DNA of 64,000 bases. Source: an uncultured Bacteroidota bacterium. GTDB taxonomy: Bacteria > Bacteroidota > Bacteroidia > JABEUT01. Below are positions 1 to 64,000 of the stretch, piece after piece. Within the stretch, counting starts at the first letter, position 1. Each line of letters begins with the position of its first letter. The position numbers and the translations under genes were made by a program. Where the stretch lies: the NCBI GenBank assembly GCA_903916255.1, contig CAIWVW010000143.1, positions 12,589 to 76,588 on the forward strand. Direction: 5' to 3'. The notes under the pieces were generated by a model, which saw nothing but the letters and a program-made list of their open reading frames with translations, did not search any database and had not been told where the DNA came from.

Positions 1-427
<427 letters not shown>

Positions 428-495
428 TCAAAGTTATAAATAAAATAATGATTTTGGAGTAACATGTTATCTATCTGTATATGAACAGATAACAT

Positions 496-1416
496 TTAGG
501 CGTCGGATTTTAATTGCTTATCTACTATTTCGAGGCCTTCTAAAAATGAATGAGGCTTATAACTTAGTTCATTAATAGCCTTATCCAAAATAAAACCCGT
601 TCTGAGCGGCCGTTGGGCAGGCTGCCCAAGTGTAGCTGTTTTAGCCGGGTGAATCAGTGATTTATCAAAGTGCCAGAAATCGGCAACTATATTTACCAAT
701 TCAATAATGCTCATGAAATCTTTTCCCGAAATGTGAAAAACACCTGTCGCACCCTTCATTGCAGCCAAAACGCATGCTTCGGCAAGGTCTTCAGATAAGG
801 TTGGTGTGCGGAACTGGTCATCCACTACATTAATGGATTTACCTTTGGAAAGAGAATCTTTCGCCCAAAGTACAATATTACTCCTGCTCATAAAATCAAC
901 CACACCATATACCAGCACAGTACGTATGATGGTCCATTTCAATCCTGATTTTTCGACTAATTTTTCTGATACATATTTTGATTCGGCATAAACAGAATTA
1001 GGTGGGTAAGGTATGTCGGTTTCCCGGTAGGGACCATTCTTCCCATCAAAAATAAAATCGGTGGAAAGGTGGATAAGGTGTGGGGAGCCGGGCAAAATTT
1101 TCATTGTATTAATTAGGTATTCCACTGCATCTACATTTAATTTCCGGCAAGCTTCCCTCTCTGTTTCGCAGGCATCCACATTCGTCATAGCAGCCGTATT
1201 TATAACCACATCGGGCTTATGTTTCAGCAGAATATCTTTCACGGCTTGTTCATCCGTTACATCCATTGCTTCATATATATAACCCGCCTGATGTTTCAGC
1301 CTGTTTTGCCCTTTGGAAGTAGCAATAACTTCTACATCAGATTGCGGCAGAAGCCTGTAAACAAGCTTCTGTCCTAAAAGCCCGTTTGAACCCGTAATCA
1401 ATATTTTTTTTCTCAT
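496..1416 (-). CDS. rfbD: dTDP-4-dehydrorhamnose reductase (RmlD/RfbD family, NAD(P)-binding Rossmann fold)
   Basis: 306 aa. N-terminal KILITGSNGLLG dinucleotide-binding motif. Overall length and motif spacing are typical of RmlD. Confidence 0.7.
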   Translation of the reverse strand: MRKKILITGSNGLLGQKLVYRLLPQSDVEVIATSKGQNRLKHQAGYIYEAMDVTDEQAVKDILLKHKPDVVINTAAMTNVDACETEREACRKLNVDAVEYLINTMKILPGSPHLIHLSTDFIFDGKNGPYRETDIPYPPNSVYAESKYVSEKLVEKSGLKWTIIRTVLVYGVVDFMSRSNIVLWAKDSLSKGKSINVVDDQFRTPTLSEDLAEACVLAAMKGATGVFHISGKDFMSIIELVNIVADFWHFDKSLIHPAKTATLGQPAQRPLRTGFILDKAINELSYKPHSFLEGLEIVDKQLKSDA

Positions 1417-1473
1417 GGTTTGTTTCTGCTGCCAAAATTAACAATTGCCACTATATGGCTGACCTTTTTAAAA

Positions 1474-2640
1474 CTATTCAGCAAGGTTTTCAGCGGAAGA
1501 GCCTTCCTGTAAAGAGAAATTCTTTGTCATCAATTCCCACATAATTTTAATCCAAACCAGCACACACGGAATCACACATACAAAGTTAGGAGTAAAATAT
1601 TTATCCCTGAATGGTTTAGGGAAAACATCGGTTGGTTCTAATACAGTAAACACTAAAACCATAAATAATAATATAGTATTCAATTTATTGGGTGCCTGAA
1701 TAAAGTACCATATTGCCACACCGCAAATAGCTATTATATAACCTGGGGCTTCTGCTTTATGATTAAAGATGATAACCCATATTAATATTGAAGCAAGGAA
1801 TAACATTTGAAATAAATGGTTTGCGTATGCCTTGTACCTTATTAGTGGTAATACCAGAAACACAGCTCCTGCATAAAGTTCTGCATTTTTATTGGTAAGC
1901 CCAAACCATGAATGCATGAGGCCGAAAAAAGATATCCCCAACGAACTGTCGTGGTCATTTTTTAATAGCAGAAACCAGCTTTTATATTCACCTGCTAAAC
2001 CGTAAGGAGATATTACTAATAAAGGAAGAATGAATATCAGTATAAACCACATTACAGAATAACCCAACGCTTTTAGTTTCTCGGGATAAAATAAAAATAG
2101 GGTAAAGGCAACAAGACCGAAAGGTTTTATAAATATGGATAGCACCACAAAAAAAGTCGCCCAAAGCAGCTTTTTCTTTTCAAGGCATATATATGTAATT
2201 ATCAATAATCCTGCCATTATGCAATTACTTTGTGTAGCCACCAAGGATGTGAGTGCTTCTATTAAAATAAAGCCCATTGCAAGGAGCATTCTTTTATCAT
2301 TTCGAAAAGAAAAATTACGGAAGGCGTAAAAAACTACCAGCAGGTTCAAAACATTCCATGCAATAAGCCCCAAAAACTCCGGCAAATAGGCAAATGGCAC
2401 CATGAACATAGCAAATGACGGGGAATACTTGAATAAATCATTGTATTCATTGGGGTATAGAATATAAAGGTCATTATGTTGTAAAAGATGCCGAAAGGAT
2501 TGCCTGAAAATTAAGAAATCGTTGTAATTGGTATGAAATGAACCCTTGTGCGGTGCCAGGTAATACAACCATAATGATAATACAATGGCGATAAGCGATA
2601 CCAGCCCGTAAAACAAATAATTGTTTCGTAATACTTTCAT
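1474..2640 (-). CDS. Polytopic integral membrane protein; possibly a GT-C/DUF2029-type glycosyltransferase or polymerase. Function uncertain.
   Basis: 388 aa, about 10-12 hydrophobic segments, no soluble domain recognised. Confidence 0.35.
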   Translation of the reverse strand: MKVLRNNYLFYGLVSLIAIVLSLWLYYLAPHKGSFHTNYNDFLIFRQSFRHLLQHNDLYILYPNEYNDLFKYSPSFAMFMVPFAYLPEFLGLIAWNVLNLLVVFYAFRNFSFRNDKRMLLAMGFILIEALTSLVATQSNCIMAGLLIITYICLEKKKLLWATFFVVLSIFIKPFGLVAFTLFLFYPEKLKALGYSVMWFILIFILPLLVISPYGLAGEYKSWFLLLKNDHDSSLGISFFGLMHSWFGLTNKNAELYAGAVFLVLPLIRYKAYANHLFQMLFLASILIWVIIFNHKAEAPGYIIAICGVAIWYFIQAPNKLNTILLFMVLVFTVLEPTDVFPKPFRDKYFTPNFVCVIPCVLVWIKIMWELMTKNFSLQEGSSAENLAE

Positions 2641-2696
2641 AATGGAAGTGATTGGGGTTTGATTATTTGGTGCAAAAATATCCGATTAAACGTTAC

Positions 2697-4073
2697 TTAT
2701 TTACCGATGCAAAATTTTCCGAAAATATTTCCAAGCAAATCATCTGTCGTTATCTCTCCTGTAATTTCTCCAAGATGGTTCAAAGCCGAGCGAATATCAG
2801 ATGCGACAAGTTCTCCCGATAATTTATTTTCAATGCCGGTTTTAGCTTTCTGCAGGTTTTGAAGTGTTGATTTAAGTTCCTCGTAATGACGGATATTACT
2901 TAGTATAACTCCGTCATTAATGTTATTTCCCTGCACAACCGTTTCAAATAGATTTTTCTTTAACACATCAATTCCATAGCCGCTTTTGGCAGATATAAGT
3001 TGCAGCTTCTTTATGTTGCTGAATTTACCTGAATAGATTTTCTTTTCCGCCAGGTCCACTTTATTTGCAACAGGCAGAATTGGAATTTCGCCGTTTGTTT
3101 TGAACTTATCTATATCTTCAATAACTTCACTTGCCGATATATTTTCAGCATCAAAAAGATACATAACTATTGATGCCTCTTCTATTTTCCGCATAGTGCG
3201 CTCCACCCCTTGCTTCTCTATTGTATCTTCGGCTTTACGTATTCCGGCAGTATCAGTCAGTCGAAAGGCAATGCCATTAATCACAAGTGTTTCTTCAATA
3301 GTGTCTCGTGTTGTTCCCGGTATGTCGCTCACTATAGCGCGTTCTTCATTCAGCAAGGTATTTAGCAGAGTCGATTTACCGGCATTAGGCCGGCCGGCTA
3401 TAACCACTGACACTCCATTTTTCAACACATTCCCTAAACGGAAAGATTCACAAAGTCTTTCGATTTTTGTTTGCATTTTATCTAAAAGCCCCAATAATTG
3501 CGGTCTGTTTGCAAACTCGACATCTTCTTCACTAAAGTCCAGTTCCAATTCTATAAGCGAAGCAAAGTGCATTAATTCTTCCCGCAATATTTTAAGTTCA
3601 CCTGAAAACCCGCCGCGCATTTGGTTAATGGCCAAATGATGCGCAGCCTTTGTTTCTGAAGCTATAAGGTCGCTTACGGCCTCCGCTTGCGAAAGGTCGA
3701 AACGGCCATTTAAAAATGCACGCATGGTGAACTCCCCCGGTTTTGCAAGTCGTGCGCCTTTGCTTAAAAGAAGTTGTAAAACCTTTTGTAAAATATAGGG
3801 CGAACCATGACAGGAAATTTCCACCACATCTTCACATGTAAAAGAATGAGGAGCCTTGAAAAGGCCTGCAACAGCTTCGTCCAGCACTTCATCACCGTCT
3901 TTTATTATACCGAAATGCATAGTGTGCCCGGCAGCGCCTGTCAGCTTTATTCCAGGCAGTATTTTTTCACTGATAGGAATTGCCTCAGCCCCTGAAACCC
4001 TTATTACGCCTATAGCCCCTACCCCATTAGGGGTTGATAATGCAACTATTGTATCGCCTGTAACTAAATTCAT
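2697..4073 (-). CDS. mnmE: tRNA modification GTPase MnmE (TrmE)
   Basis: 458 aa. N-terminal DTIVALSTPNGVGAIGVIRVSG, G-domain motifs GRPNAGKSTLLN and DTAG, and the C-terminal CIGK hallmark. Confidence 0.9.
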   Translation of the reverse strand: MNLVTGDTIVALSTPNGVGAIGVIRVSGAEAIPISEKILPGIKLTGAAGHTMHFGIIKDGDEVLDEAVAGLFKAPHSFTCEDVVEISCHGSPYILQKVLQLLLSKGARLAKPGEFTMRAFLNGRFDLSQAEAVSDLIASETKAAHHLAINQMRGGFSGELKILREELMHFASLIELELDFSEEDVEFANRPQLLGLLDKMQTKIERLCESFRLGNVLKNGVSVVIAGRPNAGKSTLLNTLLNEERAIVSDIPGTTRDTIEETLVINGIAFRLTDTAGIRKAEDTIEKQGVERTMRKIEEASIVMYLFDAENISASEVIEDIDKFKTNGEIPILPVANKVDLAEKKIYSGKFSNIKKLQLISAKSGYGIDVLKKNLFETVVQGNNINDGVILSNIRHYEELKSTLQNLQKAKTGIENKLSGELVASDIRSALNHLGEITGEITTDDLLGNIFGKFCIGK

Positions 4074-4170
4074 TTTAATATTTCAGCGTAAAAATAGGCA
4101 AATACAAACTAGGGAAAATAAAAAAGCGGAGAAAATCTCCGCTTTTCAAAGTGTTTTTATTGGTATTTTA

Positions 4171-6465
4171 TTATTCTACTGCCAATCTTCCGGTAGAAAT
4201 TGCATCGCCTGTTTCTGAAAAAATTCTATAGATATAAATACCTTTAGATTGTGAGTAAAGGTCTATAGGTGTATTTCCATTTTTCAATGAAGACATATAC
4301 ACTTCCTGACCAAGAACATTATATATTTTTACATATGAATTACCCGAAACATTTGCAAGTCCAATAATAAATTGCCCGTTATTTGGGTTAGGATACACGT
4401 TAACCGATGGCTTTGCAGATAAAGCGGGAACTGAAGTGGGCACACCCAGTATATTTATATTATCGATGTACATGGCTGCACCATTGCCAGAAAGGTTTTC
4501 GAAAGAAAACATTACGTTGGCTGCCCCGGCTATTGCAGGTATATGAATTGTGTCCGTCCTCCAATTATTGCTGGCCGGAACAAAAATACCATTAGCATTT
4601 GTATCAGCCCCGCTGGAAACCATATTTCCGGTGGTACCTAAAGTCATACCACCTTTTTGGTAAACCATATGAAATGTAGCTCCGCAATCGGTAGAGTAAT
4701 AAATTTGAAGTGTATCGCTAAACGCGCTACTGAAAGGAGCATACGCCACATCAAAATAAATTTCCGGTTTTGTTGTATTCGTAAAATTATATTCCGGCGT
4801 ATAGATTTGCTGCCTTTGGCCAATTACATCAACAGCAGGCTTTCCGGGCGGAGTAACCCAAAGGCCGGTATATATAGTATTATAGTCGGCAATCACCTGG
4901 GTGTTGTTAAATACCATGCACTGGGTACTTGCGCCATATCCTCCTACATTATTACTCAATTGCCATGTATAGCTGAAATCATTGGGATTGTTTAGTACCC
5001 ATCCAGCAGGCGGGAAAGTAGCTGACTGGAAATTTTGAACCATTGGCAGTGTTCCCGTCGTAGCCACAGAAATATATGCCTTCCTAACTACTGTATCTGT
5101 TCCATTAATATTGGCAATTATTTCTGTAACATCATAAGTTCCGGGAGTATTATAGGTAACCTTAGGATTAGGGGAAGGAGAAGTGGAAGGGTTTCCTCCC
5201 GGAAAAATCCAGTTGTATGACGTAATTGGAGAATTTGAAATGCTGGAATCCTTGAAATTTACTATTAAGTTTCCGCAACCGAAAGTTGGGGATGCCCCAA
5301 AATAGGCTGCTACAGGAGCGGGTTCTATACCTATTACTGCTTCATCCCACCAATCAAAATTATATCCGCTCACCATTACTGCATTAGGCGCAAAGTAGCC
5401 GTTGCTTGAACCACCCCATCCCCAATTCATATGAAAATTATTATTAACATCATACCCGTCGCAAACCCAAGTGTGCCCTGCATTATTTACTGAGTCGTTT
5501 CCAACATATTGAACTGGCCTGTTATTATTTAATTCATTTTCTATTAAGAGTATCCAGTTTGGCAAGGTGTAATTTGATTTGTAAACACCTTGTATAGTTT
5601 TGGCATTGTATCCAAAATATTTCACATAAGAATTCTGGGAGCAAACAGGGTAGTCCCCGTCAATCACCCATGCTCCACTCTCGTATGTATTATAATTCAT
5701 ACAAACACTCACACCACAATCGTACATCAGTTTTGCAACTTCATTATTCGTACCGGTTACATTATAAGGCATAGCCGACCAAACATAATTGGAAGTATCA
5801 TAATTAGCAGCAAGATACCCGAAATTGCTCCAGAATCCGTCAGCTGATAATTCATAATATCCGCTGTAACCGCGGCCATGTGAAGGATACGACCAATATC
5901 TCATTATTTGTGCCATTGCACAAGCTACGCATCCAGTAACGGAACCTCCGGGGCACATATCATTATAATATGGTGATTGATTCCAAGTACTTTGTGTTAA
6001 TGGCAGCACACTGGACATAGTGACATGCCTTTTAATTTCTGTATTATTGACATACGCATTCCATTCTTCAGCAATATCGTTGGTTGCCGATATACCTTTT
6101 ATTCTTGCCATTTCAATTTCTTGTTTTCGGCAGTTCATCCACCAGGCAACATTATTAGTAGTATTTGCAGGAACTACATATTGCCCTTTATTTGAGTAGC
6201 CAAGTATGGGATGGGCAGCATCTTCACCAGCTACGATAATGAAACCATCATTCGAATTAACATTATAAACATAATACGCAGGCTGCCCGTCTTTTGCATA
6301 TTCCGTGTATATAAGACTCAGGTTCGGAGTTACCGATTTAAAGTTCAAGCCGTAAAAATTAGTGGCAACTATTTTTGCAGTTTGCTGAGAAACGGGATTG
6401 GCACTTATAGAAATGAAGAATGAGCAATTAAGAATTATAAATAAAGCGCCGAGTAATTTTTTCAT
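4171..6465 (-). CDS. Secreted streptopain-like cysteine peptidase (family C10) with a PKD-like domain and a T9SS C-terminal sorting domain
   Basis: Signal peptide. Catalytic-Cys context CVACAMAQIMRYW. The C-terminus (...YPNPNNGQFIIGL...IYNVLGQEV...) matches the type-A T9SS CTD pattern. Confidence 0.8.
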   Translation of the reverse strand: MKKLLGALFIILNCSFFISISANPVSQQTAKIVATNFYGLNFKSVTPNLSLIYTEYAKDGQPAYYVYNVNSNDGFIIVAGEDAAHPILGYSNKGQYVVPANTTNNVAWWMNCRKQEIEMARIKGISATNDIAEEWNAYVNNTEIKRHVTMSSVLPLTQSTWNQSPYYNDMCPGGSVTGCVACAMAQIMRYWSYPSHGRGYSGYYELSADGFWSNFGYLAANYDTSNYVWSAMPYNVTGTNNEVAKLMYDCGVSVCMNYNTYESGAWVIDGDYPVCSQNSYVKYFGYNAKTIQGVYKSNYTLPNWILLIENELNNNRPVQYVGNDSVNNAGHTWVCDGYDVNNNFHMNWGWGGSSNGYFAPNAVMVSGYNFDWWDEAVIGIEPAPVAAYFGASPTFGCGNLIVNFKDSSISNSPITSYNWIFPGGNPSTSPSPNPKVTYNTPGTYDVTEIIANINGTDTVVRKAYISVATTGTLPMVQNFQSATFPPAGWVLNNPNDFSYTWQLSNNVGGYGASTQCMVFNNTQVIADYNTIYTGLWVTPPGKPAVDVIGQRQQIYTPEYNFTNTTKPEIYFDVAYAPFSSAFSDTLQIYYSTDCGATFHMVYQKGGMTLGTTGNMVSSGADTNANGIFVPASNNWRTDTIHIPAIAGAANVMFSFENLSGNGAAMYIDNINILGVPTSVPALSAKPSVNVYPNPNNGQFIIGLANVSGNSYVKIYNVLGQEVYMSSLKNGNTPIDLYSQSKGIYIYRIFSETGDAISTGRLAVE

Positions 6466-6676
6466 ATTTTTTTGTTTTTCTACCGATTACATATTAATCG
6501 ATATACAAATATATGAAAAGAACTGAATATCGGTTTTATTGATAGTTTTCTATGATGGGAGTGGCATCATAATTGCTTCGAATATAAAGGGTATATCTTG
6601 ATATTGGCCATAAATGGAGTTCCTGGTAATAATGCTTTAATCCATTGGAAAAAATTTACAACTGTTTAATAAACCA

Positions 6677-8929
6677 TTATTTGTATTCATAAACAATAAT
6701 TACACCGGAAGTTCCGTTTCCGCCTGCCTGAGCCCCGTTATTACCGCCGCTGGTCCATGTGCTTATAGCTCCGCTACCGCCCGAGCCATAACCGGTTCCG
6801 CTGTTGCCCGCCTTAGAAAGATTAACTATATAAGGAGATACACCACCTTGACCAAGTGGGCCGGAACCTCCGATACCTGAACATACTGCAGGACTGGAGG
6901 AGTTCACATATATAACACCGTTACTTCCCGAATTTCCCGGAATATTAACGGTGCCCCCACCGGCAGTGCCACCCGCCCCGCCGGCATTATAAAATATCCC
7001 TACGGTAGCAGTACAACCGCCACCACCACTACCGCCGCCGGCAGAAACTGTTCCATTGAATGTACTGGAACCACCCGCACTGCCAGGGTTGGCTCCTGCT
7101 ACACCGCCGGTTCCGGCTGCACCTACAGTAACCGGATAAGAGGCTGCCACACTTGCCACATAGTATTCGCAATAACCACCCGCACCGCCGCCGCCACCTG
7201 CCAAAGCATCTTCAATGGATGCAGAAACAGTAGCAGCAACGCCACCACCACCTCCACCTCCTCCAACAATTTTAACAAGTATACTTTTTGTTCCGGCAGA
7301 TGGGGTGTACGTTCCACTGGAAGTTAGAACTACAACATTATTGAGAGCACCAATAGACTGCCATGCCATGCCGGTAGCGGTTTGGGTAAGCACCTGTCCA
7401 TTTGTAGCCGAAGGCGCCAGTGCCTGAATATCTCCGGTTGTATTATTGGTGAACACCAGGCTTGCGGCAGCCGTAGGGGCTGTGACTGTTGAATAGTAAG
7501 TGTTACCTGCTTGAATGGCATCTATTCTAACCGTACTGGTTGTTGATGCCACCTCCAATAATTGGGCAGGTGTAAGAGTACCAATACCAACCTGACCTGT
7601 CTGTCGGATTACCATCCTATTTGCAAATCCGGTATAAAAATCAAGCCCATACTGATTTCCGCCTGCGGTGCGTTTTGAAGCAAGTCCTTCTCCGCTATTT
7701 AAGCCAAATGCTAATCCGTTTCCGGTAGTAAGGTTATTGTCAAGAAATCCGTTATTTACATTTGCCTGGTCAACGTTAAATCCATTAATAACTGAAACCT
7801 GCCCCGGCTGCGTGCCTGAACTCATATTCGCAATGTTCATTGCCAATGCGTAACCTGTATAAAATTGCAGCCCCCATTTTTCATATCCGGTTGAACTATT
7901 CTGATTGCAGGCTATTCCTTGTCCGCTGGAACTTCCAAAAGTTAACCCGTTGCCTGTTGTAAGGGCATTATTAAGAAATCCATTATTCGCATTTGCCTGA
8001 TCAATATTTTGCCCGTTCTCAACACTTACGTTCTGTTGCGGATTAACTGTTCCAATACCCATAAGGCCCGCAGAAGTCCATGTAGTAACTACGCTGCTTG
8101 CGTAGTTGGCAATATTAAAATGATTACCTCCTAAACCATAACTCCCGGCTCCAATGTTCCATAAATTGCTGTTTCCATTGGTAGATGCAGCCACATCACC
8201 AAAAGCAGTTACCCCGCTGATAAATTGCATGCTTGCCTCCCCATTGCTTACCGGGTTCCCAATCTGAATTTGCCCGAAAAAATAGTCTTGGGAGTAAACA
8301 GATAACTTTCCGGTTGTGGTAGCTGAATTTCCGACTTGCAGCATAGTGGTAGGATTAGTATTTGACACCCCTACATTTCCGGTGGCATTGGAAATTCGCA
8401 TCCTTTCAAATCCGTCAGCAGCCATAACAAAATCGGAAGTATTCGTTGTACCAATAAAATTATTATTGGCAGCAGTGCCTATAGCCGAAGAGGAGGCCGT
8501 AATGGCTGCATTCCCCATCACTGTCCATCCAAGTGCAGTACTGCCCGACCCGGTTAGAACTAACTGCCACTTTGTGCCGTCCCAGTAATAATATCCTGGA
8601 ACTACGTTATTGGGTGAAGTACCCGCTGTTGCTGTATTGTAAACAATTAATCCTGCTGATGGTGCAGCAATTGGGGCAGAAGCATTGGTAGCTGTAAGTG
8701 CTGTATAAGGCGCTAAAAAACCCGTTGTTCCATTAGTAAGGTTATTGCTAAGGTCGAGTAATACAGAGGAATTTACGGGTGCCGCACCCGTCGTGTTAAT
8801 TGCTATATTCTGTGCCTTCAGGTCCTTTGCAAAAAGGAGAAGGAGGGGAATCCATAAGTTGCGGATATCTAATCTATTCAAATATCTTAAGTCCATTTTA
8901 TCTTGCAGGTTAGACAGATTGTTATCCAA
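6677..8929 (-). CDS. Glycine-rich secreted/surface protein (tail-fibre-like) with an internal tandem repeat and a C-terminal Gly-rich domain. Function unknown.
   Basis: 750 aa. Two consecutive 70-80 aa repeats (aa about 301-450). C-terminal about 200 aa dominated by G/S/A/T, including a G8 run. Confidence 0.55.
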   Translation of the reverse strand: MDNNLSNLQDKMDLRYLNRLDIRNLWIPLLLLFAKDLKAQNIAINTTGAAPVNSSVLLDLSNNLTNGTTGFLAPYTALTATNASAPIAAPSAGLIVYNTATAGTSPNNVVPGYYYWDGTKWQLVLTGSGSTALGWTVMGNAAITASSSAIGTAANNNFIGTTNTSDFVMAADGFERMRISNATGNVGVSNTNPTTMLQVGNSATTTGKLSVYSQDYFFGQIQIGNPVSNGEASMQFISGVTAFGDVAASTNGNSNLWNIGAGSYGLGGNHFNIANYASSVVTTWTSAGLMGIGTVNPQQNVSVENGQNIDQANANNGFLNNALTTGNGLTFGSSSGQGIACNQNSSTGYEKWGLQFYTGYALAMNIANMSSGTQPGQVSVINGFNVDQANVNNGFLDNNLTTGNGLAFGLNSGEGLASKRTAGGNQYGLDFYTGFANRMVIRQTGQVGIGTLTPAQLLEVASTTSTVRIDAIQAGNTYYSTVTAPTAAASLVFTNNTTGDIQALAPSATNGQVLTQTATGMAWQSIGALNNVVVLTSSGTYTPSAGTKSILVKIVGGGGGGGGVAATVSASIEDALAGGGGGAGGYCEYYVASVAASYPVTVGAAGTGGVAGANPGSAGGSSTFNGTVSAGGGSGGGGCTATVGIFYNAGGAGGTAGGGTVNIPGNSGSNGVIYVNSSSPAVCSGIGGSGPLGQGGVSPYIVNLSKAGNSGTGYGSGGSGAISTWTSGGNNGAQAGGNGTSGVIIVYEYK

Positions 8930-9040
8930 TTAAAATATTATCGCAAAATTATTCCACAGTACAGTAAGCCCCAATACACATAATGATGTGAATGGAAAAG
9001 CAAACTGCAATAAACTGCACAGTGCTTAATTATCCTAATA

Positions 9041-12000
9041 TTGCACAAAACTGCAATAGTGTTTAAAAGAATAAAACGCATATATGCCATTTCCCTGCTG
9101 CTTTTATTAAGGTTTATTTCCTATGCCCAGGAAGATATCCGGTTTAACCACCTTACAATAGAGGACGGATTGCCAAGTAATAATATCAATTGCATGCTTC
9201 AGGACAAGCAAGGATATATTTGGTTTGGCACCAAGGGAGGATTAGCAAGATATGATGGGAATAGTATACAGACTTTTGTTCATGCTGAAAACGATTCCGC
9301 TTCCATCTCCAATAATCAGATAGAGTGCCTTTATGAAGATAACCAGAACAACATGTGGATTGGCACTTATTTTGGCCTCAGCAAATACAATTTCTTAAAA
9401 AAGGACTTTACGAATTATTATTTCGATAAGTGGTCAACCAGTATGGAAGCCAGCCTGATTACAAGTATAATGCAGGACAATAAGGGTATGTTATATATTG
9501 CAACCGGTACAGGTATTTTCAAAGCCGACCCTACAAATCCACATTTTACATTAATGAAATCCTTCAGTGAAGACCATTATGGCTTTCTTATACATGGAAT
9601 GACAAGCACTTCGAAAGGAAGAATATTTATTCTGATGGATACAGCCTTGCTTTATTCGGATGATTATTGCAATTCTCTGAAAACAGCTGTTAATTATTCT
9701 ATTAGCGGAAAACTCTATTTTTCCGAACTCTACTATGACAAAAGTGACGAACATTTATGGTTTGGTATTTATGGCCAATCGATAGCTTATGAATTTAATA
9801 CACACACATTTGGAATAAAAAAATATTCTTTGGAATCCTCCTCTTCGTTCAAGGCTAACTATGCAGCCTATGACTTTTGCAGGCTGAACGACTCCATTAT
9901 GCTGGCAGGCTGTCTTTTTGGCCATACCAAAGGTGGTGGCGGAGTAATATTTTTGAATACAAAAAGAGATACCTATTTAAGTTATATTCATCAAATTGAA
10001 AATCCATTCAGTATGTCAAACGGCAATGTATGGTGTTTAATGAAAGACTGTCAAAATACATTTTGGATTGGCACAGATGAAGGCATAAACAATTTCAATT
10101 TGCAACAATTGAATTTTCATTGGACTTCAACTGATAATTGCGGGATAAAGGGGCTGAATGATTTCACCATAGGACAACTTTGCTATAACGGAAATCTATG
10201 GATTGGAGCTTTTGGCGATGGACTTGTTGAGTACAACGTTTCGAACCATACTTTTTCATTGTATAAACCACCCTTATTGCAGGATATAAAAGATAGAGAT
10301 TATGTATTCTCTATGTTTCTGGATAATAATACTATATGGCTTGGCGTTGGAAAGGGAATTATGCGTTTCGATATTACTAACCGCAAGTTTGATACAATGA
10401 AACTAGCAGTTCCCGAACTAAAAGAACTCTATATTTCTTCCACGAGAGGTATAGGTAAGGATAATGAAGGAACTTACTGGTTTGGCACTTATAGTTCCGG
10501 TGTATTCAGTTATAACCCGTCTACAGGAAAAGGGACTAATTATCTTAACAGGAAAATAAATTTTACAACTAAATACAGAAACTATATAAGATGTATGAAT
10601 GTTGATAAGGAAGGGACTAAATGGGTTGGGACTTATGATGATGGTTTTTACCGTATTGATGCAGTTACTAACCGGATTAGCTGGAATATACCTGACGATA
10701 AAAAAGCTGAAGTGATGCAACGGGGATGGATAAATGATATATGTTGTGACTCTGGGGGAAACACATACATTGCCACCCAGGGGGATGGATTGATTATTTA
10801 CGAAGCTAAAACAAAATCATTCCGGACAATGAGAAACCCGAGGTTAACTGAGGATAATAAAATAAATAAAATTGTAGAATATACTAAAGGGCACTTGTGG
10901 CTTGCAACGGGGAAAGGGCTTTCATGCTGGGATTTAAATAACAGTATTTTTCTGAATTATCCTGAAGGAAAGCGATTGGCAAATATGGTTAGTGTTGCCG
11001 GTTGTATCTCGCCTAATGGAATTGTCTATTTTGGAGGAGGAAATGAACTGCTTTATTTTAACCCTGATAAATTAACCGAAACCTCACCATACATACATCC
11101 CGATGTAACCTCCCTGAGTGTAATGAATAAAGACTATATCTCCGATATTAATAAGCCCCTGTCTTTAACCTATAAGGATAATTACGTTTCATTTACATTT
11201 TCTGCATTTGATTTTCTCAATGAAAAAGGAGACCGGTTCGCCTATTACCTGGAAGGGTTTGATAAAGACTGGAATTATTGCAATAACAGGCATTTCGCCA
11301 CCTATACCAATCTGCCCGGAGGAAATTACACTTTTCATTTAAAGGCGCAGAATTCTGCCGGGGAATGGATAGAATCTGCGCATCCGGTTATTATGAATTT
11401 CAGCTCTCCATATTATAAGAAATGGTGGTTCTTCCTGTTGTGCAGTTTAGCCATTTTTATTTTAGGGTACCTTTTATATTATGCACAAATTCAAAGCGAG
11501 TTGGAGGCTGTCAGGCTAAGGGCAAGATTAGCCAGAGATTTGCACGATGACGTGGGCTCCTCACTCAGTTCCATTTCAATTATAAGCAGCATGGCAACAA
11601 AAAAACCTCAACATTCTCCGGAAGATGCGAAAAGGCTATTTACTAAAATATCGGAAACCTCACAAAGAACATTGGATTCAATAAGTGATTTAGTTTGGAC
11701 GTTGGACCCTGAGAACGATTTGATGCAAGATTTGTTTATGCGGATGCGCTTATATACTTCCGAGATACTGGAAGCAAAAGAAATTATGTATGAATTTAAT
11801 GTGGCGCAAGAGACAGAATTGGTTAAAATGACAATGGATAAAAGAAAAAATATTTACCTGATATTTAAAGAAGCTATTAATAACATTGTTAAATATTCTA
11901 AATGCACGCAAGTTCTGATAAATGTGAAACTGGTTAATAATACAATGGAATTCGAAATAGCGGATAATGGAATCGGCTTTACAGAAGGACATACTGAACA

Positions 12001-12118
12001 CAAAGGAAATGGGCTGAAGAATATGAGGCAGCGAGCATCCCAACTAAACGGCACAATTACAATCAAAAGCAAGCCTGGCGAAGGCACTGATGTTAAACTC
12101 CAATTCCGATACACATAA
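9041..12118 (+). CDS. Hybrid-type sensor histidine kinase: periplasmic beta-propeller/Y_Y_Y domain, TM, HisKA_3 (DesK/NarX-type) and HATPase
   Basis: 1025 aa. Long N-terminal W/G-rich propeller repeats, a TM segment (WWFFLLCSLAIFILGYLLYY), H-box LHDDVGSSLSSISI, and ATP-binding motifs at the C-terminus. Confidence 0.8.
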   Translation: MHKTAIVFKRIKRIYAISLLLLLRFISYAQEDIRFNHLTIEDGLPSNNINCMLQDKQGYIWFGTKGGLARYDGNSIQTFVHAENDSASISNNQIECLYEDNQNNMWIGTYFGLSKYNFLKKDFTNYYFDKWSTSMEASLITSIMQDNKGMLYIATGTGIFKADPTNPHFTLMKSFSEDHYGFLIHGMTSTSKGRIFILMDTALLYSDDYCNSLKTAVNYSISGKLYFSELYYDKSDEHLWFGIYGQSIAYEFNTHTFGIKKYSLESSSSFKANYAAYDFCRLNDSIMLAGCLFGHTKGGGGVIFLNTKRDTYLSYIHQIENPFSMSNGNVWCLMKDCQNTFWIGTDEGINNFNLQQLNFHWTSTDNCGIKGLNDFTIGQLCYNGNLWIGAFGDGLVEYNVSNHTFSLYKPPLLQDIKDRDYVFSMFLDNNTIWLGVGKGIMRFDITNRKFDTMKLAVPELKELYISSTRGIGKDNEGTYWFGTYSSGVFSYNPSTGKGTNYLNRKINFTTKYRNYIRCMNVDKEGTKWVGTYDDGFYRIDAVTNRISWNIPDDKKAEVMQRGWINDICCDSGGNTYIATQGDGLIIYEAKTKSFRTMRNPRLTEDNKINKIVEYTKGHLWLATGKGLSCWDLNNSIFLNYPEGKRLANMVSVAGCISPNGIVYFGGGNELLYFNPDKLTETSPYIHPDVTSLSVMNKDYISDINKPLSLTYKDNYVSFTFSAFDFLNEKGDRFAYYLEGFDKDWNYCNNRHFATYTNLPGGNYTFHLKAQNSAGEWIESAHPVIMNFSSPYYKKWWFFLLCSLAIFILGYLLYYAQIQSELEAVRLRARLARDLHDDVGSSLSSISIISSMATKKPQHSPEDAKRLFTKISETSQRTLDSISDLVWTLDPENDLMQDLFMRMRLYTSEILEAKEIMYEFNVAQETELVKMTMDKRKNIYLIFKEAINNIVKYSKCTQVLINVKLVNNTMEFEIADNGIGFTEGHTEHKGNGLKNMRQRASQLNGTITIKSKPGEGTDVKLQFRYT

Positions 12119-12170
12119 TTATGTGTATCGTTAAATAATTTCAATTAAACTACTTTTACCTTTTTAAAGT

Positions 12171-12812
12171 ATGGAAGACATTATCCAGATTGTAATTTAC
12201 GAAGATAATCCTGACTTGCTTCAAACGCTTTCAGAATTAATACTGTCTGTCCGTGAGTTTAATTTACTCGGGGCTTTTCCAAATGCGGAAAATGCTTTAA
12301 CAGATATGGAAAGGCTTAAGCCTGAAATTGTTTTAATGGATATTGAAATGCCCGGCATAAATGGTAAAGACGCTTTGAAAAAAATAAAATCTAAATACCC
12401 CGACACGGAAATAATAATGCTTACGGTTTTTGAGGATAATGCAAATATTTTTGAAAGTATAAAATCAGGCGCTTCCGGATATATTCTTAAACGAACCCCG
12501 CCGGATAAAATTATCGAATCAATTAAAGATGTAAAAAAAGGAGGTGTTTCCATGACTCCTTCCGTTGCAAAAAAAATTCTGCAACTACTGCCGAAATCAT
12601 ATTCCGAAATTCCCGAATCTGTAAATCTTTCTCCGCGTGAAACGCAAATTCTAACACTCCTAACAAGAGGATTCAGCTACAAAATGATTTCATCTGAATT
12701 AACCGTAAGTATTGATACAGTGAGGACTTTCATTAAGCGTATTTATAAAAAACTGCATGTCAATTCAATGACTGAGGCTGTTTCAAAAGCAATTAATGAC
12801 AGGCTGGTCTAA
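12171..12812 (+). CDS. Response regulator, NarL/FixJ (LuxR-type HTH) family
   Basis: 213 aa. REC domain (VLMDIEMPGING), then the LuxR HTH (LSPRETQILTLLTRGFSYKMISSEL). Lies 53 bp downstream of the kinase, so probably its cognate partner. Confidence 0.85.
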   Translation: MEDIIQIVIYEDNPDLLQTLSELILSVREFNLLGAFPNAENALTDMERLKPEIVLMDIEMPGINGKDALKKIKSKYPDTEIIMLTVFEDNANIFESIKSGASGYILKRTPPDKIIESIKDVKKGGVSMTPSVAKKILQLLPKSYSEIPESVNLSPRETQILTLLTRGFSYKMISSELTVSIDTVRTFIKRIYKKLHVNSMTEAVSKAINDRLV

Positions 12813-12844
12813 TTACAATTTAGCTTTTTTTGATACCTGAAACA

Positions 12845-12877
12845 AAAAACGAAGATTTTAAAACATTCGTTTTTTAA
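12845..12877 (+). terminator. Candidate intrinsic terminator after the response-regulator gene
   Basis: Inverted repeat AAAACGAA ... TTCGTTTT followed directly by a T-run (12866-12877). AT-rich stem. Confidence 0.35.
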
Positions 12878-12907
12878 TCATAAGTAATTATATATCTTTA
12901 CTTTAAG

Positions 12908-12979
12908 TGCCCCCGGCGAGAATCGAACTCACATCAAAAGTTTAGGAAACTTCTATTCTATCCATTGAACTACGGCGGC
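12908..12979 (-). tRNA. tRNA-Arg (anticodon CCT)
   Basis: Reverse complement GCCGCCGTAGTTCAATGGATAGAATAGAAGTTTCCTAAACTTTTGATGTGAGTTCGATTCTCGCCGGGGGCA folds as a cloverleaf. D-arm GTTC/GAAT, anticodon loop TTCCTAA, T-arm GTGAG-TTCGATT-CTCGC, discriminator A. Confidence 0.75.
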
Positions 12980-13032
12980 AGTATCTGAACTATGAACTAA
13001 GAGTGAAAAGTGGAAGGTTTTATGCATTTTCT

Positions 13033-15075
13033 TTATTTAACTATTCCTCCGTTTTCAGCGTTAATATCTGTTGGGGCGACAAAGATAAGTTTGCCATCTG
13101 AATTTTCAGCCATTAATATCATTCCCTGAGATACTATACCCTTTAATTTTCTTGGAGCAAGATTAACTAACAAGCATACTTGCTTACCCACAATATCTTC
13201 CGGTGAATGGTATTTTGCAATACCCGAAACAACTGTCCTTACATCGATTCCGGTGTTAACGGTAAGTTTTAAAAGCTTATCAGCCCCTTTAACTTTTTCT
13301 GCAGCTGTAATGGTCGCAACACGGATATCAATCTTTTCAAAATCTTCAAATACAATTTCAGGTTTTTGCGAGAGAACACTTGGATTCGCTTCTACAGGCG
13401 GCTGATTTTCGACTTTGCTTTGATGCAGTTTCACAATTTGTTTCTCTATATCGAAGTCTTCTATTTTCTCAAATAACATTACAGGCTCTCCCAACTGATG
13501 GCCTTCGCGCAACATATCGGCTTTGCCGACACTATCCCAGTTTAAGGGTGCAATATTAAGCAAACTGCAAAGCTTATCTGCCGTAAATGGCAGAAAAGGC
13601 CTCATTAATGCCGTAAGGTTGGTACAAATTTGCAAAGAAATATTCAACACGGTTTGCACCCGTTTGGGATTTGTGTTAAAAATTTTCCAGGGTTCGTTAT
13701 CCGCTAAATATTTATTACCCATACGGGCTAAGTTCATCAGTTCGGCAAGGGCTTCCCTAAAGTGAAAGATTTCAATTGCATCACCTATTTTTTTGGGGAA
13801 ACGGCTTAATTCCTCCATTAAAAAAAGGTCGCTTTTTTCATACTCTAAAACCGCAGGAACTTTACCGTCGAAATATTTTTTGGTAAGCACATTGGTGCGG
13901 TGAACAAAGTTGCCAAGTATCGCAACTAACTCACTATTATTCCGGGTTTGGAAATCGGCCCAGGTAAAATCATTGTCTTTCGTTTCCGGGGCATTAGCGC
14001 AAAGCACATAGCGCAACACATCCTGTTTGCCGGGAAAATCATCCAAGTATTCATGCACCCACACCGCCCAATTGCGGGAGGTGGAGATTTTTTCTCCTTC
14101 TAAATTTAAGAATTCGTTGGCCGGAACATTATCAGGTAAAATATATTCTCCGTCGCACATCAGCATAGATGGAAATATAATGCAATGGAAAACGATATTA
14201 TCCTTTCCAATAAAATGAATGAGTCGGGTATCTTTATCTTTCCAATATTTTTCCCAATCTTTGGTAAGTTCTTTTGTAGCTGAAATATAACCGATGGGGG
14301 CATCGAACCATACATACAACACTTTACCTTCTGCATCTGCTAACGGGACTTTTACACCCCAATCCAAATCGCGGGTCATCGCTCGCGGGTGCAAACCCTG
14401 ATTTAACCATGATTTGCATTGCCCAAAAACATTGGGTTTCCAATCGCTGTGCGAATCGATATAGGCGTCTATCTGAGGTTGTAACTTATCCAGTGGCAGA
14501 AACCAGTTTTTAGTTTCTTTCAAAATGGGTTTTTCTCCACTAAGGGTAGAAACCGGATTTATTAAATCCATTGGACTTAATGATGTTCCGCATTTTTCAC
14601 ATTGGTCGCCATATGCATTCGGGTTGCCGCAATTGGGACAGGTACCTGTTATGTAGCGGTCGGCCAAAAACTGCCCTACCTTTTCATCATAATATTGCTC
14701 TGTTACCGATTCTGTGAATACGCCTTTATCATAGAGCTTTAAAAAGAAATCGGAGGCTGTTTTATGGTGAACCGGCGAAGATGTGCGCGAATAAATAGAA
14801 AAAGCAATACCAAACTCTTCAAAAGTTTTTTTCATCAGTGCGTGGTACTTATCTACTATTTCCTGAGGAGTGCAATCTTCTTTTCTTGCTCTAATAGTTA
14901 TTGGTACTCCATGCTCATCGGAACCACAGATAAAAATAACATCCTTTCCGCGGGAACGCAAATAACGCACATAAATATCAGCCGGAAGATAGCAACCGGC
15001 TATATGACCAATGTGCAGCCCTCCATTTGCATATGGCAAGGCTGCTGTAACGGTATGTCGCTTAAAGGTATGCAT
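13033..15075 (-). CDS. metG: Methionyl-tRNA synthetase with C-terminal EMAP/tRNA-binding domain
   Basis: HIGH motif [15 protein letters not shown]. Zn-knuckle cysteines CPNCG...CEKCG. The C-terminal segment [14 protein letters not shown]...GMILMA is assigned to the Trbp111-like tRNA-binding domain by resemblance only. The ORF track extends to 15129, but the start matching bacterial MetRS is the internal [15 protein letters not shown]. Confidence 0.9.
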
Positions 15076-15172
15076 GAATTGGAGCGCGAAGATAATGCGA
15101 AATACCTCTAAAATGGATGTGACTTCCATAATTTCTTATATTTGACCTGCTTAACAATCTAATACATACAGA

Positions 15173-16279
15173 ATGAAAACATATTTACTCCCCGGATTGC
15201 TCTTTTTAATAATTGGAAATACAGCTATTTCCCAAATTATAATAACGCAGGCTGATATGCCCCAACCCGGCGACACTATTCGTTTAAGCACAACTACTGA
15301 TACTACCGGACTCCCGGCTCCGGCATACACGGGTGCCGGTGTTACTTGGAATTATGCATCATTAGTTGCTCAGTCACAAACTATTGATACTTTTTTGAGT
15401 GTTTCCTCAACACCGCTAGCCTATCAGCTTTTCTTCAATGATGCGATACTTTACCCTAACTATGTATCGACTGTTGCACAAACAGGCGCTACTCCGCCTG
15501 CATTGGGACCTATTACGATTAAAGATGTTATCAACTATTATAAAGACGAAAGTTCCAATTATGAAAGCGTAGGATATGGCGCTAGCATTAACTCCATACC
15601 AACTTCGGTAAAAGATGATACGATTGATGTGGTATATAAATTCCCTATGAACTACGGCAATTCCGACTCCTGCAATTCCAGCAGCCATATAGGTATTACG
15701 TCATTGGGTTATTATGGAACCCATCAAAAACGGGTAAACCACGTTGACGGATGGGGTACACTTATTACTCCTTACGGCACATTTTCAGTTTTAAGGGTTA
15801 CTACACTTATTTATGCGTCAGACAGCATTTACGTGGATACTTTCCATTTTGGACTTAATACGGCACAACCCGAACAAATACAATACAAATGGCTTGGAAA
15901 TGGACATCCGATGCCATTGTTGCAGATTAATGAAAATGTGGTTGCCAATAAACCTGTATACCAAAATACTGTTTATCCCGATAAAGTTCACCCTGCAAGC
16001 ATAGCCTCTATCCAATCCTTAGTAAGCAACATCATGCTATATCCAAATCCTGCCGCTGAAAGCAGTTTACTTAACTATACCCTTGCAAGCACTACAGAAT
16101 TAAATATAAGCCTTTTCTCGGTGGATGGAAGGTGTGTTCGGAAAGTATTTGAAGGCACTCAAGCCGCAGGCAATCATCATTTAACTATAAATACGACCCA
16201 ACTTTCATCGGGCATTTATTTAGTGAAGTTAACCGGAACCAACGGACAATTGGTTACACGGCTTGCGGTGTTGCACTAA
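15173..16279 (+). CDS. Secreted hypothetical protein with T9SS C-terminal sorting domain
   Basis: N-terminal signal peptide. C-terminal about 80 aa (LYPNPAAESS...LFSVDGRCV...GIYLVKL) matches the T9SS CTD pattern. Confidence 0.6.
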   Translation: MKTYLLPGLLFLIIGNTAISQIIITQADMPQPGDTIRLSTTTDTTGLPAPAYTGAGVTWNYASLVAQSQTIDTFLSVSSTPLAYQLFFNDAILYPNYVSTVAQTGATPPALGPITIKDVINYYKDESSNYESVGYGASINSIPTSVKDDTIDVVYKFPMNYGNSDSCNSSSHIGITSLGYYGTHQKRVNHVDGWGTLITPYGTFSVLRVTTLIYASDSIYVDTFHFGLNTAQPEQIQYKWLGNGHPMPLLQINENVVANKPVYQNTVYPDKVHPASIASIQSLVSNIMLYPNPAAESSLLNYTLASTTELNISLFSVDGRCVRKVFEGTQAAGNHHLTINTTQLSSGIYLVKLTGTNGQLVTRLAVLH

Positions 16280-16292
16280 AGGTAAACGGCCT

Positions 16293-17702
16293 TTATATTC
16301 TGAAGAGGATTGCAACTATAACACGGTTCTCGCTTCTTACCAAATCAGGTGTCCATCCCGGAGGAAGGGGAGTTGTGGTATATCCTGTCGGGGAGGTTAC
16401 TCCTCCCGGCCCCGCAAAATAACCTACACTTGCCTGGCGATGCACCAATTCTAATTTAAACTCTATGCTTTGATTAGGCATCCATGCGATATTGGTGGAG
16501 CAATCCCAACCGGTAAACTGGTCGCCGGGGTTTTGTGTAAACGGAAAAGCCCCCACGGTTTGGGTAGGATTATAGGGGTTTGGCAAATCACTTGCCTGGC
16601 CTGTAGGTTCAAGCACAAGGTAGCGGCCCGGATTTGTCATCCACCCTCCGCCAACAAGCCATGCCCATTTGCCATGCGCAAACCATATCCGGTTATAAAA
16701 CATGGCGCTCAGAAAATATTGTGCGTAGCCATGCAGGGAATCGCCCTTTTTAAAACCATTAAAGCCATTCACACCATCACCTTGCTCGTCTCCTAAATCA
16801 GCGGTCAATGAAAAAGCCATTTGGGTAATTCCCTTCTTCGTTTTTGGGTGATGGTAATATCTCCATAAAAAGCTATTGTCGGAATGGATTCTATGCCTAC
16901 CTAATAAACCTGCATCATCGGAACCATAATAGTCATTGGTTAAAAGTTTTATATTTTCATTGGGACACCAGGTAATATTTCCGCCCGCTCCGGGCATATC
17001 GTTAAAACTGCCGTAGCTCTGCCATCCGTTAATTACCCATATTTCCATTTTGAAAAAATTGGAGAAAAAAATCTGGGTTCGCAAGCCGTTAAAAAACCAG
17101 GGTGTATTATCGGATGTAAAAGATGCCTGATAATCCCAATTTTCAGGCTGGTAATAAGAGTTAAGGCCAATATAAGACATAAATAATCCACCATCCAGAT
17201 TAATGCCGTGCAGCACGTTAAAGTGATAGCCTCCATAAGCTTCGCTTAAATAACGGTAAGCATCCACCATATCATACTGGCCGCGATAAGTGCTGTAATC
17301 ATTCCGGGGAACCACTTCGGAGCGGGTTCCAAATTGGGTCATAAATCTCCCGCGCGCGCCGTCATAGTTAAAATCTCCACCAAAACCTATGGCAGAAACT
17401 TCCATTTCATTATCTCTCGCAAGCGCCGTAGAACCCACAACAGTATGGTCTATGGGGTTATTGGCAGAATAGGTTACATTGGCATCCACAAAAATTTCCG
17501 GAGAAAAATAGGGAATATGAAATACGGAAGAATCACGGCGGTCGTTGCCATTTACCCAACTTTGGTCCATTCCGTCGAAAGGAGTTTGGTCCTGTATTAT
17601 ATGTTTTTGTGCTGCCGTATCTTTCGGACTTATTTCCGCCTTAGTTAGTTGAGCAAACAATACTATTGGAAGTGCAAGTAAAGTAGTTTTTTTGCTATTC
17701 AT
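16293..17702 (-). CDS. Putative outer-membrane beta-barrel protein (porin-like)
   Basis: Signal peptide. Rich in aromatic/Gly alternating segments and has no hydrophobic helices. Family not identified. Confidence 0.4.
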   Translation of the reverse strand: MNSKKTTLLALPIVLFAQLTKAEISPKDTAAQKHIIQDQTPFDGMDQSWVNGNDRRDSSVFHIPYFSPEIFVDANVTYSANNPIDHTVVGSTALARDNEMEVSAIGFGGDFNYDGARGRFMTQFGTRSEVVPRNDYSTYRGQYDMVDAYRYLSEAYGGYHFNVLHGINLDGGLFMSYIGLNSYYQPENWDYQASFTSDNTPWFFNGLRTQIFFSNFFKMEIWVINGWQSYGSFNDMPGAGGNITWCPNENIKLLTNDYYGSDDAGLLGRHRIHSDNSFLWRYYHHPKTKKGITQMAFSLTADLGDEQGDGVNGFNGFKKGDSLHGYAQYFLSAMFYNRIWFAHGKWAWLVGGGWMTNPGRYLVLEPTGQASDLPNPYNPTQTVGAFPFTQNPGDQFTGWDCSTNIAWMPNQSIEFKLELVHRQASVGYFAGPGGVTSPTGYTTTPLPPGWTPDLVRSENRVIVAILFRI

Positions 17703-17834
17703 ATTTCATCTTGATTTTATAAAAGGCCATTGTAATTATTTACAAATATATTTATTAATGAAGAACCCCTTAGAAAGCTAGCTCACTTTGTATTACAAAA
17801 ACATTCTATAAAAATTTAGTTATTTTGCAGCATC

Positions 17835-18752
17835 ATGTTGTCGCAAGAATCAATAGAAAACTACTTTCTTAACCTTCAGGATGAAATCTGCAAAGGCCTT
17901 GAAAACGCCGATGGTAAAGGAAAGTTCCAGGAAGATTTATGGAAACGCCCCGAAGGTGGGGGCGGCCGGACCCGCATTATTGCCAATGGAAATGTGATTG
18001 AAAAAGGCGGGGTTAATTTTTCCGCGGTAAGCGGCCCTTGCCCCGATTTTTTAAGAAAGGAAGCCGGATTGAAAGAAAATGAGCAGGCAGACTTTTATGC
18101 TACCGGAGTTTCGTTAGTAATACATCCCGTAAACCCAATGGCGCCCATCATCCACATGAATGTGCGCTACCTGAAAGCGGGTAATTTGGAATGGTTTGGT
18201 GGTGGAATTGATTTAACACCCCATTATATTTTTGAGGAAGATGCAAAGTTCTTCCATACCCATTTGAAAAAAGTGTGCGATGGACATAACGCCTCCTACT
18301 ATCCCGAATTTAAAAAATGGGCGGATGATTATTTTTTCATACAACACAGAAATGAAACCCGCGGTATTGGCGGCATCTTCTTCGACCGCCTATCGGCAAC
18401 AGATTCAATTAAGATAGAAGACCGTTTCAATTTTGTACAAGGGGTTGGAAATAGTTTCCTCCAGGCCTATTTGCCCTTGATAGAAAAGTATAAAAACAAA
18501 CCTTTTACCGAAGCCAACAAACAATGGCAACTCTTGCGTAGAGGAAGGTATGTAGAGTTTAATTTGGTGTATGACAGAGGCACAAAATTCGGTTTGCTTA
18601 CCAATGGAAGAACAGAATCTATTTTGATGAGCCTCCCCCCTACTGCCAATTGGGAATATGCCAACCAACCTGAAAAAGGCAGTGAAGAAGAAAAAACGTT
18701 GGGGCTTTTGAAAAAAGGGATTGAGTGGGGTGAACTAGAAAAAGAGAATTAA
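17835..18752 (+). CDS. hemF: Oxygen-dependent coproporphyrinogen III oxidase
   Basis: 305 aa. Shows the segments RPEGGGGRTRII, HPVNPMAPIIHMNVRY, GGGIDLTPHYIFEEDAKFFH and LVYDRGTKFGL, assigned to HemF by resemblance. Confidence 0.9.
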   Translation: MLSQESIENYFLNLQDEICKGLENADGKGKFQEDLWKRPEGGGGRTRIIANGNVIEKGGVNFSAVSGPCPDFLRKEAGLKENEQADFYATGVSLVIHPVNPMAPIIHMNVRYLKAGNLEWFGGGIDLTPHYIFEEDAKFFHTHLKKVCDGHNASYYPEFKKWADDYFFIQHRNETRGIGGIFFDRLSATDSIKIEDRFNFVQGVGNSFLQAYLPLIEKYKNKPFTEANKQWQLLRRGRYVEFNLVYDRGTKFGLLTNGRTESILMSLPPTANWEYANQPEKGSEEEKTLGLLKKGIEWGELEKEN

Positions 18753-18755
18753 AAT

Positions 18756-19031
18756 TTGAAATACTCATTAAAACTTAAATACTTATTACCCTCCCTGATA
18801 TTCTTTATTGCTTATTGGCCAATTGTAATATTTTGCACTATAATTGGAATGGCTATTGATGTGAAGGGAGCACCACCTAAACCGGAAGAAAATATTTTAT
18901 TCTTCGTTTTAAAAACTTTATACCCTTTTGAGATTGGATATTTTGGAAACGCATTAGTTCTTACCTTATGTGTTTTTCTTATTACACTATTTTTTATTTG
19001 GGTTAAACAAAAAATGAAGAAAATTCAATAG
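18756..19031 (+). CDS. Small hydrophobic membrane protein, hypothetical
   Basis: 91 aa, two to three predicted TM helices. Starts 4 bp after the hemF stop. Confidence 0.35.
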   Translation: MKYSLKLKYLLPSLIFFIAYWPIVIFCTIIGMAIDVKGAPPKPEENILFFVLKTLYPFEIGYFGNALVLTLCVFLITLFFIWVKQKMKKIQ

Positions 19032-19036
19032 GTTTT

Positions 19037-19795
19037 CTACATCACAATTTTATATAGCACCGGTTTGCTTGGCGTAGCATCGTTTTCAAAACTAGCTATT
19101 TGCAGGTTGAGCAGGTATGTTCCATCCAATACATCGTTGGGGACATAAATTAATTCGGTTATCGTTTTATGCAGTTGGGGGTTGTTTGGGTAATCCCAAA
19201 AAATATGATGCGCATTTAATTTTCCATCATCTTTTTCCCTATCCACCGAAGGTAAATCAATCAGCAAATGCTCTATTTCCAATGCAACAATTAATCGCGC
19301 GGCATCCTCCGTCAAATAGGGTGGGTTTGTTCCCGAATATTGCATATCAATTTTTGAAACAGGATTTGAAATGGTACGGATGATAAGGGCTTCCGGTTCT
19401 TTATCACCCAAACAATTTTCAATATGCTCCGCAGTAATTACATGGTCTCCGTTAGGTAATTCATCGGGAAGGATGCTTATCACCTCGGCAATAAAAAAGA
19501 ATTTCCGCAACACCTGGTTAATGGAATAAATCTCTTTGCTGATATGCCCCACCGATTCAGTATGCGTTCCGTTCCCATGCGGATTAAAAGCAATGTTGCG
19601 AAAGTTGACCGAACCACCAAGTGACACCTCACCCACCCAATCGCCAACTCGAACCGGCTCTATCTTTACAGGTGCGGCATTCCATGCATTTACATTATTT
19701 TCTCCCGCCCGCAGCGGAATGGAAATATCGCTGGGTTTATCCAAATCACTTTTGTATAATTTCCCTTTATGGTTGATGGTTGTAAACATTTTCAA
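19037..19795 (-). CDS. Putative cyclase-family (arylformamidase/KynB-like) protein
   Basis: 252 aa. The NPHGNGTHTESVGH segment resembles the HxGTHxDxPxH metal motif of cyclase-family proteins. Weak assignment. Confidence 0.45.
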   Translation of the reverse strand: MKMFTTINHKGKLYKSDLDKPSDISIPLRAGENNVNAWNAAPVKIEPVRVGDWVGEVSLGGSVNFRNIAFNPHGNGTHTESVGHISKEIYSINQVLRKFFFIAEVISILPDELPNGDHVITAEHIENCLGDKEPEALIIRTISNPVSKIDMQYSGTNPPYLTEDAARLIVALEIEHLLIDLPSVDREKDDGKLNAHHIFWDYPNNPQLHKTITELIYVPNDVLDGTYLLNLQIASFENDATPSKPVLYKIVM

Positions 19796-19809
19796 GTCTT
19801 TAAGCCCCT

Positions 19810-20946
19810 TTAGGGGTTTGGGGCAATAAATAAATCGGATGCTATTTTATCGGCAAGCAATTTACCGCTTTTTGTCAATACCAAACAATCCTGTTTCCAT
19901 TGCAAATTTCCTGAAATAATATACGGTTCAGCAACAACTAAAAAGGAATCGCAGGTTTCTTTTCCAAAGCTATCCAGAATAATATCCGGACTAACGCCCC
20001 ACATAGTACGGAGGCGGGTCATAATATATTCATTGTATTTATTTTCTTCGGTAAGAATTTCCATTTCAAAATCGGGTGAGACTGCCTCTATACCTTTTAT
20101 GTATTTCATATTGTTTGCAACATTAAATTGCCTTGAAACACCATTATAGGAATGCGCCGACGGCCCGATTCCAAGATAATGTTCCCCCGACCAATAACTG
20201 CTATTGTGCCTTGATTGCATACCTTCTTTACAGAAGTTGGAAATTTCATAATGGATAAAATTATGCTTTTCCGCTTCGCTCATCAGCAGTTCAAATTGCT
20301 CGATAGTTTCAGGTTCTTTAGGCAAAGTAATTTTACCTTTTTTAAGAAAATGATTGAAGGCGGTTTTTTCTTCAATAGTTAAACAATAGGCTGAAAGATG
20401 CGATACATTTAATTTAAAAGCTTGCTCCAAATTACTTTTCCATTTATCCAACGTAAGGTTTGGCAACCCATAAATCAAATCAATACTGATATTATTTATT
20501 CCGCCCGATTGGGCATTCTCCACTGCCTGTATTGCTTGTTTTGCATCATGTGAACGGTTCATCCGTTCCAAATCTTCATCAAAAAAAGATTGCACCCCAA
20601 TGCTTAACCTGTTTATTCCTGCACCTATAAGTTCCTTTATTTTCCCTTTGGTTAAATCATCGGGATTGGCTTCCAGCGTAATTTCTGCATCATATGCTAT
20701 TTCAAAATGCCCTTTTATTTCACCAATAATTTTTTTGAGTTCATCTTGACTAAGAAGTGAAGGTGTACCACCACCAAAATAAATAGTGGAGAGTTTTTTA
20801 TTTTCCAAATAACCCTTCCTTGCATCAATCTCTCTGCAAATTGCATCCATCATTAACTCTTTATTTTGCAAAGAAGTGGAAAAGTGGAAATCACAATAGT
20901 GGCAAGCCTTTTTGCAAAACGGGATATGGATATAAACCCCTGCCAT
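19810..20946 (-). CDS. hemW: Radical SAM family haem chaperone HemW (HemN-like, oxygen-independent coproporphyrinogen oxidase family)
   Basis: 378 aa. N-terminal YIHIPFCKKACHYCDFH is the CxxxCxxC radical-SAM motif in the HemW/HemN arrangement. Confidence 0.85.
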   Translation of the reverse strand: MAGVYIHIPFCKKACHYCDFHFSTSLQNKELMMDAICREIDARKGYLENKKLSTIYFGGGTPSLLSQDELKKIIGEIKGHFEIAYDAEITLEANPDDLTKGKIKELIGAGINRLSIGVQSFFDEDLERMNRSHDAKQAIQAVENAQSGGINNISIDLIYGLPNLTLDKWKSNLEQAFKLNVSHLSAYCLTIEEKTAFNHFLKKGKITLPKEPETIEQFELLMSEAEKHNFIHYEISNFCKEGMQSRHNSSYWSGEHYLGIGPSAHSYNGVSRQFNVANNMKYIKGIEAVSPDFEMEILTEENKYNEYIMTRLRTMWGVSPDIILDSFGKETCDSFLVVAEPYIISGNLQWKQDCLVLTKSGKLLADKIASDLFIAPNP

Positions 20947-20951
20947 ACAAA

Positions 20952-22475
20952 TTAAGCCTTGGATGCTGCTTTAAGGACTATTCGGAAAGTGGTTCCTTTA
21001 TTCAGTTCGGAGCCTTTCACAAATATTTTGCCCCCATGATAATCATCGATAATCCGTTTGCAAAGCGAAAGGCCCAAGCCCCAGCCGCGGCTTTTGGTGG
21101 TGTATCCGGGTTCAAAAACGGTTTTATATTTTGCTTTGGGAATTCCTTTGCCGGTGTCGGTAACATCAATTATGATAGTATTTGTCTGCCTTGATACCTC
21201 CATGGTAATAGAACCCTGTCCGCCCATAGCATCAATCGCATTGCGGAAAAGATTTTCTATCACCCATGAAAAAAGTGGAGGATTTAACATCGCAACGGTA
21301 TCCAACCTTTCCTGCACAGTTAATGTAAATTTCACTTTCTGCGAACTGCGTGTGCGGATATAATCCATTGTTTCATTCAGTTCGTCCACCACATCAAAAG
21401 CTTCCAGTTGAGGCGCAGAGCCTATTTTAGAAAAGCGGCTGGTAATTGTCTCCAATCGTTTTACGTCCTTTTCCATTTCATCGGTAAGCTCCACATTTTT
21501 CGATTTCAAATAATCGACCCATGCCATTAAGGAAGTAAGTGGGGTTCCCAATTGGTGTGCCGTTTCTTTTGCCAGTCCCACCCAAACCCTGTTCTGTTCC
21601 GATTTGCGGGCACTATTGAAAAGATAGTAGGCCAGCATTATAAACAAACTTATTATGCCCAGTTCAAAATAGGGATAGTAGCGTAACTCCTTTGACAGCG
21701 AAGATTCTTCATAAAAAATAAATTGTTTTCCTTCGTCCGGCAGTTCAATTTCTATGGGCGGATTGCTTTGGCGCATATCGGCAATTTCAGCTTTCAGGTA
21801 TGTCGAATCTTTCATTTTCAAGGTATCCACATTTCCGAACTCCATAATTTTTGTCTGCGTGGAATCGGTAAGAATAACAGGCACGGAAGATGCGTTAGTT
21901 TGCACATCTTTCATGAATGATTCCACTAAATCATTCAGCACCACTTTCAATTCTGTAAACAGTTTCGAATCGGAATAGTAAAGATAATCCTTCCTGTTCT
22001 TTGCTATATTTATTTCAATGGGTGGATGCTGCAATTTCATCATTCGAACCTGGCTATTCAGGTAGGAAGTATCATTCGCCATAGCTTTCACTGAGTCGAG
22101 CAGATTACGGTTCTGACCCGGTTTACCCCTATCATCTACCATTATTACCGGCACCGTTCGGTTATTCTTTATTACATCGAGAAGAAAACTCAAGTCTTCA
22201 AGAGGTGCATTTACATCCGCTATTTTTTTTGTTGCATCGGCCCACAGTTTTACTTTTTCTTCTTCATCCGAACCAATCTGGTTGAACAGGTAATTGGCAT
22301 ATTTAACCAGCCTTGCCTTTTTCTGTATGGCTTCCGCCCAAAGTTGCACCTTGTTGCGCTCTTCTATTTCTACTTTATGCACAAGCCTGTTGGTGTAGAA
22401 CAATGATGCCCCGGCAATAAGGAACGCCCCGATTATCAGGGCAAACTTCCAGCGGCTTTTTTGGGTGTAATTCAT
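20952..22475 (-). CDS. Sensor histidine kinase (HisKA + HATPase_c) with N-terminal periplasmic sensing domain
   Basis: 507 aa. Two TM segments. H-box ETAHQLGTPLTSLMAW. G-boxes DTGKGIP and GWGLGLSLCKRII. Confidence 0.8.
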   Translation of the reverse strand: MNYTQKSRWKFALIIGAFLIAGASLFYTNRLVHKVEIEERNKVQLWAEAIQKKARLVKYANYLFNQIGSDEEEKVKLWADATKKIADVNAPLEDLSFLLDVIKNNRTVPVIMVDDRGKPGQNRNLLDSVKAMANDTSYLNSQVRMMKLQHPPIEINIAKNRKDYLYYSDSKLFTELKVVLNDLVESFMKDVQTNASSVPVILTDSTQTKIMEFGNVDTLKMKDSTYLKAEIADMRQSNPPIEIELPDEGKQFIFYEESSLSKELRYYPYFELGIISLFIMLAYYLFNSARKSEQNRVWVGLAKETAHQLGTPLTSLMAWVDYLKSKNVELTDEMEKDVKRLETITSRFSKIGSAPQLEAFDVVDELNETMDYIRTRSSQKVKFTLTVQERLDTVAMLNPPLFSWVIENLFRNAIDAMGGQGSITMEVSRQTNTIIIDVTDTGKGIPKAKYKTVFEPGYTTKSRGWGLGLSLCKRIIDDYHGGKIFVKGSELNKGTTFRIVLKAASKA

Positions 22476-22592
22476 TACTCAGCTAAAACACAAATGTAAG
22501 TACAATATTGCGCCTAAAGGCTCTTATTTAACATTGTTTGGGATTATACACGCCAAGAAACCAATAAATTTCTGCAAATAATTTACTGGTTT

Positions 22593-22705
22593 ATATGTCG
22601 CTATATGTCGCATTTTTTCATGTTTTAAAATAGCGAAAAACAAATCTACCGCTTATTAAATGCTGAATTTCTGCCACTTTCCCCCGTGTCGCATATGTCA
22701 CATAA
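22593..22705. promoter_or_regulatory. Repeated ATATGTC(G/A)C motif in the intergenic region upstream of the sensor-kinase gene: a tandem direct pair plus a third, partly palindromic copy
   Basis: TATATGTCGC at 22593-22602 and 22603-22612. GTGTCGCATATGTCACAT around 22686-22703. Confidence 0.3.
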
Positions 22706-22766
22706 AAATATGGAATTCTGTTATATTTTTTTTGCGATGCAAATGGGTGGCATTTGTATCTAATCT

Positions 22767-23816
22767 TTAGCTCCCGGCAGGTGTCCGGCCAAACTCAAAC
22801 CTTGCATTAGGCACCAAATCGATTCCGGCAAATTCACTGCGTAAAAATTTAAAATAGCCGGTAATACCAATCATAGCCGCATTATCAGTACAATATTGCA
22901 TCTTAGGAATATATACTTTCCAGTTGTGCCTACCTGCAGCCTCCTGCAAGGCATTGCGCAGGCCGGAATTAGCCGCCACCCCTCCTGCTATTGCAATTTC
23001 CTTTACGCCTGTTTCTTCCGCAGCCCTGGTAATTTTATCTATCAGTATAGATACAACCCTGTATTGAAATGAAGCGCAAAGGTCATTTTTGTGTTCTTCA
23101 ACAAAATTTGGATTGTTTATTTTCCCGTCACGTATAAGATAGAGAAATGATGTCTTCAATCCACTGAAACTAAAGTCGAGCGCAGTAATGTGTGGAGTTG
23201 GAAATGAAAATGCTTTAGGGTTTCCTTCTTTTGCAAATTTATCTACCAGCGGCCCGCCCGGATAAGGCAACGTCATTATTTTAGCCGCTTTATCGAAAGC
23301 TTCCCCTGCCGCATCATCAAGAGTTTGCCCCAATATCTGCATATCGAAATAATCTTTTACCAGCACTATTTGGGTATGCCCGCCTGAAACCGTAAGGCAA
23401 AGGAATGGAAAGGCGGGAGGGCTGTACTCTTCATTAGGAGTTTGTATAAAATGCGAAAGTATATGCGCCTGCATGTGATTCACTTCGATTAGCGGCCTGT
23501 TCAGCCCAATGCTTAACGCTTTGGCAAAAGACACACCCACCAGCAGCGAACCCATCAATCCGGGGCCTTTGGTAAGAGCAATCGCATCTATTTCCTCCTT
23601 TTTAACACCTGCCTTCTTAAGGGCTATGTCGACCACAGGCACAATATTCTGCTGATGCGCCCGCGATGCCAGTTCAGGCACCACGCCTCCATAGTCATGG
23701 TGCACCTGTTGCCCCGCCACTACATTGGAAAGCAGCATAGTACCTGACAGTACAGCAGCACAAGTATCATCGCAGGAAGATTCAATGGCCAAAATCTTCA
23801 CATTACACTCACTCAT
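22767..23816 (-). CDS. tsaD: tRNA N6-adenosine threonylcarbamoyltransferase TsaD (Kae1/YgjD family)
   Basis: 349 aa. N-terminal ILAIESSCDDTCAAV. The metal-binding His pair is in its usual context. Confidence 0.9.
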   Translation of the reverse strand: MSECNVKILAIESSCDDTCAAVLSGTMLLSNVVAGQQVHHDYGGVVPELASRAHQQNIVPVVDIALKKAGVKKEEIDAIALTKGPGLMGSLLVGVSFAKALSIGLNRPLIEVNHMQAHILSHFIQTPNEEYSPPAFPFLCLTVSGGHTQIVLVKDYFDMQILGQTLDDAAGEAFDKAAKIMTLPYPGGPLVDKFAKEGNPKAFSFPTPHITALDFSFSGLKTSFLYLIRDGKINNPNFVEEHKNDLCASFQYRVVSILIDKITRAAEETGVKEIAIAGGVAANSGLRNALQEAAGRHNWKVYIPKMQYCTDNAAMIGITGYFKFLRSEFAGIDLVPNARFEFGRTPAGS

Positions 23817-23827
23817 TATTTCTAACT

Positions 23828-26800
23828 TTGTTCGTTAATTTAAACCCCAAAGGTATTAAAAAACTGCGGAAAATATTGTCTGTATTACTCACCGTTATAG
23901 CGGTGCTGCTGCTCTTTTTCAATATGGTGCTCAACTTTCCGGTTGTTCAAACAGCCCTTACACACACCCTTGCCAACTATTATTCCCGCAAGTTACATGT
24001 TAAAGTGCGTATCGGTAAAGTAGATTTCGAATTCCTTAAAAAGCTTGTTCTGCGCGATGTTTATGTGCAAGACCAACATGCCGATACCTTGTTGTATGCA
24101 ACCGAGCTAAAGTTTGATATAGGTCAGTTGAGTTTAAAAAACAAGCAGCTTTATTTAAGCGATATCGAAATAGATAAGGCCACCATCCATCTTATAACCT
24201 ATAAAAAGGAGCACAGCCTGAATCTTCAATTTATTGTAGATGCGTTTGCTTCTAAGGATACTGCTAAAAATCCGGCGCCGGGCTGGAAAGTTGCATTCGG
24301 GAAACTTTCACTGAACAACGTGGATTTCCGGTTGCAAAACCAGCATGACACCGGTGCAGATAACTTTGGCGTTAATACATCCAACCTGAAGGTCCATCAA
24401 ATAAATGCGAAAATAAATACAATTAAATTTCTGGGTGATACCGTAAGAGCCACTATTGAAAACCTTTCCTGCAAGGAAGAAAGCGGCTTTTTACTGAAAA
24501 AATTTTCTTGTTTTGTAAGCCTTTGCCCGCGCGGAATGGAACTGGATGCTTTAAAAATACAGACCGCTAATTCTGACATTTCAACGGATTTGGTATTCAA
24601 ATATTCCAAATTCTCCGATTTTGATGATTTTACCAACAAGGTGGATATGAAAGCTAAATTTACCCGCAGCAGGGTGTGCATGGATGATGTAGCTGCTTTT
24701 GCACATGGATTAAAGGCGGTGCATAACTGTTTCACATTGTCGGGCGAATATACCGGCAAAGTGAACCATTTGGAAGGCCGTCATATGAGTATTGGGTGGG
24801 GTATGTTTTCGAATCTGGAAGGCGAGTTTCATCTGGATAATATCACTGATATCGATTCAGCTATTTTAAAAATTTACGTTAAGGACCTGGTTACTTCAAA
24901 AGCTGAAATAGAAGAATTACCGGCTCCCCCTTTCGATACCATAGGCCATATTAAATTACCCGATAATATCAGCAAACTGAGAACCATTCATTTAAGCGGT
25001 TCGTTTGTCGGTACCATTAAATCATTTGAAGCTCAGGGTTCTGCTTCTACTGATATTGGAGATATTTCCGCCAACCTGCATATGTGGGAAAACCCGGTCA
25101 GCAACGAATCACGTTACTCGGGAAAGTTAGAGACAAAAGATTTTAATTTGGGTTATTACTGGCAGGCTCCTGACCTGGGCACCGTAACTGCAGCTGTTTC
25201 AATAACCGGAGAAGGACTGAAAAAAGAAAATGCAGATGCCACTCTTTCGGGTATAATTCAAAGCATAACTTATCGGAAATATACTTACCAAAATACAAAA
25301 ATAAGCGGGGAGCTGAAGAAAGGTTTTTTCTCGGGCGTTGTAAACATTGTCGACCCCCACCTGCTGCTCGATTTTAACGGGAAGGTGAGCCAGGCTTCGC
25401 AAAACAGCATTTTCCAGTTTGAAACACATATAACAAAAGCCAACCTTACCGCCCTGCACATTCTGAAAGATACAAGTGCCTATGGGATGTTAACGGGACA
25501 TATTAAAGTAAATGCAACCGGAAACACAATAGATAACCTGGAAGGCACTGTGCTTATAGACAGCACATCTTATGCCGTGAAAAAAGACGTTTATCATATT
25601 GACCATTTAAATCTTACGTCCACGTTAAAAGGAGACTATCATGATATTACTTTGAAATCGGATTATGCAGACGGAGAACTTTCCGGGCATTTTCATTTAG
25701 CCAACACATATGAATGTTTGCAAAATCTTATGTCTTCCTATATTCCATCCGTCTTTCCGGCGGAGAAGCATGTGAAAGGAGATAAGGATTTACATGATTA
25801 TTTGCTGTCGTTACATTTTAATGAAAATACAGGGCTTACCAACCTGTTCGCTCCGGGAGTTAAAATTGCTGCCGGCACAGTAATAAAAGGAAGGTATGAT
25901 GAGTCGTCCGATAATTTCTCATTAAATGGAAATTCAAGCGAAATCGATATATCTGCAAAAAAAATAAAAAATTGGAAAATTGACGCTACAGGCGACGAAT
26001 CAGCTATGATATTTAATACCGGTTGCGACACATTATATGTAAGCGACAGCCTTTACGGCGCCCATTTTTCGGTGAACGGAAATATCCAAAAAGATACCCT
26101 TCACTATACGATTGCATGGAACGACGATTCTGCCGATTTTGCCAACATACCCGGCTATATAGCTTTTCCAAGCAAATCGAAAACCGTGTTTAAATTCCAG
26201 CAACCGGTTATAAGCATGGTCGATTCTGTATGGAAAATAAATACGGATAACCTGATTGTATATGACTCTTCCCGATGGGAAATAAAATCATTTACTATTT
26301 CACATGGCAATCAGGAATCCATAGCGTTGCAAGGTGCTGTAGCGGATGATAACTCGGATAAATTAAATATCACCATTCAAAACATAAATCTGGGTAATCT
26401 GAAACTTGGCGGCACTCCGCTGGCAGGAGAAGTGAACGGCACCGCTTCCATTTCTGATTTGTTCAGCCACCCCTATTTTACCAGCGCGCTCAGTTTTTCC
26501 CAATTAGTATTCAATAAGGAATACCTGGGCGATGGCAACATTAACAGTTCCTGGGATACTCTTTCGCAATCCATTATACTTGACGGGCATTTTCTGTATC
26601 ATGGAACCCCGGTGCTTTCTGTTACGGGTAAATACACGCCGGGCAACAGCACTAATAATTTAAGTGCAGATGCCTACCTGATAAATTTTCCAACGAAGTT
26701 ATTCCAGCCTTATATAAAAGATGTAAGTTCTGTTCTAGACGGGTCCTTAATGGGCCAGGCGCACATTTCGGGCACACCGGCGAACCCGCTTATTTATGGC

Positions 26801-28285
26801 AATGTAACAGCCACGCTGAAAAAAATGAAGTTCGACTATTTGAATACATCCATTCATTCGCAGGCAATAAATATTAAAATAATGCCAGACACTTTCCAGA
26901 TAATGCCTTCCGTAATACTGGATGAAAAGAATGATACCGCACTCTATTCAGGTACATTCACGCACCATAATTTCAAGAACCTTCAGATGGATTTTTATTT
27001 AAATGCGACAAACTTTTTATGCCTTAATACAAACGAAACACAAAACAACTCCTACTTTGGAAAAGGATTTGTAAGCGGCAATTTGCATTTATATGGCCTT
27101 TTGGATGCACTACACATAGTGGCCGACGTTACAACCAATAAAAATACAATATTCAACATTCCGTTGGAAACCGCTTCAGATATTGACCAGGCGAATTATA
27201 TTCAGTTTAAAAATAAAGGCAAAAACGCGCACACCCAAAATGCTTATAAAGTTAGCCTTGGAGGTATTCAAATGGATTTCACTATTCACGTTAATGACGA
27301 TGCCACTTGCAGGCTGCTATTTTCAAATAAAGGAGAAATATTGCAGGCACAAGGGTATGGCTCTATTCAGTTTTCGATGGATAATATTGGTGAAATAAAT
27401 ATGCGTGGCACCTACACTGTGAGCAGCGGATATTACAATTTTGTGCTGCAAAATGTAATTAACAGGAAGTTCCTTCTACAGCAGGATGGAACCATAACCT
27501 GGAACGGTGACCCCTATAATGCCGATATTAATTTAACTACAGAATACGCTACAAGGGCATCATTGCAGCCTTTCTTCCCTCAGGATGTTTCTGGGGTTTA
27601 CAGCAAGCGCTTTCCGGTGAATTGCGACCTTGACCTTTCCGGCAAATTAACATCGCCCGATATTGCCTTTAAAATAGAACTTCCATCGGTAGATAATGAA
27701 ACAAAGCAGGTAGTGGACAGTTACCTTAGTAACGGCGACGAGTTAACTACACAGGTATTCAGTTTGCTTATCATCAACAGTTTTATGCCTGTAGGTTCGG
27801 GCCTTGGCGGAGCAGGCTTTGGCAATCAGTTGGGCGTTGCCAATTCGGCAGAAATACTTTCGAATCAACTTACCAATATGTTTAATAACATTAACAAGAA
27901 CTTTAACGTGGGCCTGGATATTAATCCCGGCACCACCATCAGCCCTGCAGAGTATAAACTGGCGCTTTCCACAGCGCTTTTCACCGGCAGGGTTAATGTT
28001 TCTGTTGATGCAGGAACCCAAAGTGGAATTCCTACAGCTACAACGGCAAATACAAACAGCAACTTTGTAGGTGAAGTGAATGTTGATTACAGCTTAAGTA
28101 AAAACGGAAAATTAAAACTTAAAGCTTTTAACAAAGCGAACGATAACACCACGCTTGAAGTATTAAATGCCCCTTACACGCAGGGTGCAGGTATATCTTA
28201 TAAAGAAAGTTTTAATAGTTGGGGTGAATTTTTCCACAAATTATTTGGCAAGAAAACCAAAGACGAGAAAAAACAAGACAACTAA
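23828..28285 (+). CDS. tamB: TamB-like translocation/assembly module protein (large N-terminally anchored protein with DUF490-like C-terminus)
   Basis: 1485 aa. Single N-terminal TM anchor. Long beta-rich body. Assigned by resemblance to the DUF490 region. Sits next to tsaD. Confidence 0.55.
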   Translation: MFVNLNPKGIKKLRKILSVLLTVIAVLLLFFNMVLNFPVVQTALTHTLANYYSRKLHVKVRIGKVDFEFLKKLVLRDVYVQDQHADTLLYATELKFDIGQLSLKNKQLYLSDIEIDKATIHLITYKKEHSLNLQFIVDAFASKDTAKNPAPGWKVAFGKLSLNNVDFRLQNQHDTGADNFGVNTSNLKVHQINAKINTIKFLGDTVRATIENLSCKEESGFLLKKFSCFVSLCPRGMELDALKIQTANSDISTDLVFKYSKFSDFDDFTNKVDMKAKFTRSRVCMDDVAAFAHGLKAVHNCFTLSGEYTGKVNHLEGRHMSIGWGMFSNLEGEFHLDNITDIDSAILKIYVKDLVTSKAEIEELPAPPFDTIGHIKLPDNISKLRTIHLSGSFVGTIKSFEAQGSASTDIGDISANLHMWENPVSNESRYSGKLETKDFNLGYYWQAPDLGTVTAAVSITGEGLKKENADATLSGIIQSITYRKYTYQNTKISGELKKGFFSGVVNIVDPHLLLDFNGKVSQASQNSIFQFETHITKANLTALHILKDTSAYGMLTGHIKVNATGNTIDNLEGTVLIDSTSYAVKKDVYHIDHLNLTSTLKGDYHDITLKSDYADGELSGHFHLANTYECLQNLMSSYIPSVFPAEKHVKGDKDLHDYLLSLHFNENTGLTNLFAPGVKIAAGTVIKGRYDESSDNFSLNGNSSEIDISAKKIKNWKIDATGDESAMIFNTGCDTLYVSDSLYGAHFSVNGNIQKDTLHYTIAWNDDSADFANIPGYIAFPSKSKTVFKFQQPVISMVDSVWKINTDNLIVYDSSRWEIKSFTISHGNQESIALQGAVADDNSDKLNITIQNINLGNLKLGGTPLAGEVNGTASISDLFSHPYFTSALSFSQLVFNKEYLGDGNINSSWDTLSQSIILDGHFLYHGTPVLSVTGKYTPGNSTNNLSADAYLINFPTKLFQPYIKDVSSVLDGSLMGQAHISGTPANPLIYGNVTATLKKMKFDYLNTSIHSQAINIKIMPDTFQIMPSVILDEKNDTALYSGTFTHHNFKNLQMDFYLNATNFLCLNTNETQNNSYFGKGFVSGNLHLYGLLDALHIVADVTTNKNTIFNIPLETASDIDQANYIQFKNKGKNAHTQNAYKVSLGGIQMDFTIHVNDDATCRLLFSNKGEILQAQGYGSIQFSMDNIGEINMRGTYTVSSGYYNFVLQNVINRKFLLQQDGTITWNGDPYNADINLTTEYATRASLQPFFPQDVSGVYSKRFPVNCDLDLSGKLTSPDIAFKIELPSVDNETKQVVDSYLSNGDELTTQVFSLLIINSFMPVGSGLGGAGFGNQLGVANSAEILSNQLTNMFNNINKNFNVGLDINPGTTISPAEYKLALSTALFTGRVNVSVDAGTQSGIPTATTANTNSNFVGEVNVDYSLSKNGKLKLKAFNKANDNTTLEVLNAPYTQGAGISYKESFNSWGEFFHKLFGKKTKDEKKQDN

Positions 28286-28306
28286 AAAACAAGAATCTTT
28301 TCCCGT

Positions 28307-30931
28307 TTATAAATTCTCCAACTGCTTTTCCAATGCACTAATTTTTGCTTCTGCATCGGCCTTTTTGTTCCGCTCATTCTGAATGATTTCCGGCTTGGCA
28401 TTGCCCACAAATTTCTGGTTACTCAACTTAGCTTCAACAGATTTCAAAAATCCTATATTGTATTCCAGTTCCTTTTGAAGTTTAATTTTCTCTTCGCTTT
28501 TATCGAGCACTACACCTTCCGGAAGGTAAAAAATGTATTCGGTGTCTTTCAATACAAAACTCAACCTGTCCTTGCCTGAATTTGCATTCACTTTCGCTGG
28601 TTCATAAACCGAACCTGATAGTTCCAAATCAGAGTTGGTCAGTCCTACAGCATTTGGGTCCGGAGATACTAAAATAAGTTTTTGTTTTAAAGGCAGATTT
28701 ATCTGCTGGTGAAGGTTGCGTCCGCTTCTTACAAAGGATTTGCGAATATCCTCGAAATGCAAAACTAAGTTCGCATCATAGATTTCACGTTTTGGAAAAC
28801 TACTTACAATTATTCTGTCACCATTGCTTCTCTGCCCAATATTATCCCAAATTTCTTCCGTAATAAAGGGCATAAAAGGATGGACCAGTTTCAGCAATGT
28901 TTCCAGATAATGAATCGTGTCATCATAAATCTTTTTCGGAAATCCGTTACGGCAGGAAATTTTTATACGCTCAAGATATTCTGAGCAGAAATCATCCCAA
29001 ACCAACTTGTAAGTGGCCATCAACACCTCCGAAATTCGATATGAAGCATAATCCTGCTCTATGATTGCAATTTGCTCGGCGAGCTTATTTTTGAACCAGA
29101 TTGAATTTTTAACAGCATCTTCATTCGGTTCTATTTCTTCAGGCTTCCATGTGGTAATTAGCCTGAACGAATTCCACAATTTATTTGAAAAATTACGGCC
29201 TTGTTCACAAAGTGCTTCATCAAATGTGAGGTCGTTACCCGCAGGCGAGCATAAAAGAATTCCCACACGTGTTCCATCTGCGCCATATTGTGCAATAAGG
29301 TCGAGCGGGTCTGGAGAGTTACCTAATGATTTGCTCATCTTGCGGCCTATCTTATCTCGCACTGTTCCGGTAAGATACACATAGCTGAAAGGTTCTTTAC
29401 CTATGTATTCATAGCCTGCAATAATCATTCGTGCCACCCAAAAGAAAAGTATTTCAGGTGCTGTTACAAGGTCATTGGTTGGATAATAATAATTGATGTC
29501 TTTGTTGCCGGGAGATTTAAACCCATCGAAAACACTGATGGGCCATAGCCAGGAGGAGAACCATGTATCCAGCACATCTTCATCCTGCCGGATATTTTTC
29601 GAGCCGCAATGCGGGCACTTCCCGGGGTTTGTTTCTGTTACAATGACTTCCCTGCATTCAGGCTTTGTTCCATCAACACAATACCAGGCAGGAATTTGTT
29701 GCCCCCACCAAAGTTGGCGTGAAATGCACCAATCATGTACATTCTCCATCCAATGCCGGTATGTATTTATGTATTTATCGGGAATGAGTTTTATGGTTCC
29801 GTCAAGCACATGGTCGAGCGCAGGTTTTGAAATTTTATCCATTTTTAAAAACCACTGCATAGATAATTTAGGCTCGATTACCGCATCTGTCCGTTCAGAA
29901 TGCCCCACCTTATTTTTTATGTTTTCAACTTTCACCAGTTGGCCCATCTCCTCCAAATCTTTCACAATTTTATTACGGACAATGAAACGGTCTTCACCAA
30001 TATAAAATCCGGCTTTCTTGCTCATGGTACCATCGGGGTTAATGGTATCGATGATGGGAAGATTATGCTTTACACCTAAATTATAGTCGTTAATATCGTG
30101 AGCCGGAGTAATCTTTAATGCTCCTGTTCCAAACTCCATTGTAACATATTCATCGGAAATAATAGGTACGGAACGGTTAACCATTGGAATAATAACCCGT
30201 TTGCCAACTATGTGTTTGTAACGCTCGTCATTCGGGTTTACACAAACTGCGGTATCTCCCAAAATAGTTTCCGGGCGAGTAGTTGCAATAGTTACCCATT
30301 CATCAGCGGTGCCTTCAATTTTATATTTCACATAAAATAAGCGGGAATCCACTTCTTTATAATTCACCTCTTCGTCCGAAACGGCTGTAAGTCCCTTCGG
30401 GTCCCAGTTAACCATACGTACCCCGCGGTATATATTTCCTTTTTTATATAAATCGACAAACACCTGAATAACCGCGTTGCTCAGGTCTTCATCCATCGTA
30501 AAGCGAACGCGTTCCCAGTCGCAGGAACAGCCCAATGTTTTTAATTGCACAATAATAATGCCCCCATATTTTTCTTTCCACTCCCAGGCATATTTTAAAA
30601 ATCCCTCGCGTGATAAGTCCTTCTTTGCAATGCCTTTTTCTTTCAACAATGCAACCACTTTAGCTTCGGTGGCAATAGATGCATGGTCGGTTCCCGGAAC
30701 CCAGCAGGTGTTTTTGCCTTGCATACGTGCATGGCGCACCAGTACATCCTGAATGGTGTTATTTAATACATGGCCCATGTGCAGCACACCGGTAACATTC
30801 GGAGGAGGCATAACCATAGTATATGCTTCCCGCTCGTCAGGTTCCGAATGAAAAAAACCATTTTCCATCCAATACTTATACCATTTCTCTTCGCTCTTTT
30901 TAGGGTCGTATGTTTTTGAAATTTCTTCCAT
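28307..30931 (-). CDS. valS: Valyl-tRNA synthetase
   Basis: 874 aa. PPPNVTGVLHMGHV HIGH-type motif. KMSKSLGN. C-terminal coiled coil. Confidence 0.95.
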   Translation of the reverse strand: MEEISKTYDPKKSEEKWYKYWMENGFFHSEPDEREAYTMVMPPPNVTGVLHMGHVLNNTIQDVLVRHARMQGKNTCWVPGTDHASIATEAKVVALLKEKGIAKKDLSREGFLKYAWEWKEKYGGIIIVQLKTLGCSCDWERVRFTMDEDLSNAVIQVFVDLYKKGNIYRGVRMVNWDPKGLTAVSDEEVNYKEVDSRLFYVKYKIEGTADEWVTIATTRPETILGDTAVCVNPNDERYKHIVGKRVIIPMVNRSVPIISDEYVTMEFGTGALKITPAHDINDYNLGVKHNLPIIDTINPDGTMSKKAGFYIGEDRFIVRNKIVKDLEEMGQLVKVENIKNKVGHSERTDAVIEPKLSMQWFLKMDKISKPALDHVLDGTIKLIPDKYINTYRHWMENVHDWCISRQLWWGQQIPAWYCVDGTKPECREVIVTETNPGKCPHCGSKNIRQDEDVLDTWFSSWLWPISVFDGFKSPGNKDINYYYPTNDLVTAPEILFFWVARMIIAGYEYIGKEPFSYVYLTGTVRDKIGRKMSKSLGNSPDPLDLIAQYGADGTRVGILLCSPAGNDLTFDEALCEQGRNFSNKLWNSFRLITTWKPEEIEPNEDAVKNSIWFKNKLAEQIAIIEQDYASYRISEVLMATYKLVWDDFCSEYLERIKISCRNGFPKKIYDDTIHYLETLLKLVHPFMPFITEEIWDNIGQRSNGDRIIVSSFPKREIYDANLVLHFEDIRKSFVRSGRNLHQQINLPLKQKLILVSPDPNAVGLTNSDLELSGSVYEPAKVNANSGKDRLSFVLKDTEYIFYLPEGVVLDKSEEKIKLQKELEYNIGFLKSVEAKLSNQKFVGNAKPEIIQNERNKKADAEAKISALEKQLENL

Positions 30932-30940
30932 GCTATACTA

Positions 30941-32071
30941 TCAGAATATTTTTCGGTATGTTATAAATTTTTTATAAGGTACCACCTGCAACAGGGCTAC
31001 CAGCAAGTGAATCATCTTTTCGTTAAAATCGCCAATCCAGTTGATTAAAATGCGGTCATAGTTTTTTTTGGGTTGAATTACTTTACCCAATTCGGTAAAT
31101 ATTCCCGCTTCAAGCCCCTTGCCCTGATATTCGGGCACTATACCAAAAACGATACCCATGGTTGCTCGCGGGGGTTTAGTTTTCAGGTACCAAAATGTTT
31201 TCAATTTACCCAGCCAGTTTAAATCGCCTTTCACATATTTGAATACCTCATTCAATTCAGGAATAGAAATATAAACACCAACCGGTTTATCATTATGATA
31301 AACATACCAGCATGTATCTTCATCAATAATGGGTTTCATCTTGTTCATTATTTCCAGCGCGCGCGCGCTGGTCATCTCTTCAAAATCGCTCCGTTCGGCC
31401 TTCCAGGCTTTGTTATAAATCGTGCGGAAGTCTTCCGCAAACTTTACCCCCTGGTTCTTTTTTATTCGTTCAAAACGGTATTCTTTATTTCGCGTAACCC
31501 TTTCTGCAACCGCATTCAGGCGCGGATGAGGCGGGTCGGCAGCACTGCGGAAATAAACTATTTGTTCATAGAATTTGGCAAATCCATATTCCTCAAAAAG
31601 AGTTTTATAATAATCGGGATTATGGTTCATGGTATAAATGGCGGGCTTATCCGCACCTTCGGATAATAGCCCCCAATAGCGGTCTTTTTCACCAAAATTA
31701 ATAGGGCCGTCCATGGCTTTCATGCCATGCTCAATTAACCAATCTTTACATTTATCGAACAATATAAATGCCGCATTTTTATCGTTTATGCACTCAAAGA
31801 AACCCATTCCGCCTGTTGGCTGCTCAAAAGTAAAAGCCGTTTTATTATTTATAAAGGCTGCAACGCGACCTATGGGTTCATTCTTGTCATTATATAAAAC
31901 CCATCTTATAGCATCACTATGCGAAAAATAGGGATTCGTTTTTCTATTGAATACTTCCTCCACTTCCTGTTTAATATGAGATATCCAGTTTGGGTCTCCT
32001 TTATATATTTTAAAAGGAAGTTTATGGAAATCGCTAATCGTTTTGGTATCCTTAACTTCTGCTAAATGCAT
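30941..32071 (-). CDS. Hypothetical protein, possibly GNAT/FemAB-fold acyltransferase-like
   Basis: 376 aa, soluble, no strong motif recognised. Confidence 0.3.
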   Translation of the reverse strand: MHLAEVKDTKTISDFHKLPFKIYKGDPNWISHIKQEVEEVFNRKTNPYFSHSDAIRWVLYNDKNEPIGRVAAFINNKTAFTFEQPTGGMGFFECINDKNAAFILFDKCKDWLIEHGMKAMDGPINFGEKDRYWGLLSEGADKPAIYTMNHNPDYYKTLFEEYGFAKFYEQIVYFRSAADPPHPRLNAVAERVTRNKEYRFERIKKNQGVKFAEDFRTIYNKAWKAERSDFEEMTSARALEIMNKMKPIIDEDTCWYVYHNDKPVGVYISIPELNEVFKYVKGDLNWLGKLKTFWYLKTKPPRATMGIVFGIVPEYQGKGLEAGIFTELGKVIQPKKNYDRILINWIGDFNEKMIHLLVALLQVVPYKKFITYRKIF

Positions 32072-32082
32072 ATGTCCGCGCT

Positions 32083-32586
32083 TTAATCTTTTAAAATTAC
32101 CGATTCTTTGCCTTTCGTTTTTAAATTTACCTGTATATGTTCCTGCAAGGTGGTTGCAATAGATAGGCCCGTATAGTCTGACTTAATGGGGAACAACGTA
32201 TGATTGCGGTCAACCAGCACAGCTATCCGTAAACGCCTAACCGGAAACTGCAAAATAGTTTTCATACAATAGGAAAGCATTTGTCCGGTATTTAAAACGT
32301 CATCCACAAGGATAACGGTCTTCCCCGCAAGGTTCACGTTACTATCTAATTTAATAGCGCCTTCGCCGGTTAATTTATTTCTATCCACAGTTACCTTCAT
32401 CATTGTAGTTTTTAAAGGCGATATTTTTTTCAGTACTGTTTCCAGTTTTTGGGCCAGTTCATATCCGCCGGAAACGGTACCTGCCAGAACAACCTCCTTT
32501 TCCGAGGCATTTTCCTCGTATATCTCATATGCAATACGTGTTATCTTTTTATTTATCTGGGCAGCATTCAATATTGAAGTCTCCAT
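32083..32586 (-). CDS. pyrR: PyrR-like phosphoribosyltransferase (bifunctional pyr regulator/UPRTase family)
   Basis: 167 aa. PRPP-binding motif VILVDDVLNTGQML. LAVLVDRNHTLFPIKSDYTG matches the PyrR C-terminal region. Confidence 0.65.
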   Translation of the reverse strand: METSILNAAQINKKITRIAYEIYEENASEKEVVLAGTVSGGYELAQKLETVLKKISPLKTTMMKVTVDRNKLTGEGAIKLDSNVNLAGKTVILVDDVLNTGQMLSYCMKTILQFPVRRLRIAVLVDRNHTLFPIKSDYTGLSIATTLQEHIQVNLKTKGKESVILKD

Positions 32587-32674
32587 TTTCCTTAATTTTT
32601 GCCAAAGGTAAAAAACAAGGGGGAAATAAAGGCTAAAAGAGGGTTTAAAATTGAGAATTAAGGGCTAATATTCC

Positions 32675-33811
32675 TTACGGTTCAGTTTTAACCGCCTCAA
32701 ACCGGTTTTTAAGCCTGAGGAATGGGCTTTCAAAGAAGCGGAACGAAATAACTGAAACTATAATGGTGAATCCAAAAGTCAGCAGGAAATAGACTATATT
32801 CATGTATATGCCCGATAGGTCGTGGCCAAATATTTTTTCGGTAAGGGTGAGGCATAAAATCCTGAATATGGCGCCATATAAATACATTCCATAGGATATT
32901 TTACCCAGGTAATTCATCCATTTATAATTAAGCCTTAAAATAGATTTGGGATTAGCCGCAAGGTTAATAATAACGAAACAGAACAACACCGAATAAAACT
33001 CAAATTCAATGTAGGGAATTCGGACATTCAAGCATACAAGCAAAAGTATAAGCATATAAACAGCCCACTGAATATCGCGCCTGAACAGGAAAGGAAGGAT
33101 TTTCTTTTTATCGGAAACCACCAGCGAAGCACCTATGCCGCCTATAGCCATACAACTTAACCGGTAGAAAGAAATTATTTTTTGAAAATGCCTGAACCAA
33201 GGAGAAAGGTGCAGTACCCGGCACATCACAAAGTAACCGTTGCGGAACAATATCACTGCTACTGTAATAATTATAAATAGTTGTATATATTTTTTGGTTC
33301 TTTTTAATATTAACGGTTCAAAAATATAGAACACCTCCTCTACCCTCACCGACCAGGTAGCTCCTATTGCACGCATTTTCATTCCATAGGGTGGCAAAAA
33401 GAGTATACACAGAATAAAGTCGAAATATTTATAGGGCGAATCAAGCTGCAATTCATCAATCCCCCATAATCTCCCTAAGTATGGAAACAGGAAAAAACCC
33501 AACAGGATAATAAGGAAATAGAGCGGCCATATCCTTAAACACCTGCGGGTATAATATTTCCGGATGTTAATGTTGCCTGTATCTTCTTTTTCCTTCAGCA
33601 ATAAATAACCTATAAGGAAACCGCTTAATACAAAAAATAATGAAACATCCACTCCGCCAAGGGGCAGGTAGTGTTTCACCCAGGCAATCGGCTCCTTTCC
33701 GCTGGTCACCTTCAATTCTTCCATATGAAGGACAAGGATAATAAATGAACCAACAAACCTCAGCCCATCGAGGTTTGGGAAATGCACTTTGCCTTTTACC
33801 GGTTCATTCAT
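32675..33811 (-). CDS. Membrane O-acyltransferase, acyltransferase family 3 (OafA/NolL-like). Cluster paralog 1.
   Basis: 378 aa, about 10 TM. N-terminal NLDGLRFVGSFIILVLH matches the acyltransferase-3 signature. Paralogous to 41696..42865. Confidence 0.8.
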   Translation of the reverse strand: MNEPVKGKVHFPNLDGLRFVGSFIILVLHMEELKVTSGKEPIAWVKHYLPLGGVDVSLFFVLSGFLIGYLLLKEKEDTGNINIRKYYTRRCLRIWPLYFLIILLGFFLFPYLGRLWGIDELQLDSPYKYFDFILCILFLPPYGMKMRAIGATWSVRVEEVFYIFEPLILKRTKKYIQLFIIITVAVILFRNGYFVMCRVLHLSPWFRHFQKIISFYRLSCMAIGGIGASLVVSDKKKILPFLFRRDIQWAVYMLILLLVCLNVRIPYIEFEFYSVLFCFVIINLAANPKSILRLNYKWMNYLGKISYGMYLYGAIFRILCLTLTEKIFGHDLSGIYMNIVYFLLTFGFTIIVSVISFRFFESPFLRLKNRFEAVKTEP

Positions 33812-33839
33812 ACCTTGACAAAACTACTAAAAACAGTAA

Positions 33840-34931
33840 ATGCAAGCCGAAGAAGTGAATATGAATATATTTGTCGCGTTATTTTCAATAATGCAACCAA
33901 GCAAACCTATTTCGGCGGAAGAAATAAAAAAGATTGGCTCCATACCTATGAACTTTGTGGTAGGTAAGGAACGTTCAGGCACTACCCTATTGCAGGTAAT
34001 GTTGAATACACACCCTAACATTATTGCTCCGCCTGAAACAAGGTTCCTCATGCTGCTTTCATCACGTTACGGCAAAGTAAAAAAATGGACCGAGCCTATA
34101 ATAACGAATTTCTGCAATGACCTTTTCCGGGAGAAATTATTTTCTAACTTCTGGAAAGTGAATAAAGAAGAATTGCGCAGGTATTGTATGGCAGCAAAGG
34201 ATTTTATAACCTATCCGCTTATATGCAAAATAGTTTTTTACCTTGAAAATCCGCAAAAAACGGTTCAGTTATTTTTTGATAAAAATCCTATTTATTATTA
34301 TTTTCTGCCGGAGCTGAATGAACTGTTTCCTGAAGCAAAATATATCCACATTGTACGTGATTACAGGGCAAATATTGTGAGCCACCGCCATGTATTTACC
34401 ATTAAACAAAGCGCCGATATTTCTTTCAGATGGACCAAAGTGAACCAGCTTATTGAAAAAGCCAAAAGCATATATCCGCAAAAATTCTTCACGCTGAAAT
34501 ATGAAGCGCTGGTGAGTGATACCGCCAATAGTCTGCAAGAAGTTTGTACTTTTTTAGGAGTGCCTTTTGAAGAAAAAATGGCTGCGGAACATACTTCCGG
34601 CATTTACGATACATTCAATTCTAACATAAAAGAAGGATTCCGTAAAATTCATGGCAATGTTTTCAAGCCGATCACTTCATCCTATGTGGATGAATGGAGA
34701 ACAACGCTTACCCCGGAAGATATTTATACGGCTGAAAGCGTAGCAGGAAAATATGCCGAAAAAATGTATGATTACGAAATGACCATGCCTGAAAAATCAG
34801 CATCCATAGGCTCTTCGGTCACTACTAAAATGAAATTGAAATACTTTATAATCCGGAAAATATACCGGGTAGCATTGAAAAATCCCTGGCTTTATTTTAA
34901 AATTCGGACCTATGTCTGGAGGTCGTTTTAG
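33840..34931 (+). CDS. PAPS-dependent sulfotransferase (Sulfotransfer_3-like). Cluster paralog 1.
   Basis: 363 aa. 5'-phosphosulfate-binding loop GKERSGTTLL. 3'-phosphate motif HIVRDYRANIVS. Paralogous to 40510..41679. Confidence 0.75.
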   Translation: MQAEEVNMNIFVALFSIMQPSKPISAEEIKKIGSIPMNFVVGKERSGTTLLQVMLNTHPNIIAPPETRFLMLLSSRYGKVKKWTEPIITNFCNDLFREKLFSNFWKVNKEELRRYCMAAKDFITYPLICKIVFYLENPQKTVQLFFDKNPIYYYFLPELNELFPEAKYIHIVRDYRANIVSHRHVFTIKQSADISFRWTKVNQLIEKAKSIYPQKFFTLKYEALVSDTANSLQEVCTFLGVPFEEKMAAEHTSGIYDTFNSNIKEGFRKIHGNVFKPITSSYVDEWRTTLTPEDIYTAESVAGKYAEKMYDYEMTMPEKSASIGSSVTTKMKLKYFIIRKIYRVALKNPWLYFKIRTYVWRSF

Positions 34932-35686
34932 CCAATCCTGAAAAGGTTATATACCGGTTTCATCACATAAATTACACCCAAAATAAAACCAAATAAAATG
35001 GTTTTTACAAACACGGGCATTTTGGCAATCACATTAATTTTATGATACAGATATGAAACATGCCTTGTGAGTATAAAAGCGCAAACTAAATTCTTTTGCT
35101 TTAAAAATTCGGGCCTGATAAAATCCATAATAATAACGATGCGCCGCTTGTCCGTATCGTTCCAGGCACCATGTTTGTATGCATCATTAAATATTATCCA
35201 CTTGCCTTCTTCCCAGTTTTTCTTTTCAGCATTCACAATAAGCCCGCAATCGGGGAGCTTACCGGGTATTTCAACGCCAAGATGGCAACGGAGCATCGCG
35301 TTGGTATCTCCGGTATGTTCCGCTAATGTAGAATGTGGCGCCAATTGACTGATTGAAAGTGAAACATAACCGGGAACTTGCTTTAGGTAAGCAGCCGTTT
35401 TAGGACACTTCTTTTTAAATTCATTGGAAAGTTTCAGGCCCCAAAAAAGGAAGACAATAACACTCCATCCATTATTAATATCGATGTTTTCATATACGGC
35501 CTTATTAGAAAGGAATTTACTATCCTTTTCCTTTACAAAAGAGGCAACCTCCCCTTTCAGTTCATCCCACTGATTTTCTATTTCAACAAGTGGTTGATAG
35601 TGCTTAGTATCGTAGAACCAAGGCTCATTTCCGGGATAGGGGCGCATGCTGGATGCATACCAAATATGGTTCTTATTCTCCGGCAT
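34928..35686 (-). CDS. Aspartyl/asparaginyl beta-hydroxylase-family Fe(II)/2OG oxygenase (LpxO/OlsC-like) with C-terminal membrane anchor
   Basis: 252 aa. HSTLAEHTGDTNAMLRCHLGVEIP...WEEGKWIIFNDAYKHGAWNDTDKRRIVIIMDF matches the Asp_Arg_Hydrox pattern. Hydrophobic C-terminal helix. Overlaps the sulfotransferase stop by 4 bp on the opposite strand. Confidence 0.65.
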   Translation of the reverse strand: MPENKNHIWYASSMRPYPGNEPWFYDTKHYQPLVEIENQWDELKGEVASFVKEKDSKFLSNKAVYENIDINNGWSVIVFLFWGLKLSNEFKKKCPKTAAYLKQVPGYVSLSISQLAPHSTLAEHTGDTNAMLRCHLGVEIPGKLPDCGLIVNAEKKNWEEGKWIIFNDAYKHGAWNDTDKRRIVIIMDFIRPEFLKQKNLVCAFILTRHVSYLYHKINVIAKMPVFVKTILFGFILGVIYVMKPVYNLFRIG

Positions 35687-35692
35687 ATGTTT

Positions 35693-36787
35693 TTATGCAG
35701 GATTCGGTTTAGCTTTCAGTACTTGCTCTTTTTCCGATTTTTCTTTCATGTAATTTTTCAGCTCGCCTGCTTCAGCCAGGTGAATGAGATTACTGTCTTT
35801 TTTGAGCAGTTTATAATACTTCCAGATAGGTGGATGGAAAGCGCACATATCCAAAAACATATAAAAAGGAGTCAGCTTTAAAGCGTATAACGGCGCGGCC
35901 CAGCGATAGCCCATACCAATGGCATCGGTCGGGTTTTTAATAGCATGCCAGTAGTGAGGGGGATTCCAAAGAATATCACCCGGTTTCAGGTCAGCTGAAT
36001 ATCCGTCGATATATTTATACAATTCATACGGAGGGCTGTAATCAGGGGCAAAGGGGTCGAATGGCAAACCGTTCTTACGGTTAGGAGCATTGCGGTAAAT
36101 ATTCCGAACCGGATTCGGGTCAATAACCATGGTATAATACTGGGGGTATAAAATCCAATTCTTTTCTCCCCACACCTGTATGAAAAGATTTGGCGGATTA
36201 GCATTGTGCAGAAAAGAGCCACCTCCCTTACCACCAATGAAAACCTGAAAACAATCGAAAAAAGAAAACTTGTTTATTTTATCATGCAGCCATTTATAAT
36301 CCACGTCCTTAATATGCTCGGGATGCTTATCCAGCAAAGGATAAAAACGAAAATATTTCCCGCCACCAGCCTGTATATTCTCAATAACTTCGCGCAAGGT
36401 GCTGGCTTCATAATTTTTCATATTTTCCTGTGTAGCCATAAGGGCCTCATCATCTCCATGAAGTTCCTTGAAATAATCCAGCGACCATTTTTTCACACAA
36501 TCCCAATCTTTGGCTGCGCCATCAAAAATTACCGGAATGCCTTTCTTTACATAATAATTCAGGAACTCTTCTTTGGTTAAATCAGAACGCCTTTCCATCG
36601 GAATAATTTTTCCTTCGCCGCTTGCTTTAAGGGTTTTTGTAAGGTTCTGATAAAATCTCCTCCTGCGTTTGCCAAGCACTTTGAAAACCCTGTCTCTGCC
36701 GAAAAAATGGTCCATAAACTGGTAAAACCCATATTCCAGCCGCTGACTTGCTTTAATGTTTCTTCTGAATGGAGTTGCTCTACTCAT
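35693..36787 (-). CDS. Cupin_8/JmjC-like oxygenase homologue, paralog P1. Metal motif HNA...H, with the carboxylate replaced by Ala.
   Basis: 364 aa. Cupin_8-type N-terminus (KKGIPVIFDGAAKDWDCVKKWSLDYFKELHGDDE). The codons cac-aat-gct (H-N-A) were read directly as the complement of 36200-36208. Distal His in YWHAIKN. Lys-rich C-terminal tail. Confidence 0.7.
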   Translation of the reverse strand: MSRATPFRRNIKASQRLEYGFYQFMDHFFGRDRVFKVLGKRRRRFYQNLTKTLKASGEGKIIPMERRSDLTKEEFLNYYVKKGIPVIFDGAAKDWDCVKKWSLDYFKELHGDDEALMATQENMKNYEASTLREVIENIQAGGGKYFRFYPLLDKHPEHIKDVDYKWLHDKINKFSFFDCFQVFIGGKGGGSFLHNANPPNLFIQVWGEKNWILYPQYYTMVIDPNPVRNIYRNAPNRKNGLPFDPFAPDYSPPYELYKYIDGYSADLKPGDILWNPPHYWHAIKNPTDAIGMGYRWAAPLYALKLTPFYMFLDMCAFHPPIWKYYKLLKKDSNLIHLAEAGELKNYMKEKSEKEQVLKAKPNPA

Positions 36788-36806
36788 GATTTACTTTTAT
36801 AAAATA

Positions 36807-37895
36807 TTAAACAGAACTAACTTCTAAGTTTTTAATTTTTTGCTGTTTTTCCTGTTCTTCCTTTTCTTTCAGATAGCCGTCCAACTTGCCCGATTCGGCC
36901 AAGCGAACAAGGTTAGTATCTTCAATATATAATTTGGCCGATTTGAATATAGATGGGTTCCTCACGAACAAGTCCAGGAAGGCATACAGGGGCGCTAATT
37001 TCAACGCGTATGGATATGCTACCCAACGATATCCCACACTAATGGAATCAGTTGTATTTTCTACCGTGTGCCACGAAAAATTCGGGTTAAATAGAATATC
37101 ACCGGGTTTCAAGTCGGTTTCCAGCCAGTTGATATATTGGTATTCGGGATAGGTTTCAAAATCGGGCTTAAACGGATTAAAAAGTTCATTGCCTTTCACA
37201 GCAGGGCTTCGGTATAAGTGTTTTGCCGGGTCGGGATTAAGAACCATTGTATAATATTTCGGGTAAATAATCCATTTTTTTTCGCCATATACCTGAACAA
37301 AAAGATTGCACTGATTTTCCATATGAATAGGCGTAACCGAATTCATGCCGCCAATAAATACTTGCCATGCCTCAAACCATGTGTAAGGGTTTCTGCGCTC
37401 CAGCAGCCATTTGTAATCGAAATCTTTAATGTGCTCGGGGTGCCTGAACAGCAATGGATAGAAACGGTAATACTTTCCGCCACCCGAACGGATATTATCG
37501 ATTACTTCGCCCAGCGTAGTTGTTTCATAAAGTTCCTTTAGCTTATGGTTGGTAAGCGCAATTACGTCATTCCCGTGAAGTTCTTTAAAATATTCGGGAG
37601 ACCATTTCTTTACACAATCCCAATCATTGGCAGCGCCTTCCATAACAACAGGAATTCCTTTGGCCCGATAGTGGTTTTTAAATTCTTCCAGGCTCAGGTT
37701 TTTTCTTCGTTCCACCTGTATTGCATTTCCGCGGCCATTTTTTATCAAGTCGGCCATTAATTTTTCACGGGCGGCTTTCCGGCGTTTTCCCAAAATCATG
37801 TTTACCCTGCCTTTACCCAAAAACTGGTCGAGAAACTGAAAGACTCCGTATTCGAAGCTTTTAGGCGTAATAATATTTTTTTTAGGGTCAATCAT
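36807..37895 (-). CDS. Cupin_8/JmjC-like Fe(II)/2OG oxygenase, paralog P2. Canonical HxE...H.
   Basis: 362 aa. The PIHMENQCNLF codons were confirmed in the DNA (about 37318-37340). Distal His in SWHTVEN. Lys-rich tail. Confidence 0.7.
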   Translation of the reverse strand: MIDPKKNIITPKSFEYGVFQFLDQFLGKGRVNMILGKRRKAAREKLMADLIKNGRGNAIQVERRKNLSLEEFKNHYRAKGIPVVMEGAANDWDCVKKWSPEYFKELHGNDVIALTNHKLKELYETTTLGEVIDNIRSGGGKYYRFYPLLFRHPEHIKDFDYKWLLERRNPYTWFEAWQVFIGGMNSVTPIHMENQCNLFVQVYGEKKWIIYPKYYTMVLNPDPAKHLYRSPAVKGNELFNPFKPDFETYPEYQYINWLETDLKPGDILFNPNFSWHTVENTTDSISVGYRWVAYPYALKLAPLYAFLDLFVRNPSIFKSAKLYIEDTNLVRLAESGKLDGYLKEKEEQEKQQKIKNLEVSSV

Positions 37896-37903
37896 TACTT
37901 CCG

Positions 37904-38995
37904 CTATTTCATCGTTTCGGTTACCTTCACTTTAGGAATTACTATACGTCCTTCAGACTCTTTGCGGTATTTATCCAGTTTGCCCCGCTGGGCAATTAAA
38001 AGCACATTAATATCCTCTTTAAACAATTTAATAACCTTCCAAATGGGGGGTTTGGTTGAAACAAAATCGAGGAACATATAAAGCGGAGCGGTTCTAAACC
38101 CTACAAAAAGATTGAACCAGCGATAGCCCACACCTATCGAATTGCTGGTATTTACAACAGTATGCCAATAGAAGGTTGGGACCCACAATACATCGCCGGG
38201 TTTTAAAATAGTTTCGTAATGGTCGATATACTTGTATAATTCATAAGGTGCATCGTACTTGGGATTGAACGGATTAAATCCGCCACGCTCGGGTGTTACC
38301 TGCACGCTGCGGTAAGCAAAACGCACAGGCTTCGGGTCAAGTATAGAAGTATAATAGGGTGGGTATAAAATCCATTTCTTTTCACCGTAAGTTTGAACGA
38401 ATAAATTGCCGCGGTTTTCAATATGCAGGCCTGTTGTCGTATCCTTTCCGCCCATCATTACGCGGAACTCTTCTATCAGGGTATTTTTATTTCTTCTTTC
38501 GCGAAGCCAGCCGTAGTCAAAATCCTTTATATGTTCAGGATGCCTGCTAAGTAATGGATAAAAACGGTAATATTTTTTTCCGCCACCCTGAATATTATCC
38601 ATGATATCGGCAAGGGTCATTATTTCAAAGTTCTTTTTGTCTTTATCGTCCAGCATGGCCACTTCATCGGTTCCATGCAAATCTTTAAAATACTCGAAAG
38701 ACCATTTCTTTACACAATCCCAATCATTGGCAGCCCCTTCCATAATAACAGGGATGCCCTTTTTAAGGTAATTCTTACGAAAATCTTTTAATGAGAGGTC
38801 AGTCCTGCGTTCTATTTCAATAGCCTTTCCATCACCACTCTTTCGGAGTGTTTCTTGCAGCCGCTTATAGAAATTCTTTCTGCGACCACCTAAAAGCTTA
38901 ACCATACGTTCACGACCAAAGAATTGGTCAAGGACCTGATAAACGCCATATTCGAATCGCTGGCCAGGCTTAATATTTCTTTTGTAGGTTTCCAC
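37904..38995 (-). CDS. Cupin_8/JmjC-like Fe(II)/2OG oxygenase, paralog P3. Canonical HxE...H.
   Basis: 363 aa. GLHIENRGNLF. YWHTVVN. Confidence 0.7.
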   Translation of the reverse strand: METYKRNIKPGQRFEYGVYQVLDQFFGRERMVKLLGGRRKNFYKRLQETLRKSGDGKAIEIERRTDLSLKDFRKNYLKKGIPVIMEGAANDWDCVKKWSFEYFKDLHGTDEVAMLDDKDKKNFEIMTLADIMDNIQGGGKKYYRFYPLLSRHPEHIKDFDYGWLRERRNKNTLIEEFRVMMGGKDTTTGLHIENRGNLFVQTYGEKKWILYPPYYTSILDPKPVRFAYRSVQVTPERGGFNPFNPKYDAPYELYKYIDHYETILKPGDVLWVPTFYWHTVVNTSNSIGVGYRWFNLFVGFRTAPLYMFLDFVSTKPPIWKVIKLFKEDINVLLIAQRGKLDKYRKESEGRIVIPKVKVTETMK

Positions 38996-39132
38996 TATCC
39001 TTGCCCTGTTTTACCTGCAAATATAGGAATTATTGGGTTTAGAGCCATCTGCTTACGGTGTAAGTTGATTATTTTATAGTTTTACCGACAATAAGCAGGA
39101 AAGTTAAATATTTCAAGGGTTTTGAAACAAAA

Positions 39133-40464
39133 ATGAGGTTTTTAGCAAATATTATTTCGAAATTCTTCAAAAGCGAGGAAGACCGGAAAAGATTGTATAA
39201 AATAGTTATACCATCTTTCATCATACACTTTTTCGCAGCCATACTCGCACTTACCTTTATGTTCATAATGACGCGGAGCCTTGGTTCAAAGCGTTATGGG
39301 CTGTTTACATATTCTTTCAGCATTGTTTTTATCATTGTTAATCTTGCCACCTATGGTATTTGCGTATTGGCCGTAAGGGAAACCCCTTCTTTACTGGCCA
39401 AAGGTAAAAAGGCACTTTGGAAAGGGTTGCACAAATGGTCGGTTAAGTTATTGGTGCTGATTTCCATGGCATTTGCGTTAGCAGTTGCCACTTTTATCAC
39501 AATTTCAACATTTTACCTGCATATTCTGAAAGAAACAGCCTATACCATCCCCTTGCTTTTGGCATTGTTAACTGTACCGTTTTATGGGTTAATGAATTAC
39601 TATGCTTCTATCCTTCGCGGACAGCAAAAAATTGTGCTTTCCTTATTGCCCGACAATATTGTAAAACCGGTTATTTTCCTGTCATCCATCGGGTTAATAT
39701 ATGCCATTACCCGGAAATTTACGCTGCCCGATGCTATCTTAATGAATGCCCTGTCGTTTGCCGGAGCAGCCGTTTTCGCCATGGTAGTATTTTATAAAAC
39801 CACCCTGCTGAAAGATACCGTTGCAGAATATGATAAACCACATTGGAGAAACTCCCTGAAACCTTTCTTTTTGTTTATGATTATAACCAGCATCAATTCA
39901 CGGATGGATATTCTTATGCTGGGTTTTTTAAAGGAATCTTCGCAGGTTGGTATTTACAGCGTGGCGGATATGATAGGCTCAAAGGTGACTTTATTTTTAC
40001 TGATAATGAACCAGGTTACAGCAGCCTCCATAGCCCGGATGCACAGCATGGATGAAAAAGAGAAGTTGCAAGACTTGGTTACCAAAACCAGCCGCTGGGT
40101 ATTTATCATTACTTTGCCAGTATTCCTTTTTATTGTAGTTTTCCGCAAATGGATAATGGCCTACTTTGGCGCTGATTTCGACAGCGGGCAAACAGCTTTG
40201 CTTATTATAGCCAGCGGACAAATAATTAATATCGCGTTCGGGCCGGTGGGCAATTTTGCTTTGATGACGGGCAATCAGCGGTATCCTATTATTTTCACTT
40301 CCATTAATATCGTTATTAATCTAACCCTGAATCTTATTCTTACCCCTACGTTGGGTATAAACGGAACAGCCATTGCAACAACTTGTGCCATAGTTACATG
40401 GAACACCGGTATGTTTTTAACCATACGCAAGAAAACGGGTATTCGCACCTGGATTTTCGGATAG
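39133..40464 (+). CDS. MOP-superfamily flippase (Wzx/polysaccharide-biosynthesis-protein-like, 12-14 TM)
   Basis: 443 aa, entirely polytopic. Its length and topology fit Wzx/MATE-like exporters. Confidence 0.55.
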   Translation: MRFLANIISKFFKSEEDRKRLYKIVIPSFIIHFFAAILALTFMFIMTRSLGSKRYGLFTYSFSIVFIIVNLATYGICVLAVRETPSLLAKGKKALWKGLHKWSVKLLVLISMAFALAVATFITISTFYLHILKETAYTIPLLLALLTVPFYGLMNYYASILRGQQKIVLSLLPDNIVKPVIFLSSIGLIYAITRKFTLPDAILMNALSFAGAAVFAMVVFYKTTLLKDTVAEYDKPHWRNSLKPFFLFMIITSINSRMDILMLGFLKESSQVGIYSVADMIGSKVTLFLLIMNQVTAASIARMHSMDEKEKLQDLVTKTSRWVFIITLPVFLFIVVFRKWIMAYFGADFDSGQTALLIIASGQIINIAFGPVGNFALMTGNQRYPIIFTSINIVINLTLNLILTPTLGINGTAIATTCAIVTWNTGMFLTIRKKTGIRTWIFG

Positions 40465-40509
40465 TAAATTTGCGGGATGCAATTTGCGGAACTGATTCCG
40501 GTGTAACAA

Positions 40510-41679
40510 TTGAAATCACTCAATTCAGGATTTTGTATTATGTTTGAATGGTTATTACTATTTCATCTTTTTCAACCTATGAGCGAAACACCTAATACAT
40601 ATCCTACTAAGCCTCTTACTGCAGCCGACATTGAGTATATTAAAACTATACCCATGATATTTATTTTAGGAAGGGAACGCTCGGGAACCTCATTGCTTCA
40701 GAACCTGCTCGATTCGCATCCCAATATTATAGGGCCGCCCGAATCAAAAATCATTGCAGTGCTTGCTCCTAAATTCGCCCCTATTAAAAGATGGACAGAA
40801 GCCAATATCCGCGAATTTGCCGAATTGCTATACATCGAACCTATGTTCACCAATTTCTGGCACTTGGATAAAGAACAACTTACAAAAAACCTTTTATTGG
40901 CCAAGGATAGCGCTACTTATGAACTCTTATGCAAGATAGTTTATTATCACCTTCGTAAAGACAAGGAAAAAATCATTCTTATTTCCGATAAAAACCCAAG
41001 TTATATTCTTCATATAAATACATTGCTGGATATATTTCCAGACACCAAGTTTGTACATATTATTCGGGAACCACGCGATAATATTTACAGCCAGATGAAG
41101 GCTTTCAACGCAAAGAATACCATTTTCAGTGCACAAAAGTGGTTGGGATTTAACCAGCTTGTCGAAAGAAAAAAGAAAAAGATGCCGGAAAAGTTTTACA
41201 CCATTATTTATGAAAATATGGTGACTGAAACAGAAGACATCATGAAAGGATTGTGTGCATTTTTAAAGGTTCCTTATAGCGAAGCTATGATTCAAAATGT
41301 TTTTCCGGAATGGCTCAGCGCCCATTTGGAACGTAAAGGCAATGTAGACAGGAAAAACATGGTTCATACCGGGTTATTGGCCCCCATCAACACATCAAAT
41401 GTAGGCAAGTGGAAAAATAAATTAAGCGCCTATGACCAGGCGGCAACAGAAGCCATAACAGCCGATTTCGCAAAAAAGACGTATGGATATGATATTTCGA
41501 TTGACCCGAATTCTAAAATCAAAATATCAGGATTTAAAATTTTAAAAGGCAAGTGTCTTTATTATCTCTGGCAGGCATTTACACAGGCCAGGTATAAATC
41601 GTTTGCGTTTAATTTAATGTATTCGAAAAGAAAACAAAAGAAGAAAGGGAAGGATTTACCTATGTGGGAATATTTTTAA
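40510..41679 (+). CDS. PAPS-dependent sulfotransferase. Cluster paralog 2.
   Basis: 389 aa. GRERSGTSLL and HIIREPRDNIYS motifs. About 45% identical to the 33840..34931 product over the core. Confidence 0.75.
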   Translation: MKSLNSGFCIMFEWLLLFHLFQPMSETPNTYPTKPLTAADIEYIKTIPMIFILGRERSGTSLLQNLLDSHPNIIGPPESKIIAVLAPKFAPIKRWTEANIREFAELLYIEPMFTNFWHLDKEQLTKNLLLAKDSATYELLCKIVYYHLRKDKEKIILISDKNPSYILHINTLLDIFPDTKFVHIIREPRDNIYSQMKAFNAKNTIFSAQKWLGFNQLVERKKKKMPEKFYTIIYENMVTETEDIMKGLCAFLKVPYSEAMIQNVFPEWLSAHLERKGNVDRKNMVHTGLLAPINTSNVGKWKNKLSAYDQAATEAITADFAKKTYGYDISIDPNSKIKISGFKILKGKCLYYLWQAFTQARYKSFAFNLMYSKRKQKKKGKDLPMWEYF

Positions 41680-41695
41680 AAAAATACTCCTTGTT

Positions 41696-42865
41696 TCATG
41701 TAAATTTTGTTTTGAGTTTCAAAAAACCTTTTTCAAAGAACTCATACGAAATAATTGCTGTGATGATTGTAAAAATAAGGGTGCTGGCATAAAGCACTAC
41801 GTTCATCTGCCATCCGGAAACTTCCCGTTTAAATATACTTTCCGTCATTTGAAGGGAGAGTATTCTCAATATCGGGTGATACATATATAATCCATACGAA
41901 ACCTTTCCCAGATAATTCATCCATTTATAATCAAGACTAAGTATGGAACGTGAATTAGTAGCCAGGTTAACGATTATTACCATGAAAAATACTGAATACA
42001 TTTCATAAAACACACTTGGAAAACCTTCTTTTGCAATAGGCTTTACCCCAATTCTGAGCAACAGTAAACTTATTGTTATTACATAAGTAACCCATTGAAC
42101 ATCCTTCCGGTAAATAAAATGGAGTATTTTATTTTTTTCAAAAATCACCCAATAAGCGCCAATTCCGCCTATGGCCATGCAACTGACGCGATATTGCATT
42201 ATTACCCCACGGGCAAAACGGAAAAGTGTATTGTGCAATTCTTTCCATGAAAAGAAATCATTACCCAGAAACAATGCGTTTCTTACAAATAGCACCAGTA
42301 CCACAACAGAAAGAAATATCCACAGATATTTTTTTGTAATTTTCAATACTATCGGCCAGCAGATATAAAAGAACTCCTCTACTCCTACTGACCATATCGG
42401 GCCAATGGTTCGCGGCAAACCTGAGGTGCTTCTTACAAATGGGCTGAGAAATAATAAAGTGGCAAAAAAGAAAGGCCAGAAATGCTTATATATATTGGAA
42501 GAGTAATCTTCGGTGAACCAACTTATATGGGGAAGCACAAAAAAACCGGCCATAACAATCAGAAAATAAAGCGGCCATATCCGGAGCGTTCTCCGGGTAT
42601 AGTATGATTTAAGATTTATGGTACCTGTAGCCTTTTTCTCTTTCAGCAATAAATAGGTAATAAGAAAGCCGCTGAGCACAAAAAACAAACTTACATCCAT
42701 ATTTCCTATAAGGCTGTAATATCTTAATGGCGCAAGTGTCTCCCTGTGATTAATGAACTTAATATCCTCAATATGGAAAATGATGATAATTAAGGAACCT
42801 ATAAACCTTAGCCCATCTAAATTTGGAAAATAATTTTTTCTTCGTGAATAGTCTTTCTCCATCAA
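41696..42865 (-). CDS. Membrane O-acyltransferase family 3. Cluster paralog 2.
   Basis: 389 aa. NLDGLRFIGSLIIIIFH. About 55% identical to the 32675..33811 product. Confidence 0.8.
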   Translation of the reverse strand: MMEKDYSRRKNYFPNLDGLRFIGSLIIIIFHIEDIKFINHRETLAPLRYYSLIGNMDVSLFFVLSGFLITYLLLKEKKATGTINLKSYYTRRTLRIWPLYFLIVMAGFFVLPHISWFTEDYSSNIYKHFWPFFFATLLFLSPFVRSTSGLPRTIGPIWSVGVEEFFYICWPIVLKITKKYLWIFLSVVVLVLFVRNALFLGNDFFSWKELHNTLFRFARGVIMQYRVSCMAIGGIGAYWVIFEKNKILHFIYRKDVQWVTYVITISLLLLRIGVKPIAKEGFPSVFYEMYSVFFMVIIVNLATNSRSILSLDYKWMNYLGKVSYGLYMYHPILRILSLQMTESIFKREVSGWQMNVVLYASTLIFTIITAIISYEFFEKGFLKLKTKFT

Positions 42866-43091
42866 AAAAGATTAAAGAGTTTACAGGTAAATGCAAAAGC
42901 AATTTAACTTTTAGACTCTGTCTTCTTCTGAATGTAGCTTGGCTTTCACGATGTTTAATGTTTTTTTAACCCGATATTAATTTAGTTTTAATTCGGTTTT
43001 AATTCCAATTTAATAACACACCCTTCTTGTTTGGCAATAGAGTATTATTCCACCATTACTAGAAAATTTATGTGTAAAACCCCGATACTAA

Positions 43092-44183
43092 TTATACCGC
43101 GGCCTTCACTTCAACCTTTTTCAGCTTATCCCGTTCCGCTTTTTCTTTGAGGTAATTATCCAACTGGCCCGATTCTGCCAAGTGTACAAGGTTGTTATCC
43201 TTTTTCAAAAGCTTCCACGATTTCCATATGGGCGGATGAATAGCCAGCATATCGAGCAGCATATATAATGGCGCTATTTTAAAAGCATAAAACGGGTCTG
43301 TCCAGCGGTATCCAACACCAATAGAATCGGAAGCATTTTTTACCGTATGCCAGTAAAACGGAGGATTCCAAAGTATGTCTCCCGGTTGAAGGCTTACGGA
43401 ATAGCCATCTATATATTTATACAACTCATTCGGCGGGCTATAATCCGGGCTGAACGGGTCGAAAGGCATATTATTTTTCCCTCTGAAAGGAGCGTTCCTA
43501 TATACATTTCGAACCGGGTCGGGGTCAACAATCATCGTATAATATTGAGAAATCAAAATCCAGTCTTTTTGCCCGTAAGTCTGAACAAAAAAGTTAGGCG
43601 GATTGGCATTATGAACATAAGAAATGCTGTCTTTCGGCCCGATAAAAACCTGAAATGCTTCAAATAGTGAAAACTTGGTCTTCCTGTCAAGCAACCATTG
43701 GTAATCAAAATCCTTAAGATGTTCAGGATGTCTGTCTAATAAAGGATAAAACCTGTAATATTTCTTCCCACCTCCTTTAATATTATCAATAACCTCCCTC
43801 AACGTAATTGCTTCGTAGTTATTCATGTTTTCCTGCGTTGCCATTACTATTTCATCATCGCCATGCAATTCTTTAAAATAATCAAGCGACCATTTCTTTA
43901 CGCAATCCCAATCTTTGGCGGCCCCTTCCAGCACCACAGGGATTCCTTTCCGCATGTAATGGTTCTTGAACTCTTTGAGGCTGATATCTTTTCTTCTTTC
44001 TATAGGATATATTTTACCCTCTCCGCTTTTCTTAAGGGTTTCCAGTAAGTTTCTGTAGAATTTTTTCCGGCGCTTGCCAAGCATTTTAAAAGTTCTTTCC
44101 CTTCCCAGAAAATGGTCGAGAAACTGGTAAATGCCATATTCAAAACGTTGGCTGTTTTTTATATTTCTTCTGAAGTCACTCAT
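43092..44183 (-). CDS. Cupin_8/JmjC-like oxygenase homologue, paralog P4. Motif HNA...H.
   Basis: 363 aa. YVHNANPPNFF. YWHTVKN. Closest to P1. Confidence 0.7.
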   Translation of the reverse strand: MSDFRRNIKNSQRFEYGIYQFLDHFLGRERTFKMLGKRRKKFYRNLLETLKKSGEGKIYPIERRKDISLKEFKNHYMRKGIPVVLEGAAKDWDCVKKWSLDYFKELHGDDEIVMATQENMNNYEAITLREVIDNIKGGGKKYYRFYPLLDRHPEHLKDFDYQWLLDRKTKFSLFEAFQVFIGPKDSISYVHNANPPNFFVQTYGQKDWILISQYYTMIVDPDPVRNVYRNAPFRGKNNMPFDPFSPDYSPPNELYKYIDGYSVSLQPGDILWNPPFYWHTVKNASDSIGVGYRWTDPFYAFKIAPLYMLLDMLAIHPPIWKSWKLLKKDNNLVHLAESGQLDNYLKEKAERDKLKKVEVKAAV

Positions 44184-44201
44184 TTTACTGCAATTTTAAA
44201 T

Positions 44202-45308
44202 TTACACTGCGGCTTTAGCTTTCAAGGTTTTTTCCTGCTTTTTAGCTTCATCTCTTTCGGCTTTCTTTTTCAAATAATCTTCCAACTGCCCTGTTTCGGC
44301 AAGATAAATTAAGTTGGCATCCTTGCGAACCATTTCACTACCCTTCCATATGGGAGGATTCCTTGCGCAGAAATCGAGCAACATATAAAGAGGGGCTATC
44401 TTTAAAGAATATAACGGAGGAATCCAGCGGAAACTTACGCCAATTGAATCAGTCGGGTTTTGCACACAATGCCAGTAATACGGCGGCAACCATAACACAT
44501 CACCCGGCCTTACTGTAGCTTCAAGGGTATCGATGTATTTGAAGAGTTCATATGGCCTTTCATAGTTGCCCGGCTTAAACGGGTCGAACGGGCCCTTATC
44601 CGTACGCATAGGTGCATGGCGGTAAACATTCTTAACCGGGTCGGGGTCCAAAACCATAGTATAATAGGGTGGATATAAAATCCATTTCTTTTCCCCATAT
44701 ACCTGTAAAAACATATTGCAGGAACAGGCATTATGCAAGCCCGTTGCGGTTCCCGCGCCGCCCATAAATACCTGGAATGCTTCGAACCAGTTGATACGGT
44801 TTTTGTGCTTCAGAAGCCAGTTATAATCAAACTCCTTAATATGCTCCGGATGCCTATCCAACAAAGGATAGAAGCGATAATACTTCCCCCCCCCCGAACG
44901 CATATTATCTATTACCTCCCCAAGCGTAATTGTTTCATAAGGATATCCTTCCTTTTGGAGTTGGACGAGCAAAATTTCATCATCGCCATGTAATTCTTTA
45001 AAATATTCAAATGACCAATCTTTTACACAGGCCCAATCTTTGGCAATACCTTCCATAACCACCGGAATACCCTTTCTTAAGTAATGGTCGCGGAATTCCT
45101 TTATACTTAAATCTTTACGTCTTTCTATTTGAACTGCCTTGCCGGGACCGCTTTGTTTAAGGGTTTCCGTCAGATTTTTATAGAACTTTCTGCGTCGGGT
45201 ACCGAATAACTTAAACATCCGCTGACGCCCAAAAAAATGGTCAAGAATTTGGTAAACACCATATTCCAACCGCTGGCTCCGCTTAATATTTCTTTTATAG
45301 TCACTCAT
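44202..45308 (-). CDS. Cupin_8/JmjC-like oxygenase homologue, paralog P5. Motif HNA...H.
   Basis: 368 aa. GLHNACSCNMF. YWHCVQN. Lys-rich tail. Confidence 0.7.
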   Translation of the reverse strand: MSDYKRNIKRSQRLEYGVYQILDHFFGRQRMFKLFGTRRRKFYKNLTETLKQSGPGKAVQIERRKDLSIKEFRDHYLRKGIPVVMEGIAKDWACVKDWSFEYFKELHGDDEILLVQLQKEGYPYETITLGEVIDNMRSGGGKYYRFYPLLDRHPEHIKEFDYNWLLKHKNRINWFEAFQVFMGGAGTATGLHNACSCNMFLQVYGEKKWILYPPYYTMVLDPDPVKNVYRHAPMRTDKGPFDPFKPGNYERPYELFKYIDTLEATVRPGDVLWLPPYYWHCVQNPTDSIGVSFRWIPPLYSLKIAPLYMLLDFCARNPPIWKGSEMVRKDANLIYLAETGQLEDYLKKKAERDEAKKQEKTLKAKAAV

Positions 45309-45403
45309 TATACTTCACTAAATAAACACAAATATATGGTAATTATTGCGAAAATACTGTGAGTTTCCATTTCAATATTGCATAAAGCTTTCGCAGAAAG
45401 TAT

Positions 45404-45411
45404 TAACTTTG
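45404..45411 (+). promoter_or_regulatory. Candidate Bacteroidota sigma-A -7 element (TAACTTTG matches TAnnTTTG) upstream of the FabH-ACP-FabH-SDR-GT2 operon. TTG at 45378-45380 could be the -33 element.
   Basis: The motif lies 19 bp upstream of the GTG start at 45430, in a 120-bp intergenic gap. Confidence 0.3.
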
Positions 45412-45429
45412 TGAAAATTACGATAAAGA

Positions 45430-46434
45430 GTGGGTGCTTTCATTAAAGCTATAAGCTATTATTTGCCTGAAAAAATTCTGAATAATGAAGAATTGTCACG
45501 CATATTCCCCGAATATACTCCCGAAGAGATTTTCAGGCGCACAGGCGTGAAAGAAAGGCGAATAGCTGCTGACGATGAAATACCCTCTGATTCAGCAGTT
45601 ACAGCTACGGCCAAATTCTTTGAAGAACATCCGCATGTTAAGAAAGAAGATATAGATTTTCTTATTTTCACCACTGAAATGGTTGACAGGCGCGGCCCGG
45701 CAACAGCTTGCATTTTGCAAAATAAACTAGGGCTGCCAACTACCCTTGGAGCTATTGATATTCCTATGGGTTGTTCGGGTTTTATTTATGGATTAATGGT
45801 AGCTAATTCCCTTATTACAACAAAAGTCGCAAAAAATATATTATTTCTGACTGGAGATGCGGCTACGAAAGTAATCCACCCGAGAGACCATGAATTACGG
45901 ATGATTTTTGGCGATGCAATGGCAGTAACGCTTATCAGCGAAACTGAAAACAGCGGTATTGGGGGTTTTGTTTATGGCACCGATGGCTCCGGAGCTCCTA
46001 ATTTAATTGTGGAAGGATGTTGCGGAGCCGAGAAACCTACCCGCGAATGGCTTGATAAATATAGTGATGCAGGAGGAATGGCTTACGGCATATTTAGCAT
46101 GAAAGGGCCTGAAGTTTTAACTTTCTCATTACGCAAAGTACCACCCTTGGTAAAAGAAACGCTTGAAAAAGCTAACTTAACCATGGACGATATTGACCTT
46201 TTTGTATTCCATCAGGCAAGCGGATTTATCTTAGAGGTGTTGAGAAGGAAAATGAAAATTCCGAAAGAGAAATTTTTTACTAATCTTGAATTTATTGGTA
46301 ACACCGTAGCTGCAACAATTCCATTAGCTTTGTACGATGCGGTGAAAGAAGGCCGAGCAAAAAAAGGCGATAAGGTTTTGATTGCAGGATTCGGGATTGG
46401 CTATTCCTGGGGAGCAACAGTTATAACAATTTGA
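45430..46434 (+). CDS. FabH-family 3-oxoacyl-ACP synthase III-like condensing enzyme (copy 1), GTG start
   Basis: 334 aa. Cys-His-Asn triad in the contexts GCSGFIYG, FHQASG and GNTVAATIPLAL. Confidence 0.8.
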   Translation: MGAFIKAISYYLPEKILNNEELSRIFPEYTPEEIFRRTGVKERRIAADDEIPSDSAVTATAKFFEEHPHVKKEDIDFLIFTTEMVDRRGPATACILQNKLGLPTTLGAIDIPMGCSGFIYGLMVANSLITTKVAKNILFLTGDAATKVIHPRDHELRMIFGDAMAVTLISETENSGIGGFVYGTDGSGAPNLIVEGCCGAEKPTREWLDKYSDAGGMAYGIFSMKGPEVLTFSLRKVPPLVKETLEKANLTMDDIDLFVFHQASGFILEVLRRKMKIPKEKFFTNLEFIGNTVAATIPLALYDAVKEGRAKKGDKVLIAGFGIGYSWGATVITI

Positions 46435-46447
46435 TAATTTTAATTAT

Positions 46448-46690
46448 ATGGATATAAATACATTTATACAACAATTACAGGGAGAGTTTGAAGATATTCC
46501 TGCAGGCTTCCTGAAACCGGAAACAAAAATCAGCGATATTGAAGGCTGGGGCTCTATGCACGCCCTTATTGTTATTGCGCTTATAGATACCGAATATGGC
46601 GTTACCCTTAAAGGCGATGAGTTGAGAAAAGTATCTTCTGTACAAGAGCTTTATGATATGGTTGTCAATCTGAAAAATAATCCGGAATAA
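46448..46690 (+). CDS. Acyl carrier protein (discrete, cluster-associated)
   Basis: 80 aa. IEGWGSMHAL, with Ser at the phosphopantetheine-attachment position of the DSL-type motif. Confidence 0.75.
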   Translation: MDINTFIQQLQGEFEDIPAGFLKPETKISDIEGWGSMHALIVIALIDTEYGVTLKGDELRKVSSVQELYDMVVNLKNNPE

Positions 46691-46695
46691 AAGAA

Positions 46696-47751
46696 ATGGC
46701 TTCCTTTTCAATAAATAACGTAAGCATTAAAGGTATTGCAGGAGCTGTACCGAAAGAGGAATTATCCAATTGGGATTATACCCATATTACCGAACAAGAA
46801 AGGAAACTCCTGATTAAAACTACCGGTGTTGAAAAGCGCAGGATGGTTGGGAAATCTGGAATTACTACAACTGATTTATGCAAAGCAGCCGCTGAAAAAC
46901 TACTGGAAGCAACTAACACTTCCAAAGACGATATTCAGATTTTAATTTTTGTTTCCCAAACGCCCGATTACTTTCTGCCCGCCAGCAGCATAACATTGCA
47001 AAACAGGCTTGGCTTGCCCAAAACCTGCATGGCATTCGATATTAATTTAGGTTGCTCCGGATATGTATATGGACTGTCAGCTATATCATCATTAATAAGC
47101 GTAGGTAAATTCAAAAAAGCCCTTTTATTGTGCGGTGATATTTCTTCTGCCGGCCCTCCGGAGGAAGATAAAAGCGTATTCCCGCTTTTTGGAGATGGCG
47201 GCACTGCAACCCTTTTAGAATACGATGAAACCGCCGCTACCATGCATTTCAGCAACCAGAGTGACGGTTCAGGATATGAAGCCATAATAGTAAGGGAAGG
47301 TGGTATGCGCAAACCATTTACGGTGGATTCATTCACGATGGTGGAAAAGGAAAAAGGCATTTCCCGCGCCAGCCGCAATTTGGAATTAAACGGAATGGCG
47401 GTATTTAATTTTTCAGTTACAGAGGTACCTAAAAATATTGCGGAGTTCTTCAGCACGACCAATACAGGTCCTGATTCCTATGATTATTTTGTAATGCACC
47501 AGGCCAATTTACTGATGAATGAAACCATCCGGAAGAAAATGAAATTCCCTCCGGAAAAAGTGCCTTATACATTGCCTAAATTTGGCAACACCAGTTCTGC
47601 CTCCATACCACTAACAATAGTTTCCGAACTGCATGATAAAGTTGCAGGGGAAGTATCATGGCTGCTTTCAGGGTTTGGTGTTGGCTTATCATGGGCAACA
47701 GTTTCGCTGAAAACAAAAGATTTGATTTGCCCTGAAATTGTAGAATTATAG
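46696..47751 (+). CDS. FabH-family KAS III-like condensing enzyme (copy 2)
   Basis: 351 aa. GCSGYVYG, MHQANLLM and GNTSSASIPL triad contexts. Confidence 0.8.
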   Translation: MASFSINNVSIKGIAGAVPKEELSNWDYTHITEQERKLLIKTTGVEKRRMVGKSGITTTDLCKAAAEKLLEATNTSKDDIQILIFVSQTPDYFLPASSITLQNRLGLPKTCMAFDINLGCSGYVYGLSAISSLISVGKFKKALLLCGDISSAGPPEEDKSVFPLFGDGGTATLLEYDETAATMHFSNQSDGSGYEAIIVREGGMRKPFTVDSFTMVEKEKGISRASRNLELNGMAVFNFSVTEVPKNIAEFFSTTNTGPDSYDYFVMHQANLLMNETIRKKMKFPPEKVPYTLPKFGNTSSASIPLTIVSELHDKVAGEVSWLLSGFGVGLSWATVSLKTKDLICPEIVEL

Positions 47752-47756
47752 AAAAT

Positions 47757-48506
47757 ATGTCTACCCCTTTTCATCTTCATAATAAAACGGTACTTGTAAC
47801 GGGGGCCTCTTCCGGCATCGGAAAACAAGTTGCTATTTCTTGCAGCGCTATGGGCGCAAAAGTGGTAATTACGGGAAGGGACGAAAAACGGTTAGCGGAA
47901 ACATTTTCAGTATTGCAAGGTGAAGGACATTCCCAATTTGTTTGCGATTTGATGGATGAAACCCAACGCAATAATTTATTCGATACCATTCCTGCAATTG
48001 ACGGATATGTGCATTCGGCGGGAGTTGTAGCACCAGTTCCGGTGAAGTTTATTGCCGAAAAACATATACGTTACATTATGGGTGTAAATTTTGAATCGGC
48101 AGTGCTTTCAGTTGCGCGTTTACTAAAAAATAAAAAGTTGAACGATGCCGCCTCCTTAGTATTTTTTTCATCCATATCTGTAAGCTATCCCTATGCGGGA
48201 GGAGCTTTATACACAGCATCCAAAGGGGCAATAGAAGCCTACAGCAAAAATTTAGCGATTGAAATTCTCCCCAAGAAAATGCGCAGCAATGTGGTTGTTC
48301 CCGCAATGGTTAAAACGCCCTTGTACGAAGAAACTAAAAACCAATCGATGTACCGAAGCGCGGAAGAATATGAAAGTAAATATCCACTTGGATTAGGCAT
48401 GCCGGAAGATGTGGCGAATGCCTGCATCTATTTATTATCCGAAGCATCCAGATGGGTAACAGGCATTAATCTTACGCTGGACGGAGGCTTCAGCATTGTT
48501 AAATAG
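47757..48506 (+). CDS. Short-chain dehydrogenase/reductase (FabG-like 3-oxoacyl-ACP reductase)
   Basis: 249 aa. TGASSGIG cofactor motif. YTASKGAIEAY is the YxxxK active site. Confidence 0.8.
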   Translation: MSTPFHLHNKTVLVTGASSGIGKQVAISCSAMGAKVVITGRDEKRLAETFSVLQGEGHSQFVCDLMDETQRNNLFDTIPAIDGYVHSAGVVAPVPVKFIAEKHIRYIMGVNFESAVLSVARLLKNKKLNDAASLVFFSSISVSYPYAGGALYTASKGAIEAYSKNLAIEILPKKMRSNVVVPAMVKTPLYEETKNQSMYRSAEEYESKYPLGLGMPEDVANACIYLLSEASRWVTGINLTLDGGFSIVK

Positions 48507-49434
48507 AATGGGCGGAACAATCAAAGATATTTCAATAGTAGTTCCGGTATTTAATGCCGCTCCGGCACTTATTGCCCTACAGGCTGAAATAGATAAAGTA
48601 ATGGCCCTGGAAGGGATTACATACAAACTTATTTTGGTAGATGACGGCTCGGAAGATAAAAGTTGGGAAGTTATCAGGGCCATAAAAAACAATCATCCGG
48701 AAAAGGTTACTGCCATCCGGATGTCGAAAAACTACGGACAGCACAATGCCATTTTTGTTGGATTCCGCAATGCCAAAAGTAATTATATAATTACTATCGA
48801 TGATGACCTGCAGCATCCGCCCGATGAAATACCGCGACTAATTAAATGCGCCGAAGAAACAGATGCAGATTTAGTTTATGGTATATCAGGCGCATACAAA
48901 AGGTCGTTACTGCGCAAGTTTTTGCGATGGGGGTTTCGCCTTTTAAACCGCATGACAGCCGATGATAAAGAGGGTTCCGCTTTCCGCATTATAAAAAAAG
49001 GATTGGTAGATAAACTGGTAACGCACGACCAGGAATTTGTCTTTATAGATGAGCTCGCAAATTGGTACACCGAAAAAATAGAGTATATAAAAGTGCGTCA
49101 CGATAAATCACATGTAGATAAATCGCGTTATCCTTTTTCACGCTTAAGCAAGCTTTATTACAATCTTGTATTTGGCTACAATGCTTTCCTGTTAAGGTTA
49201 ATCACATTTTTAGGATGTACCTCATCCGCCATTTCCATCCTTATCGGGGTTTTCTTTATTATCAAAAAAATATTTTTCCATGTGCAGGTTGGTTTCACCG
49301 GCATTGTAGTAAGCATTACCTTCACCGGTGGTGTTATTTTATTAAGTATCGGCATCATTGGTGAATATATGCGCCGCATGTATAATATTATGAATGCCAA
49401 ACCGCAATCTTCTGTCAGCGAAATATTAGAGTAG
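48496..49434 (+). CDS. GT2 polyprenyl-phosphate glycosyltransferase (DPM1/GtrB/ArnC-like) with two C-terminal TM helices
   Basis: 312 aa. ISIVVPVFNA...LVDDGSEDKS...TIDDDLQHPP. C-terminal hydrophobic hairpin. Overlaps the SDR gene by 11 bp. Confidence 0.8.
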   Translation: MLNRMGGTIKDISIVVPVFNAAPALIALQAEIDKVMALEGITYKLILVDDGSEDKSWEVIRAIKNNHPEKVTAIRMSKNYGQHNAIFVGFRNAKSNYIITIDDDLQHPPDEIPRLIKCAEETDADLVYGISGAYKRSLLRKFLRWGFRLLNRMTADDKEGSAFRIIKKGLVDKLVTHDQEFVFIDELANWYTEKIEYIKVRHDKSHVDKSRYPFSRLSKLYYNLVFGYNAFLLRLITFLGCTSSAISILIGVFFIIKKIFFHVQVGFTGIVVSITFTGGVILLSIGIIGEYMRRMYNIMNAKPQSSVSEILE

Positions 49435-49436
49435 TT

Positions 49437-50129
49437 ATGATAGTTCGCAAATACGGAATTACGCTCCGGAGGCTAAAAGAAGAAGATATTGAACTATTGC
49501 GTGAAAAACGTAATTCGACAGCCATACAAAACACCATGTTTTACCGCGAGCATATCACTCCCGAAATGCAAAAAAAATGGTTTGATTCCATCAACAATAA
49601 GAATAACGGCTATTTTATTATTGAGTTTGAAGGCAAAAAAATAGGGCTTATTCACGGAAAAGATATAGACTTTGAAAAACGAACATGCGAGGGCGGAATT
49701 TTCATCTGGGATGAAAGCTACATTGGCGGATTTATCCCTTCACTGGCTTCGGTAATGATGAATGACTGGACCTTTTACATGATTAATTTCAAAGCAATTT
49801 ATGCCAAAATAATGCTGGATAATACTATTGCTATCAACTACAATAAATTGATGGGCTATCAGCTTTGCGAGCCACAAAATGAGGACAAAGGAGTGCAATG
49901 GATGATACTTACAAAAGAACGCTACGAAAAACACATGAAACTCTTACGCAAAGCTATAAAGGAGATTACCGGCGACGGTGAAATTCTGAAGTTGGAAGAT
50001 GGCGATGCATCAGACGATTTGGGCAAAGAAATAGACCTTTTTTATAAAGGGCTACCGCCCGATATACAGGAAAGGGGGGATACTTTGTTGCGCTGGGCTT
50101 ATGAAAAGAAGCTAAGAGGTAAGAACTAA
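49437..50129 (+). CDS. GNAT-like N-acyltransferase domain protein with an acidic C-terminal extension
   Basis: 230 aa, GNAT-like N-terminal half. Starts 2 bp after the GT2 stop. Confidence 0.4.
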   Translation: MIVRKYGITLRRLKEEDIELLREKRNSTAIQNTMFYREHITPEMQKKWFDSINNKNNGYFIIEFEGKKIGLIHGKDIDFEKRTCEGGIFIWDESYIGGFIPSLASVMMNDWTFYMINFKAIYAKIMLDNTIAINYNKLMGYQLCEPQNEDKGVQWMILTKERYEKHMKLLRKAIKEITGDGEILKLEDGDASDDLGKEIDLFYKGLPPDIQERGDTLLRWAYEKKLRGKN

Positions 50130-50176
50130 GAGCTCTTATTTCTTAGCTAATTACTACATTTGCAGTTTAACGACAA

Positions 50177-52264
50177 GTGGATATGCCGACAACCCTCGCT
50201 GCGAAAAATGAATCTGTAGGCTCTGTACCGGTAAATACGGTTTTACGGGCTTTTGAATTGATGTGCACCGCCAAAGCGATGTCAGAACTTTTTGAAAAAA
50301 ATGCAGCTGTAACAAGTAAATATGTTCATGCCACCTCGCGCGGGCATGAAGCCGTGCAAATAGCACTGGGCCTTCAACTGAAACCTCAGGATTATTTGAG
50401 CGCCTATTACCGCGATGATAGTATTCTTCTCTCTATAGGCATGACACCTTATGAGCTTATGCTGCAGCTGATGGCAAAAGCTGATGACCCATTCTCCGGC
50501 GGAAGAACCTATTATTCGCACCCAAGTTTGAAGCGGGATAATATGCCTAAAATACCGCACCAAAGTTCGGCTACGGGTATGCAGGCAATTCCAACTACAG
50601 GCATTGCAATGGGTATTCAGTATAAAGAAAAAAGAGGATTATTGCCGGTATATGAAGATGGAAAACCGATTGTGGTTTGTTCTCTTGGAGATGGTTCGGT
50701 TACGGAAGGGGAAGTGGCAGAAGCCTTTCAGATGGCGGTTTTGAAAAAACTTCCGATACTATATTTAGTGCAGGATAACGATTGGGATATTTCCGCGACC
50801 GGAAAAGAAACCCGTGCCATGGATGCCGTAGAATATGCCAAAGGATTTAAAGGATTGGAAACACGCAGCATTGACGGCACCGACTTTATGCGTAGCTTTC
50901 AAACATTGCGCGATGTTATTCATACTATCCGCACTGAACGCAGGCCATTTTTGGTTCATGCAAAAGTGCCGCTGTTGAATCACCATACTTCGGGTGTGCG
51001 CAAAGAATGGTACCGTGCCGATTTGGAAGAGGCTGCCAAACGAGACCCATATCCAAGATTGAAAAGCCAATTGATTATTGCAGGTTTCAATAAGGACAAG
51101 ATAAAACAGATTGAAGAAAAAGAAACCAAAGCAGTAAGCGAAGCGTATGAAAAAGCATTAAAAGCTGCCGACCCGCTGCCTGAAGATTTATTTAAACATG
51201 ACTTTGCACCTACTCCCATTACCGAAGAAAAAGGTGTGCGCGAGCCCACAGGAGGAGAAAAAAAGGTAATGGTAGATTGCGCTCTTTTTGCTATAAGGGA
51301 GTTGATGGAGAAACATACCGAATGTTTGTTCTATGGGCAGGATGTAGGCGGACGCTTAGGCGGGGTATTCCGCGAAGCGGCAACACTGGCGCAGCAATTT
51401 GGCGATGACCGGGTATTTAATACACCTATTCAGGAAGCATTTATTGTGGGAAGTACAGTCGGCATGTCAGCCACAGGTTGCAAACCTATAGTAGAAATTC
51501 AATTTGCCGATTATATATGGCCGGGGCTTAATCAATTGTTCACCGAGGTTAGCCGTTCTTGTTACCTGACAAACGGAAAATGGCCCGTAAGTTGTATTAT
51601 TCGCGTCCCTATTGGTGCGTATGGCAGTGGTGGGCCTTATCACTCATCCAGTGTTGAATCTGTATTAACAAATATCCGCGGCATAAAAATTGCATATCCT
51701 TCCACCGGTGCTGATTTAAAAGGCCTATTAAAATCTGCATATTACGACCCGAACCCTGTGGTTATGCTGGAACATAAAGGCCTCTACTGGTCAAAAATTA
51801 AAGGAACCGAAGATGCGAAAACAGTGGAACCGGATGCCGATTATATCATTCCGTTTGGAAAAGGAAGGGTGGTGCAAAGCGCAGACCCTGTTGGTACAAC
51901 ACTTGCAATTATCACTTACGGCATGGGTGTTTACTGGGCAAAAAATGCAGCTAAAAATTTCCCCGGGAAAGTAGAAATTATCGATTTGCGAACACTTTAT
52001 CCGTTGGATGAAGAATTGATTTTTGCTACTGTTAAGAAACACAGCCGTTGTTTGGTAGTTACGGAAGAACCTGTTAATAATGGATTTTCACAATCTATTG
52101 CAGCGCGGATTCAGCAACACTGTTTCGAATATTTAGATGCTCCGGTAACCGTTATCGGCTCTGAAAATATGCCCGCTGTTCCACTTAATACTATTTTAGA
52201 ACAAACTATGCTACCTAATGCCGACAAGGTATCGGCAGCTATCGAAAAACTTTTATCCTATTAA
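50177..52264 (+). CDS. Fused alpha/beta E1 component of a thiamine-diphosphate 2-oxoacid dehydrogenase (branched-chain keto-acid dehydrogenase type)
   Basis: 695 aa. N-terminal alpha-like TPP-binding half and a C-terminal transketolase-like beta half. This fusion is common in Bacteroidota. Confidence 0.7.
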   Translation: MDMPTTLAAKNESVGSVPVNTVLRAFELMCTAKAMSELFEKNAAVTSKYVHATSRGHEAVQIALGLQLKPQDYLSAYYRDDSILLSIGMTPYELMLQLMAKADDPFSGGRTYYSHPSLKRDNMPKIPHQSSATGMQAIPTTGIAMGIQYKEKRGLLPVYEDGKPIVVCSLGDGSVTEGEVAEAFQMAVLKKLPILYLVQDNDWDISATGKETRAMDAVEYAKGFKGLETRSIDGTDFMRSFQTLRDVIHTIRTERRPFLVHAKVPLLNHHTSGVRKEWYRADLEEAAKRDPYPRLKSQLIIAGFNKDKIKQIEEKETKAVSEAYEKALKAADPLPEDLFKHDFAPTPITEEKGVREPTGGEKKVMVDCALFAIRELMEKHTECLFYGQDVGGRLGGVFREAATLAQQFGDDRVFNTPIQEAFIVGSTVGMSATGCKPIVEIQFADYIWPGLNQLFTEVSRSCYLTNGKWPVSCIIRVPIGAYGSGGPYHSSSVESVLTNIRGIKIAYPSTGADLKGLLKSAYYDPNPVVMLEHKGLYWSKIKGTEDAKTVEPDADYIIPFGKGRVVQSADPVGTTLAIITYGMGVYWAKNAAKNFPGKVEIIDLRTLYPLDEELIFATVKKHSRCLVVTEEPVNNGFSQSIAARIQQHCFEYLDAPVTVIGSENMPAVPLNTILEQTMLPNADKVSAAIEKLLSY

Positions 52265-52270
52265 TTTTAT

Positions 52271-52834
52271 ATGAAATACACTTCAGTCGTTCTTTCTCTG
52301 GTTTCAATTTTTATTATTCTGCAAAATACATCCTGCATACGCGGAAATAAATACCCTAAGGAAACAAAAACGCTGGACAGCCTGCAAATACTCGTTGTTA
52401 AAGCAGATTCAGCAGTTAAAACAATCGACTCTGCAAAAATTGCAGGGTATGGAAATCATATTATGAATGATATGCAATTACTGCAAATGGCACATGTAGA
52501 TAGCATGAGCGGGGCCGCTGCGGATGTTTTCAGAAACTTCAATGAATTACGCTGGTCGCTCGCAACTATAGCCGGAAAAAGAGGTCCGTTATTAATCGAG
52601 TTAGGGAAATCGGAAAAACAATTAATTCACTTGAGCCATGACTTGCAACATAATCTGGTTCCTGCCGATAGTGCTCAATATTTCATTTCAAATGAAGCGA
52701 GAAAGGCGACCGAATTAGTGCAGGTATCAAACATGTCGATGCAGAGTATTGCCACGCAGGTTCCGCGCTACCAATACATTGCCCCGAAAGCTGATTCACT
52801 GATTTCACTGCTAAAGGACCATAAAAAGATTTAA
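52271..52834 (+). CDS. Hypothetical lipoprotein/secreted protein
   Basis: 187 aa. Signal peptide ending ...LQNTSC (lipobox-like). Confidence 0.4.
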   Translation: MKYTSVVLSLVSIFIILQNTSCIRGNKYPKETKTLDSLQILVVKADSAVKTIDSAKIAGYGNHIMNDMQLLQMAHVDSMSGAAADVFRNFNELRWSLATIAGKRGPLLIELGKSEKQLIHLSHDLQHNLVPADSAQYFISNEARKATELVQVSNMSMQSIATQVPRYQYIAPKADSLISLLKDHKKI

Positions 52835-52851
52835 TTTTTCTTATCAATAAA

Positions 52852-54675
52852 ATGAAGAGGCTTTTTTTAATTTGTTTTCTGGCATGCTTCTTCCAGCAGG
52901 TTTATTCGCAGACTACGGACGAGCAACTTGCATACCAGTACTACCAGAATAAGCAATATGACAAGGCCATTGTTTATTACGAAAAAGTATTCCCCAAAAA
53001 ACCTTCACCCGATAATTACCATTATTATTTAGACTGCCTGCTGCATACCAAGGACTATAAAACAGCTGAAAAGATTATAAAAAAGGAGCTGAAACAGGAA
53101 CCCGAGAACTCCATTTTATTAGTAGACGAGGGGATGCTTTATAAATTAGAAGGTAACGATAAGCAAACTAAAGATGCATTCGCCAAAGCAATTCAAAAGT
53201 TGCCTGCTGACAGGGATAAAGTACTGGAGCTTGGCAAAGCTTTTATGGATGAGAAAGAATTCGACTATGCTTTGCAAACCTATAATCAGGGTAAAAAATT
53301 GTTAGGAGATTCTTACCCTTTTGTTTCGGAAATTGGCGCTGTGTATAAAGCTCAGGGTAATACTGCGGCCATGGTCGATTCTTATTTGGAAACACTGGCC
53401 TTGTCTCCTACTTTCATACAATATGTGCAGGATGCATTGCAGCTAAGTGTTGGAAATTATGCCGATGAAACCCAGAATACTATTGTTAAAACAGAGTTAT
53501 TGAAATATATTCAGCGCTACCCTGATAAGGATGTGTATTCCGAATTATTAATCTGGATGCTGCTTCAGTTAAAAGATTATCCGAACGCATTAGTGCAAGT
53601 AAAAGCCCTTGACCGCAGGAAAAATGAAGGCGGTTACAGATTGATGACTTTTGCATCCACATGCGTTACCGCCGGAGCTTACGACCCTGCCATACAAGCA
53701 TACCAGTATGTGATTGCCAGAGGACCCAAAGGAGATAATTATGCCCAAGCAAAAATTGCCCAATTAAATGTGATGTACCTCAAATTAACCAATGGCGGCA
53801 CATACACCCAGGATGAATTGGCAGGCCTTGAAACCAAATATAACCAAGCCTTATCTGAGTTAAGCAAAACAGATGCCAGTATTTCACTGATGCAACAATT
53901 AGCTAAGTTAGAAGGTTTTTATCTGCATCATGATTCCATCGCTATTGCATTAATGCAGGAGGCGGTTAACATGCCCGGAACTTCTCCGCAAACACAGGCG
54001 CGTTGCCGCATGGAGCTGGCTGACCTCATGTTGTTAGATGGTCAAACATGGGAAGCGTCTTTGCTTTACAGCAAGGTTGAACAAGGCTTCAAAGAAGAGC
54101 CTATCGGGGATGAAGCCAAATTTAAAAATGCGACTATTTACTATTATACCGGTAATTTTAAATGGGCGCAGGCCGAACTGAATATTCTTCGCTCGGCTAC
54201 AACAAAATTAATTGCGAATGATGCTATGGCATTATCGCTGGTAGTGTCAGACAATACCCAGGATTCAGCTATGGAACCGGCTTTGCTGCTTTTTGCCCAT
54301 GTCCAGTTGCTCGATTTTGAAAACTATGAAGACAGCGTTTCCATATTGCTCGATTCTGTTTACAACATCAGCGGCACCACTACCCTAAAAGAAGAAGTGC
54401 TTATGCAACGGGCTTCAGTGGCTGAAAAGAAAGGCGATTATCAAAAAGCATTGGGTTATTATTCCGATGAACAAACCGTTTATCCCGACGGAATGCTTCC
54501 CGATAAAGCACTTTATCTTTCTGCAAAATTGGAAGATACCAAACTGCATGATGAAAAAAAAGCGGCTGAACTTTACAAACAGTTAATCCTAAAATATCCC
54601 GGAAGTTTTTACATAGAAGAAACCCGCGACCGCTATCGTCAATTGGTGAAGGACGATGCCCCTCCGGTGAATTAA
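52852..54675 (+). CDS. Secreted tetratricopeptide-repeat (TPR) protein
   Basis: 607 aa. Signal peptide. Recurrent A/Y/L-patterned helical repeats throughout. Confidence 0.55.
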   Translation: MKRLFLICFLACFFQQVYSQTTDEQLAYQYYQNKQYDKAIVYYEKVFPKKPSPDNYHYYLDCLLHTKDYKTAEKIIKKELKQEPENSILLVDEGMLYKLEGNDKQTKDAFAKAIQKLPADRDKVLELGKAFMDEKEFDYALQTYNQGKKLLGDSYPFVSEIGAVYKAQGNTAAMVDSYLETLALSPTFIQYVQDALQLSVGNYADETQNTIVKTELLKYIQRYPDKDVYSELLIWMLLQLKDYPNALVQVKALDRRKNEGGYRLMTFASTCVTAGAYDPAIQAYQYVIARGPKGDNYAQAKIAQLNVMYLKLTNGGTYTQDELAGLETKYNQALSELSKTDASISLMQQLAKLEGFYLHHDSIAIALMQEAVNMPGTSPQTQARCRMELADLMLLDGQTWEASLLYSKVEQGFKEEPIGDEAKFKNATIYYYTGNFKWAQAELNILRSATTKLIANDAMALSLVVSDNTQDSAMEPALLLFAHVQLLDFENYEDSVSILLDSVYNISGTTTLKEEVLMQRASVAEKKGDYQKALGYYSDEQTVYPDGMLPDKALYLSAKLEDTKLHDEKKAAELYKQLILKYPGSFYIEETRDRYRQLVKDDAPPVN

Positions 54676-54694
54676 TATTTCGCTTTTAATCGCC

Positions 54695-55168
54695 ATGACA
54701 ATCCGCAATTATTTACCAAATGATGAACAAGGAGTAAGACAATTATTGCTTAGCAATATACCCAACGGTTACTTTGTATTGGATGATATGCAAATGCTTG
54801 ATGACTGGATTACTGCGCAAAACAAGGGCATTCCTGCGTATCCTCCATCAATGGCCGATTATTTTTTTGTTTTGGAAACTGATAAAATAATTGGTTGTGC
54901 AGGGTTTTATGTATTGGAAACTGAAAACCGCGCCCATCTTACCTGGGGGATGGTTGACGCGGATTATCACAAAAAAGGATTAGGAAAATTACTCTTCGAT
55001 TACCGCGTTAATAAAGTAAAAGAATTATATCCCGGTTTTATAATTACACTGGGTACAAGCCAATATACTTTCAAGTTTTTTGAAAAATTGGGAATGAAAG
55101 TTGAGTCTATTACTCCCAATGGATTTGGAAATAATTATGACAGGTATTTCATGCGCATGACTATTTAA
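54695..55168 (+). CDS. GNAT family N-acetyltransferase
   Basis: 157 aa. HKKGLGKLL is the acetyl-CoA-binding Q/RxxGxG/A motif. Confidence 0.65.
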   Translation: MTIRNYLPNDEQGVRQLLLSNIPNGYFVLDDMQMLDDWITAQNKGIPAYPPSMADYFFVLETDKIIGCAGFYVLETENRAHLTWGMVDADYHKKGLGKLLFDYRVNKVKELYPGFIITLGTSQYTFKFFEKLGMKVESITPNGFGNNYDRYFMRMTI

Positions 55169-55172
55169 ACTT

Positions 55173-56849
55173 TTACTGTATTACCCATTTGCCGTGCGCA
55201 ACGGCGGCATTTTTTTCTTCCAAAGACCAGATGTAGGTTCCTGCAGAAAGATAATTCAAGTTTAACTTATAGGTTCCGTTTCCGGGAATCTGCACCTCAT
55301 CTACCTTCCTGCCTTCAATACTGAAAACTTCCAATTTACATTGCTGCAGCGGAACTGAAGCGTTCACAACGATATTAGTTTCATCATGGAAAGGATTTGG
55401 ATAGGCTTCCACTTTCACGTTGGAATTATCGGAAACAGAAAATATAGCATTCGGAATTTTTGCCGTTGGTGTTGCGTTAAAGAATGTATTTTCTTTTCCG
55501 GTGCGCAAATCGCTCCAGCTTACAAACAAGCCCGAATCGGACACTGCACAACCAAGAAAATCGTCCCCCCGTTCAATCAATACACCCGGTGAAATGGTAT
55601 CACTGATTAAGAAATTAGGGCCGTAACTATCCCCTCCGTTCTTAGATTCGGCAGCATAAATCTGGAATGATGCACTATCGCCTCTGCCGGTGTTCCGCCT
55701 GTCGCGCCATGCAAGGCCAAAGGTTCCGTCTTGAGCAAAACTTCCGCAGCTTAAATCGTGGCACGTATCATAGGCTCCCATTTGGTCATCGTTTACCCGC
55801 ACAGGGCCGTTCCATGTTAATCCCGCATCGTGCGTATTATAGGTAACAACATCCGGTTCACCATATCTATTTGTAGCGCCTGTAATAACTAAGTTAGATG
55901 TATCCGCCGGATTAGCCGAAATAGAGACACCTGATTTAAGAAGCGAATCTGCGGCAGGAATAACATCGGCCGATGTTATGTTTATTGCAGCATGGGTGAT
56001 AAAGGTATTTCCTCCGTCATACGATTTAACCAATATCAATCGGGCATAAGGACTGTATGCGGTATAATATGAAAAATAGACTGCATATAAAGTTCCATTG
56101 GCAGCTACGGTCATAAATGCGGTGGCATCTGTCATTACACCTGCTGGAATACTGTCATCTAATCGTTTTATGGGCGTCCACGTAGCACCGCTGTCAGTGG
56201 AATAAGTAAACCATGGGTGGTGAGGTTGAGGTGTGAAATAGGCATTCTGGCTGGTTACATAAACCCTTCCCGAATAGGGGCCGTTGCTGCCATCGGCAGC
56301 TATCCATGGCCTGTCGATAGGCAAATTAGGCTGTGCTGAATAGGAAATTGCTTTTACAGGGGTGCTCCAATTTATGCCACCATTGACGGAACGAGCAACC
56401 ATAATATAACCGGAATCGCTGGCATGTAAACCTGAAATATCAATGTAAGCAAGATATACGCAACTGTCTTTGCCAAAATAAATAGTAGGGTCGGGAGAAT
56501 TAAAACTGGAATATAAATGCGGTAATATTTGCAAGGGAGTCCATGTTTTTCCACCATCGAATGAGGAGCGCGTGGCAATTGCATCCTTCAGATTGGAAAG
56601 AGAAAAATAAATCCAGGCTGTTACCAAATGTTTGGGGTTTTTAGGATTCACTGCAAGGTTGCACTCTCCATCAAAATAAGGAGAGTTGGAAAGATTAATG
56701 TTTTGCGCATTCGAAAACAGGGAGGTAAAACAAAAAAGAATTGCAAAACTCCAAAAGGTAGTTTTCTTTTTCATGGGTGATATTTTTGGGTTGGACATTT
56801 GGGAATACCTAAAGTTTAAAGGATATAACTGCGTAAAGTTATAAAACAA
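55173..56849 (-). CDS. BNR/Asp-box repeat (sialidase-fold-like) secreted protein with T9SS C-terminal domain
   Basis: Five SxDxGxTW-type Asp-boxes (SFDGGKTWTP, STDSGATWTP, SYDGGNTFIT, THDAGLTWNGP, SKNGGDSYGP). C-terminal YPNPFHDETNIVV...LEVFSIEGRKV CTD. Confidence 0.65.
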   Translation of the reverse strand: MFYNFTQLYPLNFRYSQMSNPKISPMKKKTTFWSFAILFCFTSLFSNAQNINLSNSPYFDGECNLAVNPKNPKHLVTAWIYFSLSNLKDAIATRSSFDGGKTWTPLQILPHLYSSFNSPDPTIYFGKDSCVYLAYIDISGLHASDSGYIMVARSVNGGINWSTPVKAISYSAQPNLPIDRPWIAADGSNGPYSGRVYVTSQNAYFTPQPHHPWFTYSTDSGATWTPIKRLDDSIPAGVMTDATAFMTVAANGTLYAVYFSYYTAYSPYARLILVKSYDGGNTFITHAAINITSADVIPAADSLLKSGVSISANPADTSNLVITGATNRYGEPDVVTYNTHDAGLTWNGPVRVNDDQMGAYDTCHDLSCGSFAQDGTFGLAWRDRRNTGRGDSASFQIYAAESKNGGDSYGPNFLISDTISPGVLIERGDDFLGCAVSDSGLFVSWSDLRTGKENTFFNATPTAKIPNAIFSVSDNSNVKVEAYPNPFHDETNIVVNASVPLQQCKLEVFSIEGRKVDEVQIPGNGTYKLNLNYLSAGTYIWSLEEKNAAVAHGKWVIQ

Positions 56850-56916
56850 AAAGGTTCTGATATTTTTAAGCAGAACCTTTTATTAACCTACAAACTTAAA
56901 ACCGAAACTATTTTAA

Positions 56917-58104
56917 CTAAGGATATGCAACAGCAATGGTTGCTGTGCAATTGTTTGCAATAACTACCGATGGAGTTGCAGCGCTATTATATAATGAACA
57001 GCTAAAGTTCACCTTCAGCATTTTGGTTGGATACCCGCTGGTGTTTGTTTGATAATCGGAAACAGAATTAATCTGGAATGAGCCTGCCTGAGAATTACTT
57101 TTAGACGTATAAACAACTCCCGCGCTGTTTGTATAAATAATGGTTATCTGCGACAGGAACTTGGAGTTTGTCATTATATTCTGAACAGGTGATGACATAG
57201 TATAATCAAAGCGGCAAGGAGGTGTGGTATCAGTCGAAACCGTATAATTATAACTGGCAGTATCGTTATTGGCATCTTTCACCTGCAACTTAACAGGAAA
57301 TGTAGCTGTAGTTGTATAAGTATGGATAGTGGATAAGGTTGTAGTAACTGAATTTACTATAGTCGAATCGCCATCTCCAAAATAAAACTTATAACTGTAT
57401 GGGCTGGTTCCGTGTGATACAGCAGTTGTAAAAGCAATAGAATCATGTGCACCAACATATAATACAGAAGATATTGAATCAATCATAAATGAAGGAGTAG
57501 TTTTCAAAATATTAAGTGGGTTTGACATGTATATATTACCACATGCACTGGAAAAATCCACATTAAGGGAAGTGTTGTAATACTTTCGCGCCGAATACCT
57601 ATGGGTAAGGGCAGTATCCAATGTTGTCGTTACATTAGGAGACAAGTCTCCGAAAGAATAGGTGAGTGAAGTTGGAGTTCCGTAGTATATTTTAGGAGTA
57701 AAAGTTACCAGATAAGAAGTATCGGAAATAGGAAGACCTGTAAAATAACCATAGGTTTTGGCCGGGGAAAGTGCGGAATCTATATGGGCGGATGTTACAG
57801 CAGCGTTTAGTTGTGAAGCCCTATAATCATTAATAATTATTTGGATACTGTTATTGCCGGTAGCCGTGTTTTGCAACGTGCCATTAAAACTGTAAACTCC
57901 TGTGCTGTCATTTTGCGAGTACGTAGAATACATGTAATAATTATTCACACCAGCCTGCCAGCTCAAAGTGTTGCTGTTTATAGTTCCTGTGAAATAAAAC
58001 ACAGGTTGGTTTTCTATTGTTGTGGGAGGCAGTTGTTCTTTTTTACAGGCAGTAAAAACTGCACCTATAAAAATAAAAAGAAAGATTCGTTTTACCGTTT
58101 TCAT
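56917..58104 (-). CDS. Hypothetical Ser/Thr-rich lipoprotein
   Basis: 395 aa. Lipoprotein signal ...GAVFTAC. Confidence 0.4.
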   Translation of the reverse strand: MKTVKRIFLFIFIGAVFTACKKEQLPPTTIENQPVFYFTGTINSNTLSWQAGVNNYYMYSTYSQNDSTGVYSFNGTLQNTATGNNSIQIIINDYRASQLNAAVTSAHIDSALSPAKTYGYFTGLPISDTSYLVTFTPKIYYGTPTSLTYSFGDLSPNVTTTLDTALTHRYSARKYYNTSLNVDFSSACGNIYMSNPLNILKTTPSFMIDSISSVLYVGAHDSIAFTTAVSHGTSPYSYKFYFGDGDSTIVNSVTTTLSTIHTYTTTATFPVKLQVKDANNDTASYNYTVSTDTTPPCRFDYTMSSPVQNIMTNSKFLSQITIIYTNSAGVVYTSKSNSQAGSFQINSVSDYQTNTSGYPTKMLKVNFSCSLYNSAATPSVVIANNCTATIAVAYP

Positions 58105-58110
58105 ATATTT

Positions 58111-59721
58111 CTATTTCATTAACTTATATGAAAGAACCAGCCTAACGCCGCTGTTCCTTTCATATTGATTGATGCCGGGGAAGGATTTATTTTCAATATA
58201 ATTAACACCAAAATAATATTCGGGCCTTATTCCGAGCCTGCTTGTAATCATATAGGTATAGGAACCCGTAAACTGAAAATCGTAATTCGAGAACCCTTGC
58301 GTATATCCGTTCTGCATAGTTGAACTACCTGCCTCCTGCCCGAAAGGAGATTGCTGGTAGGCTGTAAGGGTACTTGCTGTTGTTAGCATAAACAGGAAAT
58401 CGAGCCCAATACTGAACATATTTTTATCGTTAATATTAACTTGGAATTTGAAGGGCATCGTAAGGTAATAAATACGCTGAGGCGTTACCGTGGTAACATC
58501 GGCGTTCTGCCCAAAGTCATATTGAATGATGCTGCTTGTATATGTTTTGTCCAGTTTATTCAATTCGGAATAACCTAATCCGACTGATGCCGAGTACCTG
58601 TAATTAAAGTAATGCGTGTATATAAAACCACCTAATGGGGTAATGCCGCTCCCTTCTTGAGTTCCATTGTTTTTCCATCCGAAAGAATAATTGCCTCCTG
58701 CATATACAGATAAAATATTGGCATCATAATCGGGCACATAAGGCTGCTCCGTACCCGGAAGTGTTAACCGTTCCACAGCCATAATGGTATCGCGTTTTAT
58801 GGTCGGCAAACTATTACTGCTCCCGCTCCGTGAATTATTTTTAGCAACTGCACCCTTATCTTTTTTAGTTACTTTTAAATTTGCAGTTTTATTATAGTTT
58901 TTATTCGCAGTTGGGTTAACAGTACCAGTAGTAGTTGAATTTTTTGGGCTGGAATTATTATCTGCAACAATATTATTTGCCGGCGAAGGATTGCTTGCTA
59001 TGGGCGGTGCAGGTGCATTACCTTCCTTTGGCTTATCAACAGGATTATTTTGTGGAGAATTTATCGGCTGTATATTATCCTTATTATCCACTGGTACCGC
59101 ATTCACATCTGCTATCGAAGTTTTTTCAGGGTTTGCATTCGTTGGAGTTATAGCATCTGTGTTGGCAGATGTTTTATTTATTTTTCCGGCAGAAGCACTA
59201 GTAACCGGTTTAGTTAAATGACGGGCTTGCGTCTCTATGTTGGGGTTGCCGCTATTATTATCAGCTATAAAAACAGGTACTGTTTTGGATTTTTTGTGCG
59301 GCACTTTTGTACTTGCCGAAGCGGCCCTTATGCCCGTGCTGTTATCCTTCTTGACAAAAGCAGATTGCACGGGCAGGGGCGCCTTCACATCGTTGGAACT
59401 ATTTTGTATTATTATATTACCATTTGTTTGACTACCGGGAGCGGCAATAGCATTATGCACAACCTGTGGTTGGCCTATATTCTGTTGGGAAGTTTGCGGA
59501 TTATTTGAAGAAGTTCGGTTATTAAGAACAAATGGTACCATTACAGCAACACCCAAAAAAAGCCCGGCGGAGAAAACGAGGGATACTCGTTTTATTCTGA
59601 CCCATCTTTCCTGCTTAATAATTAAACGCTCTGCCTCATCCCAGTTCAACTCATCGAAAGGGAACTCCCTTTCCGACAGCTTGGAATTTATCAACTCGTC
59701 AAATTTCTGTTCTTCGTTCAT
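58111..59721 (-). CDS. Anti-sigma-factor-like membrane protein: short cytoplasmic N-terminus, one TM, a long Pro/Asn/Thr-rich low-complexity linker, and a C-terminal outer-membrane beta-barrel-like domain
   Basis: 536 aa. Lies 3 bp downstream of the ECF sigma gene. TM segment VSLVFSAGLFLGVAVMV. The C-terminal about 200 aa is aromatic/Gly-alternating. Confidence 0.5.
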   Translation of the reverse strand: MNEEQKFDELINSKLSEREFPFDELNWDEAERLIIKQERWVRIKRVSLVFSAGLFLGVAVMVPFVLNNRTSSNNPQTSQQNIGQPQVVHNAIAAPGSQTNGNIIIQNSSNDVKAPLPVQSAFVKKDNSTGIRAASASTKVPHKKSKTVPVFIADNNSGNPNIETQARHLTKPVTSASAGKINKTSANTDAITPTNANPEKTSIADVNAVPVDNKDNIQPINSPQNNPVDKPKEGNAPAPPIASNPSPANNIVADNNSSPKNSTTTGTVNPTANKNYNKTANLKVTKKDKGAVAKNNSRSGSSNSLPTIKRDTIMAVERLTLPGTEQPYVPDYDANILSVYAGGNYSFGWKNNGTQEGSGITPLGGFIYTHYFNYRYSASVGLGYSELNKLDKTYTSSIIQYDFGQNADVTTVTPQRIYYLTMPFKFQVNINDKNMFSIGLDFLFMLTTASTLTAYQQSPFGQEAGSSTMQNGYTQGFSNYDFQFTGSYTYMITSRLGIRPEYYFGVNYIENKSFPGINQYERNSGVRLVLSYKLMK

Positions 59722-59724
59722 ATC

Positions 59725-60264
59725 TTACATGGCCTTCGCCAACTTTTCTTTTAATTGTTCTCTTGAATTATGCAGGTGCCATTTCGATGTGCCTTCCGTT
59801 ATACCCAGCATAATTGCAATTTCTTTATGTTCAAATCCATCAATCACAAACAAATTAAATACTTTTTGGCTCATTGGAGGCAGTTCCATAATCAGTTTGT
59901 GGATTCGTTCCGCATCCATTTTCGCTATCGCATTATTTAACTCTACCAAAGGTGCCTGTTCCGCATAATCCTTAACCATTTGTACGTTTTCATGGTCTTT
60001 CTTTTTCTTGCGGTATTCATCTATCAGCACATTCACCATTATTTTTCGAATCCAGGCTTTAAATGGTACATCCGCCCGGTACTTTTCCATATTGTTCAAT
60101 ATCTTCAAAAATCCTGTGTTCAATGCCTCATTTGCCTCCTCGTATGAATGGGTATAACGCACACAGATACTCATCAAATACCTAAATACCAGCTTGTAAA
60201 GCTCATACTGAGCCTTCCTCTCCTTCCTGATGCAAGCAGTAATTAAGTCGATTTCTATGTTCAT
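59725..60264 (-). CDS. ECF-type RNA polymerase sigma-70 factor
   Basis: 179 aa. Region-2 segment (NEALNTGFLKILNNMEKYR) and region-4 HTH (FVIDGFEHKEIAIMLGITEGTSKWHLHNSREQLK). Confidence 0.85.
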   Translation of the reverse strand: MNIEIDLITACIRKERKAQYELYKLVFRYLMSICVRYTHSYEEANEALNTGFLKILNNMEKYRADVPFKAWIRKIMVNVLIDEYRKKKKDHENVQMVKDYAEQAPLVELNNAIAKMDAERIHKLIMELPPMSQKVFNLFVIDGFEHKEIAIMLGITEGTSKWHLHNSREQLKEKLAKAM

Positions 60265-60386
60265 TCGAAAAGGCTTTGCCGGCTTATTTTAATTACTAAT
60301 ACGCCCATGTAAGTCCAAAGGTTGGGGAAGCTAATGCAATATAGTTAAGAATTTTATATCAGATTGACAATCAACAACAAATTTTA

Positions 60387-61124
60387 TTACTGATTAAGTG
60401 TCTTTAAGCTTATAGCTGCTGATAATGCAGCGGTTTCAGTCCGCAAGGTCTTTTCATTTAACGAAACAGGGATAAAACCGTTTTCAATTGCCATATCTAC
60501 CTCTTCCTTGGTAAAATCGCCTTCAGGGCCTATTAAAACAAGTGCATTTTCTCCTTTTTTATATACTGATGGAAGACTCTTACGCTCCATATTACTGACA
60601 ACTGACGACTGACTACTGACAACTGAATTGCAATGCGGAATAAATTTTTGTCCGGAAAATGATTTGTACTTATCTATCAGTTTCTCAAATGAAACTAACT
60701 CTTCTATTTCAGGAAGGTATACCCTACCCGATTGCTTCATAGCTTCAATAGCTATCTTATTTAACCTGTCCGTTTTAATGACTCTTCTTTCAGAGTTACT
60801 GCATTCCACCGGAATAAATTTATTGAAACCGATTTCCGTTAGCTTTTCAATCAGCCATTCCATACGCACCATATTTTTGGTGGGTGCAACTGCAATTATT
60901 AATTCCCATGATTGTTCGGGCTCAAAATGTTGATCCCCTACCTTTAACAGGCAGGCTTTGGGATGGGCATTTTCAATTACTGCTTTAAAAAGGTTGCCTT
61001 TGCCATCCGTAATTTCAACCTCATCATTTTCTTTCAGGCGCAACACCCGAACACAATGCTTGGATTCCTCTTCATCCAATTTGCAAGTTTCTCCGGATAC
61101 TAATGGAATGTAGAATCTGTGCAT
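60387..61124 (-). CDS. rsmE: 16S rRNA (uracil1498-N3)-methyltransferase RsmE
   Basis: 245 aa. N-terminal MHRFYIP. C-terminal LIGPEGDFTKEEV matches the RsmE SPOUT-family motif. Confidence 0.85.
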   Translation of the reverse strand: MHRFYIPLVSGETCKLDEEESKHCVRVLRLKENDEVEITDGKGNLFKAVIENAHPKACLLKVGDQHFEPEQSWELIIAVAPTKNMVRMEWLIEKLTEIGFNKFIPVECSNSERRVIKTDRLNKIAIEAMKQSGRVYLPEIEELVSFEKLIDKYKSFSGQKFIPHCNSVVSSQSSVVSNMERKSLPSVYKKGENALVLIGPEGDFTKEEVDMAIENGFIPVSLNEKTLRTETAALSAAISLKTLNQ

Positions 61125-61128
61125 TGTT

Positions 61129-61213
61129 TTAAATTAGTAATTAATAATTAGTAATTAGTAATCAAAAGCCAATTCATGGAATTATTAATTACTAATTATT
61201 AATTACTAATTAA
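61129..61213. promoter_or_regulatory. Long AT-rich imperfect inverted repeat built from TAATTA(C/G)T units in the lepA-rsmE intergenic region. The right arm overlaps the lepA stop.
   Basis: Left arm ttagtaattaataattagtaattagtaat (about 61132-61161). Right arm attattaattactaattattaattactaatt (about 61181-61212). The arms are near-complementary. Confidence 0.3.
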
Positions 61214-63003
61214 AGTTTGAGTACAGCCATGAAAGCCGATTGCGGAATTTCCACATTACCCACCTGCTTCATGCGCTTTTTACCTTTTTTCTGCTTTTCC
61301 AACAGTTTGCGTTTACGGGAAATATCACCTCCGTAGCACTTAGCAGTTACGTCTTTCCGAATAGCACTGATATTTTCTCTGGCGATAATTTTGGCTCCTA
61401 TGGCTGCCTGTATGGCAATCTGGAATTGCTGACGGGGAATAAGTTCCTTTAGTTTTTCACAAATCTTTCTTCCAAATTCCTGGGCATGGTCACGGTGAAT
61501 CAATGCTGCTAAGGCATCTACTAATTCACCATTTAAAATTATATCCAGTTTTACTAATTCAGATTGCCTATAGTCAATAGGAGTATAGTCAAACGAAGCA
61601 TATCCCTTGGAAATACTCTTCAGCCTATCGTAAAAATCAAATACTATTTCAGCTAACGGCATTTCAAAAACCATTTCCACACGGTCGGTAGTAAGGTAAT
61701 GCTGGTTTTTAATAAATCCTCTTTTTTCAATACAGAGCGACATAATAGAGCCGACAAACTCCGTTTTGGTAATAATATTGGCCTGAATATAAGGTTCCTC
61801 CACATGGTCGAGCATAGTGGGGTCGGGCATATCGCTGGGGTTGTTTATAATCAGCATCTCCCCCTTGGTATCATACGCTTTATAAGATACGTTAGGAACG
61901 GTGGTAATTACATTCATATTGAACTCCCTGTCCAAACGCTCCTGAATAATTTCCAAATGCAGCATTCCTAAAAACCCGCAACGGAAGCCAAATCCAAGCG
62001 CAGCAGTGGATTCAGGTTCATATACAAGCGCAGCATCATTCAGTTGCAGTTTGCCCATAGCGCTACGCAATTCTTCGTAATCATCGGTATCAATTGGGTA
62101 GATTCCCGCAAACACCATCGGTTTCACTTCCTTAAAGCCATGAATGCCTTCCTGGCAAGGATTGGCAACGGTGGTTATTGTATCACCCACCCGGACTTCC
62201 TTGGCAGCTTTAATCCCTGAAATAATGTATCCTACATCACCCGCACTTACTTCTTTGCGAGGTTCATAAGCCAATCGCTGCACACCGACTTCCTCTGCAA
62301 TATATTCCGTTTCGGTAGAGACAAATTTTACTAAATCGCTTTTCTTAATGGTACCGTTCACTACTTTGTAGTAAGCCACAATACCACGGAAAATATTAAA
62401 TACCGAGTCAAATATAAGTGCTTGCAACGGTGCATTAGGGTCGCCCTTTGGCGCAGGAATACGTTCAATAATAGCTTCTAAAACCTCATTTACACCTTGT
62501 CCGGTTTTACCGCTTGCATGTAATATTTCTTCCCTGCGGCACCCAATAATTTCAACCATCTGGTCTTTTACCTCTTCAATCATGGCATTAGGCATATCCA
62601 CTTTGTTGAGAACAGGGATAACGGTTAGGTCATTGTCTAATGCTAAATATAAGTTTGATATGGTTTGAGCCTGTATGCCTTGGGTCGAATCAACCAACAA
62701 CAAAGCCCCTTCGCAAGCGGCAATAGAGCGTGATACTTCATATGAAAAATCAACGTGCCCGGGGGTATCAATAAGATTCAGTACATATTTTTGCCCCTTA
62801 TGTGTAAAATCCATTTGGATAGCATGGCTCTTGATGGTGATACCACGTTCACGCTCCAAATCCATGTCATCCAGAATCTGGGCTTGCATATCGCGTCCGC
62901 TGATGGTCTTGGTAAACTCCAACAGCCTGTCAGCCAGGGTACTTTTACCATGGTCAATGTGTGCAATGATGCAAAAATTACGTATGTTTTCCATTTTCGA
63001 CAT
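61210..63003 (-). CDS. lepA: Elongation factor 4 (LepA)
   Basis: 597 aa. N-terminal [22 protein letters not shown] GTPase motifs. LepA-specific C-terminal domain. Confidence 0.95.
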
Positions 63004-63067
63004 AGGGCATATTCAATTGGGCGCGCAAAAATAACCTATTTTCCTTAAAAGCCTTACCTTTGCAATA

Positions 63068-63385
63068 ATGAATAATCAGGATACTTTAAATAAAATTAAA
63101 GATACGGTGCATTCTTATCTGCCCGATGCACGGGTGATGCTTTTCGGTTCTCATGCTAAAGGAACCGCAAATAAACATAGCGATTATGATGTTTTGGTAA
63201 TTACCAAGACTACAATGCCCATTAGGGAAAAACGGAATTTAAGAGGAAAAATAAGTTGGGCTTTAGTAGAGAATATTGATGCTCCGTTTGATGTCCTTTG
63301 CCATAGTGAAGAAGAAGTGAATGAATATAAAAACTGGTATGGGCATATTGTCCATTATGCCATGCAAGAGGCGGTTGAATTATGA
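63068..63385 (+). CDS. Nucleotidyltransferase (MNT/Pol-beta superfamily) antitoxin-type protein
   Basis: 105 aa. LFGSHAKGTANKHSDYDVLV is the GS...DxD nucleotidyltransferase motif. Confidence 0.75.
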   Translation: MNNQDTLNKIKDTVHSYLPDARVMLFGSHAKGTANKHSDYDVLVITKTTMPIREKRNLRGKISWALVENIDAPFDVLCHSEEEVNEYKNWYGHIVHYAMQEAVEL

Positions 63386-63771
63386 CGACCAACCCAGAGC
63401 GTGATGTAAATAAGTGGATTGAAAAAGCTGAACATGACATATTAACTGTTCAAACAATAATTGAATACCAACCTTTGGTATTAGATACAGCTTGTTTTCA
63501 TTGCCAACAAGCAGCGGAAAAATATTTGAAAGCCTTTTTGGTTTTCAAAAAACAAGAGATTATTAAAACACATGCTATAGATTTCCTGATTAAACAATGT
63601 GCAAAATTTGATTCTGAGTTTAAAGATATTAATATAAAGGATATTCAAATTTTTGCAATTGATGCGCGTTATCCGGATGACTCCATCGAACCCACGATGG
63701 AGGAAACAAATGAATATCTGCAAATAGTAAATGAAATAAAAGCATTGGTACTGGAAAAAATTAAGGAATGA
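63382..63771 (+). CDS. HEPN-domain protein (toxin-type partner of the MNT gene)
   Basis: 129 aa, all-alpha. Overlaps the MNT gene by 4 bp (ATGA). A conserved Arg (AIDARYPDD) sits in the HEPN Rx4-6H region. Confidence 0.65.
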   Translation: MTTNPERDVNKWIEKAEHDILTVQTIIEYQPLVLDTACFHCQQAAEKYLKAFLVFKKQEIIKTHAIDFLIKQCAKFDSEFKDINIKDIQIFAIDARYPDDSIEPTMEETNEYLQIVNEIKALVLEKIKE

Positions 63772-64000
63772 AACCGCTATTTTTAATTCCTTTAAGTTTT
63801 TTGCTTTTCTCCTTTGTTGGAAATAAGCATAAAAATGACCTTGAATTAAAAAATTTAAAAGGGAAAGTAAAGACTACAATAGAACTTTGGTATCCTGTAA
63901 ATACAAAAACAGGAAAGATGGACACAATTCCTGAAAAGACGATTGAAAATTATGATAGTGAGGGGAACATGTTAAGCAGTAACTCATATCAACAGAATGG
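63768..64000 (+). CDS. Hypothetical secreted protein, N-terminal fragment; runs off the window end
   Basis: ATG at 63768 overlaps the HEPN stop. The sequence MKPLFLIPLSFLLFSFVG looks like a signal peptide. Confidence 0.35.
   Translation, partial: MKPLFLIPLSFLLFSFVGNKHKNDLELKNLKGKVKTTIELWYPVNTKTGKMDTIPEKTIENYDSEGNMLSSNSYQQN

Follow-up and report, generated by a model that had tools for sequence, protein, structure and literature searches.

The O-polysaccharide of Flavobacterium psychrophilum is known to carry a 3,5-dihydroxyhexanoyl amide on Qui2NAc4N, which has been linked to the genes wfpC-G; these are predicted to produce 3,5-dihydroxyhexanoyl-ACP and then to N-acylate an amino sugar (PMC6519341). 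A 2His-1Ala/Gly iron site is present in all reported radical halogenases (PMC13489965), and for other bacterial neighborhoods with dioxygenases and sulfotransferases Iyer et al. predicted hydroxylation and then sulfation of proteins (PMC2938197). The locus described here occupies positions 32675-50129 of the window, i.e. the whole 64,000-nucleotide stretch that was analysed. Its FabH-ACP-FabH-SDR plus N-acyltransferase module matches wfpC-G in gene order, and to that extent has a precedent. The cluster and its gene combination were not found described in the literature searched, so the earlier note's failure to recognise the combination holds for the whole, but not for this module.

Gene content and extent of the locus

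All 17 open reading frames were confirmed, 16 of them with Pfam matches exceeding the gathering score and the remaining one, the acyl carrier protein (ACP), by hhalign. The gene and domain list of the earlier note is thus upheld:

32675-33811, minus: AT3a, membrane O-acyltransferase (Acyl_transf_3, Pfam 6e-23), at least six hydrophobic segments, SGNH domain absent
33840-34931, plus: STa, PAPS-type sulfotransferase (Sulfotransfer_3, Pfam 2.6e-30), motifs ERSGTTL (residue 44) and HIVRDYR (residue 170)
34928-35686, minus: AAH, Asp/Asn-beta-hydroxylase family (Asp_Arg_Hydrox, Pfam 3e-37)
35693-36787, minus: CupA1, JmjC/Cupin_8, candidate radical halogenase, 2-His-1-Ala site (H194-N-A196 at 36200-36208; H281; 2OG-binding Lys209)
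36807-37895, minus: CupE1, JmjC/Cupin_8, hydroxylase-type, canonical triad (H191-M-E193 at 37317-37325; H276), nested HxE clade
37904-38995, minus: CupE2, JmjC/Cupin_8, hydroxylase-type, canonical triad (H191-I-E193 at 38417-38425; H278)
39133-40464, plus: Wzx-like MOP-family flippase/exporter (Polysacc_synt 8e-16, MatE 8e-9), at least eight hydrophobic segments
40510-41679, plus: STb, PAPS-type sulfotransferase (Sulfotransfer_3, Pfam 3.3e-33), motifs ERSGTSL (residue 56) and HIIREPR (residue 183)
41696-42865, minus: AT3b, membrane O-acyltransferase (Acyl_transf_3, Pfam 1.5e-27)
43092-44183, minus: CupA2, JmjC/Cupin_8, candidate radical halogenase, 2-His-1-Ala site (H191-N-A193 at 43605-43613; H279)
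44202-45308, minus: CupA3, JmjC/Cupin_8, candidate radical halogenase, 2-His-1-Ala site (H192-N-A194 at 44727-44735; H280)
45430-46434, plus: FabH1, KAS III condensing enzyme (Pfam and NCBIfam beta-ketoacyl-ACP synthase III, 3e-76)
46448-46690, plus: dedicated ACP, 80 aa (hhalign to E. coli AcpP)
46696-47751, plus: FabH2, second KAS III, Cys-His-Asn triad intact
47757-48506, plus: FabG-like SDR ketoreductase (adh_short_C2 1e-42, KR domain)
48496-49434, plus: ArnC/GtrB-type polyprenyl-phosphate GT2 (full-length NCBIfam match to ArnC at 7e-50, short of the equivalog cut-off; PgfS 3e-34)
49437-50129, plus: GNAT N-acyltransferase, PseH/SpeG-like (Pfam Acetyltransf_3; PseH 4.5e-15; SpeG structures 4e-9)

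The intergenic distances, from the first gene to the last, are 28, -4, 6, 19, 8, 137, 45, 16, 226, 18, 121, 13, 5, 5, -11 and 2 bp. Twelve of the 16 are below 30 bp, as the earlier note had it, while its "several" overlaps was slightly generous for two. Transcription units are headed by CupE2 (CupE2-CupE1-CupA1-AAH) and CupA3 (CupA3-CupA2, possibly with AT3b), with a TATATTTG motif 23 nt and 21 nt upstream, respectively. A TAACTTTG motif lies 19 nt upstream of FabH1, which opens a conserved six-gene cassette closed by the GNAT.

On either side, the predicted pyrR and keto-acid dehydrogenase E1 gene (the latter fused) were confirmed, and both are neighbors outside the cluster. In one relative (L084), a 376-aa gene, pyrR, E1, a 187-aa gene and a TPR gene are contiguous except for one RES-like insertion, and the cluster sits on the opposite side of pyrR, at an independent insertion site. 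Since, in addition, pyrR and E1 are each preceded by their own TAnnTTTG promoter-type motif, the locus is a single unit with sharp boundaries. Domain searches of 32675-50129 found no NRPS/PKS, peptidase or ABC exporter among its genes, and its gaps hold no plausible precursor-peptide or conserved substrate-like ORF. This agrees with the absences listed earlier and with the view that a RiPP is unlikely; a classical O-antigen locus is likewise unlikely.

Several assignments could be refined from motifs and structural matches. Besides both PAPS-binding motifs, STa has a basic, aromatic C-terminal tail, and its nearest solved structures are the beta-hydroxyacyl-ACP sulfotransferases OLS (1.6e-14) and CurM (1.4e-13), followed by TPST; the match to CurM/OLS (1e-14) is just ahead of that to protein tyrosine sulfotransferases (4e-12). 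The best NCBIfam matches of AAH, which has a C-terminal TM-like segment (217-249), are OlsC (111 bits) and LpxO (81 bits), neither score coming near its equivalog cut-off. In FabH1 the Cys-His-Asn triad can be read directly. The ACP has no Pfam match itself, its homologues showing weak PP-binding matches, and aligns with E. coli AcpP over 71 columns (E 0.0018), Ser36 falling on the phosphopantetheine Ser36; the codon (46553-46555) is inside an invariant W-[SGD]-S-M motif. The GT2 has a DDDLQH motif (48799-48816) and two C-terminal membrane helices, and the GNAT, whose best solved relatives are spermidine N-acetyltransferases, has a C-terminal extension of about 85 aa.

Conservation among relatives

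Comparative genomics recovered the FabH-ACP-FabH-SDR-GT2-GNAT cassette in strict synteny in 18 of the 57 related loci holding the cupin family of the window, the GNAT following the GT2 in all relatives. Sulfotransferases accompany the full cassette in 16 of these 18, the OlsC/LpxO-like AAH in 14, and a TPR protein resembling TMTC-type glycosyltransferases in 13. Wzx and acyltransferase-3 genes occur in only two clusters each, both limited to the window's own clade; the flippase and O-acyltransferases, previously taken as pathway parts, are present here but are clade accessories rather than core. A small lipoprotein gene repeatedly adjoins the TPR protein in several clusters.

Since the same set is syntenic in many genomes, the grouping is far beyond chance. 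The synteny in 18 loci, together with the independent insertion site in L084, supports the earlier proposal of one coherent biosynthetic or modification locus, which is vertically conserved. A DegT/ArnB-type sugar aminotransferase adjoins the cassette in four loci (L048, L053, L088 and L089). Neither this gene type nor GT-C or PAPS-synthesis genes were found in the window's locus, and because the DegT aminotransferase and TMTC-like TPR membrane protein of relatives are missing here, the pathway of the window is probably incomplete by itself.

The cassette and sulfotransferases are also found together without any cupin, and some cupins of the family lie apart from any cassette, next to a 540-aa membrane protein without Pfam match. 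One HxG cupin relative is surrounded by fatty-acid desaturases, PhyH and AAH, and SRPBCC proteins adjoin cupins in seven clusters, which together suggests a lipid or otherwise hydrophobic substrate context. The nearest relative is a soil MAG, cultured carriers of the full cassette include Haloflavibacter putidus, Mesonia aquimarina and Acidiluteibacter ferrifornacis, and MAG titles place many of the sources in soil or fresh water.

Iron sites of the JmjC/Cupin_8 enzymes

The five cupins share 50-69% identity with the 35693-36787 copy, and their second His and 2OG-binding Lys and Asn are invariant. The earlier note counted six 2OG oxygenases performing multiple C-H oxidations. This fits CupE1 and CupE2, the HIE of the latter aligning with JMJD5 H321-Q-D323 so that Glu is opposite the metal-binding Asp323, but in CupA1, CupA2 and CupA3 the metal-binding His-x-Asp of JMJD5 is replaced by His-x-Ala, as is typical of halogenases. 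Of 120 close homologues, 102 have HxA or HxG, as do 112 of the best 150 representatives at 50% identity; the distant outgroup members of Cupin_8 uniformly have HxD. The Ala/Gly state is ancestral within the family, and the two His-x-Glu cupins represent a nested reversion. Strong purifying selection acts on all five genes, with dN/dS of 0.01-0.03 (CupA1 0.010, CupA2 0.022, CupA3 0.019, CupE1 0.027).

The 2-His-1-Ala site is a signature of Fe/2OG radical halogenases, and we consider halogenation by CupA1-CupA3 to have an even chance. The two-His site alone is insufficient as proof: the iron of human AspH, a hydroxylase, has two His ligands, and FIH still hydroxylates as the D201G variant (PDB entries exist for FIH D201A and D201G). 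The top structural matches of the CupA3 AlphaFold model (pLDDT 93) are JMJD5, TYW5, FIH and JMJD7, and the structures nearest to the cupins are without exception hydroxylases acting on protein or tRNA, with no halogenase among them.

A candidate pathway and its alternatives

The best model, in which we place middling confidence, is an Arn-like route whose product would be an N-acyl sugar on polyprenyl phosphate that carries sulfate and hydroxyl groups and probably chlorine. FabH1, FabH2 and the SDR would very probably supply, on the cluster's private ACP, a short beta-hydroxy or 3,5-dihydroxy acyl chain, in line with the dedicated acyl chain proposed earlier. The GNAT could plausibly transfer this chain to the amino nitrogen of a nucleotide amino sugar whose synthesis is encoded elsewhere in the genome, and the ArnC-type GT2, which also favors the polyprenyl-phosphate sugar of the earlier note, would probably put the acyl-sugar on polyprenyl phosphate, acting on the cytoplasmic side of the inner membrane. 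This logic is drawn from the wfpC-G gene order, the PseH-like GNAT, the full-length ArnC-like GT2 and the DegT/ArnB neighbors in four loci. As Fe/2OG and PAPS chemistry require the cytoplasm, tailoring is placed there, before export. CupA1, CupA2 and CupA3 might well swap unactivated C-H for halide, CupE1, CupE2 and AAH would hydroxylate, and the two AT3 enzymes would O-acylate. Sulfate esters would in all likelihood be formed on hydroxyls by STa and STb, given both PAPS motifs, CurM and OLS as nearest structures, and the pairing of cassette and sulfotransferases even without cupins; sulfation had been anticipated. The product would cross the membrane via the Wzx-like protein, and in most relatives the TMTC-like candidate GT-C, whose gene is absent from the window, would pass the unit to a periplasmic acceptor. 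The Wzx-like gene fits awkwardly, as MOP proteins normally carry polyprenyl-diphosphate oligosaccharides and not monophosphate sugars.

The same pathway could instead employ the His-x-Ala cupins as two-His hydroxylases or other oxidants (desaturase, epoxidase), giving a polyhydroxylated, sulfated, O-acylated but halogen-free acyl-sugar, a possibility that we consider less likely. The JmjC hydroxylases as nearest structures, the precedents of AspH and FIH D201G, the sulfotransferases and acyltransferases in need of hydroxyl groups, and the low chloride of soil and fresh water all point this way. It sits poorly with an ancestral Ala/Gly state maintained by strong purifying selection over hundreds of sequences, in which Asp and Glu reappear only sporadically, and with the two residues being exactly those of known halogenases (PMC13489965). 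Moreover, His-x-Ala and His-x-Glu paralogs share an operon, suggesting different chemistry, and sulfotransferases accompany the cassette without cupins, so sulfation is independent of cupin-made hydroxyls.

Other substrates can also be envisaged. A free membrane lipid, with the GNAT N-acylating an amino acid or polyamine (cf. ornithine and glycine lipids, N-acyl polyamines), the GT2 glycosylating it, and hydroxylation, halogenation and sulfation following in the membrane, would suit the GNAT's spermidine-acetylating relatives, an AAH resembling OlsC/LpxO, which act on acyl chains of membrane lipids, the desaturases around the HxG relative, the lipid-binding SRPBCC proteins and the window's lack of sugar aminotransferase and GT-C. 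We regard it as unlikely: the ArnC match of the GT2 spans the full length, with the C-terminal helices that characterize polyprenyl-phosphate transferases, DegT aminotransferases and TMTC-like candidates recur as neighbors, domain searches of the locus found no OlsB/OlsA-type acyltransferases, and the two-KS, one-KR module shares its gene order with the Wfp amino-sugar acylation set. Very improbable is a protein or peptide that is hydroxylated or halogenated by the cupins, then sulfated, and glycosylated by the GT2 and TMTC-like pair, the acyl cassette serving a separate function. In its favor, JMJD5, FIH and JMJD7 hydroxylate proteins, the sulfotransferase matches have tyrosine-protein sulfotransferases in second place, TPR domains of the TMTC and OGT type are protein-binding, several clusters repeat the lipoprotein gene next to the TPR protein, and the prediction of Iyer et al. 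(PMC2938197) is of this kind; yet no ORF of the window's locus looks like a conserved substrate or precursor peptide, cupins and sulfotransferases are linked most tightly to the acyl cassette, and cytoplasmic tailoring with periplasmic GT-C transfer gives no simple order on one folded protein.

Taken together, the earlier interpretation is partly supported, and the modified acyl-sugar remains the best candidate product. The cluster itself is real, conserved and so far undescribed, and belongs to uncultured Bacteroidia.

Gene content, extent and conservation of the locus

By combining an ORF check with Pfam and NCBIfam domain searches, we recovered all 17 open reading frames that an earlier note on this DNA had placed between pyrR and a keto-acid dehydrogenase E1 gene, with the same coordinates and domains. 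These include two Acyl_transf_3 enzymes (AT3a and AT3b), two Sulfotransfer_3 enzymes (STa and STb), one Polysacc_synt/MatE (Wzx-like) protein, one SDR and five Cupin_8/JmjC paralogs, with identities of 50-69% relative to the first one. The locus, its parts and further features observed in the window are the following:

496-2640, GT87-family glycosyltransferase (GT-C type, polyprenyl-phosphate-sugar dependent) adjoining an RmlD-like reductase; distance to the locus about 30 kb
4171-6465, 15173-16279 and 55173-56849, three proteins with a type IX secretion C-terminal sorting domain
6677-8929, 750-aa protein with a glycine-rich domain match only
19037-22475 (-), putative cyclase, radical SAM protein and histidine kinase, adjacent to each other
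32675-50129, the locus of 17 genes
36807-38995, H-x-E cupins CupE1 and CupE2, within the locus
45430-50129 (+), cassette FabH1-ACP-FabH2-SDR-GT2-GNAT, within the locus
58111-59721, 536-aa ORF with no Pfam match at E<=1e-4

The sorting-domain proteins, one of which is a Peptidase_C10 (streptopain-like) protease with an I69 inhibitor prodomain, fit a Bacteroidota chromosome. In base composition the locus is no different from its surroundings in the window, and Rfam and tRNA scans of it found nothing. Gaps between its genes are mostly below 30 bp, as the note had described, but the several overlaps that it mentioned amount to two gene pairs. Neither the domains of the 17 proteins nor the intergenic gaps revealed an NRPS/PKS, a peptidase, an ABC exporter or a credible precursor ORF. 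Small ORFs in the three larger gaps measure 17-23 aa and are without support, and were therefore set aside as chance occurrences rather than a precursor peptide. With precursor gene and peptidase or exporter missing, a RiPP cluster was excluded, in agreement with the doubt expressed earlier. The same holds for the distinction drawn from dialkylresorcinol (DAR)/flexirubin and ornithine-lipid loci, whose defining genes are missing; for the former, the DarB score is 53 bits against an NCBIfam cut-off of 550. A Wzx/Wzy-dependent O-antigen or capsule locus, as judged by an initiating phosphoglycosyltransferase, a Wzy polymerase, chain-length/export proteins, several glycosyltransferases and sugar-nucleotide genes, was also excluded, since of these defining genes the 17 proteins hold only the Wzx-like one and a single GT2.

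The boundaries were resolved by synteny with a related locus, L084. Here a housekeeping block consisting of a 376-aa gene, pyrR, E1, a 187-aa gene and a TPR gene is contiguous save for one inserted RES-like gene, while the cluster flanks pyrR on the opposite side. Thus pyrR and E1 are neighbors and not members, as had been assumed, and the cluster does extend over 32675-50129. The inserted gene (L084 12911-13855, 314 aa, faint RES-domain match) sits between pyrR and E1, i.e. at the position that the cluster occupies in the window. The possibility that E1 belongs to the cluster as a supplier of FabH primers was rejected, as it has a promoter-type motif of its own and adjoins pyrR in L084. This motif, TAnnTTTG, is the established promoter element of Bacteroidetes; it occurs in the window at 0.5 per kb per strand, and 15-23 nt upstream of CupE2, CupA3, FabH1, E1 and pyrR. 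The positions ahead of the first three fit three main predicted transcription units, namely CupE2-CupE1-CupA1-AAH, CupA3-CupA2(-AT3b) and FabH1 through GNAT. A scan of 32000-51000 for sigma-70 promoters and terminators gave counts no higher than the shuffled expectation.

When genomes were scanned with the cupin alignment, 77 loci were obtained, and the window proteins were mapped onto these and onto loci added later. Cupins of the same family are held by 57 loci, and the full cassette was found in 18, always in the same order. Sulfotransferases accompany 16 of these 18 cassettes. An OlsC/LpxO-like gene is present in 14 and a TPR protein (630-850 aa, polytopic towards the N-terminus, with TPRs in its C-terminal part and weak TMTC_DUF1736 matches) in 13. 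The flippase and the O-acyltransferases, which had been counted among the pathway parts, are present in the window, but Wzx and AT3 each occur in only two of the 18 full clusters, Wzx being missing from the other 16. The closest relative is the soil MAG Bacteroidia bacterium SMAG_U12683 (98%), and cultured carriers of the cluster with cupins are Haloflavibacter putidus, Mesonia aquimarina and Acidiluteibacter ferrifornacis. The cluster is real and conserved, and is built from known kinds of enzymes.

The iron site of the cupin paralogs

Six genes of the locus had been read as 2OG-oxygenases, which is correct at the family level for the five cupins and for the Asp/Asn-beta-hydroxylase-family enzyme (AAH, Asp_Arg_Hydrox), but three of the cupins lack a hydroxylase-type facial triad. 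Pfam Cupin_8 matches of 1e-21 to 7e-27 place the paralogs in the JmjC DSBH fold, and the AlphaFold model of CupA3 (pLDDT 93, pTM 0.90) matches JMJD5 (TM 0.84 on target), TYW5, FIH and JMJD7. When CupE2 was aligned with human JMJD5, H191-I-E193 fell on the metal ligands H321-Q-D323 and YWH on H400. The corresponding motif is H-M-E in CupE1 and H-N-A in CupA1, CupA2 and CupA3, i.e. the carboxylate of the facial triad is replaced in the latter three to leave a 2-His-1-Ala iron site, and the arrangement His-x-Asp/Glu...His is found in CupE1 and CupE2 only. The second His, the 2OG-binding Lys (GEKKW), an Asn and a Y-x-R-F-Y segment show no variation across 51 sequences of the family. All five cupins are under strong purifying selection (dN/dS 0.01-0.03; 0.01-0.02 for the CupA enzymes), as computed with loci closer than L004, whose orthologues gave saturated dS. 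Since the 2OG-binding residues are retained and dN/dS is this low, the CupA proteins are predicted to be active enzymes and not relics.

The exchange is a family trait. Ala or Gly occupies the position in 102 of the 120 closest cupin homologues, and Ala in 78 of 119 locus-derived cupin sequences, a few others having Ser, Gly or Asn, while distant outgroup Cupin_8 proteins are H-x-D throughout (21/21). The His-x-Ala/Gly JmjC family is also widespread: of 1.84 billion representatives searched with a profile, 215 at 50% identity had E<=1e-30, and the best 150 comprise 93 H-x-A, 19 H-x-G and 26 H-x-D/E. For two distant representatives the genomic context consisted of short contigs. In a neighbour-joining tree the H-x-E proteins group as a single clade that branches from within the H-x-A family and is confined to the lineage of the window; besides CupE1 and CupE2 they were observed in the related loci L001, L004 and L040. 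From this placement, a reversion seems to have restored the metal-binding carboxylate, and the gene was probably duplicated afterwards.

According to Kipouros and Chang, a 2His-1Ala/Gly site is found in every reported Fe/2OG radical halogenase, and halogenases are found dispersed among related hydroxylases (PMC13489965). The atlas that goes with their paper includes 70 unexplored clusters of predicted halogenases. By this sequence hallmark the CupA proteins qualify as candidate radical halogenases on a JmjC scaffold, for which we found no precedent. They have the DSBH fold, the 2-His-1-Ala/Gly site and the conserved 2OG-binding residues in common with SyrB2, CurA Hal, WelO5, BesD, AspX and BtnX, and like these they are interspersed with hydroxylase relatives; some known members also use ACP-tethered acyl groups. 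Unlike the SyrB2-type halogenases, however, they are of the JmjC/Cupin_8 branch (JMJD5/FIH-like). All 40 PDB sequence matches and the top 50 Foldseek matches were JmjC hydroxylases, with no halogenase among them, and in the literature searched we found no naturally occurring JmjC enzyme described as having such a 2-His-1-Ala site. PDB 8a82 ("Cupin_8 domain-containing protein") was suspected to be the OocP halogenase, but a literature search returned nothing relevant. Two-His sites also occur in hydroxylases (AspH and the D201G variant of FIH), and for this reason we give halogenation by the CupA proteins roughly an even chance. That they instead hydroxylate, as these two enzymes and the structural neighbors of the fold do, is an alternative that the 2His-1Ala/Gly site of all reported radical halogenases speaks against, and we regard it as tenable but doubtful.

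In many genomes the direct neighbor of a His-x-Ala cupin, even of one far from any cassette, is a polytopic membrane protein about 540 aa long. It was observed in the related loci L002 (6412-9986) and L082 (8298-9962), in L010, L015, L017-L019, L022, L023, L025, L028 and L030, and further in L034, L037, L039, L050, L057 and L059. It has no Pfam or PDB match, and no homologue in the window.

Acyl-ACP cassette and tailoring enzymes

The Cys-His-Asn triad is readable in each of the two KAS III enzymes of the cassette. Between their genes lies an 80-aa ORF with no Pfam match; an invariant W-[SGD]-S-M motif is common to 19 homologues, two of these give weak PP-binding matches, and in a profile alignment of 71 columns Ser36 falls on Ser36 of E. 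coli AcpP. GT2 has the characters of a polyprenyl-phosphate glycosyltransferase, i.e. a GT2 domain, a D-x-D-type motif (DDDLQH at residue 102), C-terminal helices (two TM-like segments at 230-290) and full-length similarity to ArnC (NCBIfam profile positions 4-311 of 316, E 7e-50). As its score of 170 bits is below the equivalog cut-off of 529, it is not ArnC itself. The GNAT is PseH- and SpeG-like. In gene order and domain types the cassette corresponds to a Wfp-type module, KS-ACP-KS-KR plus an N-acyltransferase, with GT2 intercalated before the acyltransferase.

In relatives the cassette also occurs without cupins. Aequorivita sp. H23M31 (L088, CP034951.1) has it with a TPR protein, two sulfotransferases and a DegT aminotransferase, and a gammaproteobacterial MAG (L089), outside Bacteroidota, with DegT and one sulfotransferase; DegT also adjoins two cupin-bearing clusters. 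Taken with these DegT and TPR-protein associations, the cassette would, by analogy, give an Arn-like logic of amino sugar, N-acylation, polyprenyl-phosphate transfer, flipping and GT-C-like transfer. An amino sugar would be N-acylated by the GNAT, loaded on polyprenyl phosphate by GT2, flipped, and then passed on by a GT-C-like enzyme. DegT, TPR protein and PAPS-synthesis genes are all missing from the window locus itself, so their functions must lie elsewhere in the genome or be partly replaced by the clade-specific Wzx and AT3. The TPR protein was observed e.g. in the related loci L002 (17207-19240), L003 (1178-3715) and L083 (12073-14019) and in Aequorivita (L088 6672-8561), with a Y-x-x-D-D/E motif in its N-terminal membrane part. 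A PDB search gave TPR matches only, and its TMTC similarity rests on the weak DUF1736 matches. A small predicted lipoprotein gene is often found beside it, and the lipoprotein could be its acceptor.

Both sulfotransferases have 5'-PSB-like ERSGT[TS]L and 3'-PB-like H[IV][IV]R[DE]xR motifs. Their nearest solved structures are the OLS and CurM sulfotransferases (1.6e-14 and 1.4e-13 for STa), with tyrosine-protein sulfotransferases close behind. The best NCBIfam matches of AAH are OlsC (111 bits, cut-off 450) and LpxO (81 bits, cut-off 500). With scores so far below the equivalog cut-offs, and neither OlsA/B-type nor lipid A genes nearby, hydroxylation of ornithine lipid or lipid A was rejected. 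The cupins are soluble and have a conserved, very basic N-terminal two-helix extension of 65 residues (16-19 Lys plus Arg), the sulfotransferases have basic aromatic tails, and AAH has a C-terminal membrane helix, from which we infer that tailoring is probably membrane-proximal, on the cytoplasmic side. In a Flavobacteriaceae MAG (CAZRNW01; L087 419-5415) an H-x-G member of the wider cupin family is located between two fatty-acid desaturase genes, one of them fused to cytochrome b5, in the company of PhyH and Asp_Arg_Hydrox genes, an arrangement that resembles a lipid-tailoring locus in its own right. Together with the SRPBCC proteins that adjoin cupins in seven clusters, the H-x-G relative suggests, by analogy, that the substrate of the cluster is hydrophobic.

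A hydrophobic substrate is also what a free amino-lipid or glycolipid would offer, but as the end product, in place of a carrier-linked unit, this seems unlikely given the full-length ArnC similarity of GT2. Action of the tailoring enzymes on protein is the least probable alternative and one we consider very improbable; the proximity of tyrosine-protein sulfotransferases to STa and STb and the JmjC hydroxylase kinship of the cupins can be cited for it, and the tight linkage of the acyl cassette to cupins and sulfotransferases against it.

Known systems and possible significance

The nearest counterpart of the cassette is wfpC-G of Flavobacterium psychrophilum, i.e. wfpC (KS), wfpD (ACP), wfpE (KS), wfpF (KR) and wfpG (N-acyltransferase) of the O-polysaccharide locus, which Cisar et al. 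propose to yield 3,5-dihydroxyhexanoyl-ACP for acylation of UDP-Qui2NAc4NH2; the dihydroxyhexanoyl amide is established by NMR (PMC6519341). The two sets share order and phylum, as compared by gene order and domain types. They differ in the acyltransferase, a PglD homologue in Wfp and a PseH-like GNAT in the window, and in setting, the wfp genes being part of a Wzx/Wzy O-antigen locus that also has genes for sugar nucleotides and for several glycosyltransferases, whereas the window has one ArnC-type GT2 and no Wzy. Cupins, sulfotransferases and AAH are all absent from the wfp locus. The Arn (PmrF/ArnC), Francisella Flm and Bordetella Lgm systems resemble the locus in an ArnC-type GT2 beside an N-acyltransferase and in a flipping step, and the related loci also in a DegT/ArnB-type aminotransferase and a GT-C-like membrane transferase. 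However, the window locus has no homologues of ArnA, ArnD, ArnE/F or ArnT, its acyl group would come from a private FAS-like module, and the extensive sulfation and radical tailoring predicted for it have no Arn counterpart.

Among tailoring systems, the activating sulfotransferases of CurM and OLS sulfate ACP-tethered acyl chains at their beta-hydroxyl, which the FabH/SDR module would supply. The locus lacks the thioesterase for decarboxylative elimination (to an alkene) and PKS modules, and the match of STa to CurM/OLS is only marginally better than that to tyrosine-protein sulfotransferases. OlsC/LpxO acyl-chain 2-hydroxylases are of the same Pfam family as AAH, which in addition has its C-terminal membrane anchor. 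Chlorosulfolipids (danicalipin, mytilipins) combine multiple chlorinations of unactivated carbons with sulfate esters on a hydroxylated alkyl chain, the same chemistry as is predicted for the window, but those of chrysophytes and marine plankton come from eukaryotic known producers, have C12-C27 chains and no sugar, and are tied to the locus by enzyme logic alone. Their marine producers and genes are still unknown according to a 2026 survey (PMC13413282). Bacterial neighborhoods of dioxygenases and sulfotransferases were noted in general terms by Iyer et al. (PMC2938197). Our literature searches (chlorosulfolipid, halogenase plus sulfotransferase, Bacteroidetes JmjC plus sulfotransferase, ArnC plus TMTC) found no description of the cluster, in line with the initial impression that it matched no described pathway. 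The enzyme families of the locus are all known; their combination is new as far as these searches go.

The most interesting feature is the array of candidate JmjC-fold halogenases and putative hydroxylase-type revertants beside sulfotransferases and a private acyl-ACP module. In the boldest reading, which we put forward only tentatively, the His-x-Ala/Gly JmjC proteins would be an unrecognised fold-family of radical halogenases, which together with CurM-like sulfotransferases would furnish an envelope glycoconjugate of Bacteroidia with hydroxy-acyl groups that are polychlorinated and sulfated. If true, this would amount to bacterial chemistry of the chlorosulfolipid type, and these enzymes would be the first concrete candidates for the type of catalyst that makes chlorosulfolipids, so that the cluster offers a hypothesis for their unsolved enzymology. 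If the CupA proteins halogenate, they would provide a new scaffold for a rare and biocatalytically prized enzyme class, with the His-x-Glu paralogs of the same operon as natural switch variants between chlorination and hydroxylation. The predictions are directly testable in four cultured species, three with cupins and Aequorivita sp. H23M31 without. For the organisms themselves, the cluster predicts that the cell envelope in Bacteroidia of soil, freshwater and marine lineages has an anionic component that is sulfated and possibly also chlorinated.

Follow-up and report, generated by a model that had tools for sequence, protein, structure and literature searches.

Two-histidine JmjC-fold oxygenases as candidate radical halogenases in a conserved acyl-chain and sulfation gene cluster of Bacteroidota

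Gene content of the cluster

Five open reading frames encoding proteins of 362-368 aa (P1 to P5) lie on the minus strand between positions 35693 and 45308 of the window, by which we mean the whole analysed stretch of 64,000 nucleotides from an uncultured Bacteroidota bacterium. All of them, found exactly where the first-pass annotation had placed them, match the Pfam family Cupin_8 (PF13621) with E-values of 1e-21 to 1e-27 and 77.6-95.3 bits, above the gathering cut-off of 27.4 bits, and no NCBIfam model matched P1 or P2. They had been described as one tandem run of paralogs sharing 40-60% identity, but they are split into two blocks, P3-P2-P1 and P5-P4, with genes for a Wzx/MATE-like flippase, a sulfotransferase and an Acyl_transf_3 protein in the intervening 4.1 kb, and their pairwise identities are 50-69%. 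The basic N-terminus also attributed to them is real (13-16 Lys plus Arg against 4-7 Asp plus Glu in the first 60 residues), whereas the supposedly Lys-rich C-terminal tail is a mixed Lys/Glu one. The cluster contains the following genes:

32675-33811, minus strand: Acyl_transf_3 membrane acyltransferase a, left cluster edge (48% identical to copy b)
33840-34931, plus strand: sulfotransferase 1, Sulfotransfer_3/1 (domain matches)
34928-35686, minus strand: AspH/LpxO/OlsC-like hydroxylase (PF05118), family-native two-His H-T-G motif, hydrophobic segment at the C-terminus (Pfam, NCBIfam, AspH alignment)
35693-36787, minus strand: P1, Cupin_8/JmjC 2-oxoglutarate (2OG) oxygenase, H194-N-A196...H281, without carboxylate ligand (ORF, Pfam, codons, JMJD5 alignment, AF2)
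36807-37895, minus strand: P2, Cupin_8/JmjC paralog, full triad H191-M-E193...H276 (ORF, Pfam, JMJD5 alignment, codons at 37317-37325)
37904-38995, minus strand: P3, Cupin_8/JmjC paralog, full triad H191-I-E193...H278 (ORF, Pfam, codons at 38417-38425, derived HxE clade)
39133-40464, plus strand: Wzx/MATE-like flippase, Polysacc_synt (domain match)
40510-41679, plus strand: sulfotransferase 2 (domain match)
41696-42865, minus strand: Acyl_transf_3 membrane acyltransferase b (Pfam)
43092-44183, minus strand: P4, Cupin_8/JmjC paralog, H191-N-A193...H279 (ORF, Pfam, codons at 43605-43613, ortholog dN/dS)
44202-45308, minus strand: P5, Cupin_8/JmjC paralog, H192-N-A194...H280 (ORF, Pfam, codons at 44727-44735, ortholog dN/dS)
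45430-46434, plus strand: KASIII/FabH-like ketosynthase 1, divergent from P5 (domain matches)
46448-46690, plus strand: acidic 80-aa ACP-like ORF between both KASIII genes (conserved position, family c29)
46696-47751, plus strand: KASIII/FabH-like ketosynthase 2 (domain matches)
47757-48506, plus strand: SDR/FabG-like ketoreductase (domain matches)
48496-49434, plus strand: GT2, ArnC-like polyprenyl-phosphate sugar transferase (domain matches)
49437-50129, plus strand: GNAT, PseH-like aminosugar N-acyltransferase (domain matches)
50177-52264, plus strand: fused alpha/beta E1 2-oxoacid dehydrogenase component, membership uncertain

The E1 gene is listed as uncertain because no relatives other than the closest (L007 and L008) have it beside the cassette. 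The surroundings of P1-P5 are conserved across Bacteroidota, with two KASIII genes, the ACP, the SDR, the ArnC-like GT2 and the GNAT, and the cluster also includes the sulfotransferases and the natively two-His AspH/LpxO-like hydroxylase. The latter gene lies 6 bp downstream of P1; its product has partial NCBIfam matches to OlsC and LpxO and aligns with HTGpTN...H of human AspH, whereas P1-P5 themselves have no PF05118 match in Pfam. The KASIII-ACP-KASIII-SDR genes constitute a small dedicated acyl-chain pathway, although the 80-aa ACP-like ORF itself matched nothing in Pfam or NCBIfam. While this acidic gene belongs to the conserved cassette, many single-copy members of the Cupin_8 family have no ACP within 10 kb, and the family as a whole is very diverse and found in many gene contexts. 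One distant HxG relative sits in an operon with a P450 and a fatty-acid desaturase. Together with the ACP/KASIII cassette and the LpxO/OlsC-like gene, this operon fits aliphatic substrates for P1-P5, either lipid or glycolipid. A RiPP-type precursor peptide was ruled out as substrate, since intergenic gaps of 137, 226, 121 bp or smaller leave no room for one. In related loci, HxA genes are accompanied by a 546-aa membrane protein (c7) without Pfam, NCBIfam or PDB match, of which the window contains no homologue.

The iron and 2-oxoglutarate site and its evolution

The AF2 model of P1 (pLDDT 94.3, pTM 0.91) has JMJD5, JMJD7, FIH and TYW5 as best Foldseek matches (E about 1e-17), so that its predicted fold is JmjC. 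The five paralogs differ at the metal site, where, in agreement with the initial reading, P1, P4 and P5 carry H-N-A and P2 and P3 carry H-x-E. The P1 codons CAC AAT GCT were read directly from the DNA at window positions 36200-36208, and none of the five lacks the distal His (YWHAI in P1, SWHTV in P2, YWHTV in P3 and P4, YWHCV in P5). In JMJD5, H321, D323 and H400 are the iron ligands and K336, Y272 and S318 bind 2OG (PMC9712658). Phmmer aligned H194 and A196 of P1 with H321 and D323 of the human protein, which upholds the proposed location of the Ala at the carboxylate position, and E193 of P2 with the same D323. The facial triad HxD/E...H is complete in P2 (H191/E193/H276) and P3 (H191/E193/H278) and lacking in P1, P4 and P5. 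The 2OG-binding Tyr, Ser/Thr, Asn and Lys are kept in all five paralogs, with K209, Y145 and S191 of P1 corresponding to K336, Y272 and S318 of JMJD5. All 247 close homologues have the residues equivalent to P1 Y145, S/T191, N200, K209, H194 and H281, each of which also occurs in at least 83% of 134 distant representatives. In neither the close nor the distant family did we find a potential substitute ligand (acidic, His, Asn/Gln or Cys) whose conservation is confined to the HxA/G/S class. The HxE sister paralogs show co-varying residues next to both His ligands (positions 195, 277 and 282), which argues that the HxA and HxE classes do different chemistry. The PDB entries 2ilm and 3d8c, which we take to be FIH D201A and D201G, outscored wild-type FIH against P1 and scored below it against the HxE copy P2.

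Ala or Gly at the carboxylate position is the majority state of the family of HxA copies, which comprises 121 clusters at E ≤ 1e-30. The 247 close homologues have Ala in 194 cases, Glu in 31, Ser in 16 and Gly in 3, and the distant-family alignment of 135 sequences (129 representatives, the five window paralogs and JMJD5) has 82 Ala, 18 Glu, 17 Gly and 9 Asp. Since the same residue states are found again in hundreds of homologues, the HxA/HxE pattern is not due to chance. Some paralogs have Ser or Asn at this site. The state is fixed per paralog across genera, which points to selection on the site and not to drift. Ortholog dN/dS was 0.015-0.021 for P1, P4 and P5 (0.021 for P4 and 0.016-0.018 for P5). 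The first-pass annotation had implied that HxA derives from HxE, but the trees showed the opposite polarity: this large bacterial Cupin_8 family started out with Ala, and P2 and P3 are members of a small clade that regained the carboxylate by an Ala-to-Glu change. Across the wider family we counted about 18 switches between acid and non-acid residues, so the JmjC/Cupin_8 scaffold may tolerate either state, a point that speaks against the halogenation reading given below. Many loci have a lone HxA/G gene without HxE partner, and orthologs of P1, P4 or P5 are carried by three cultured species, Mesonia aquimarina, Haloflavibacter putidus and Acidiluteibacter ferrifornacis. We conclude that P1, P4 and P5 are intact, strongly selected, predicted JmjC-fold Fe(II)/2OG oxygenases which bind iron via two protein ligands (His...His).

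Possible chemistry of the two-histidine enzymes

The loss of the triad carboxylate in favour of Ala or Gly, with both His and the 2OG site kept, holds for P1, P4 and P5 (HNA) and family-wide, and makes these proteins credible candidates for chlorinating enzymes with a new type of structure. To our knowledge, and as is well established for most of them, the characterised natural families of carboxylate-less 2OG oxygenases are halogenases (SyrB2, WelO5, BesD, AdeV and DAH types), AspH being the exception. The best explanation that we can offer, quite possible but short of probable, is that P1, P4 and P5 halogenate by means of an exogenous anion in the vacant iron site, within the acyl/sulfation pathway. 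The anion would most likely be chloride or bromide. Once 2OG is decarboxylated, the haloferryl would take a hydrogen from an unactivated carbon of an acyl chain, which might be attached to the ACP, to a lipid or through nitrogen to an aminosugar, and the substrate radical would then capture the halogen by rebound. Each HxA paralog might act on a different carbon, while hydroxyls at other positions would come from P2, P3 and the AspH-like enzyme and be sulfated by the sulfotransferases, and the flippase would carry the product to the cell surface. Contact with the acidic ACP or with the membrane may be made by the conserved, basic helices at the N-terminus of P1-P5.

The first-pass annotation took the Ala/Gly replacement as the hallmark of halogenases. 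The motif is indeed present in P1, P4 and P5, but it does not have that exclusive meaning, as two-His 2OG hydroxylases exist (AspH, FIH D201G). P1, P4 and P5 could accordingly be two-His hydroxylases or other non-halogenating oxidases, with water or a spectator chloride at the vacant site and with hydroxyls subsequently sulfated by the neighbouring enzymes, a serious possibility even if a somewhat doubtful one. AspH hydroxylates with H679, H725 and a water, without halogenating (PMC13168262; PMC6817910), and FIH D201G, which has the same fold as P1-P5, is catalytically viable with two His (PMC6817910). Moreover, the gene adjoining P1 encodes itself an AspH-type HxG enzyme, so that two-His hydroxylation is already part of the pathway. 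The number of sulfotransferases per cluster follows that of Cupin_8 genes (Spearman 0.45 with n=27 and 0.61 with n=14, p about 0.02, not corrected for phylogeny) and not that of AspH genes, as expected if the Cupin_8 enzymes make the hydroxyls for sulfation; hydroxylation followed by sulfation has been predicted for bacterial dioxygenase-sulfotransferase neighbourhoods (Iyer et al. 2010). The Ser and Asn site variants likewise suit hydroxylases, these states not being known in halogenases, and the neutral two-His site may have evolved to accommodate a negatively charged substrate, whether sulfated or acidic. However, hydroxylation gives no reason for a sub-clade to regain and strictly keep Glu (31/31) beside HxA sisters in the same operon, and we found no HxA-specific second-sphere acid able to retain a water in the manner of AspH D721.

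Alternatively, the sulfate, carboxylate or phosphate of the substrate itself, or another anion, might chelate the iron and direct the reaction towards desaturation, epoxidation, cyclisation or pseudohalide transfer. The predicted anionic, sulfated intermediates of the cluster, the diversity of the Cupin_8 family and its contexts, and the frequent toggling between acid and non-acid residues would agree with such chemistry, but we know of no precedent for it in the JmjC fold and the sequence favours no particular alternative reaction; we consider it unlikely. That the HxA copies are non-catalytic scaffolds or substrate carriers having lost metal binding, an alternative already raised in the first-pass annotation, is very improbable and we reject it: although pseudo-enzymes commonly arise by loss of a metal ligand and inactive JmjC proteins exist among eukaryotes, here neither His nor any 2OG-binding residue varies, dN/dS is about 0.02, and HxA/G, the ancestral state, prevails in hundreds of clusters, often as the only copy and without an HxE partner. 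Two His, moreover, suffice to bind iron (PMC6817910).

Extended to its full scope, the halogenation reading would make P1, P4, P5 and several hundred relatives the first JmjC-fold radical halogenases, in a conserved Bacteroidota cluster producing polyhalogenated, sulfated lipids or glycolipids; this broader proposal is doubtful. In line with the first-pass annotation, a curated 2026 halogenase census lists no JmjC or cupin-fold halogenase and our full-text literature searches found none; these searches turned up no account of the HxA Cupin_8 family either. Such a cluster would be a bacterial counterpart of the chlorosulfolipids, whose marine producers are still inferred only by correlation (PMC13413282) and for whose biosynthesis we found no halogenase or gene cluster in the literature searched.

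If the HxA enzymes do halogenate, the very small group of radical C-H halogenases would gain a fifth scaffold, structurally unrelated to the others, with hundreds of variants in nature and with ready-made HxA/HxE paralog pairs in which to dissect halogen versus hydroxyl rebound. The Ala-to-Glu reversion of P2 and P3 would then document in evolution the return from halogenase to hydroxylase. Halogenated sulfated lipids would have makers among abundant Bacteroidota, marine Flavobacteriales among them, and a genetic handle on chlorosulfolipid-like compounds would be available. If they are hydroxylases instead, they would be the second natural family after AspH in which the 'obligatory' facial-triad carboxylate is dispensable, now in the JmjC fold. 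Either outcome would characterise a widespread, entirely unannotated surface-lipid or glycoconjugate pathway of Bacteroidota.

Comparison with known systems

The JmjC-only hydroxylases JMJD5, JMJD7, FIH and TYW5 (Cupin_8) share the fold of P1-P5 and are their closest solved structures. P1-P5 agree with the JMJD5-type enzymes in the positions of both His, the Lys, Tyr and Ser/Thr that bind the 2OG C5-carboxylate, and the HxxxxxN spacing. They differ by the Ala that replaces the Asp/Glu ligand in P1, P4 and P5, by an extra conserved basic N-terminal helix pair (residues 13-56) and C-terminal helices, and by a context that suggests lipid or glycolipid rather than protein or tRNA substrates. A survey of bacterial JmjC neighbourhoods reported typical HxD/E signatures (Iyer et al. 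2010).

With the Fe(II)/2OG halogenases SyrB2, CytC3, HctB and CurA-Hal (carrier-dependent), WelO5, BesD and AdeV, P1, P4 and P5 share HxA/G...H and an intact 2OG site, and in both cases HxD/E hydroxylase relatives occur in the same family. HctB works with a carrier protein and an aliphatic substrate, to which the ACP-like ORF of our cluster may be a parallel. However, P1-P5 belong to the JmjC/Cupin_8 branch of the double-stranded beta-helix superfamily and not to the PhyH/TauD-like one, without detectable sequence relationship; Pfam, PDB and Foldseek searches returned JmjC families only and no homology to the SyrB2, WelO5, BesD or AdeV type. The 2026 curated halogenase database paper sorts its 22 NHFe entries by four pHMMs, with 'cupin' and 'JmjC' absent from the main text, and only one of these 22 halogenases has a fatty acyl chain as substrate.

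AspH, LpxO and OlsC (PF05118) are, though from a different family than P1-P5, active 2OG hydroxylases naturally without carboxylate (HxG), with lipid acyl chains as the substrates of LpxO and OlsC; in AspH, a second-sphere Asp holds the water of the vacant site (PMC13168262). The FIH variants D201G and D201A have the same fold as P1-P5 and the same ligand removed, and chloride is reported to support O2 activation by D201G (Chaplin et al. 2018), but they are laboratory mutants of a protein hydroxylase, whereas in P1, P4 and P5 the two-His site is a natural, conserved state.

Cupin_8 paralogs and their iron site

The minus strand of the window carries five intact Cupin_8 open reading frames (P1–P5), JmjC-type 2-oxoglutarate (2OG) oxygenase paralogs of 362–368 amino acids, each matching the Pfam Cupin_8 model well above threshold (E values of 1e-21 to 1e-27).

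Cupin_8 genes of the window
35693-36787, minus strand: P1, Cupin_8 protein with HNA motif
36807-37895, minus strand: P2, Cupin_8 protein with HME motif
37904-38995, minus strand: P3, Cupin_8 protein with HIE motif
43092-44183, minus strand: P4, Cupin_8 protein with HNA motif
44202-45308, minus strand: P5, Cupin_8 protein with HNA motif

The first-pass annotation had described them as five tandem paralogs with about 40–60% mutual identity. Their number and lengths held, but the computed pairwise identity is 50–69% and the genes form two blocks instead of a single array: P3, P2 and P1 are separated by 8 and 19 bp, and the P5-P4 block lies 4.1 kb away, with genes for a Wzx/MATE-like flippase, a sulfotransferase and an Acyl_transf_3 protein in between. 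The motifs were recovered exactly as that annotation gave them, namely HNA in P1, P4 and P5 (HxA, with Ala for the triad carboxylate), HME in P2 and HIE in P3 (HxE), and a distal His in all five; reading of the DNA confirmed the P1 codons CAC AAT GCT at 36200-36208.

In phmmer alignments to human JMJD5, the P2 segment pIHMENqcNlfvQvyGeK and the P1 segment fLHNANppNlfiQvwGeK aligned with pLHQDpqqNflvQvmGrK. The metal ligands of JMJD5 are H321, D323 and H400, whereas K336, Y272 and S318 hold the 2OG C5 carboxylate and N327 lines the pocket (PMC9712658). The P1 equivalents of the ligands are H194 (H321), A196 (D323) and H281 (H400), and the 2OG-site residues are matched by K209, Y145, S191 and N200. 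The Ala of P1 is thus aligned with the facial-triad carboxylate, as originally proposed. A confident AlphaFold2 model of P1 built with 74 homologues (pLDDT 94.3, pTM 0.91) has H194 and A196 where one strand ends, N200 and K209 where the following two begin, and H281 in a later strand; its closest structures were JMJD5, JMJD7, FIH and TYW5 (E ~1e-17). Two FIH structures served as an internal control: with P1 as query, the PDB entries 2ilm (2ilm_A) and 3d8c (3d8c_A) outscored wild-type FIH, and with the HxE query P2 they scored below it, the behaviour expected if these entries are, as we presume, the FIH D201A and D201G variants.

Conservation and direction of change

H194, N200, K209, H281 and Y145 are invariant in 247 close homologues, 246 of which have Thr or Ser at position 191. 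The triad position itself is Ala in 194, Glu in 31, Ser in 16, Gly in three and Asn in three. An exhaustive search of 1.84 billion cluster representatives retrieved 121 family clusters at E<=1e-30 and 439 at E<=1e-10, and the N-terminal helices of the P1 family are common to these relatives too. An alignment of 135 sequences, made up of these distant relatives, the five paralogs of the window and JMJD5, had Ala at the triad site in 82, Glu in 18, Gly in 17, Asp in nine and Ser in four, with the His, Lys and His kept in 134. In neither the close nor the distant family is there a residue of acidic or other ligand type that is conserved exclusively in the proteins lacking the carboxylate, so that at the sequence level nothing replaces the missing ligand. 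Orthologs of P1, P4 and P5 from related MAGs have dN/dS values of 0.015–0.021 (in other ortholog comparisons synonymous sites were saturated, with dN of 0.02–0.2). Together with the invariant metal and 2OG residues, these values effectively exclude the earlier suggestion that the HxA copies are non-catalytic pseudo-enzymes, which we consider highly improbable.

With the triad column taken out, neighbour-joining trees with JMJD5 as root grouped P2 and P3 in a single HxE clade (19 representatives), sister to the P1/P4/P5 clade and nested below many Ala/Ser/Gly lineages. At least 11 successive non-acidic sister groups stood above the HxE clade in 100 of 100 bootstrap replicates, and a purely HxE ancestor common to P2 and P3 appeared in 69 of 100. 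Judging from this nesting, HxA is ancestral in this family and the Glu of P2 and P3 was regained, which reverses the direction implied by the first reading of the sequence. A P3-seeded search found only about nine HxE-type clusters and then HxA proteins, and among the loci examined HxE genes occurred only in the window's own lineage, with another MAG carrying a syntenic five-paralog cluster beside valS and tamB. The P4 ortholog in a syntenic cluster of a related MAG (L078:4833-5924) is split into pieces of 224 and 125 aa; the contig name suggests a nanopore assembly, which makes a sequencing frameshift as likely as a real pseudogene.

A change from Ala to Glu requires a single nucleotide substitution from GCA or GCG. 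Residues beside both His ligands co-vary with it: position 195 is Asn in HxA and Met, Ile or Ser in HxE proteins, position 277 is Pro versus Cys, Thr or Asn, and position 282 is Ala versus Thr. For the wider family, parsimony suggests ~13–14 gains and 4–5 losses of the carboxylate, and within the P5-like clade the homologous protein P0045 (HVE) seems to have gone from Ala to Glu a second time, independently. The triad state is fixed per orthologous group, and the orders HNA-HNS-HNS-HNA and HNA-HCG-HSN recur across genera. In Chitinophagales and Saprospiraceae MAGs (L067, L071, L073, L070, L072, L060 and L065), the HNS, HSS, HCG and HSN states are likewise paralog-specific, in the same gene order across genera.

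Gene context

The window is an ordinary Bacteroidota chromosome segment (40% GC) with valS, metG, tamB and T9SS cargo genes, and MAGs of uncultured Bacteroidia encode identical proteins, which bear no annotation beyond 'cupin-like domain-containing protein'. T9SS C-terminal sorting domains are encoded by three genes (4171-6465, 15173-16279 and 55173-56849), the cargo being a C10 peptidase with an I69 inhibitor domain, a 368-aa protein and a BNR-repeat protein; the sole RNA gene is a tRNA-Arg(CCT) at 12907-12979. The cluster extends from ~32675 to at least 50129, in the order Acyl_transf_3, sulfotransferase, AspH-like and P1–P3, then flippase, second sulfotransferase, second Acyl_transf_3 and P4–P5, and finally the divergent genes for KASIII, an ACP-like protein, KASIII, SDR, ArnC-like GT2 and PseH-like GNAT.

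Other genes of the cluster and a possible further member
34928-35686, minus strand: Asp_Arg_Hydrox gene (AspH/LpxO/OlsC-like), 6 bp downstream of P1
46448-46690, plus strand: ACP-like open reading frame, 80 aa, between the two KASIII genes
50177-52264, plus strand: fused alpha/beta E1 2-oxoacid dehydrogenase, single 695-aa protein

The AspH-like protein aligns with human AspH at HTG...H and so has the 2-His site native to that family; among named proteins it is closest to OlsC and LpxO, which hydroxylate lipid acyl chains. It has a hydrophobic C-terminal segment, and the 3' end of its gene overlaps the convergent sulfotransferase gene by 4 bp. The 80-aa product is acidic (14 D+E against 6 K+R), is kept in related loci and, from its sequence, resembles an acyl carrier protein whose serine motif (GWGSM) is atypical; Pfam and NCBIfam models did not match it. 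One Acyl_transf_3 and sulfotransferase pair (32675-34931 and 40510-42865) flanks each Cupin_8 block, the acyltransferases being 48% and the sulfotransferases 36% identical, which suggests an old duplication of a tailoring module. The fused E1 dehydrogenase, found after the GNAT gene only in the window and in two related loci (L007 and L008), is possibly a further member and could supply an unusual acyl starter unit.

Among 75 loci (one genome per species), Cupin_8 genes numbered one to four per locus, with five only in the window's own lineage. They lay beside the KASIII/SDR/GT2/GNAT cassette in 26–30 loci, sulfotransferases in 30 and AspH-like genes in 27; three loci belong to cultured strains (Mesonia aquimarina MCCC 1A11700, L076; Haloflavibacter putidus PLHSN227, L037; and Acidiluteibacter ferrifornacis S-15, L056). 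Two recurrent partners are missing from the window. A 546-aa polytopic membrane protein (e.g., L017:8348-9988; also L022, L026 and L050), unmatched in Pfam, NCBIfam and the PDB, is encoded directly beside and co-directionally with an HxA gene in ~24 loci, even in 'solo' ones that have nothing else of the cluster, an arrangement that suggests a conserved module of these two genes. A TMTC-like GT-C protein with C-terminal TPRs occurs in 23 loci, often near the cluster (L058:14786-16705; neighbours in L014, L016, L060, L067 and L071) and often near the gene for a secreted repeat protein rich in Thr and Ser; taken with the ArnC-like GT2, this hints that the cluster's modified sugar is moved to a periplasmic or surface acceptor. 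The distant HxG relative P0150 (38% identical to P1; L080:5772-9931, also L081) sits in an apparent operon with cytochrome P450, fatty-acid desaturase and alpha/beta hydrolase genes, which puts the carboxylate-less family in another lipid-oxidising setting. This operon, the cluster partners and the OlsC/LpxO-like neighbour point to an aliphatic chain on an ACP, aminosugar or membrane lipid as substrate; sulfation, acylation and export of the product would follow.

Candidate chemistry at the open site

P1, P4 and P5 have the look of active 2-His oxygenases of the JmjC type whose iron has a vacant coordination site, and they are kept beside HxE sisters in a tailoring cluster. The carboxylate-less 2OG oxygenase families characterised so far are mostly halogenases. 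In addition, P2 and P3 strictly keep their re-evolved Glu next to HxA paralogs, for which a difference in chemistry between the two classes is the simplest explanation. On these two grounds we tentatively rank acyl-chain halogenation first, in which the vacant iron site would be filled by an exogenous anion.

Hydroxylation with two His ligands is nevertheless a serious competitor, which we judge only slightly less likely. AspH hydroxylates in this way, with water at the vacant site and no halogenation, although a pseudohalide can bind elsewhere on its iron (PMC13168262, PMC6817910). In the FIH D201G variant, which shares the JmjC fold, two His suffice for hydroxylation and, going by the title of a paper by Chaplin et al. 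(2018), chloride merely supports O2 activation. Cupin_8 genes per cluster rise with sulfotransferases in a crude comparison uncorrected for phylogeny (Spearman 0.45, p 0.02, n=27; 0.61, n=14), the pattern expected if Cupin_8 enzymes make hydroxyls for sulfation, while the AspH-like gene count shows no such rise. Ser and Asn also occur at the triad site of some family members, and we know of no halogenase with either residue there. These four observations keep halogenation at the level of a tentative preference. Substrate chelation or other chemistry at the open site seems rather unlikely.

Our literature search found no description of the P1–P5 family or cluster, nor, in agreement with the first-pass annotation, of any halogenase in the JmjC/Cupin_8 branch. 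A 2026 paper on a curated halogenase database sorts its 22 NHFe entries by four substrate-class pHMMs and gives HctB as the only one with a fatty acyl chain as substrate; the words cupin and JmjC are absent from its main text. Chlorosulfolipids are polychlorinated alkyl sulfates from chrysophytes and mussels, lately captured from bloom seawater; their marine producers were inferred by correlation only, and no halogenase was discussed (PMC13413282). With several putative halogenases and several sulfotransferases, the cluster, whose carriers include marine Flavobacteriales, is an obvious but speculative candidate for related chemistry. From its GT2 and GNAT genes, a more complex product linked to a sugar would be expected.

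P1, P4 and P5 are a strong experimental lead, as candidate rather than demonstrated halogenases. They share fold and sequence with the JmjC/Cupin_8 superfamily but lack its complete facial triad; conversely, they carry the motif of the Fe/2OG halogenases without homology to the known halogenase clades.

Follow-up and report, generated by a model that had tools for sequence, protein, structure and literature searches.

A conserved six-gene KAS III-ACP operon in uncultured Bacteroidota that may build and mobilise an acylated sugar

Introduction

In the ArnA/ArnC/ArnT (Ara4N on lipid A), Francisella FlmF2/NaxD/FlmK and Bordetella LgmABC systems, an N-acylated amino sugar is transferred to undecaprenyl phosphate, flipped and passed by a GT-C enzyme to an envelope acceptor. 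Three-component systems have also been described as GtrA/B/C, CsbB/GtcA/YfhO and the streptococcal PgfS/GtrB with a GT-C (PMC11127046, PMC8035078, PMC12041528). For the O-polysaccharide of Flavobacterium psychrophilum, the genes are wfpC-wfpD-wfpE-wfpF-wfpG, of which wfpC-F are predicted to make 3,5-dihydroxyhexanoyl-ACP, from which UDP-Qui2NAc4N would be acylated at its 4-amino group (Cisar et al. 2019, PMC6519341).

Here we analysed a 64-kb stretch of DNA from an uncultured Bacteroidota bacterium (the window), in which an operon begins with the same KAS III-ACP-KAS III-ketoreductase order as wfpC-D-E-F (334/80/351/249 aa here and 333/76/350/242 aa in wfp), a direct comparison that covers order and sizes, with homology drawn through related Flavobacterium loci. 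We see about an even chance that this operon and its partners constitute a three-component extracytoplasmic glycosylation system, handling a sugar with a purpose-built acyl group that is hydroxylated and probably sulfated.

Results

Gene content, catalytic motifs and operon structure, together with conservation and co-occurrence, were read directly. An ORF check of the window confirmed the two-FabH/ACP cassette of the initial annotation, with its ORF positions (Table 1) and its gaps of 13, 5 and 5 nt. The 11-nt overlap described between SDR and GT2 holds if GT2 starts at TTG 48496 but becomes a 1-nt gap with ATG 48508, the start chosen by the gene caller elsewhere on the same contig. The five genes originally described form the front of the operon but not the whole unit, since a GNAT gene, which begins 2 nt past GT2, is the sixth gene in 36/36 loci. 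Of 47 genes, 17 have the promoter motif TAnnTTTG within 5-60 nt of their start on the upstream side, where 1.6 were expected; the motif was found at none of the internal junctions from FabH1 to GNAT, and the next one after that of FabH1 lies before the keto-acid dehydrogenase E1 (50155). We thus read 45430-50129, with middling confidence, as a single six-gene operon making and mobilising an acylated sugar.

Table 1 Features of the locus, with coordinates in the window
Feature	Coordinates	Strand	Remarks
AT3a, Acyl_transf_3 membrane O-acyltransferase	32675..33811	-	
ST1, sulfotransferase	33840..34931	+	RSGTT PAPS loop; weak NoeE match
AspH, Asp_Arg_Hydrox-family hydroxylase	34928..35686	-	C-terminal TM anchor
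Cup1, JmjC/Cupin_8 paralog	35693..36787	-	motif H-N-A...H
Cup2, JmjC/Cupin_8 paralog	36807..37895	-	canonical H-M-E...H
Cup3, JmjC/Cupin_8 paralog	37904..38995	-	canonical H-I-E...H
Wzx-like flippase, candidate for lipid-linked sugar	39133..40464	+	Polysacc_synt/MatE
ST2, sulfotransferase	40510..41679	+	Sulfotransfer_3; RSGTS PAPS loop; basic and hydrophobic C-terminal tail
AT3b, Acyl_transf_3 membrane O-acyltransferase	41696..42865	-	
Cup4, JmjC/Cupin_8 paralog	43092..44183	-	motif H-N-A...H
Cup5, JmjC/Cupin_8 2OG-oxygenase-like	44202..45308	-	metal motif H-N-A...H; divergent from FabH1
Mirror promoter element	45329-45336	-	serves Cup5
Promoter element TAACTTTG	45404..45411	+	Bacteroidota-type -7 element, 19 nt upstream of FabH1
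FabH1, KAS III-like condensing enzyme	45430..46434	+	334 aa; triad C115/H261/N291
ACP, dedicated acyl carrier protein	46448..46690	+	80 aa; Ppant Ser36 in motif GWGSM
FabH2, second KAS III-like enzyme	46696..47751	+	351 aa; triad C120/H268/N298
SDR, FabG-like ketoreductase	47757..48506	+	249 aa; TGASSGIG at 15-22; Y152xxxK156
GT2, ArnC/GtrB-type polyprenyl-phosphate glycosyltransferase	48496..49434	+	312 aa; alternative ATG 48508
GNAT (Acetyltransf_3), sixth operon gene	49437..50129	+	SpeG/PseH-like fold; ~70-aa helical C-terminal extension

A domain search found ACP_syn_III and ACP_syn_III_C in both FabH1 and FabH2, which share 35% identity, and the Cys-His-Asn triads noted at the outset proved invariant (145/145 aligned homologues). 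The top solved relative of FabH1 was 3gwa (271 bits), with E. coli FabH at 137 bits. FabH1 has Gly at position F87 (E. coli numbering), and class A FabH1 proteins carry small residues at the positions of F87 and L142 that leave the pocket open, so the acyl chain may exceed C6. The 80-aa carrier ORF missed the Pfam PP-binding cut-off (15.8 vs 20.8 bits), and judged by its sequence this ACP is strongly divergent; a profile from 18 orthologues matched solved ACPs (2lml, E 1e-5; AcpM), and Ser36, invariant within W-G/S-S-M among the orthologues and aligned with the phosphopantetheinyl serine, accounts for the attachment site annotated initially.

A housekeeping start of (branched-chain) fatty-acid synthesis, primed from E1, is disfavoured and highly improbable. 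FabH1 does pass a generic KAS III subfamily model, barely (256 bits vs a cut-off of 249), and the fused E1 adjoins the cassette in this lineage; however, neither FabH1 nor FabH2 reached the FabH TIGR00747 cut-off, FabH2 fell below every model cut-off tried, the ACP is highly divergent, fabD, fabF, fabZ and fabI are absent, and the tight operon also holds GT2 and GNAT. E1 (50177-52264), suggested at first as a supplier of branched-chain starters, is instead a separate unit with its own promoter element that is not co-conserved with the cassette, being missing from distant loci (L003, L005 and L006) and lying apart from it in L004. The view of a dedicated, non-housekeeping KAS III/ACP system is supported.

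Two chemistries had been named as examples for such a system, and they fared differently. OleA-like head-to-head or DarB/StlD-like resorcinol/pyrone condensation, yielding a hydrocarbon or dialkylresorcinol lipid, would suit two non-canonical KAS III enzymes with weak matches to Chal_sti_synt_N, but OleA structures scored ~47 bits where FabH-type structures reached 137-271 bits, DarB models gave 23-59 bits against cut-offs of 450-550, among them 53 and 23 bits where the cut-off is 550, oleBCD and darA are absent from the neighbourhood, the dedicated ACP and ketoreductase indicate elongation, and the homologues are located in sugar-acylation loci; this reading is likewise disfavoured, with very little probability left to it. 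N-acylation of an amino sugar, in contrast, fits the gene order and sizes of wfpC-F. In a neighbour-joining tree FabH1 and FabH2 each clustered with their counterparts from Flavobacterium polysaccharide loci, where the homologous modules adjoin genes for DegT and a PglD-like N-acyltransferase, and the four-gene module is therefore common to sugar-N-acylation loci. The context in the window differs from Flavobacterium in its ArnC-like GT2, acyl 2-hydroxylases, sulfotransferases and flippase.

The ArnC match of GT2 (NF007986, E 7e-50; PDB 9bhc, residues 8-310) spans the whole protein, as does its GtrB match, which bears out the annotation of GT2 as a bona fide polyprenyl-phosphate enzyme; its motif IDDDLQHPP places DDD at 102-104, and two TM helices lie at the C-terminus. 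The GNAT has the fold of the polyamine enzyme SpeG and the sugar enzyme PseH and resembles the one no less than the other. Both are amine N-acyltransferases, and we propose the GNAT as an acyl-ACP-dependent N-acyltransferase.

The six-gene core, GNAT included, was kept in 36/36 non-redundant related (class A) loci and in ~18 further metagenome loci, and the same gene order throughout places the arrangement far beyond chance. Its carriers are dozens of uncultured Bacteroidota, none cultured and chemically characterised. A TMTC/PMT-like GT-C with TPR repeats adjoins the cluster in 21/36 relatives; the protein contains 9-11 TM helices, its DD loop is invariant, and PMT_2 and TMTC_DUF1736 were hit in homologues. 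Its TM domain gave no sequence match in the PDB, and the fold search was dominated by TPR matches. The flippase role is held by non-orthologous proteins between loci (Wzx, an ABC exporter or LPG_synthase_TM). Neither an aminotransferase nor a sugar dehydratase is encoded in the 64-kb window, and the conserved GT-C family has no member there. In two loci from Moraxellaceae and at least six from marine Bacteroidota, the cluster includes a DegT aminotransferase; most Bacteroidota loci have none, and the amine acceptor is accordingly a presumed one.

A classical O-antigen or capsule route, in which an N-acyl UDP-sugar enters a Wzx/Wzy-dependent polysaccharide and GT2 is an ordinary polysaccharide glycosyltransferase, appears rather unlikely. 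Homologous modules do occur in O-antigen-type loci, and the window encodes two Acyl_transf_3 proteins besides the Wzx-like flippase. However, the window cluster and the class A loci lack an initiating phosphoglycosyltransferase, Wzy, a chain-length regulator and a GT1/GT4 stack, GT2 is of the ArnC/GtrB type that transfers a monosaccharide to undecaprenyl phosphate, and the conserved partner is a GT-C.

The initial annotation, correct for the front of the operon, had not included the conserved partners: OlsC/LpxO-like hydroxylases, sulfotransferases, the flippase, the TMTC-like GT-C and JmjC cupins. OlsC/LpxO-like hydroxylases were found in 24/36 and sulfotransferases, which end in hydrophobic tails, in 23/36 class A loci. 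AspH matched two acyl 2-hydroxylases best, OlsC (111 bits) and LpxO (81 bits). From their sequences, the hydroxylases and sulfotransferases are predicted to be cytoplasmic or inner-leaflet enzymes.

The best match to OlsC, an ornithine-lipid hydroxylase, suggests another product, a membrane aminolipid: an OlsB-like GNAT would acylate ornithine, glycine/serine or a polyamine with 3-hydroxyacyl-ACP, AspH would 2-hydroxylate and the sulfotransferases sulfate, while GT2 may glycosylate the hydroxylated, sulfated lipid or be unrelated to it. The place of SpeG among the closest GNAT relatives in sequence and fold, the open FabH1 pocket and the scarcity of sugar aminotransferases are consistent with this reading, which we nevertheless consider unlikely given the strict co-conservation of a polyprenyl-phosphate GT2 (and often of GT-C and flippases), the DegT genes of several loci, the homology of the module to sugar N-acylation cassettes and the absence of an OlsA-type O-acyltransferase.

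Many loci have small secreted Ser/Thr/Pro-rich proteins and large T9SS adhesin-like ones on their flanks. These could be taken, along with the TMTC/OGT-like TPR domain and with JmjC and AspH, families known chiefly for hydroxylating proteins, to indicate a ribosomal peptide or protein that receives a lipid from the GNAT, in the manner of goadvionin- or selidamide-type RiPPs, and is hydroxylated by JmjC and AspH enzymes, sulfated by the sulfotransferases and glycosylated by the GT-C/TPR protein. This is very unlikely: no precursor gene conserved between loci was found, the predicted location of the hydroxylases and sulfotransferases argues against it, and AspH is nearest to lipid hydroxylases.

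Discussion

Each chemical step of extracytoplasmic glycosylation given below is inferred, as are the chain length, sugar and acceptor and the donor of the GNAT. FabH1 would condense an acyl-CoA primer with malonyl on the private ACP and the SDR would reduce the 3-keto group, after which FabH2 could add a second C2 unit for a second SDR reduction; because a dehydratase and an enoyl reductase are absent, the hydroxyls would be retained, giving a 3-hydroxy- or 3,5-dihydroxy-acyl-ACP. The GNAT would then move the acyl group from ACP to the amine of a nucleotide-activated amino sugar, and the ArnC-like GT2 would place the N-acyl sugar on undecaprenyl phosphate at the inner membrane face. Membrane-tethered OlsC/LpxO-like hydroxylases, JmjC cupins and PAPS sulfotransferases may further oxidise and sulfate the product. 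A flippase, Wzx-like in the window, would carry it across the membrane, and a GT-C, TMTC/PMT-like with TPR in most relatives and encoded outside this window, would hand the sugar on to an acceptor in the periplasm or at the surface, for which a secreted protein or a glycan is plausible.

In ~80% of the subfamily to which the five cupins belong, HxA/G replaces HxD/E, which by sequence resembles a halogenase signature. Carrier-protein-dependent Fe/2OG halogenases (SyrB2, CmaB, HctB, CurA Hal) show the same replacement, and their genes likewise adjoin a private ACP and a module that builds short acyl groups; the substrate that HctB chlorinates is hexanoyl-ACP. Those enzymes are PhyH/TauD-like, whereas the cupins here are JmjC/Cupin_8 (JMJD5/FIH-like), and we know of no JmjC halogenase. 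The carboxylate ligand is also dispensable for hydroxylation in human AspH and FIH D201G.

Like wfp, the operon has an acyltransferase gene after the module, a GNAT here and a PglD-type left-handed beta-helix protein in wfp. Unlike wfp, the window lacks pglE/F-type genes, a PglC-type initiating transferase and wzy, the operon includes an ArnC-like GT2, and the partners are hydroxylases, sulfotransferases and a GT-C. Nod-factor synthesis (NodE/NodF, NodA, NodC, NodH, NodL) follows the same logic: a private KS and ACP supply a special acyl group, an N-acyltransferase places it on an amino sugar, and a GT2 works alongside sulfotransferase and O-acyltransferase. The likeness is one of logic only, as the enzymes are non-homologous at most steps (NodE belongs to the KAS I/II type, NodA falls outside the GNATs and NodC is a processive chitin synthase); the sulfotransferases of the window match NoeE weakly. 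The relatives' GT-C shares with the TMTC1-4/PMT protein O-mannosyltransferases a multi-pass GT-C domain, an acidic first-loop motif and C-terminal TPR, a likeness seen in sequence; it is bacterial, is encoded outside the window, and its donor would not be Dol-P-Man.

The Arn, Flm and Lgm systems share the ArnC-family GT2 logic, but their N-acyl group is formyl or acetyl where a custom hydroxyacyl group from a private ACP would be used here; a deacylase is absent, sulfotransferases and oxygenases are added, and the GT-C is TMTC/PMT-like with TPR repeats rather than ArnT-like. Three-component systems have the same polyprenyl-phosphate GT2, flippase and GT-C logic, with the flippase swapped between loci in the present case. 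While the known three-component systems move plain sugars, the one proposed here has an acyl-building module and tailoring enzymes embedded in it.

A conserved six-gene operon

The five ORFs initially annotated as a FabH-ACP-FabH-SDR-GT2 cassette were confirmed in position, with gaps of 13, 5 and 5 nt, while the reported 11-nt SDR/GT2 overlap held only for a GT2 start at TTG 48496 and became a 1-nt gap from ATG 48508, the start chosen by the gene caller on the identical contig. A sixth gene, encoding a 230-aa GNAT, begins 2 nt past GT2. The order FabH1-ACP-FabH2-SDR-GT2-GNAT was kept in homologous loci down to ~47% FabH1 identity. It was found in 36 non-redundant loci through five protein look-ups and a one-genome-per-species scan, and in ~18 further loci through a metagenome scan that used a neighbouring gene as seed, GT2 and GNAT being translationally adjacent in every locus. 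Carriers were nearly all uncultured Bacteroidota (Flavobacteriales including Crocinitomicaceae/Lishizhenia, Chitinophagales, Saprospiraceae and Sphingobacteriales), those outside the phylum being two Moraxellaceae MAGs, and the genomes closest to the window were soil MAGs. Loci with this operon are called class A below and related Flavobacterium-type loci class B; handles such as L001 denote individual related loci.

Monitoring the Bacteroidota -7 promoter element TAnnTTTG placed it 5-60 nt upstream of 17 of the 47 window genes (1.6 expected), with no enrichment across the window overall (77 observed vs 84 expected), and it is usable as an operon-boundary marker in this genome; scans of the window for sigma-70 promoters and terminators returned no more than chance. 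The element occurs at -19 of FabH1 and -21 of the divergent Cup5, at none of the FabH1-to-GNAT internal junctions, and next 15 nt before E1, the fused keto-acid dehydrogenase gene, indicating that FabH1 to GNAT form one operon and E1-U187-TPR-GNAT2 a separate unit. E1 directly follows GNAT only in close relatives (L001, L010, L013, L088, L090 and L094), is separated in L004, and is absent from L003, L005, L006 and the remaining loci. Given this lack of conservation with the operon and its own promoter element, we rejected E1 as a member of the system; the earlier proposal that E1 could supply acyl starters is not supported. The window itself belongs to the Bacteroidota and encodes T9SS C-terminal sorting domains; genes for two Por_Secre_tail proteins are found immediately downstream of the cluster, on the other strand.

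Features of the window and of related loci (L-numbered positions refer to the respective locus)
Feature	Position	Strand	Remarks
FabH1	45430-46434	+	KAS III
ACP	46448-46690	+	80-aa ORF
FabH2	46696-47751	+	KAS III
SDR	47757-48506	+	FabG-like
GT2	48496-49434	+	from TTG start
GNAT	49437-50129	+	
Asp_Arg_Hydrox protein	34928-35686		
Five JmjC/Cupin_8 paralogs (Cup1-Cup5)	35693-38995, 43092-45308	minus	tandem or dispersed, upstream of operon
E1	50177-52264		fused E1 alpha/beta dehydrogenase
Four-gene unit with own TAnnTTTG	50177-55168		E1, 187-aa predicted lipoprotein (no family), 607-aa secreted TPR, small GNAT; synteny in close relatives only
T9SS cargo with Por_Secre_tail	4171-6465, 15173-16279, 55173-58104		C10 peptidase (inhibitor prodomain), BNR and PKD proteins
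GT87-family GT-C	1474-2640	minus	polyprenyl-phosphate-sugar-dependent family
GT87 gene with RmlD-like reductase	496-2640	minus	
GT-C/TPR family	L022:7947-9959, L005:7927-9891, L006:7458-10001; 18 other loci		adjoining operon
~545-aa membrane family	L003:14640-18214, L103, L104, L151, L008:1199-2860		
Alg9-like GT22	L098:7572-9137		in place of ~545-aa family
Rieske oxygenase, Moraxellaceae class A	L053:8876-9913		inside acyl module
Rieske oxygenase, Flavobacterium class B (example)	L056:8163-9263		inside acyl module
CHU_C/T9SS adhesin-like protein (example)	L005:17042-20998		flanking

Two KAS III enzymes and a dedicated carrier protein

Pfam and NCBIfam upheld the GT2 call, placed both condensing enzymes in KAS III and showed the SDR to be FabG-like. 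FabH1 and FabH2 share 35% identity, and each has the ACP_syn_III/ACP_syn_III_C domain pair and a Cys-His-Asn triad, as expected of KAS III enzymes; the full triads reported previously were confirmed as C115/H261/N291 in FabH1 and C120/H268/N298 in FabH2, and these columns were invariant in 145 homologues aligned against E. coli FabH. The E. coli reference sequence had the expected residue at 21 of 21 checked positions, several of which agree with literature identities.

Neither enzyme qualified as a housekeeping FabH by curated cut-offs or by fab/pls context. Their TIGR00747 (FabH) scores of 235.6 (FabH1) and 197.9 (FabH2) fell below the cut-off of 292.1, the broad KAS III model PRK09352 was passed by FabH1 only (256 vs 249), and their operon setting is GT2/GNAT rather than fabD/G/F. 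The nearest solved structures for both were the uncharacterised Burkholderia KAS III proteins 3gwa and 4efi (199-271 bits), with E. coli FabH at 110-137 bits. The initial annotation had also cited OleA and DarB as examples of the chemistry such a pair might perform. X. campestris OleA structures scored ~47 bits against FabH1 and FabH2, and no ole genes were found among the scanned window genes around the cluster; the DarB/StlD models NF005293 and NF053539 (cut-offs 450 and 550) gave 59 and 53 bits for FabH1 and 29 and 23 for FabH2. These low scores leave head-to-head and resorcinol chemistry, the OleA/DarB part of the earlier reading, without support.

In a neighbour-joining tree, all homologues fell into two clades, one of FabH1 and one of FabH2, and both clades contained class A and class B members, the latter from loci of cultured Flavobacterium, Pedobacter and Mucilaginibacter. 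At the equivalents of E. coli F87 and L142, class A FabH1 proteins have G/A/S and P/A and class B FabH1 proteins have L and Y, and by these substitutions the primer pocket of class A FabH1 looks more open.

The 80-aa ORF alone scored 15.8 bits against Pfam PP-binding (cut-off 20.8). A profile of 18 orthologues matched solved ACPs including 2lml (E 1e-5) and AcpM, over an E range of 1e-5 to 1e-3, and the invariant Ser36, in the motif W-(G/S)-S-M, aligned to the phosphopantetheine serine. On the strength of this profile match and the aligned Ser36, the earlier observation of a private ACP stands, and the ORF is classed as a predicted acyl carrier protein. Because a dehydratase and an enoyl reductase are absent, hydroxyls would be retained on the acyl chain.

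The acyl group is probably placed on a sugar for transfer to polyprenyl phosphate

GT2 aligned end-to-end with ArnC (146 bits over residues 8-310) and GtrB (122 bits), carries DDD at 102-104 (DDDLQHPP) and has C-terminal TM helices at ~238-256 and ~270-288, features that assign it to the predicted polyprenyl-phosphate glycosyltransferase class (ArnC/GtrB/DPMS). With a score of 170 against the ArnC equivalog cut-off of 529, it is not ArnC itself. Characterised enzymes of the ArnC family use N-acylated amino sugars as substrate (PMC12690121).

The GNAT belongs to Acetyltransf_3, with SpeG as nearest solved relative by sequence (E 4e-9) and PseH as top NCBIfam model. Its AlphaFold2 model (pLDDT 95.5) matched SpeG and PseH equally (TM ~0.8 on target) and has a predicted helical C-terminal extension of ~70 aa that is unique to it. 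Since SpeG and PseH are both amine N-acyltransferases, the fold cannot separate a sugar from a polyamine acceptor. We favour a sugar, based on sugar N-acylation in class B loci, the presence of DegT, the ArnC-like GT2 and the GT2-GNAT adjacency. A DegT sugar aminotransferase lies within the class A clusters of both Moraxellaceae loci and of at least six marine Bacteroidota loci. In class B, the F. johnsoniae CI04 locus (DegT-ACP-KAS-Rieske oxygenase-KR-KAS-PglD-like acyltransferase-GT2-GT2-GT4) is a polysaccharide locus that contains a cassette for sugar N-acylation. No DegT homologue was found in the window, so the amino sugar would have to be supplied by another part of the genome; Rieske and PglD homologues were likewise looked for in the window and not found. 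Transfer of an acylated sugar to polyprenyl phosphate, as initially suggested, has the strongest support of the readings considered. The sugar itself, the chain length, the order of tailoring and the acceptor are points that we infer.

A putative three-component glycosylation system

Three-component extracytoplasmic glycosylation employs a polyprenyl-phosphate GT2, a flippase and a GT-C enzyme (PMC11127046, PMC8035078). The window contains GT2 and a Wzx-like flippase, and neighbour clustering identified a conserved GT-C with TPR repeats (~650-870 aa) adjacent to the operon in 21 of the 36 related loci. N-terminally, proteins of this family have 9-11 TM helices with an invariant DD in the first loop, and TPR repeats occupy the C-terminal part. 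Pfam PMT is passed by one member; homologues with PMT_2 and TMTC_DUF1736 domains are annotated by JGI as protein O-mannosyltransferase. Structure search with an AlphaFold2 model (pLDDT 90) gave TPR matches only, and a profile of the TM domain had no match among PDB sequences. A Moraxellaceae locus instead encodes a PMT-like GT-C without TPR, together with DUF2079. The flippase role is filled by Wzx-like proteins in the window and its relatives, by an ABC exporter (MsbA/PglK-like) overlapping DegT in L125 and by LPG_synthase_TM in L053, a non-orthologous replacement that is expected if a lipid-linked sugar must cross the membrane. The overall pattern is consistent with a three-component extracytoplasmic glycosylation system plus an acyl-building and tailoring module.

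No member of the conserved GT-C/TPR family was found within the 64-kb window. The only GT-C there is a GT87-family protein ~43 kb from the cluster, adjoined by an RmlD-like reductase gene; it lacks a counterpart in the vicinity of related clusters and was rejected as the cluster GT-C.

Many loci are flanked by large CHU_C/T9SS adhesin-like proteins, and small signal-peptide proteins (~130-aa ORFs) lie beside the GT-C in L005, L015, L022, L032 and L052, one such secreted family having a Pro/Thr/Ser-rich stretch. Neighbour clustering found no conserved small precursor peptide common to the loci. The flanking secreted and adhesin proteins are possible glycosylation targets, which hints at a protein acceptor.

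Proposed oxidative and sulfate tailoring

Genes for Asp_Arg_Hydrox proteins (one to three per locus, in 24 of 36 loci) and sulfotransferases (one to three per locus, in 23 of 36) recur around the operon. The window Asp_Arg_Hydrox protein carries a C-terminal TM anchor, and its best matches are the acyl 2-hydroxylases OlsC (111 bits) and LpxO (81 bits). In the window sulfotransferases ST1 and ST2, the PAPS loop reads RSGT(T/S) and the C-terminal tail is hydrophobic; among eleven further window ORFs outside the cluster there was no PAPS-synthesis gene. Rieske non-haem oxygenase genes sit inside the acyl module of a Moraxellaceae class A locus and of Flavobacterium class B loci. The distribution suggests that oxidation of the acyl chain recurs among these loci, with oxygenases of different families performing it.

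The five cupins, of which Cup4 and Cup5 are transcribed divergently from FabH1, are closest to JMJD5, FIH and JMJD7. Residue-level alignment showed that all five keep the distal His as well as the Asn and Lys that bind 2OG, and that JMJD5 H321-x-D323 corresponds to H-N-A in Cup1, Cup4 and Cup5, a substitution kept in their orthologues, and to H-M/I-E in Cup2 and Cup3. We then aligned 140 sequences, comprising the five paralogs and 135 full-length family representatives retrieved by exhaustively searching 1.84 billion proteins. The third motif position was A in 84, G in 15, S/T/N/V in 9, E in 19 and D in 8, so that ~80% of the 140 were non-acidic there, with N, K and the distal His conserved. 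In a metagenome scan seeded with a narrower cupin alignment, roughly one in two loci of sufficient length contained the FabH operon, with the cupins typically between GNAT and the sulfotransferase/AspH genes. Elsewhere, cupins were paired with other GT-C-like membrane proteins, either Alg9-like GT22 or a ~545-aa family. The latter, with 9-12 TM helices, a C-terminal domain and no Pfam match, is an unassigned family that repeatedly lies immediately upstream of HxA cupins.

Fe/2OG halogenases are marked by HxA/G, and several of them work on acyl groups bound to carrier proteins; Cup1, Cup4 and Cup5 have HxA/G...H with the conserved 2OG-binding residues. The motif is not proof of halogenation, since human AspH and FIH D201G can hydroxylate in the absence of a carboxylate ligand. 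Under a halogenation scheme, Cup1, Cup4 and Cup5, as a new JmjC/Cupin_8 family of Fe/2OG halogenases, would chlorinate the acyl chain built on the private ACP, and the HxE paralogs and the OlsC-like enzyme would hydroxylate it. The two sulfotransferases would then sulfate the chain, and delivery would follow the ArnC-like/GT-C route, as a bacterial counterpart of chlorosulfolipid chemistry. We consider this scheme, with a surface decoration or lipid-linked glycoconjugate bearing sulfate and halogen on its acyl chain as the product, improbable. Literature searches found no report of a JmjC-type halogenase and nothing relevant on a characterised cluster of this composition or on bacterial chlorosulfolipid genes; the comparative genomics of Iyer et al. 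noted dioxygenase-sulfotransferase neighbourhoods and no JmjC halogenase.

Significance and comparison with known systems

The cluster, spread among uncultured Bacteroidota of soil, freshwater and marine habitats and a few Moraxellaceae, points to envelope modification and brings together three themes that are usually investigated separately: a mini fatty-acid synthase of its own, three-component glycosylation on a lipid carrier, and tailoring by oxidation and sulfation. It offers testable roles for bacterial TMTC-like GT-C/TPR enzymes, for which nothing found here suggests a donor sugar, and singles out a large JmjC subfamily, in which the carboxylate ligand is missing, as candidates for halogenases or for oxygenases of an atypical kind. 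Should the acyl-sugar be attached to T9SS-secreted surface proteins or to LPS, phage and predator recognition and surface charge would be affected in abundant environmental Bacteroidota.

The closest known counterpart is the acyl gene set of the F. psychrophilum O-polysaccharide locus (PMC6519341, Cisar et al.), in which wfpC (KAS III, 333 aa), wfpD (ACP, 76 aa), wfpE (KAS III, 350 aa, 33% identical to WfpC), wfpF (KR, 242 aa) and the PglD-like wfpG are proposed to make the 3,5-dihydroxyhexanoyl group on Qui2NAc4N. The window proteins of 334, 80, 351 and 249 aa follow the same KAS III-ACP-KAS III-KR order, and judging from order, sizes and homologues in Flavobacterium loci, FabH1-ACP-FabH2-SDR is the same predicted module as wfpC-F. 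In contrast to the wfp set, the window has a GNAT in place of a PglD-type N-acyltransferase and lacks an aminotransferase and dehydratase for a UDP-4-amino sugar, DegT occurring only in a subset of related loci. The cassette is a variant of a sugar N-acylation module that is itself known as a prediction, and the uncharacterised envelope-modification cluster that surrounds it is widely conserved.
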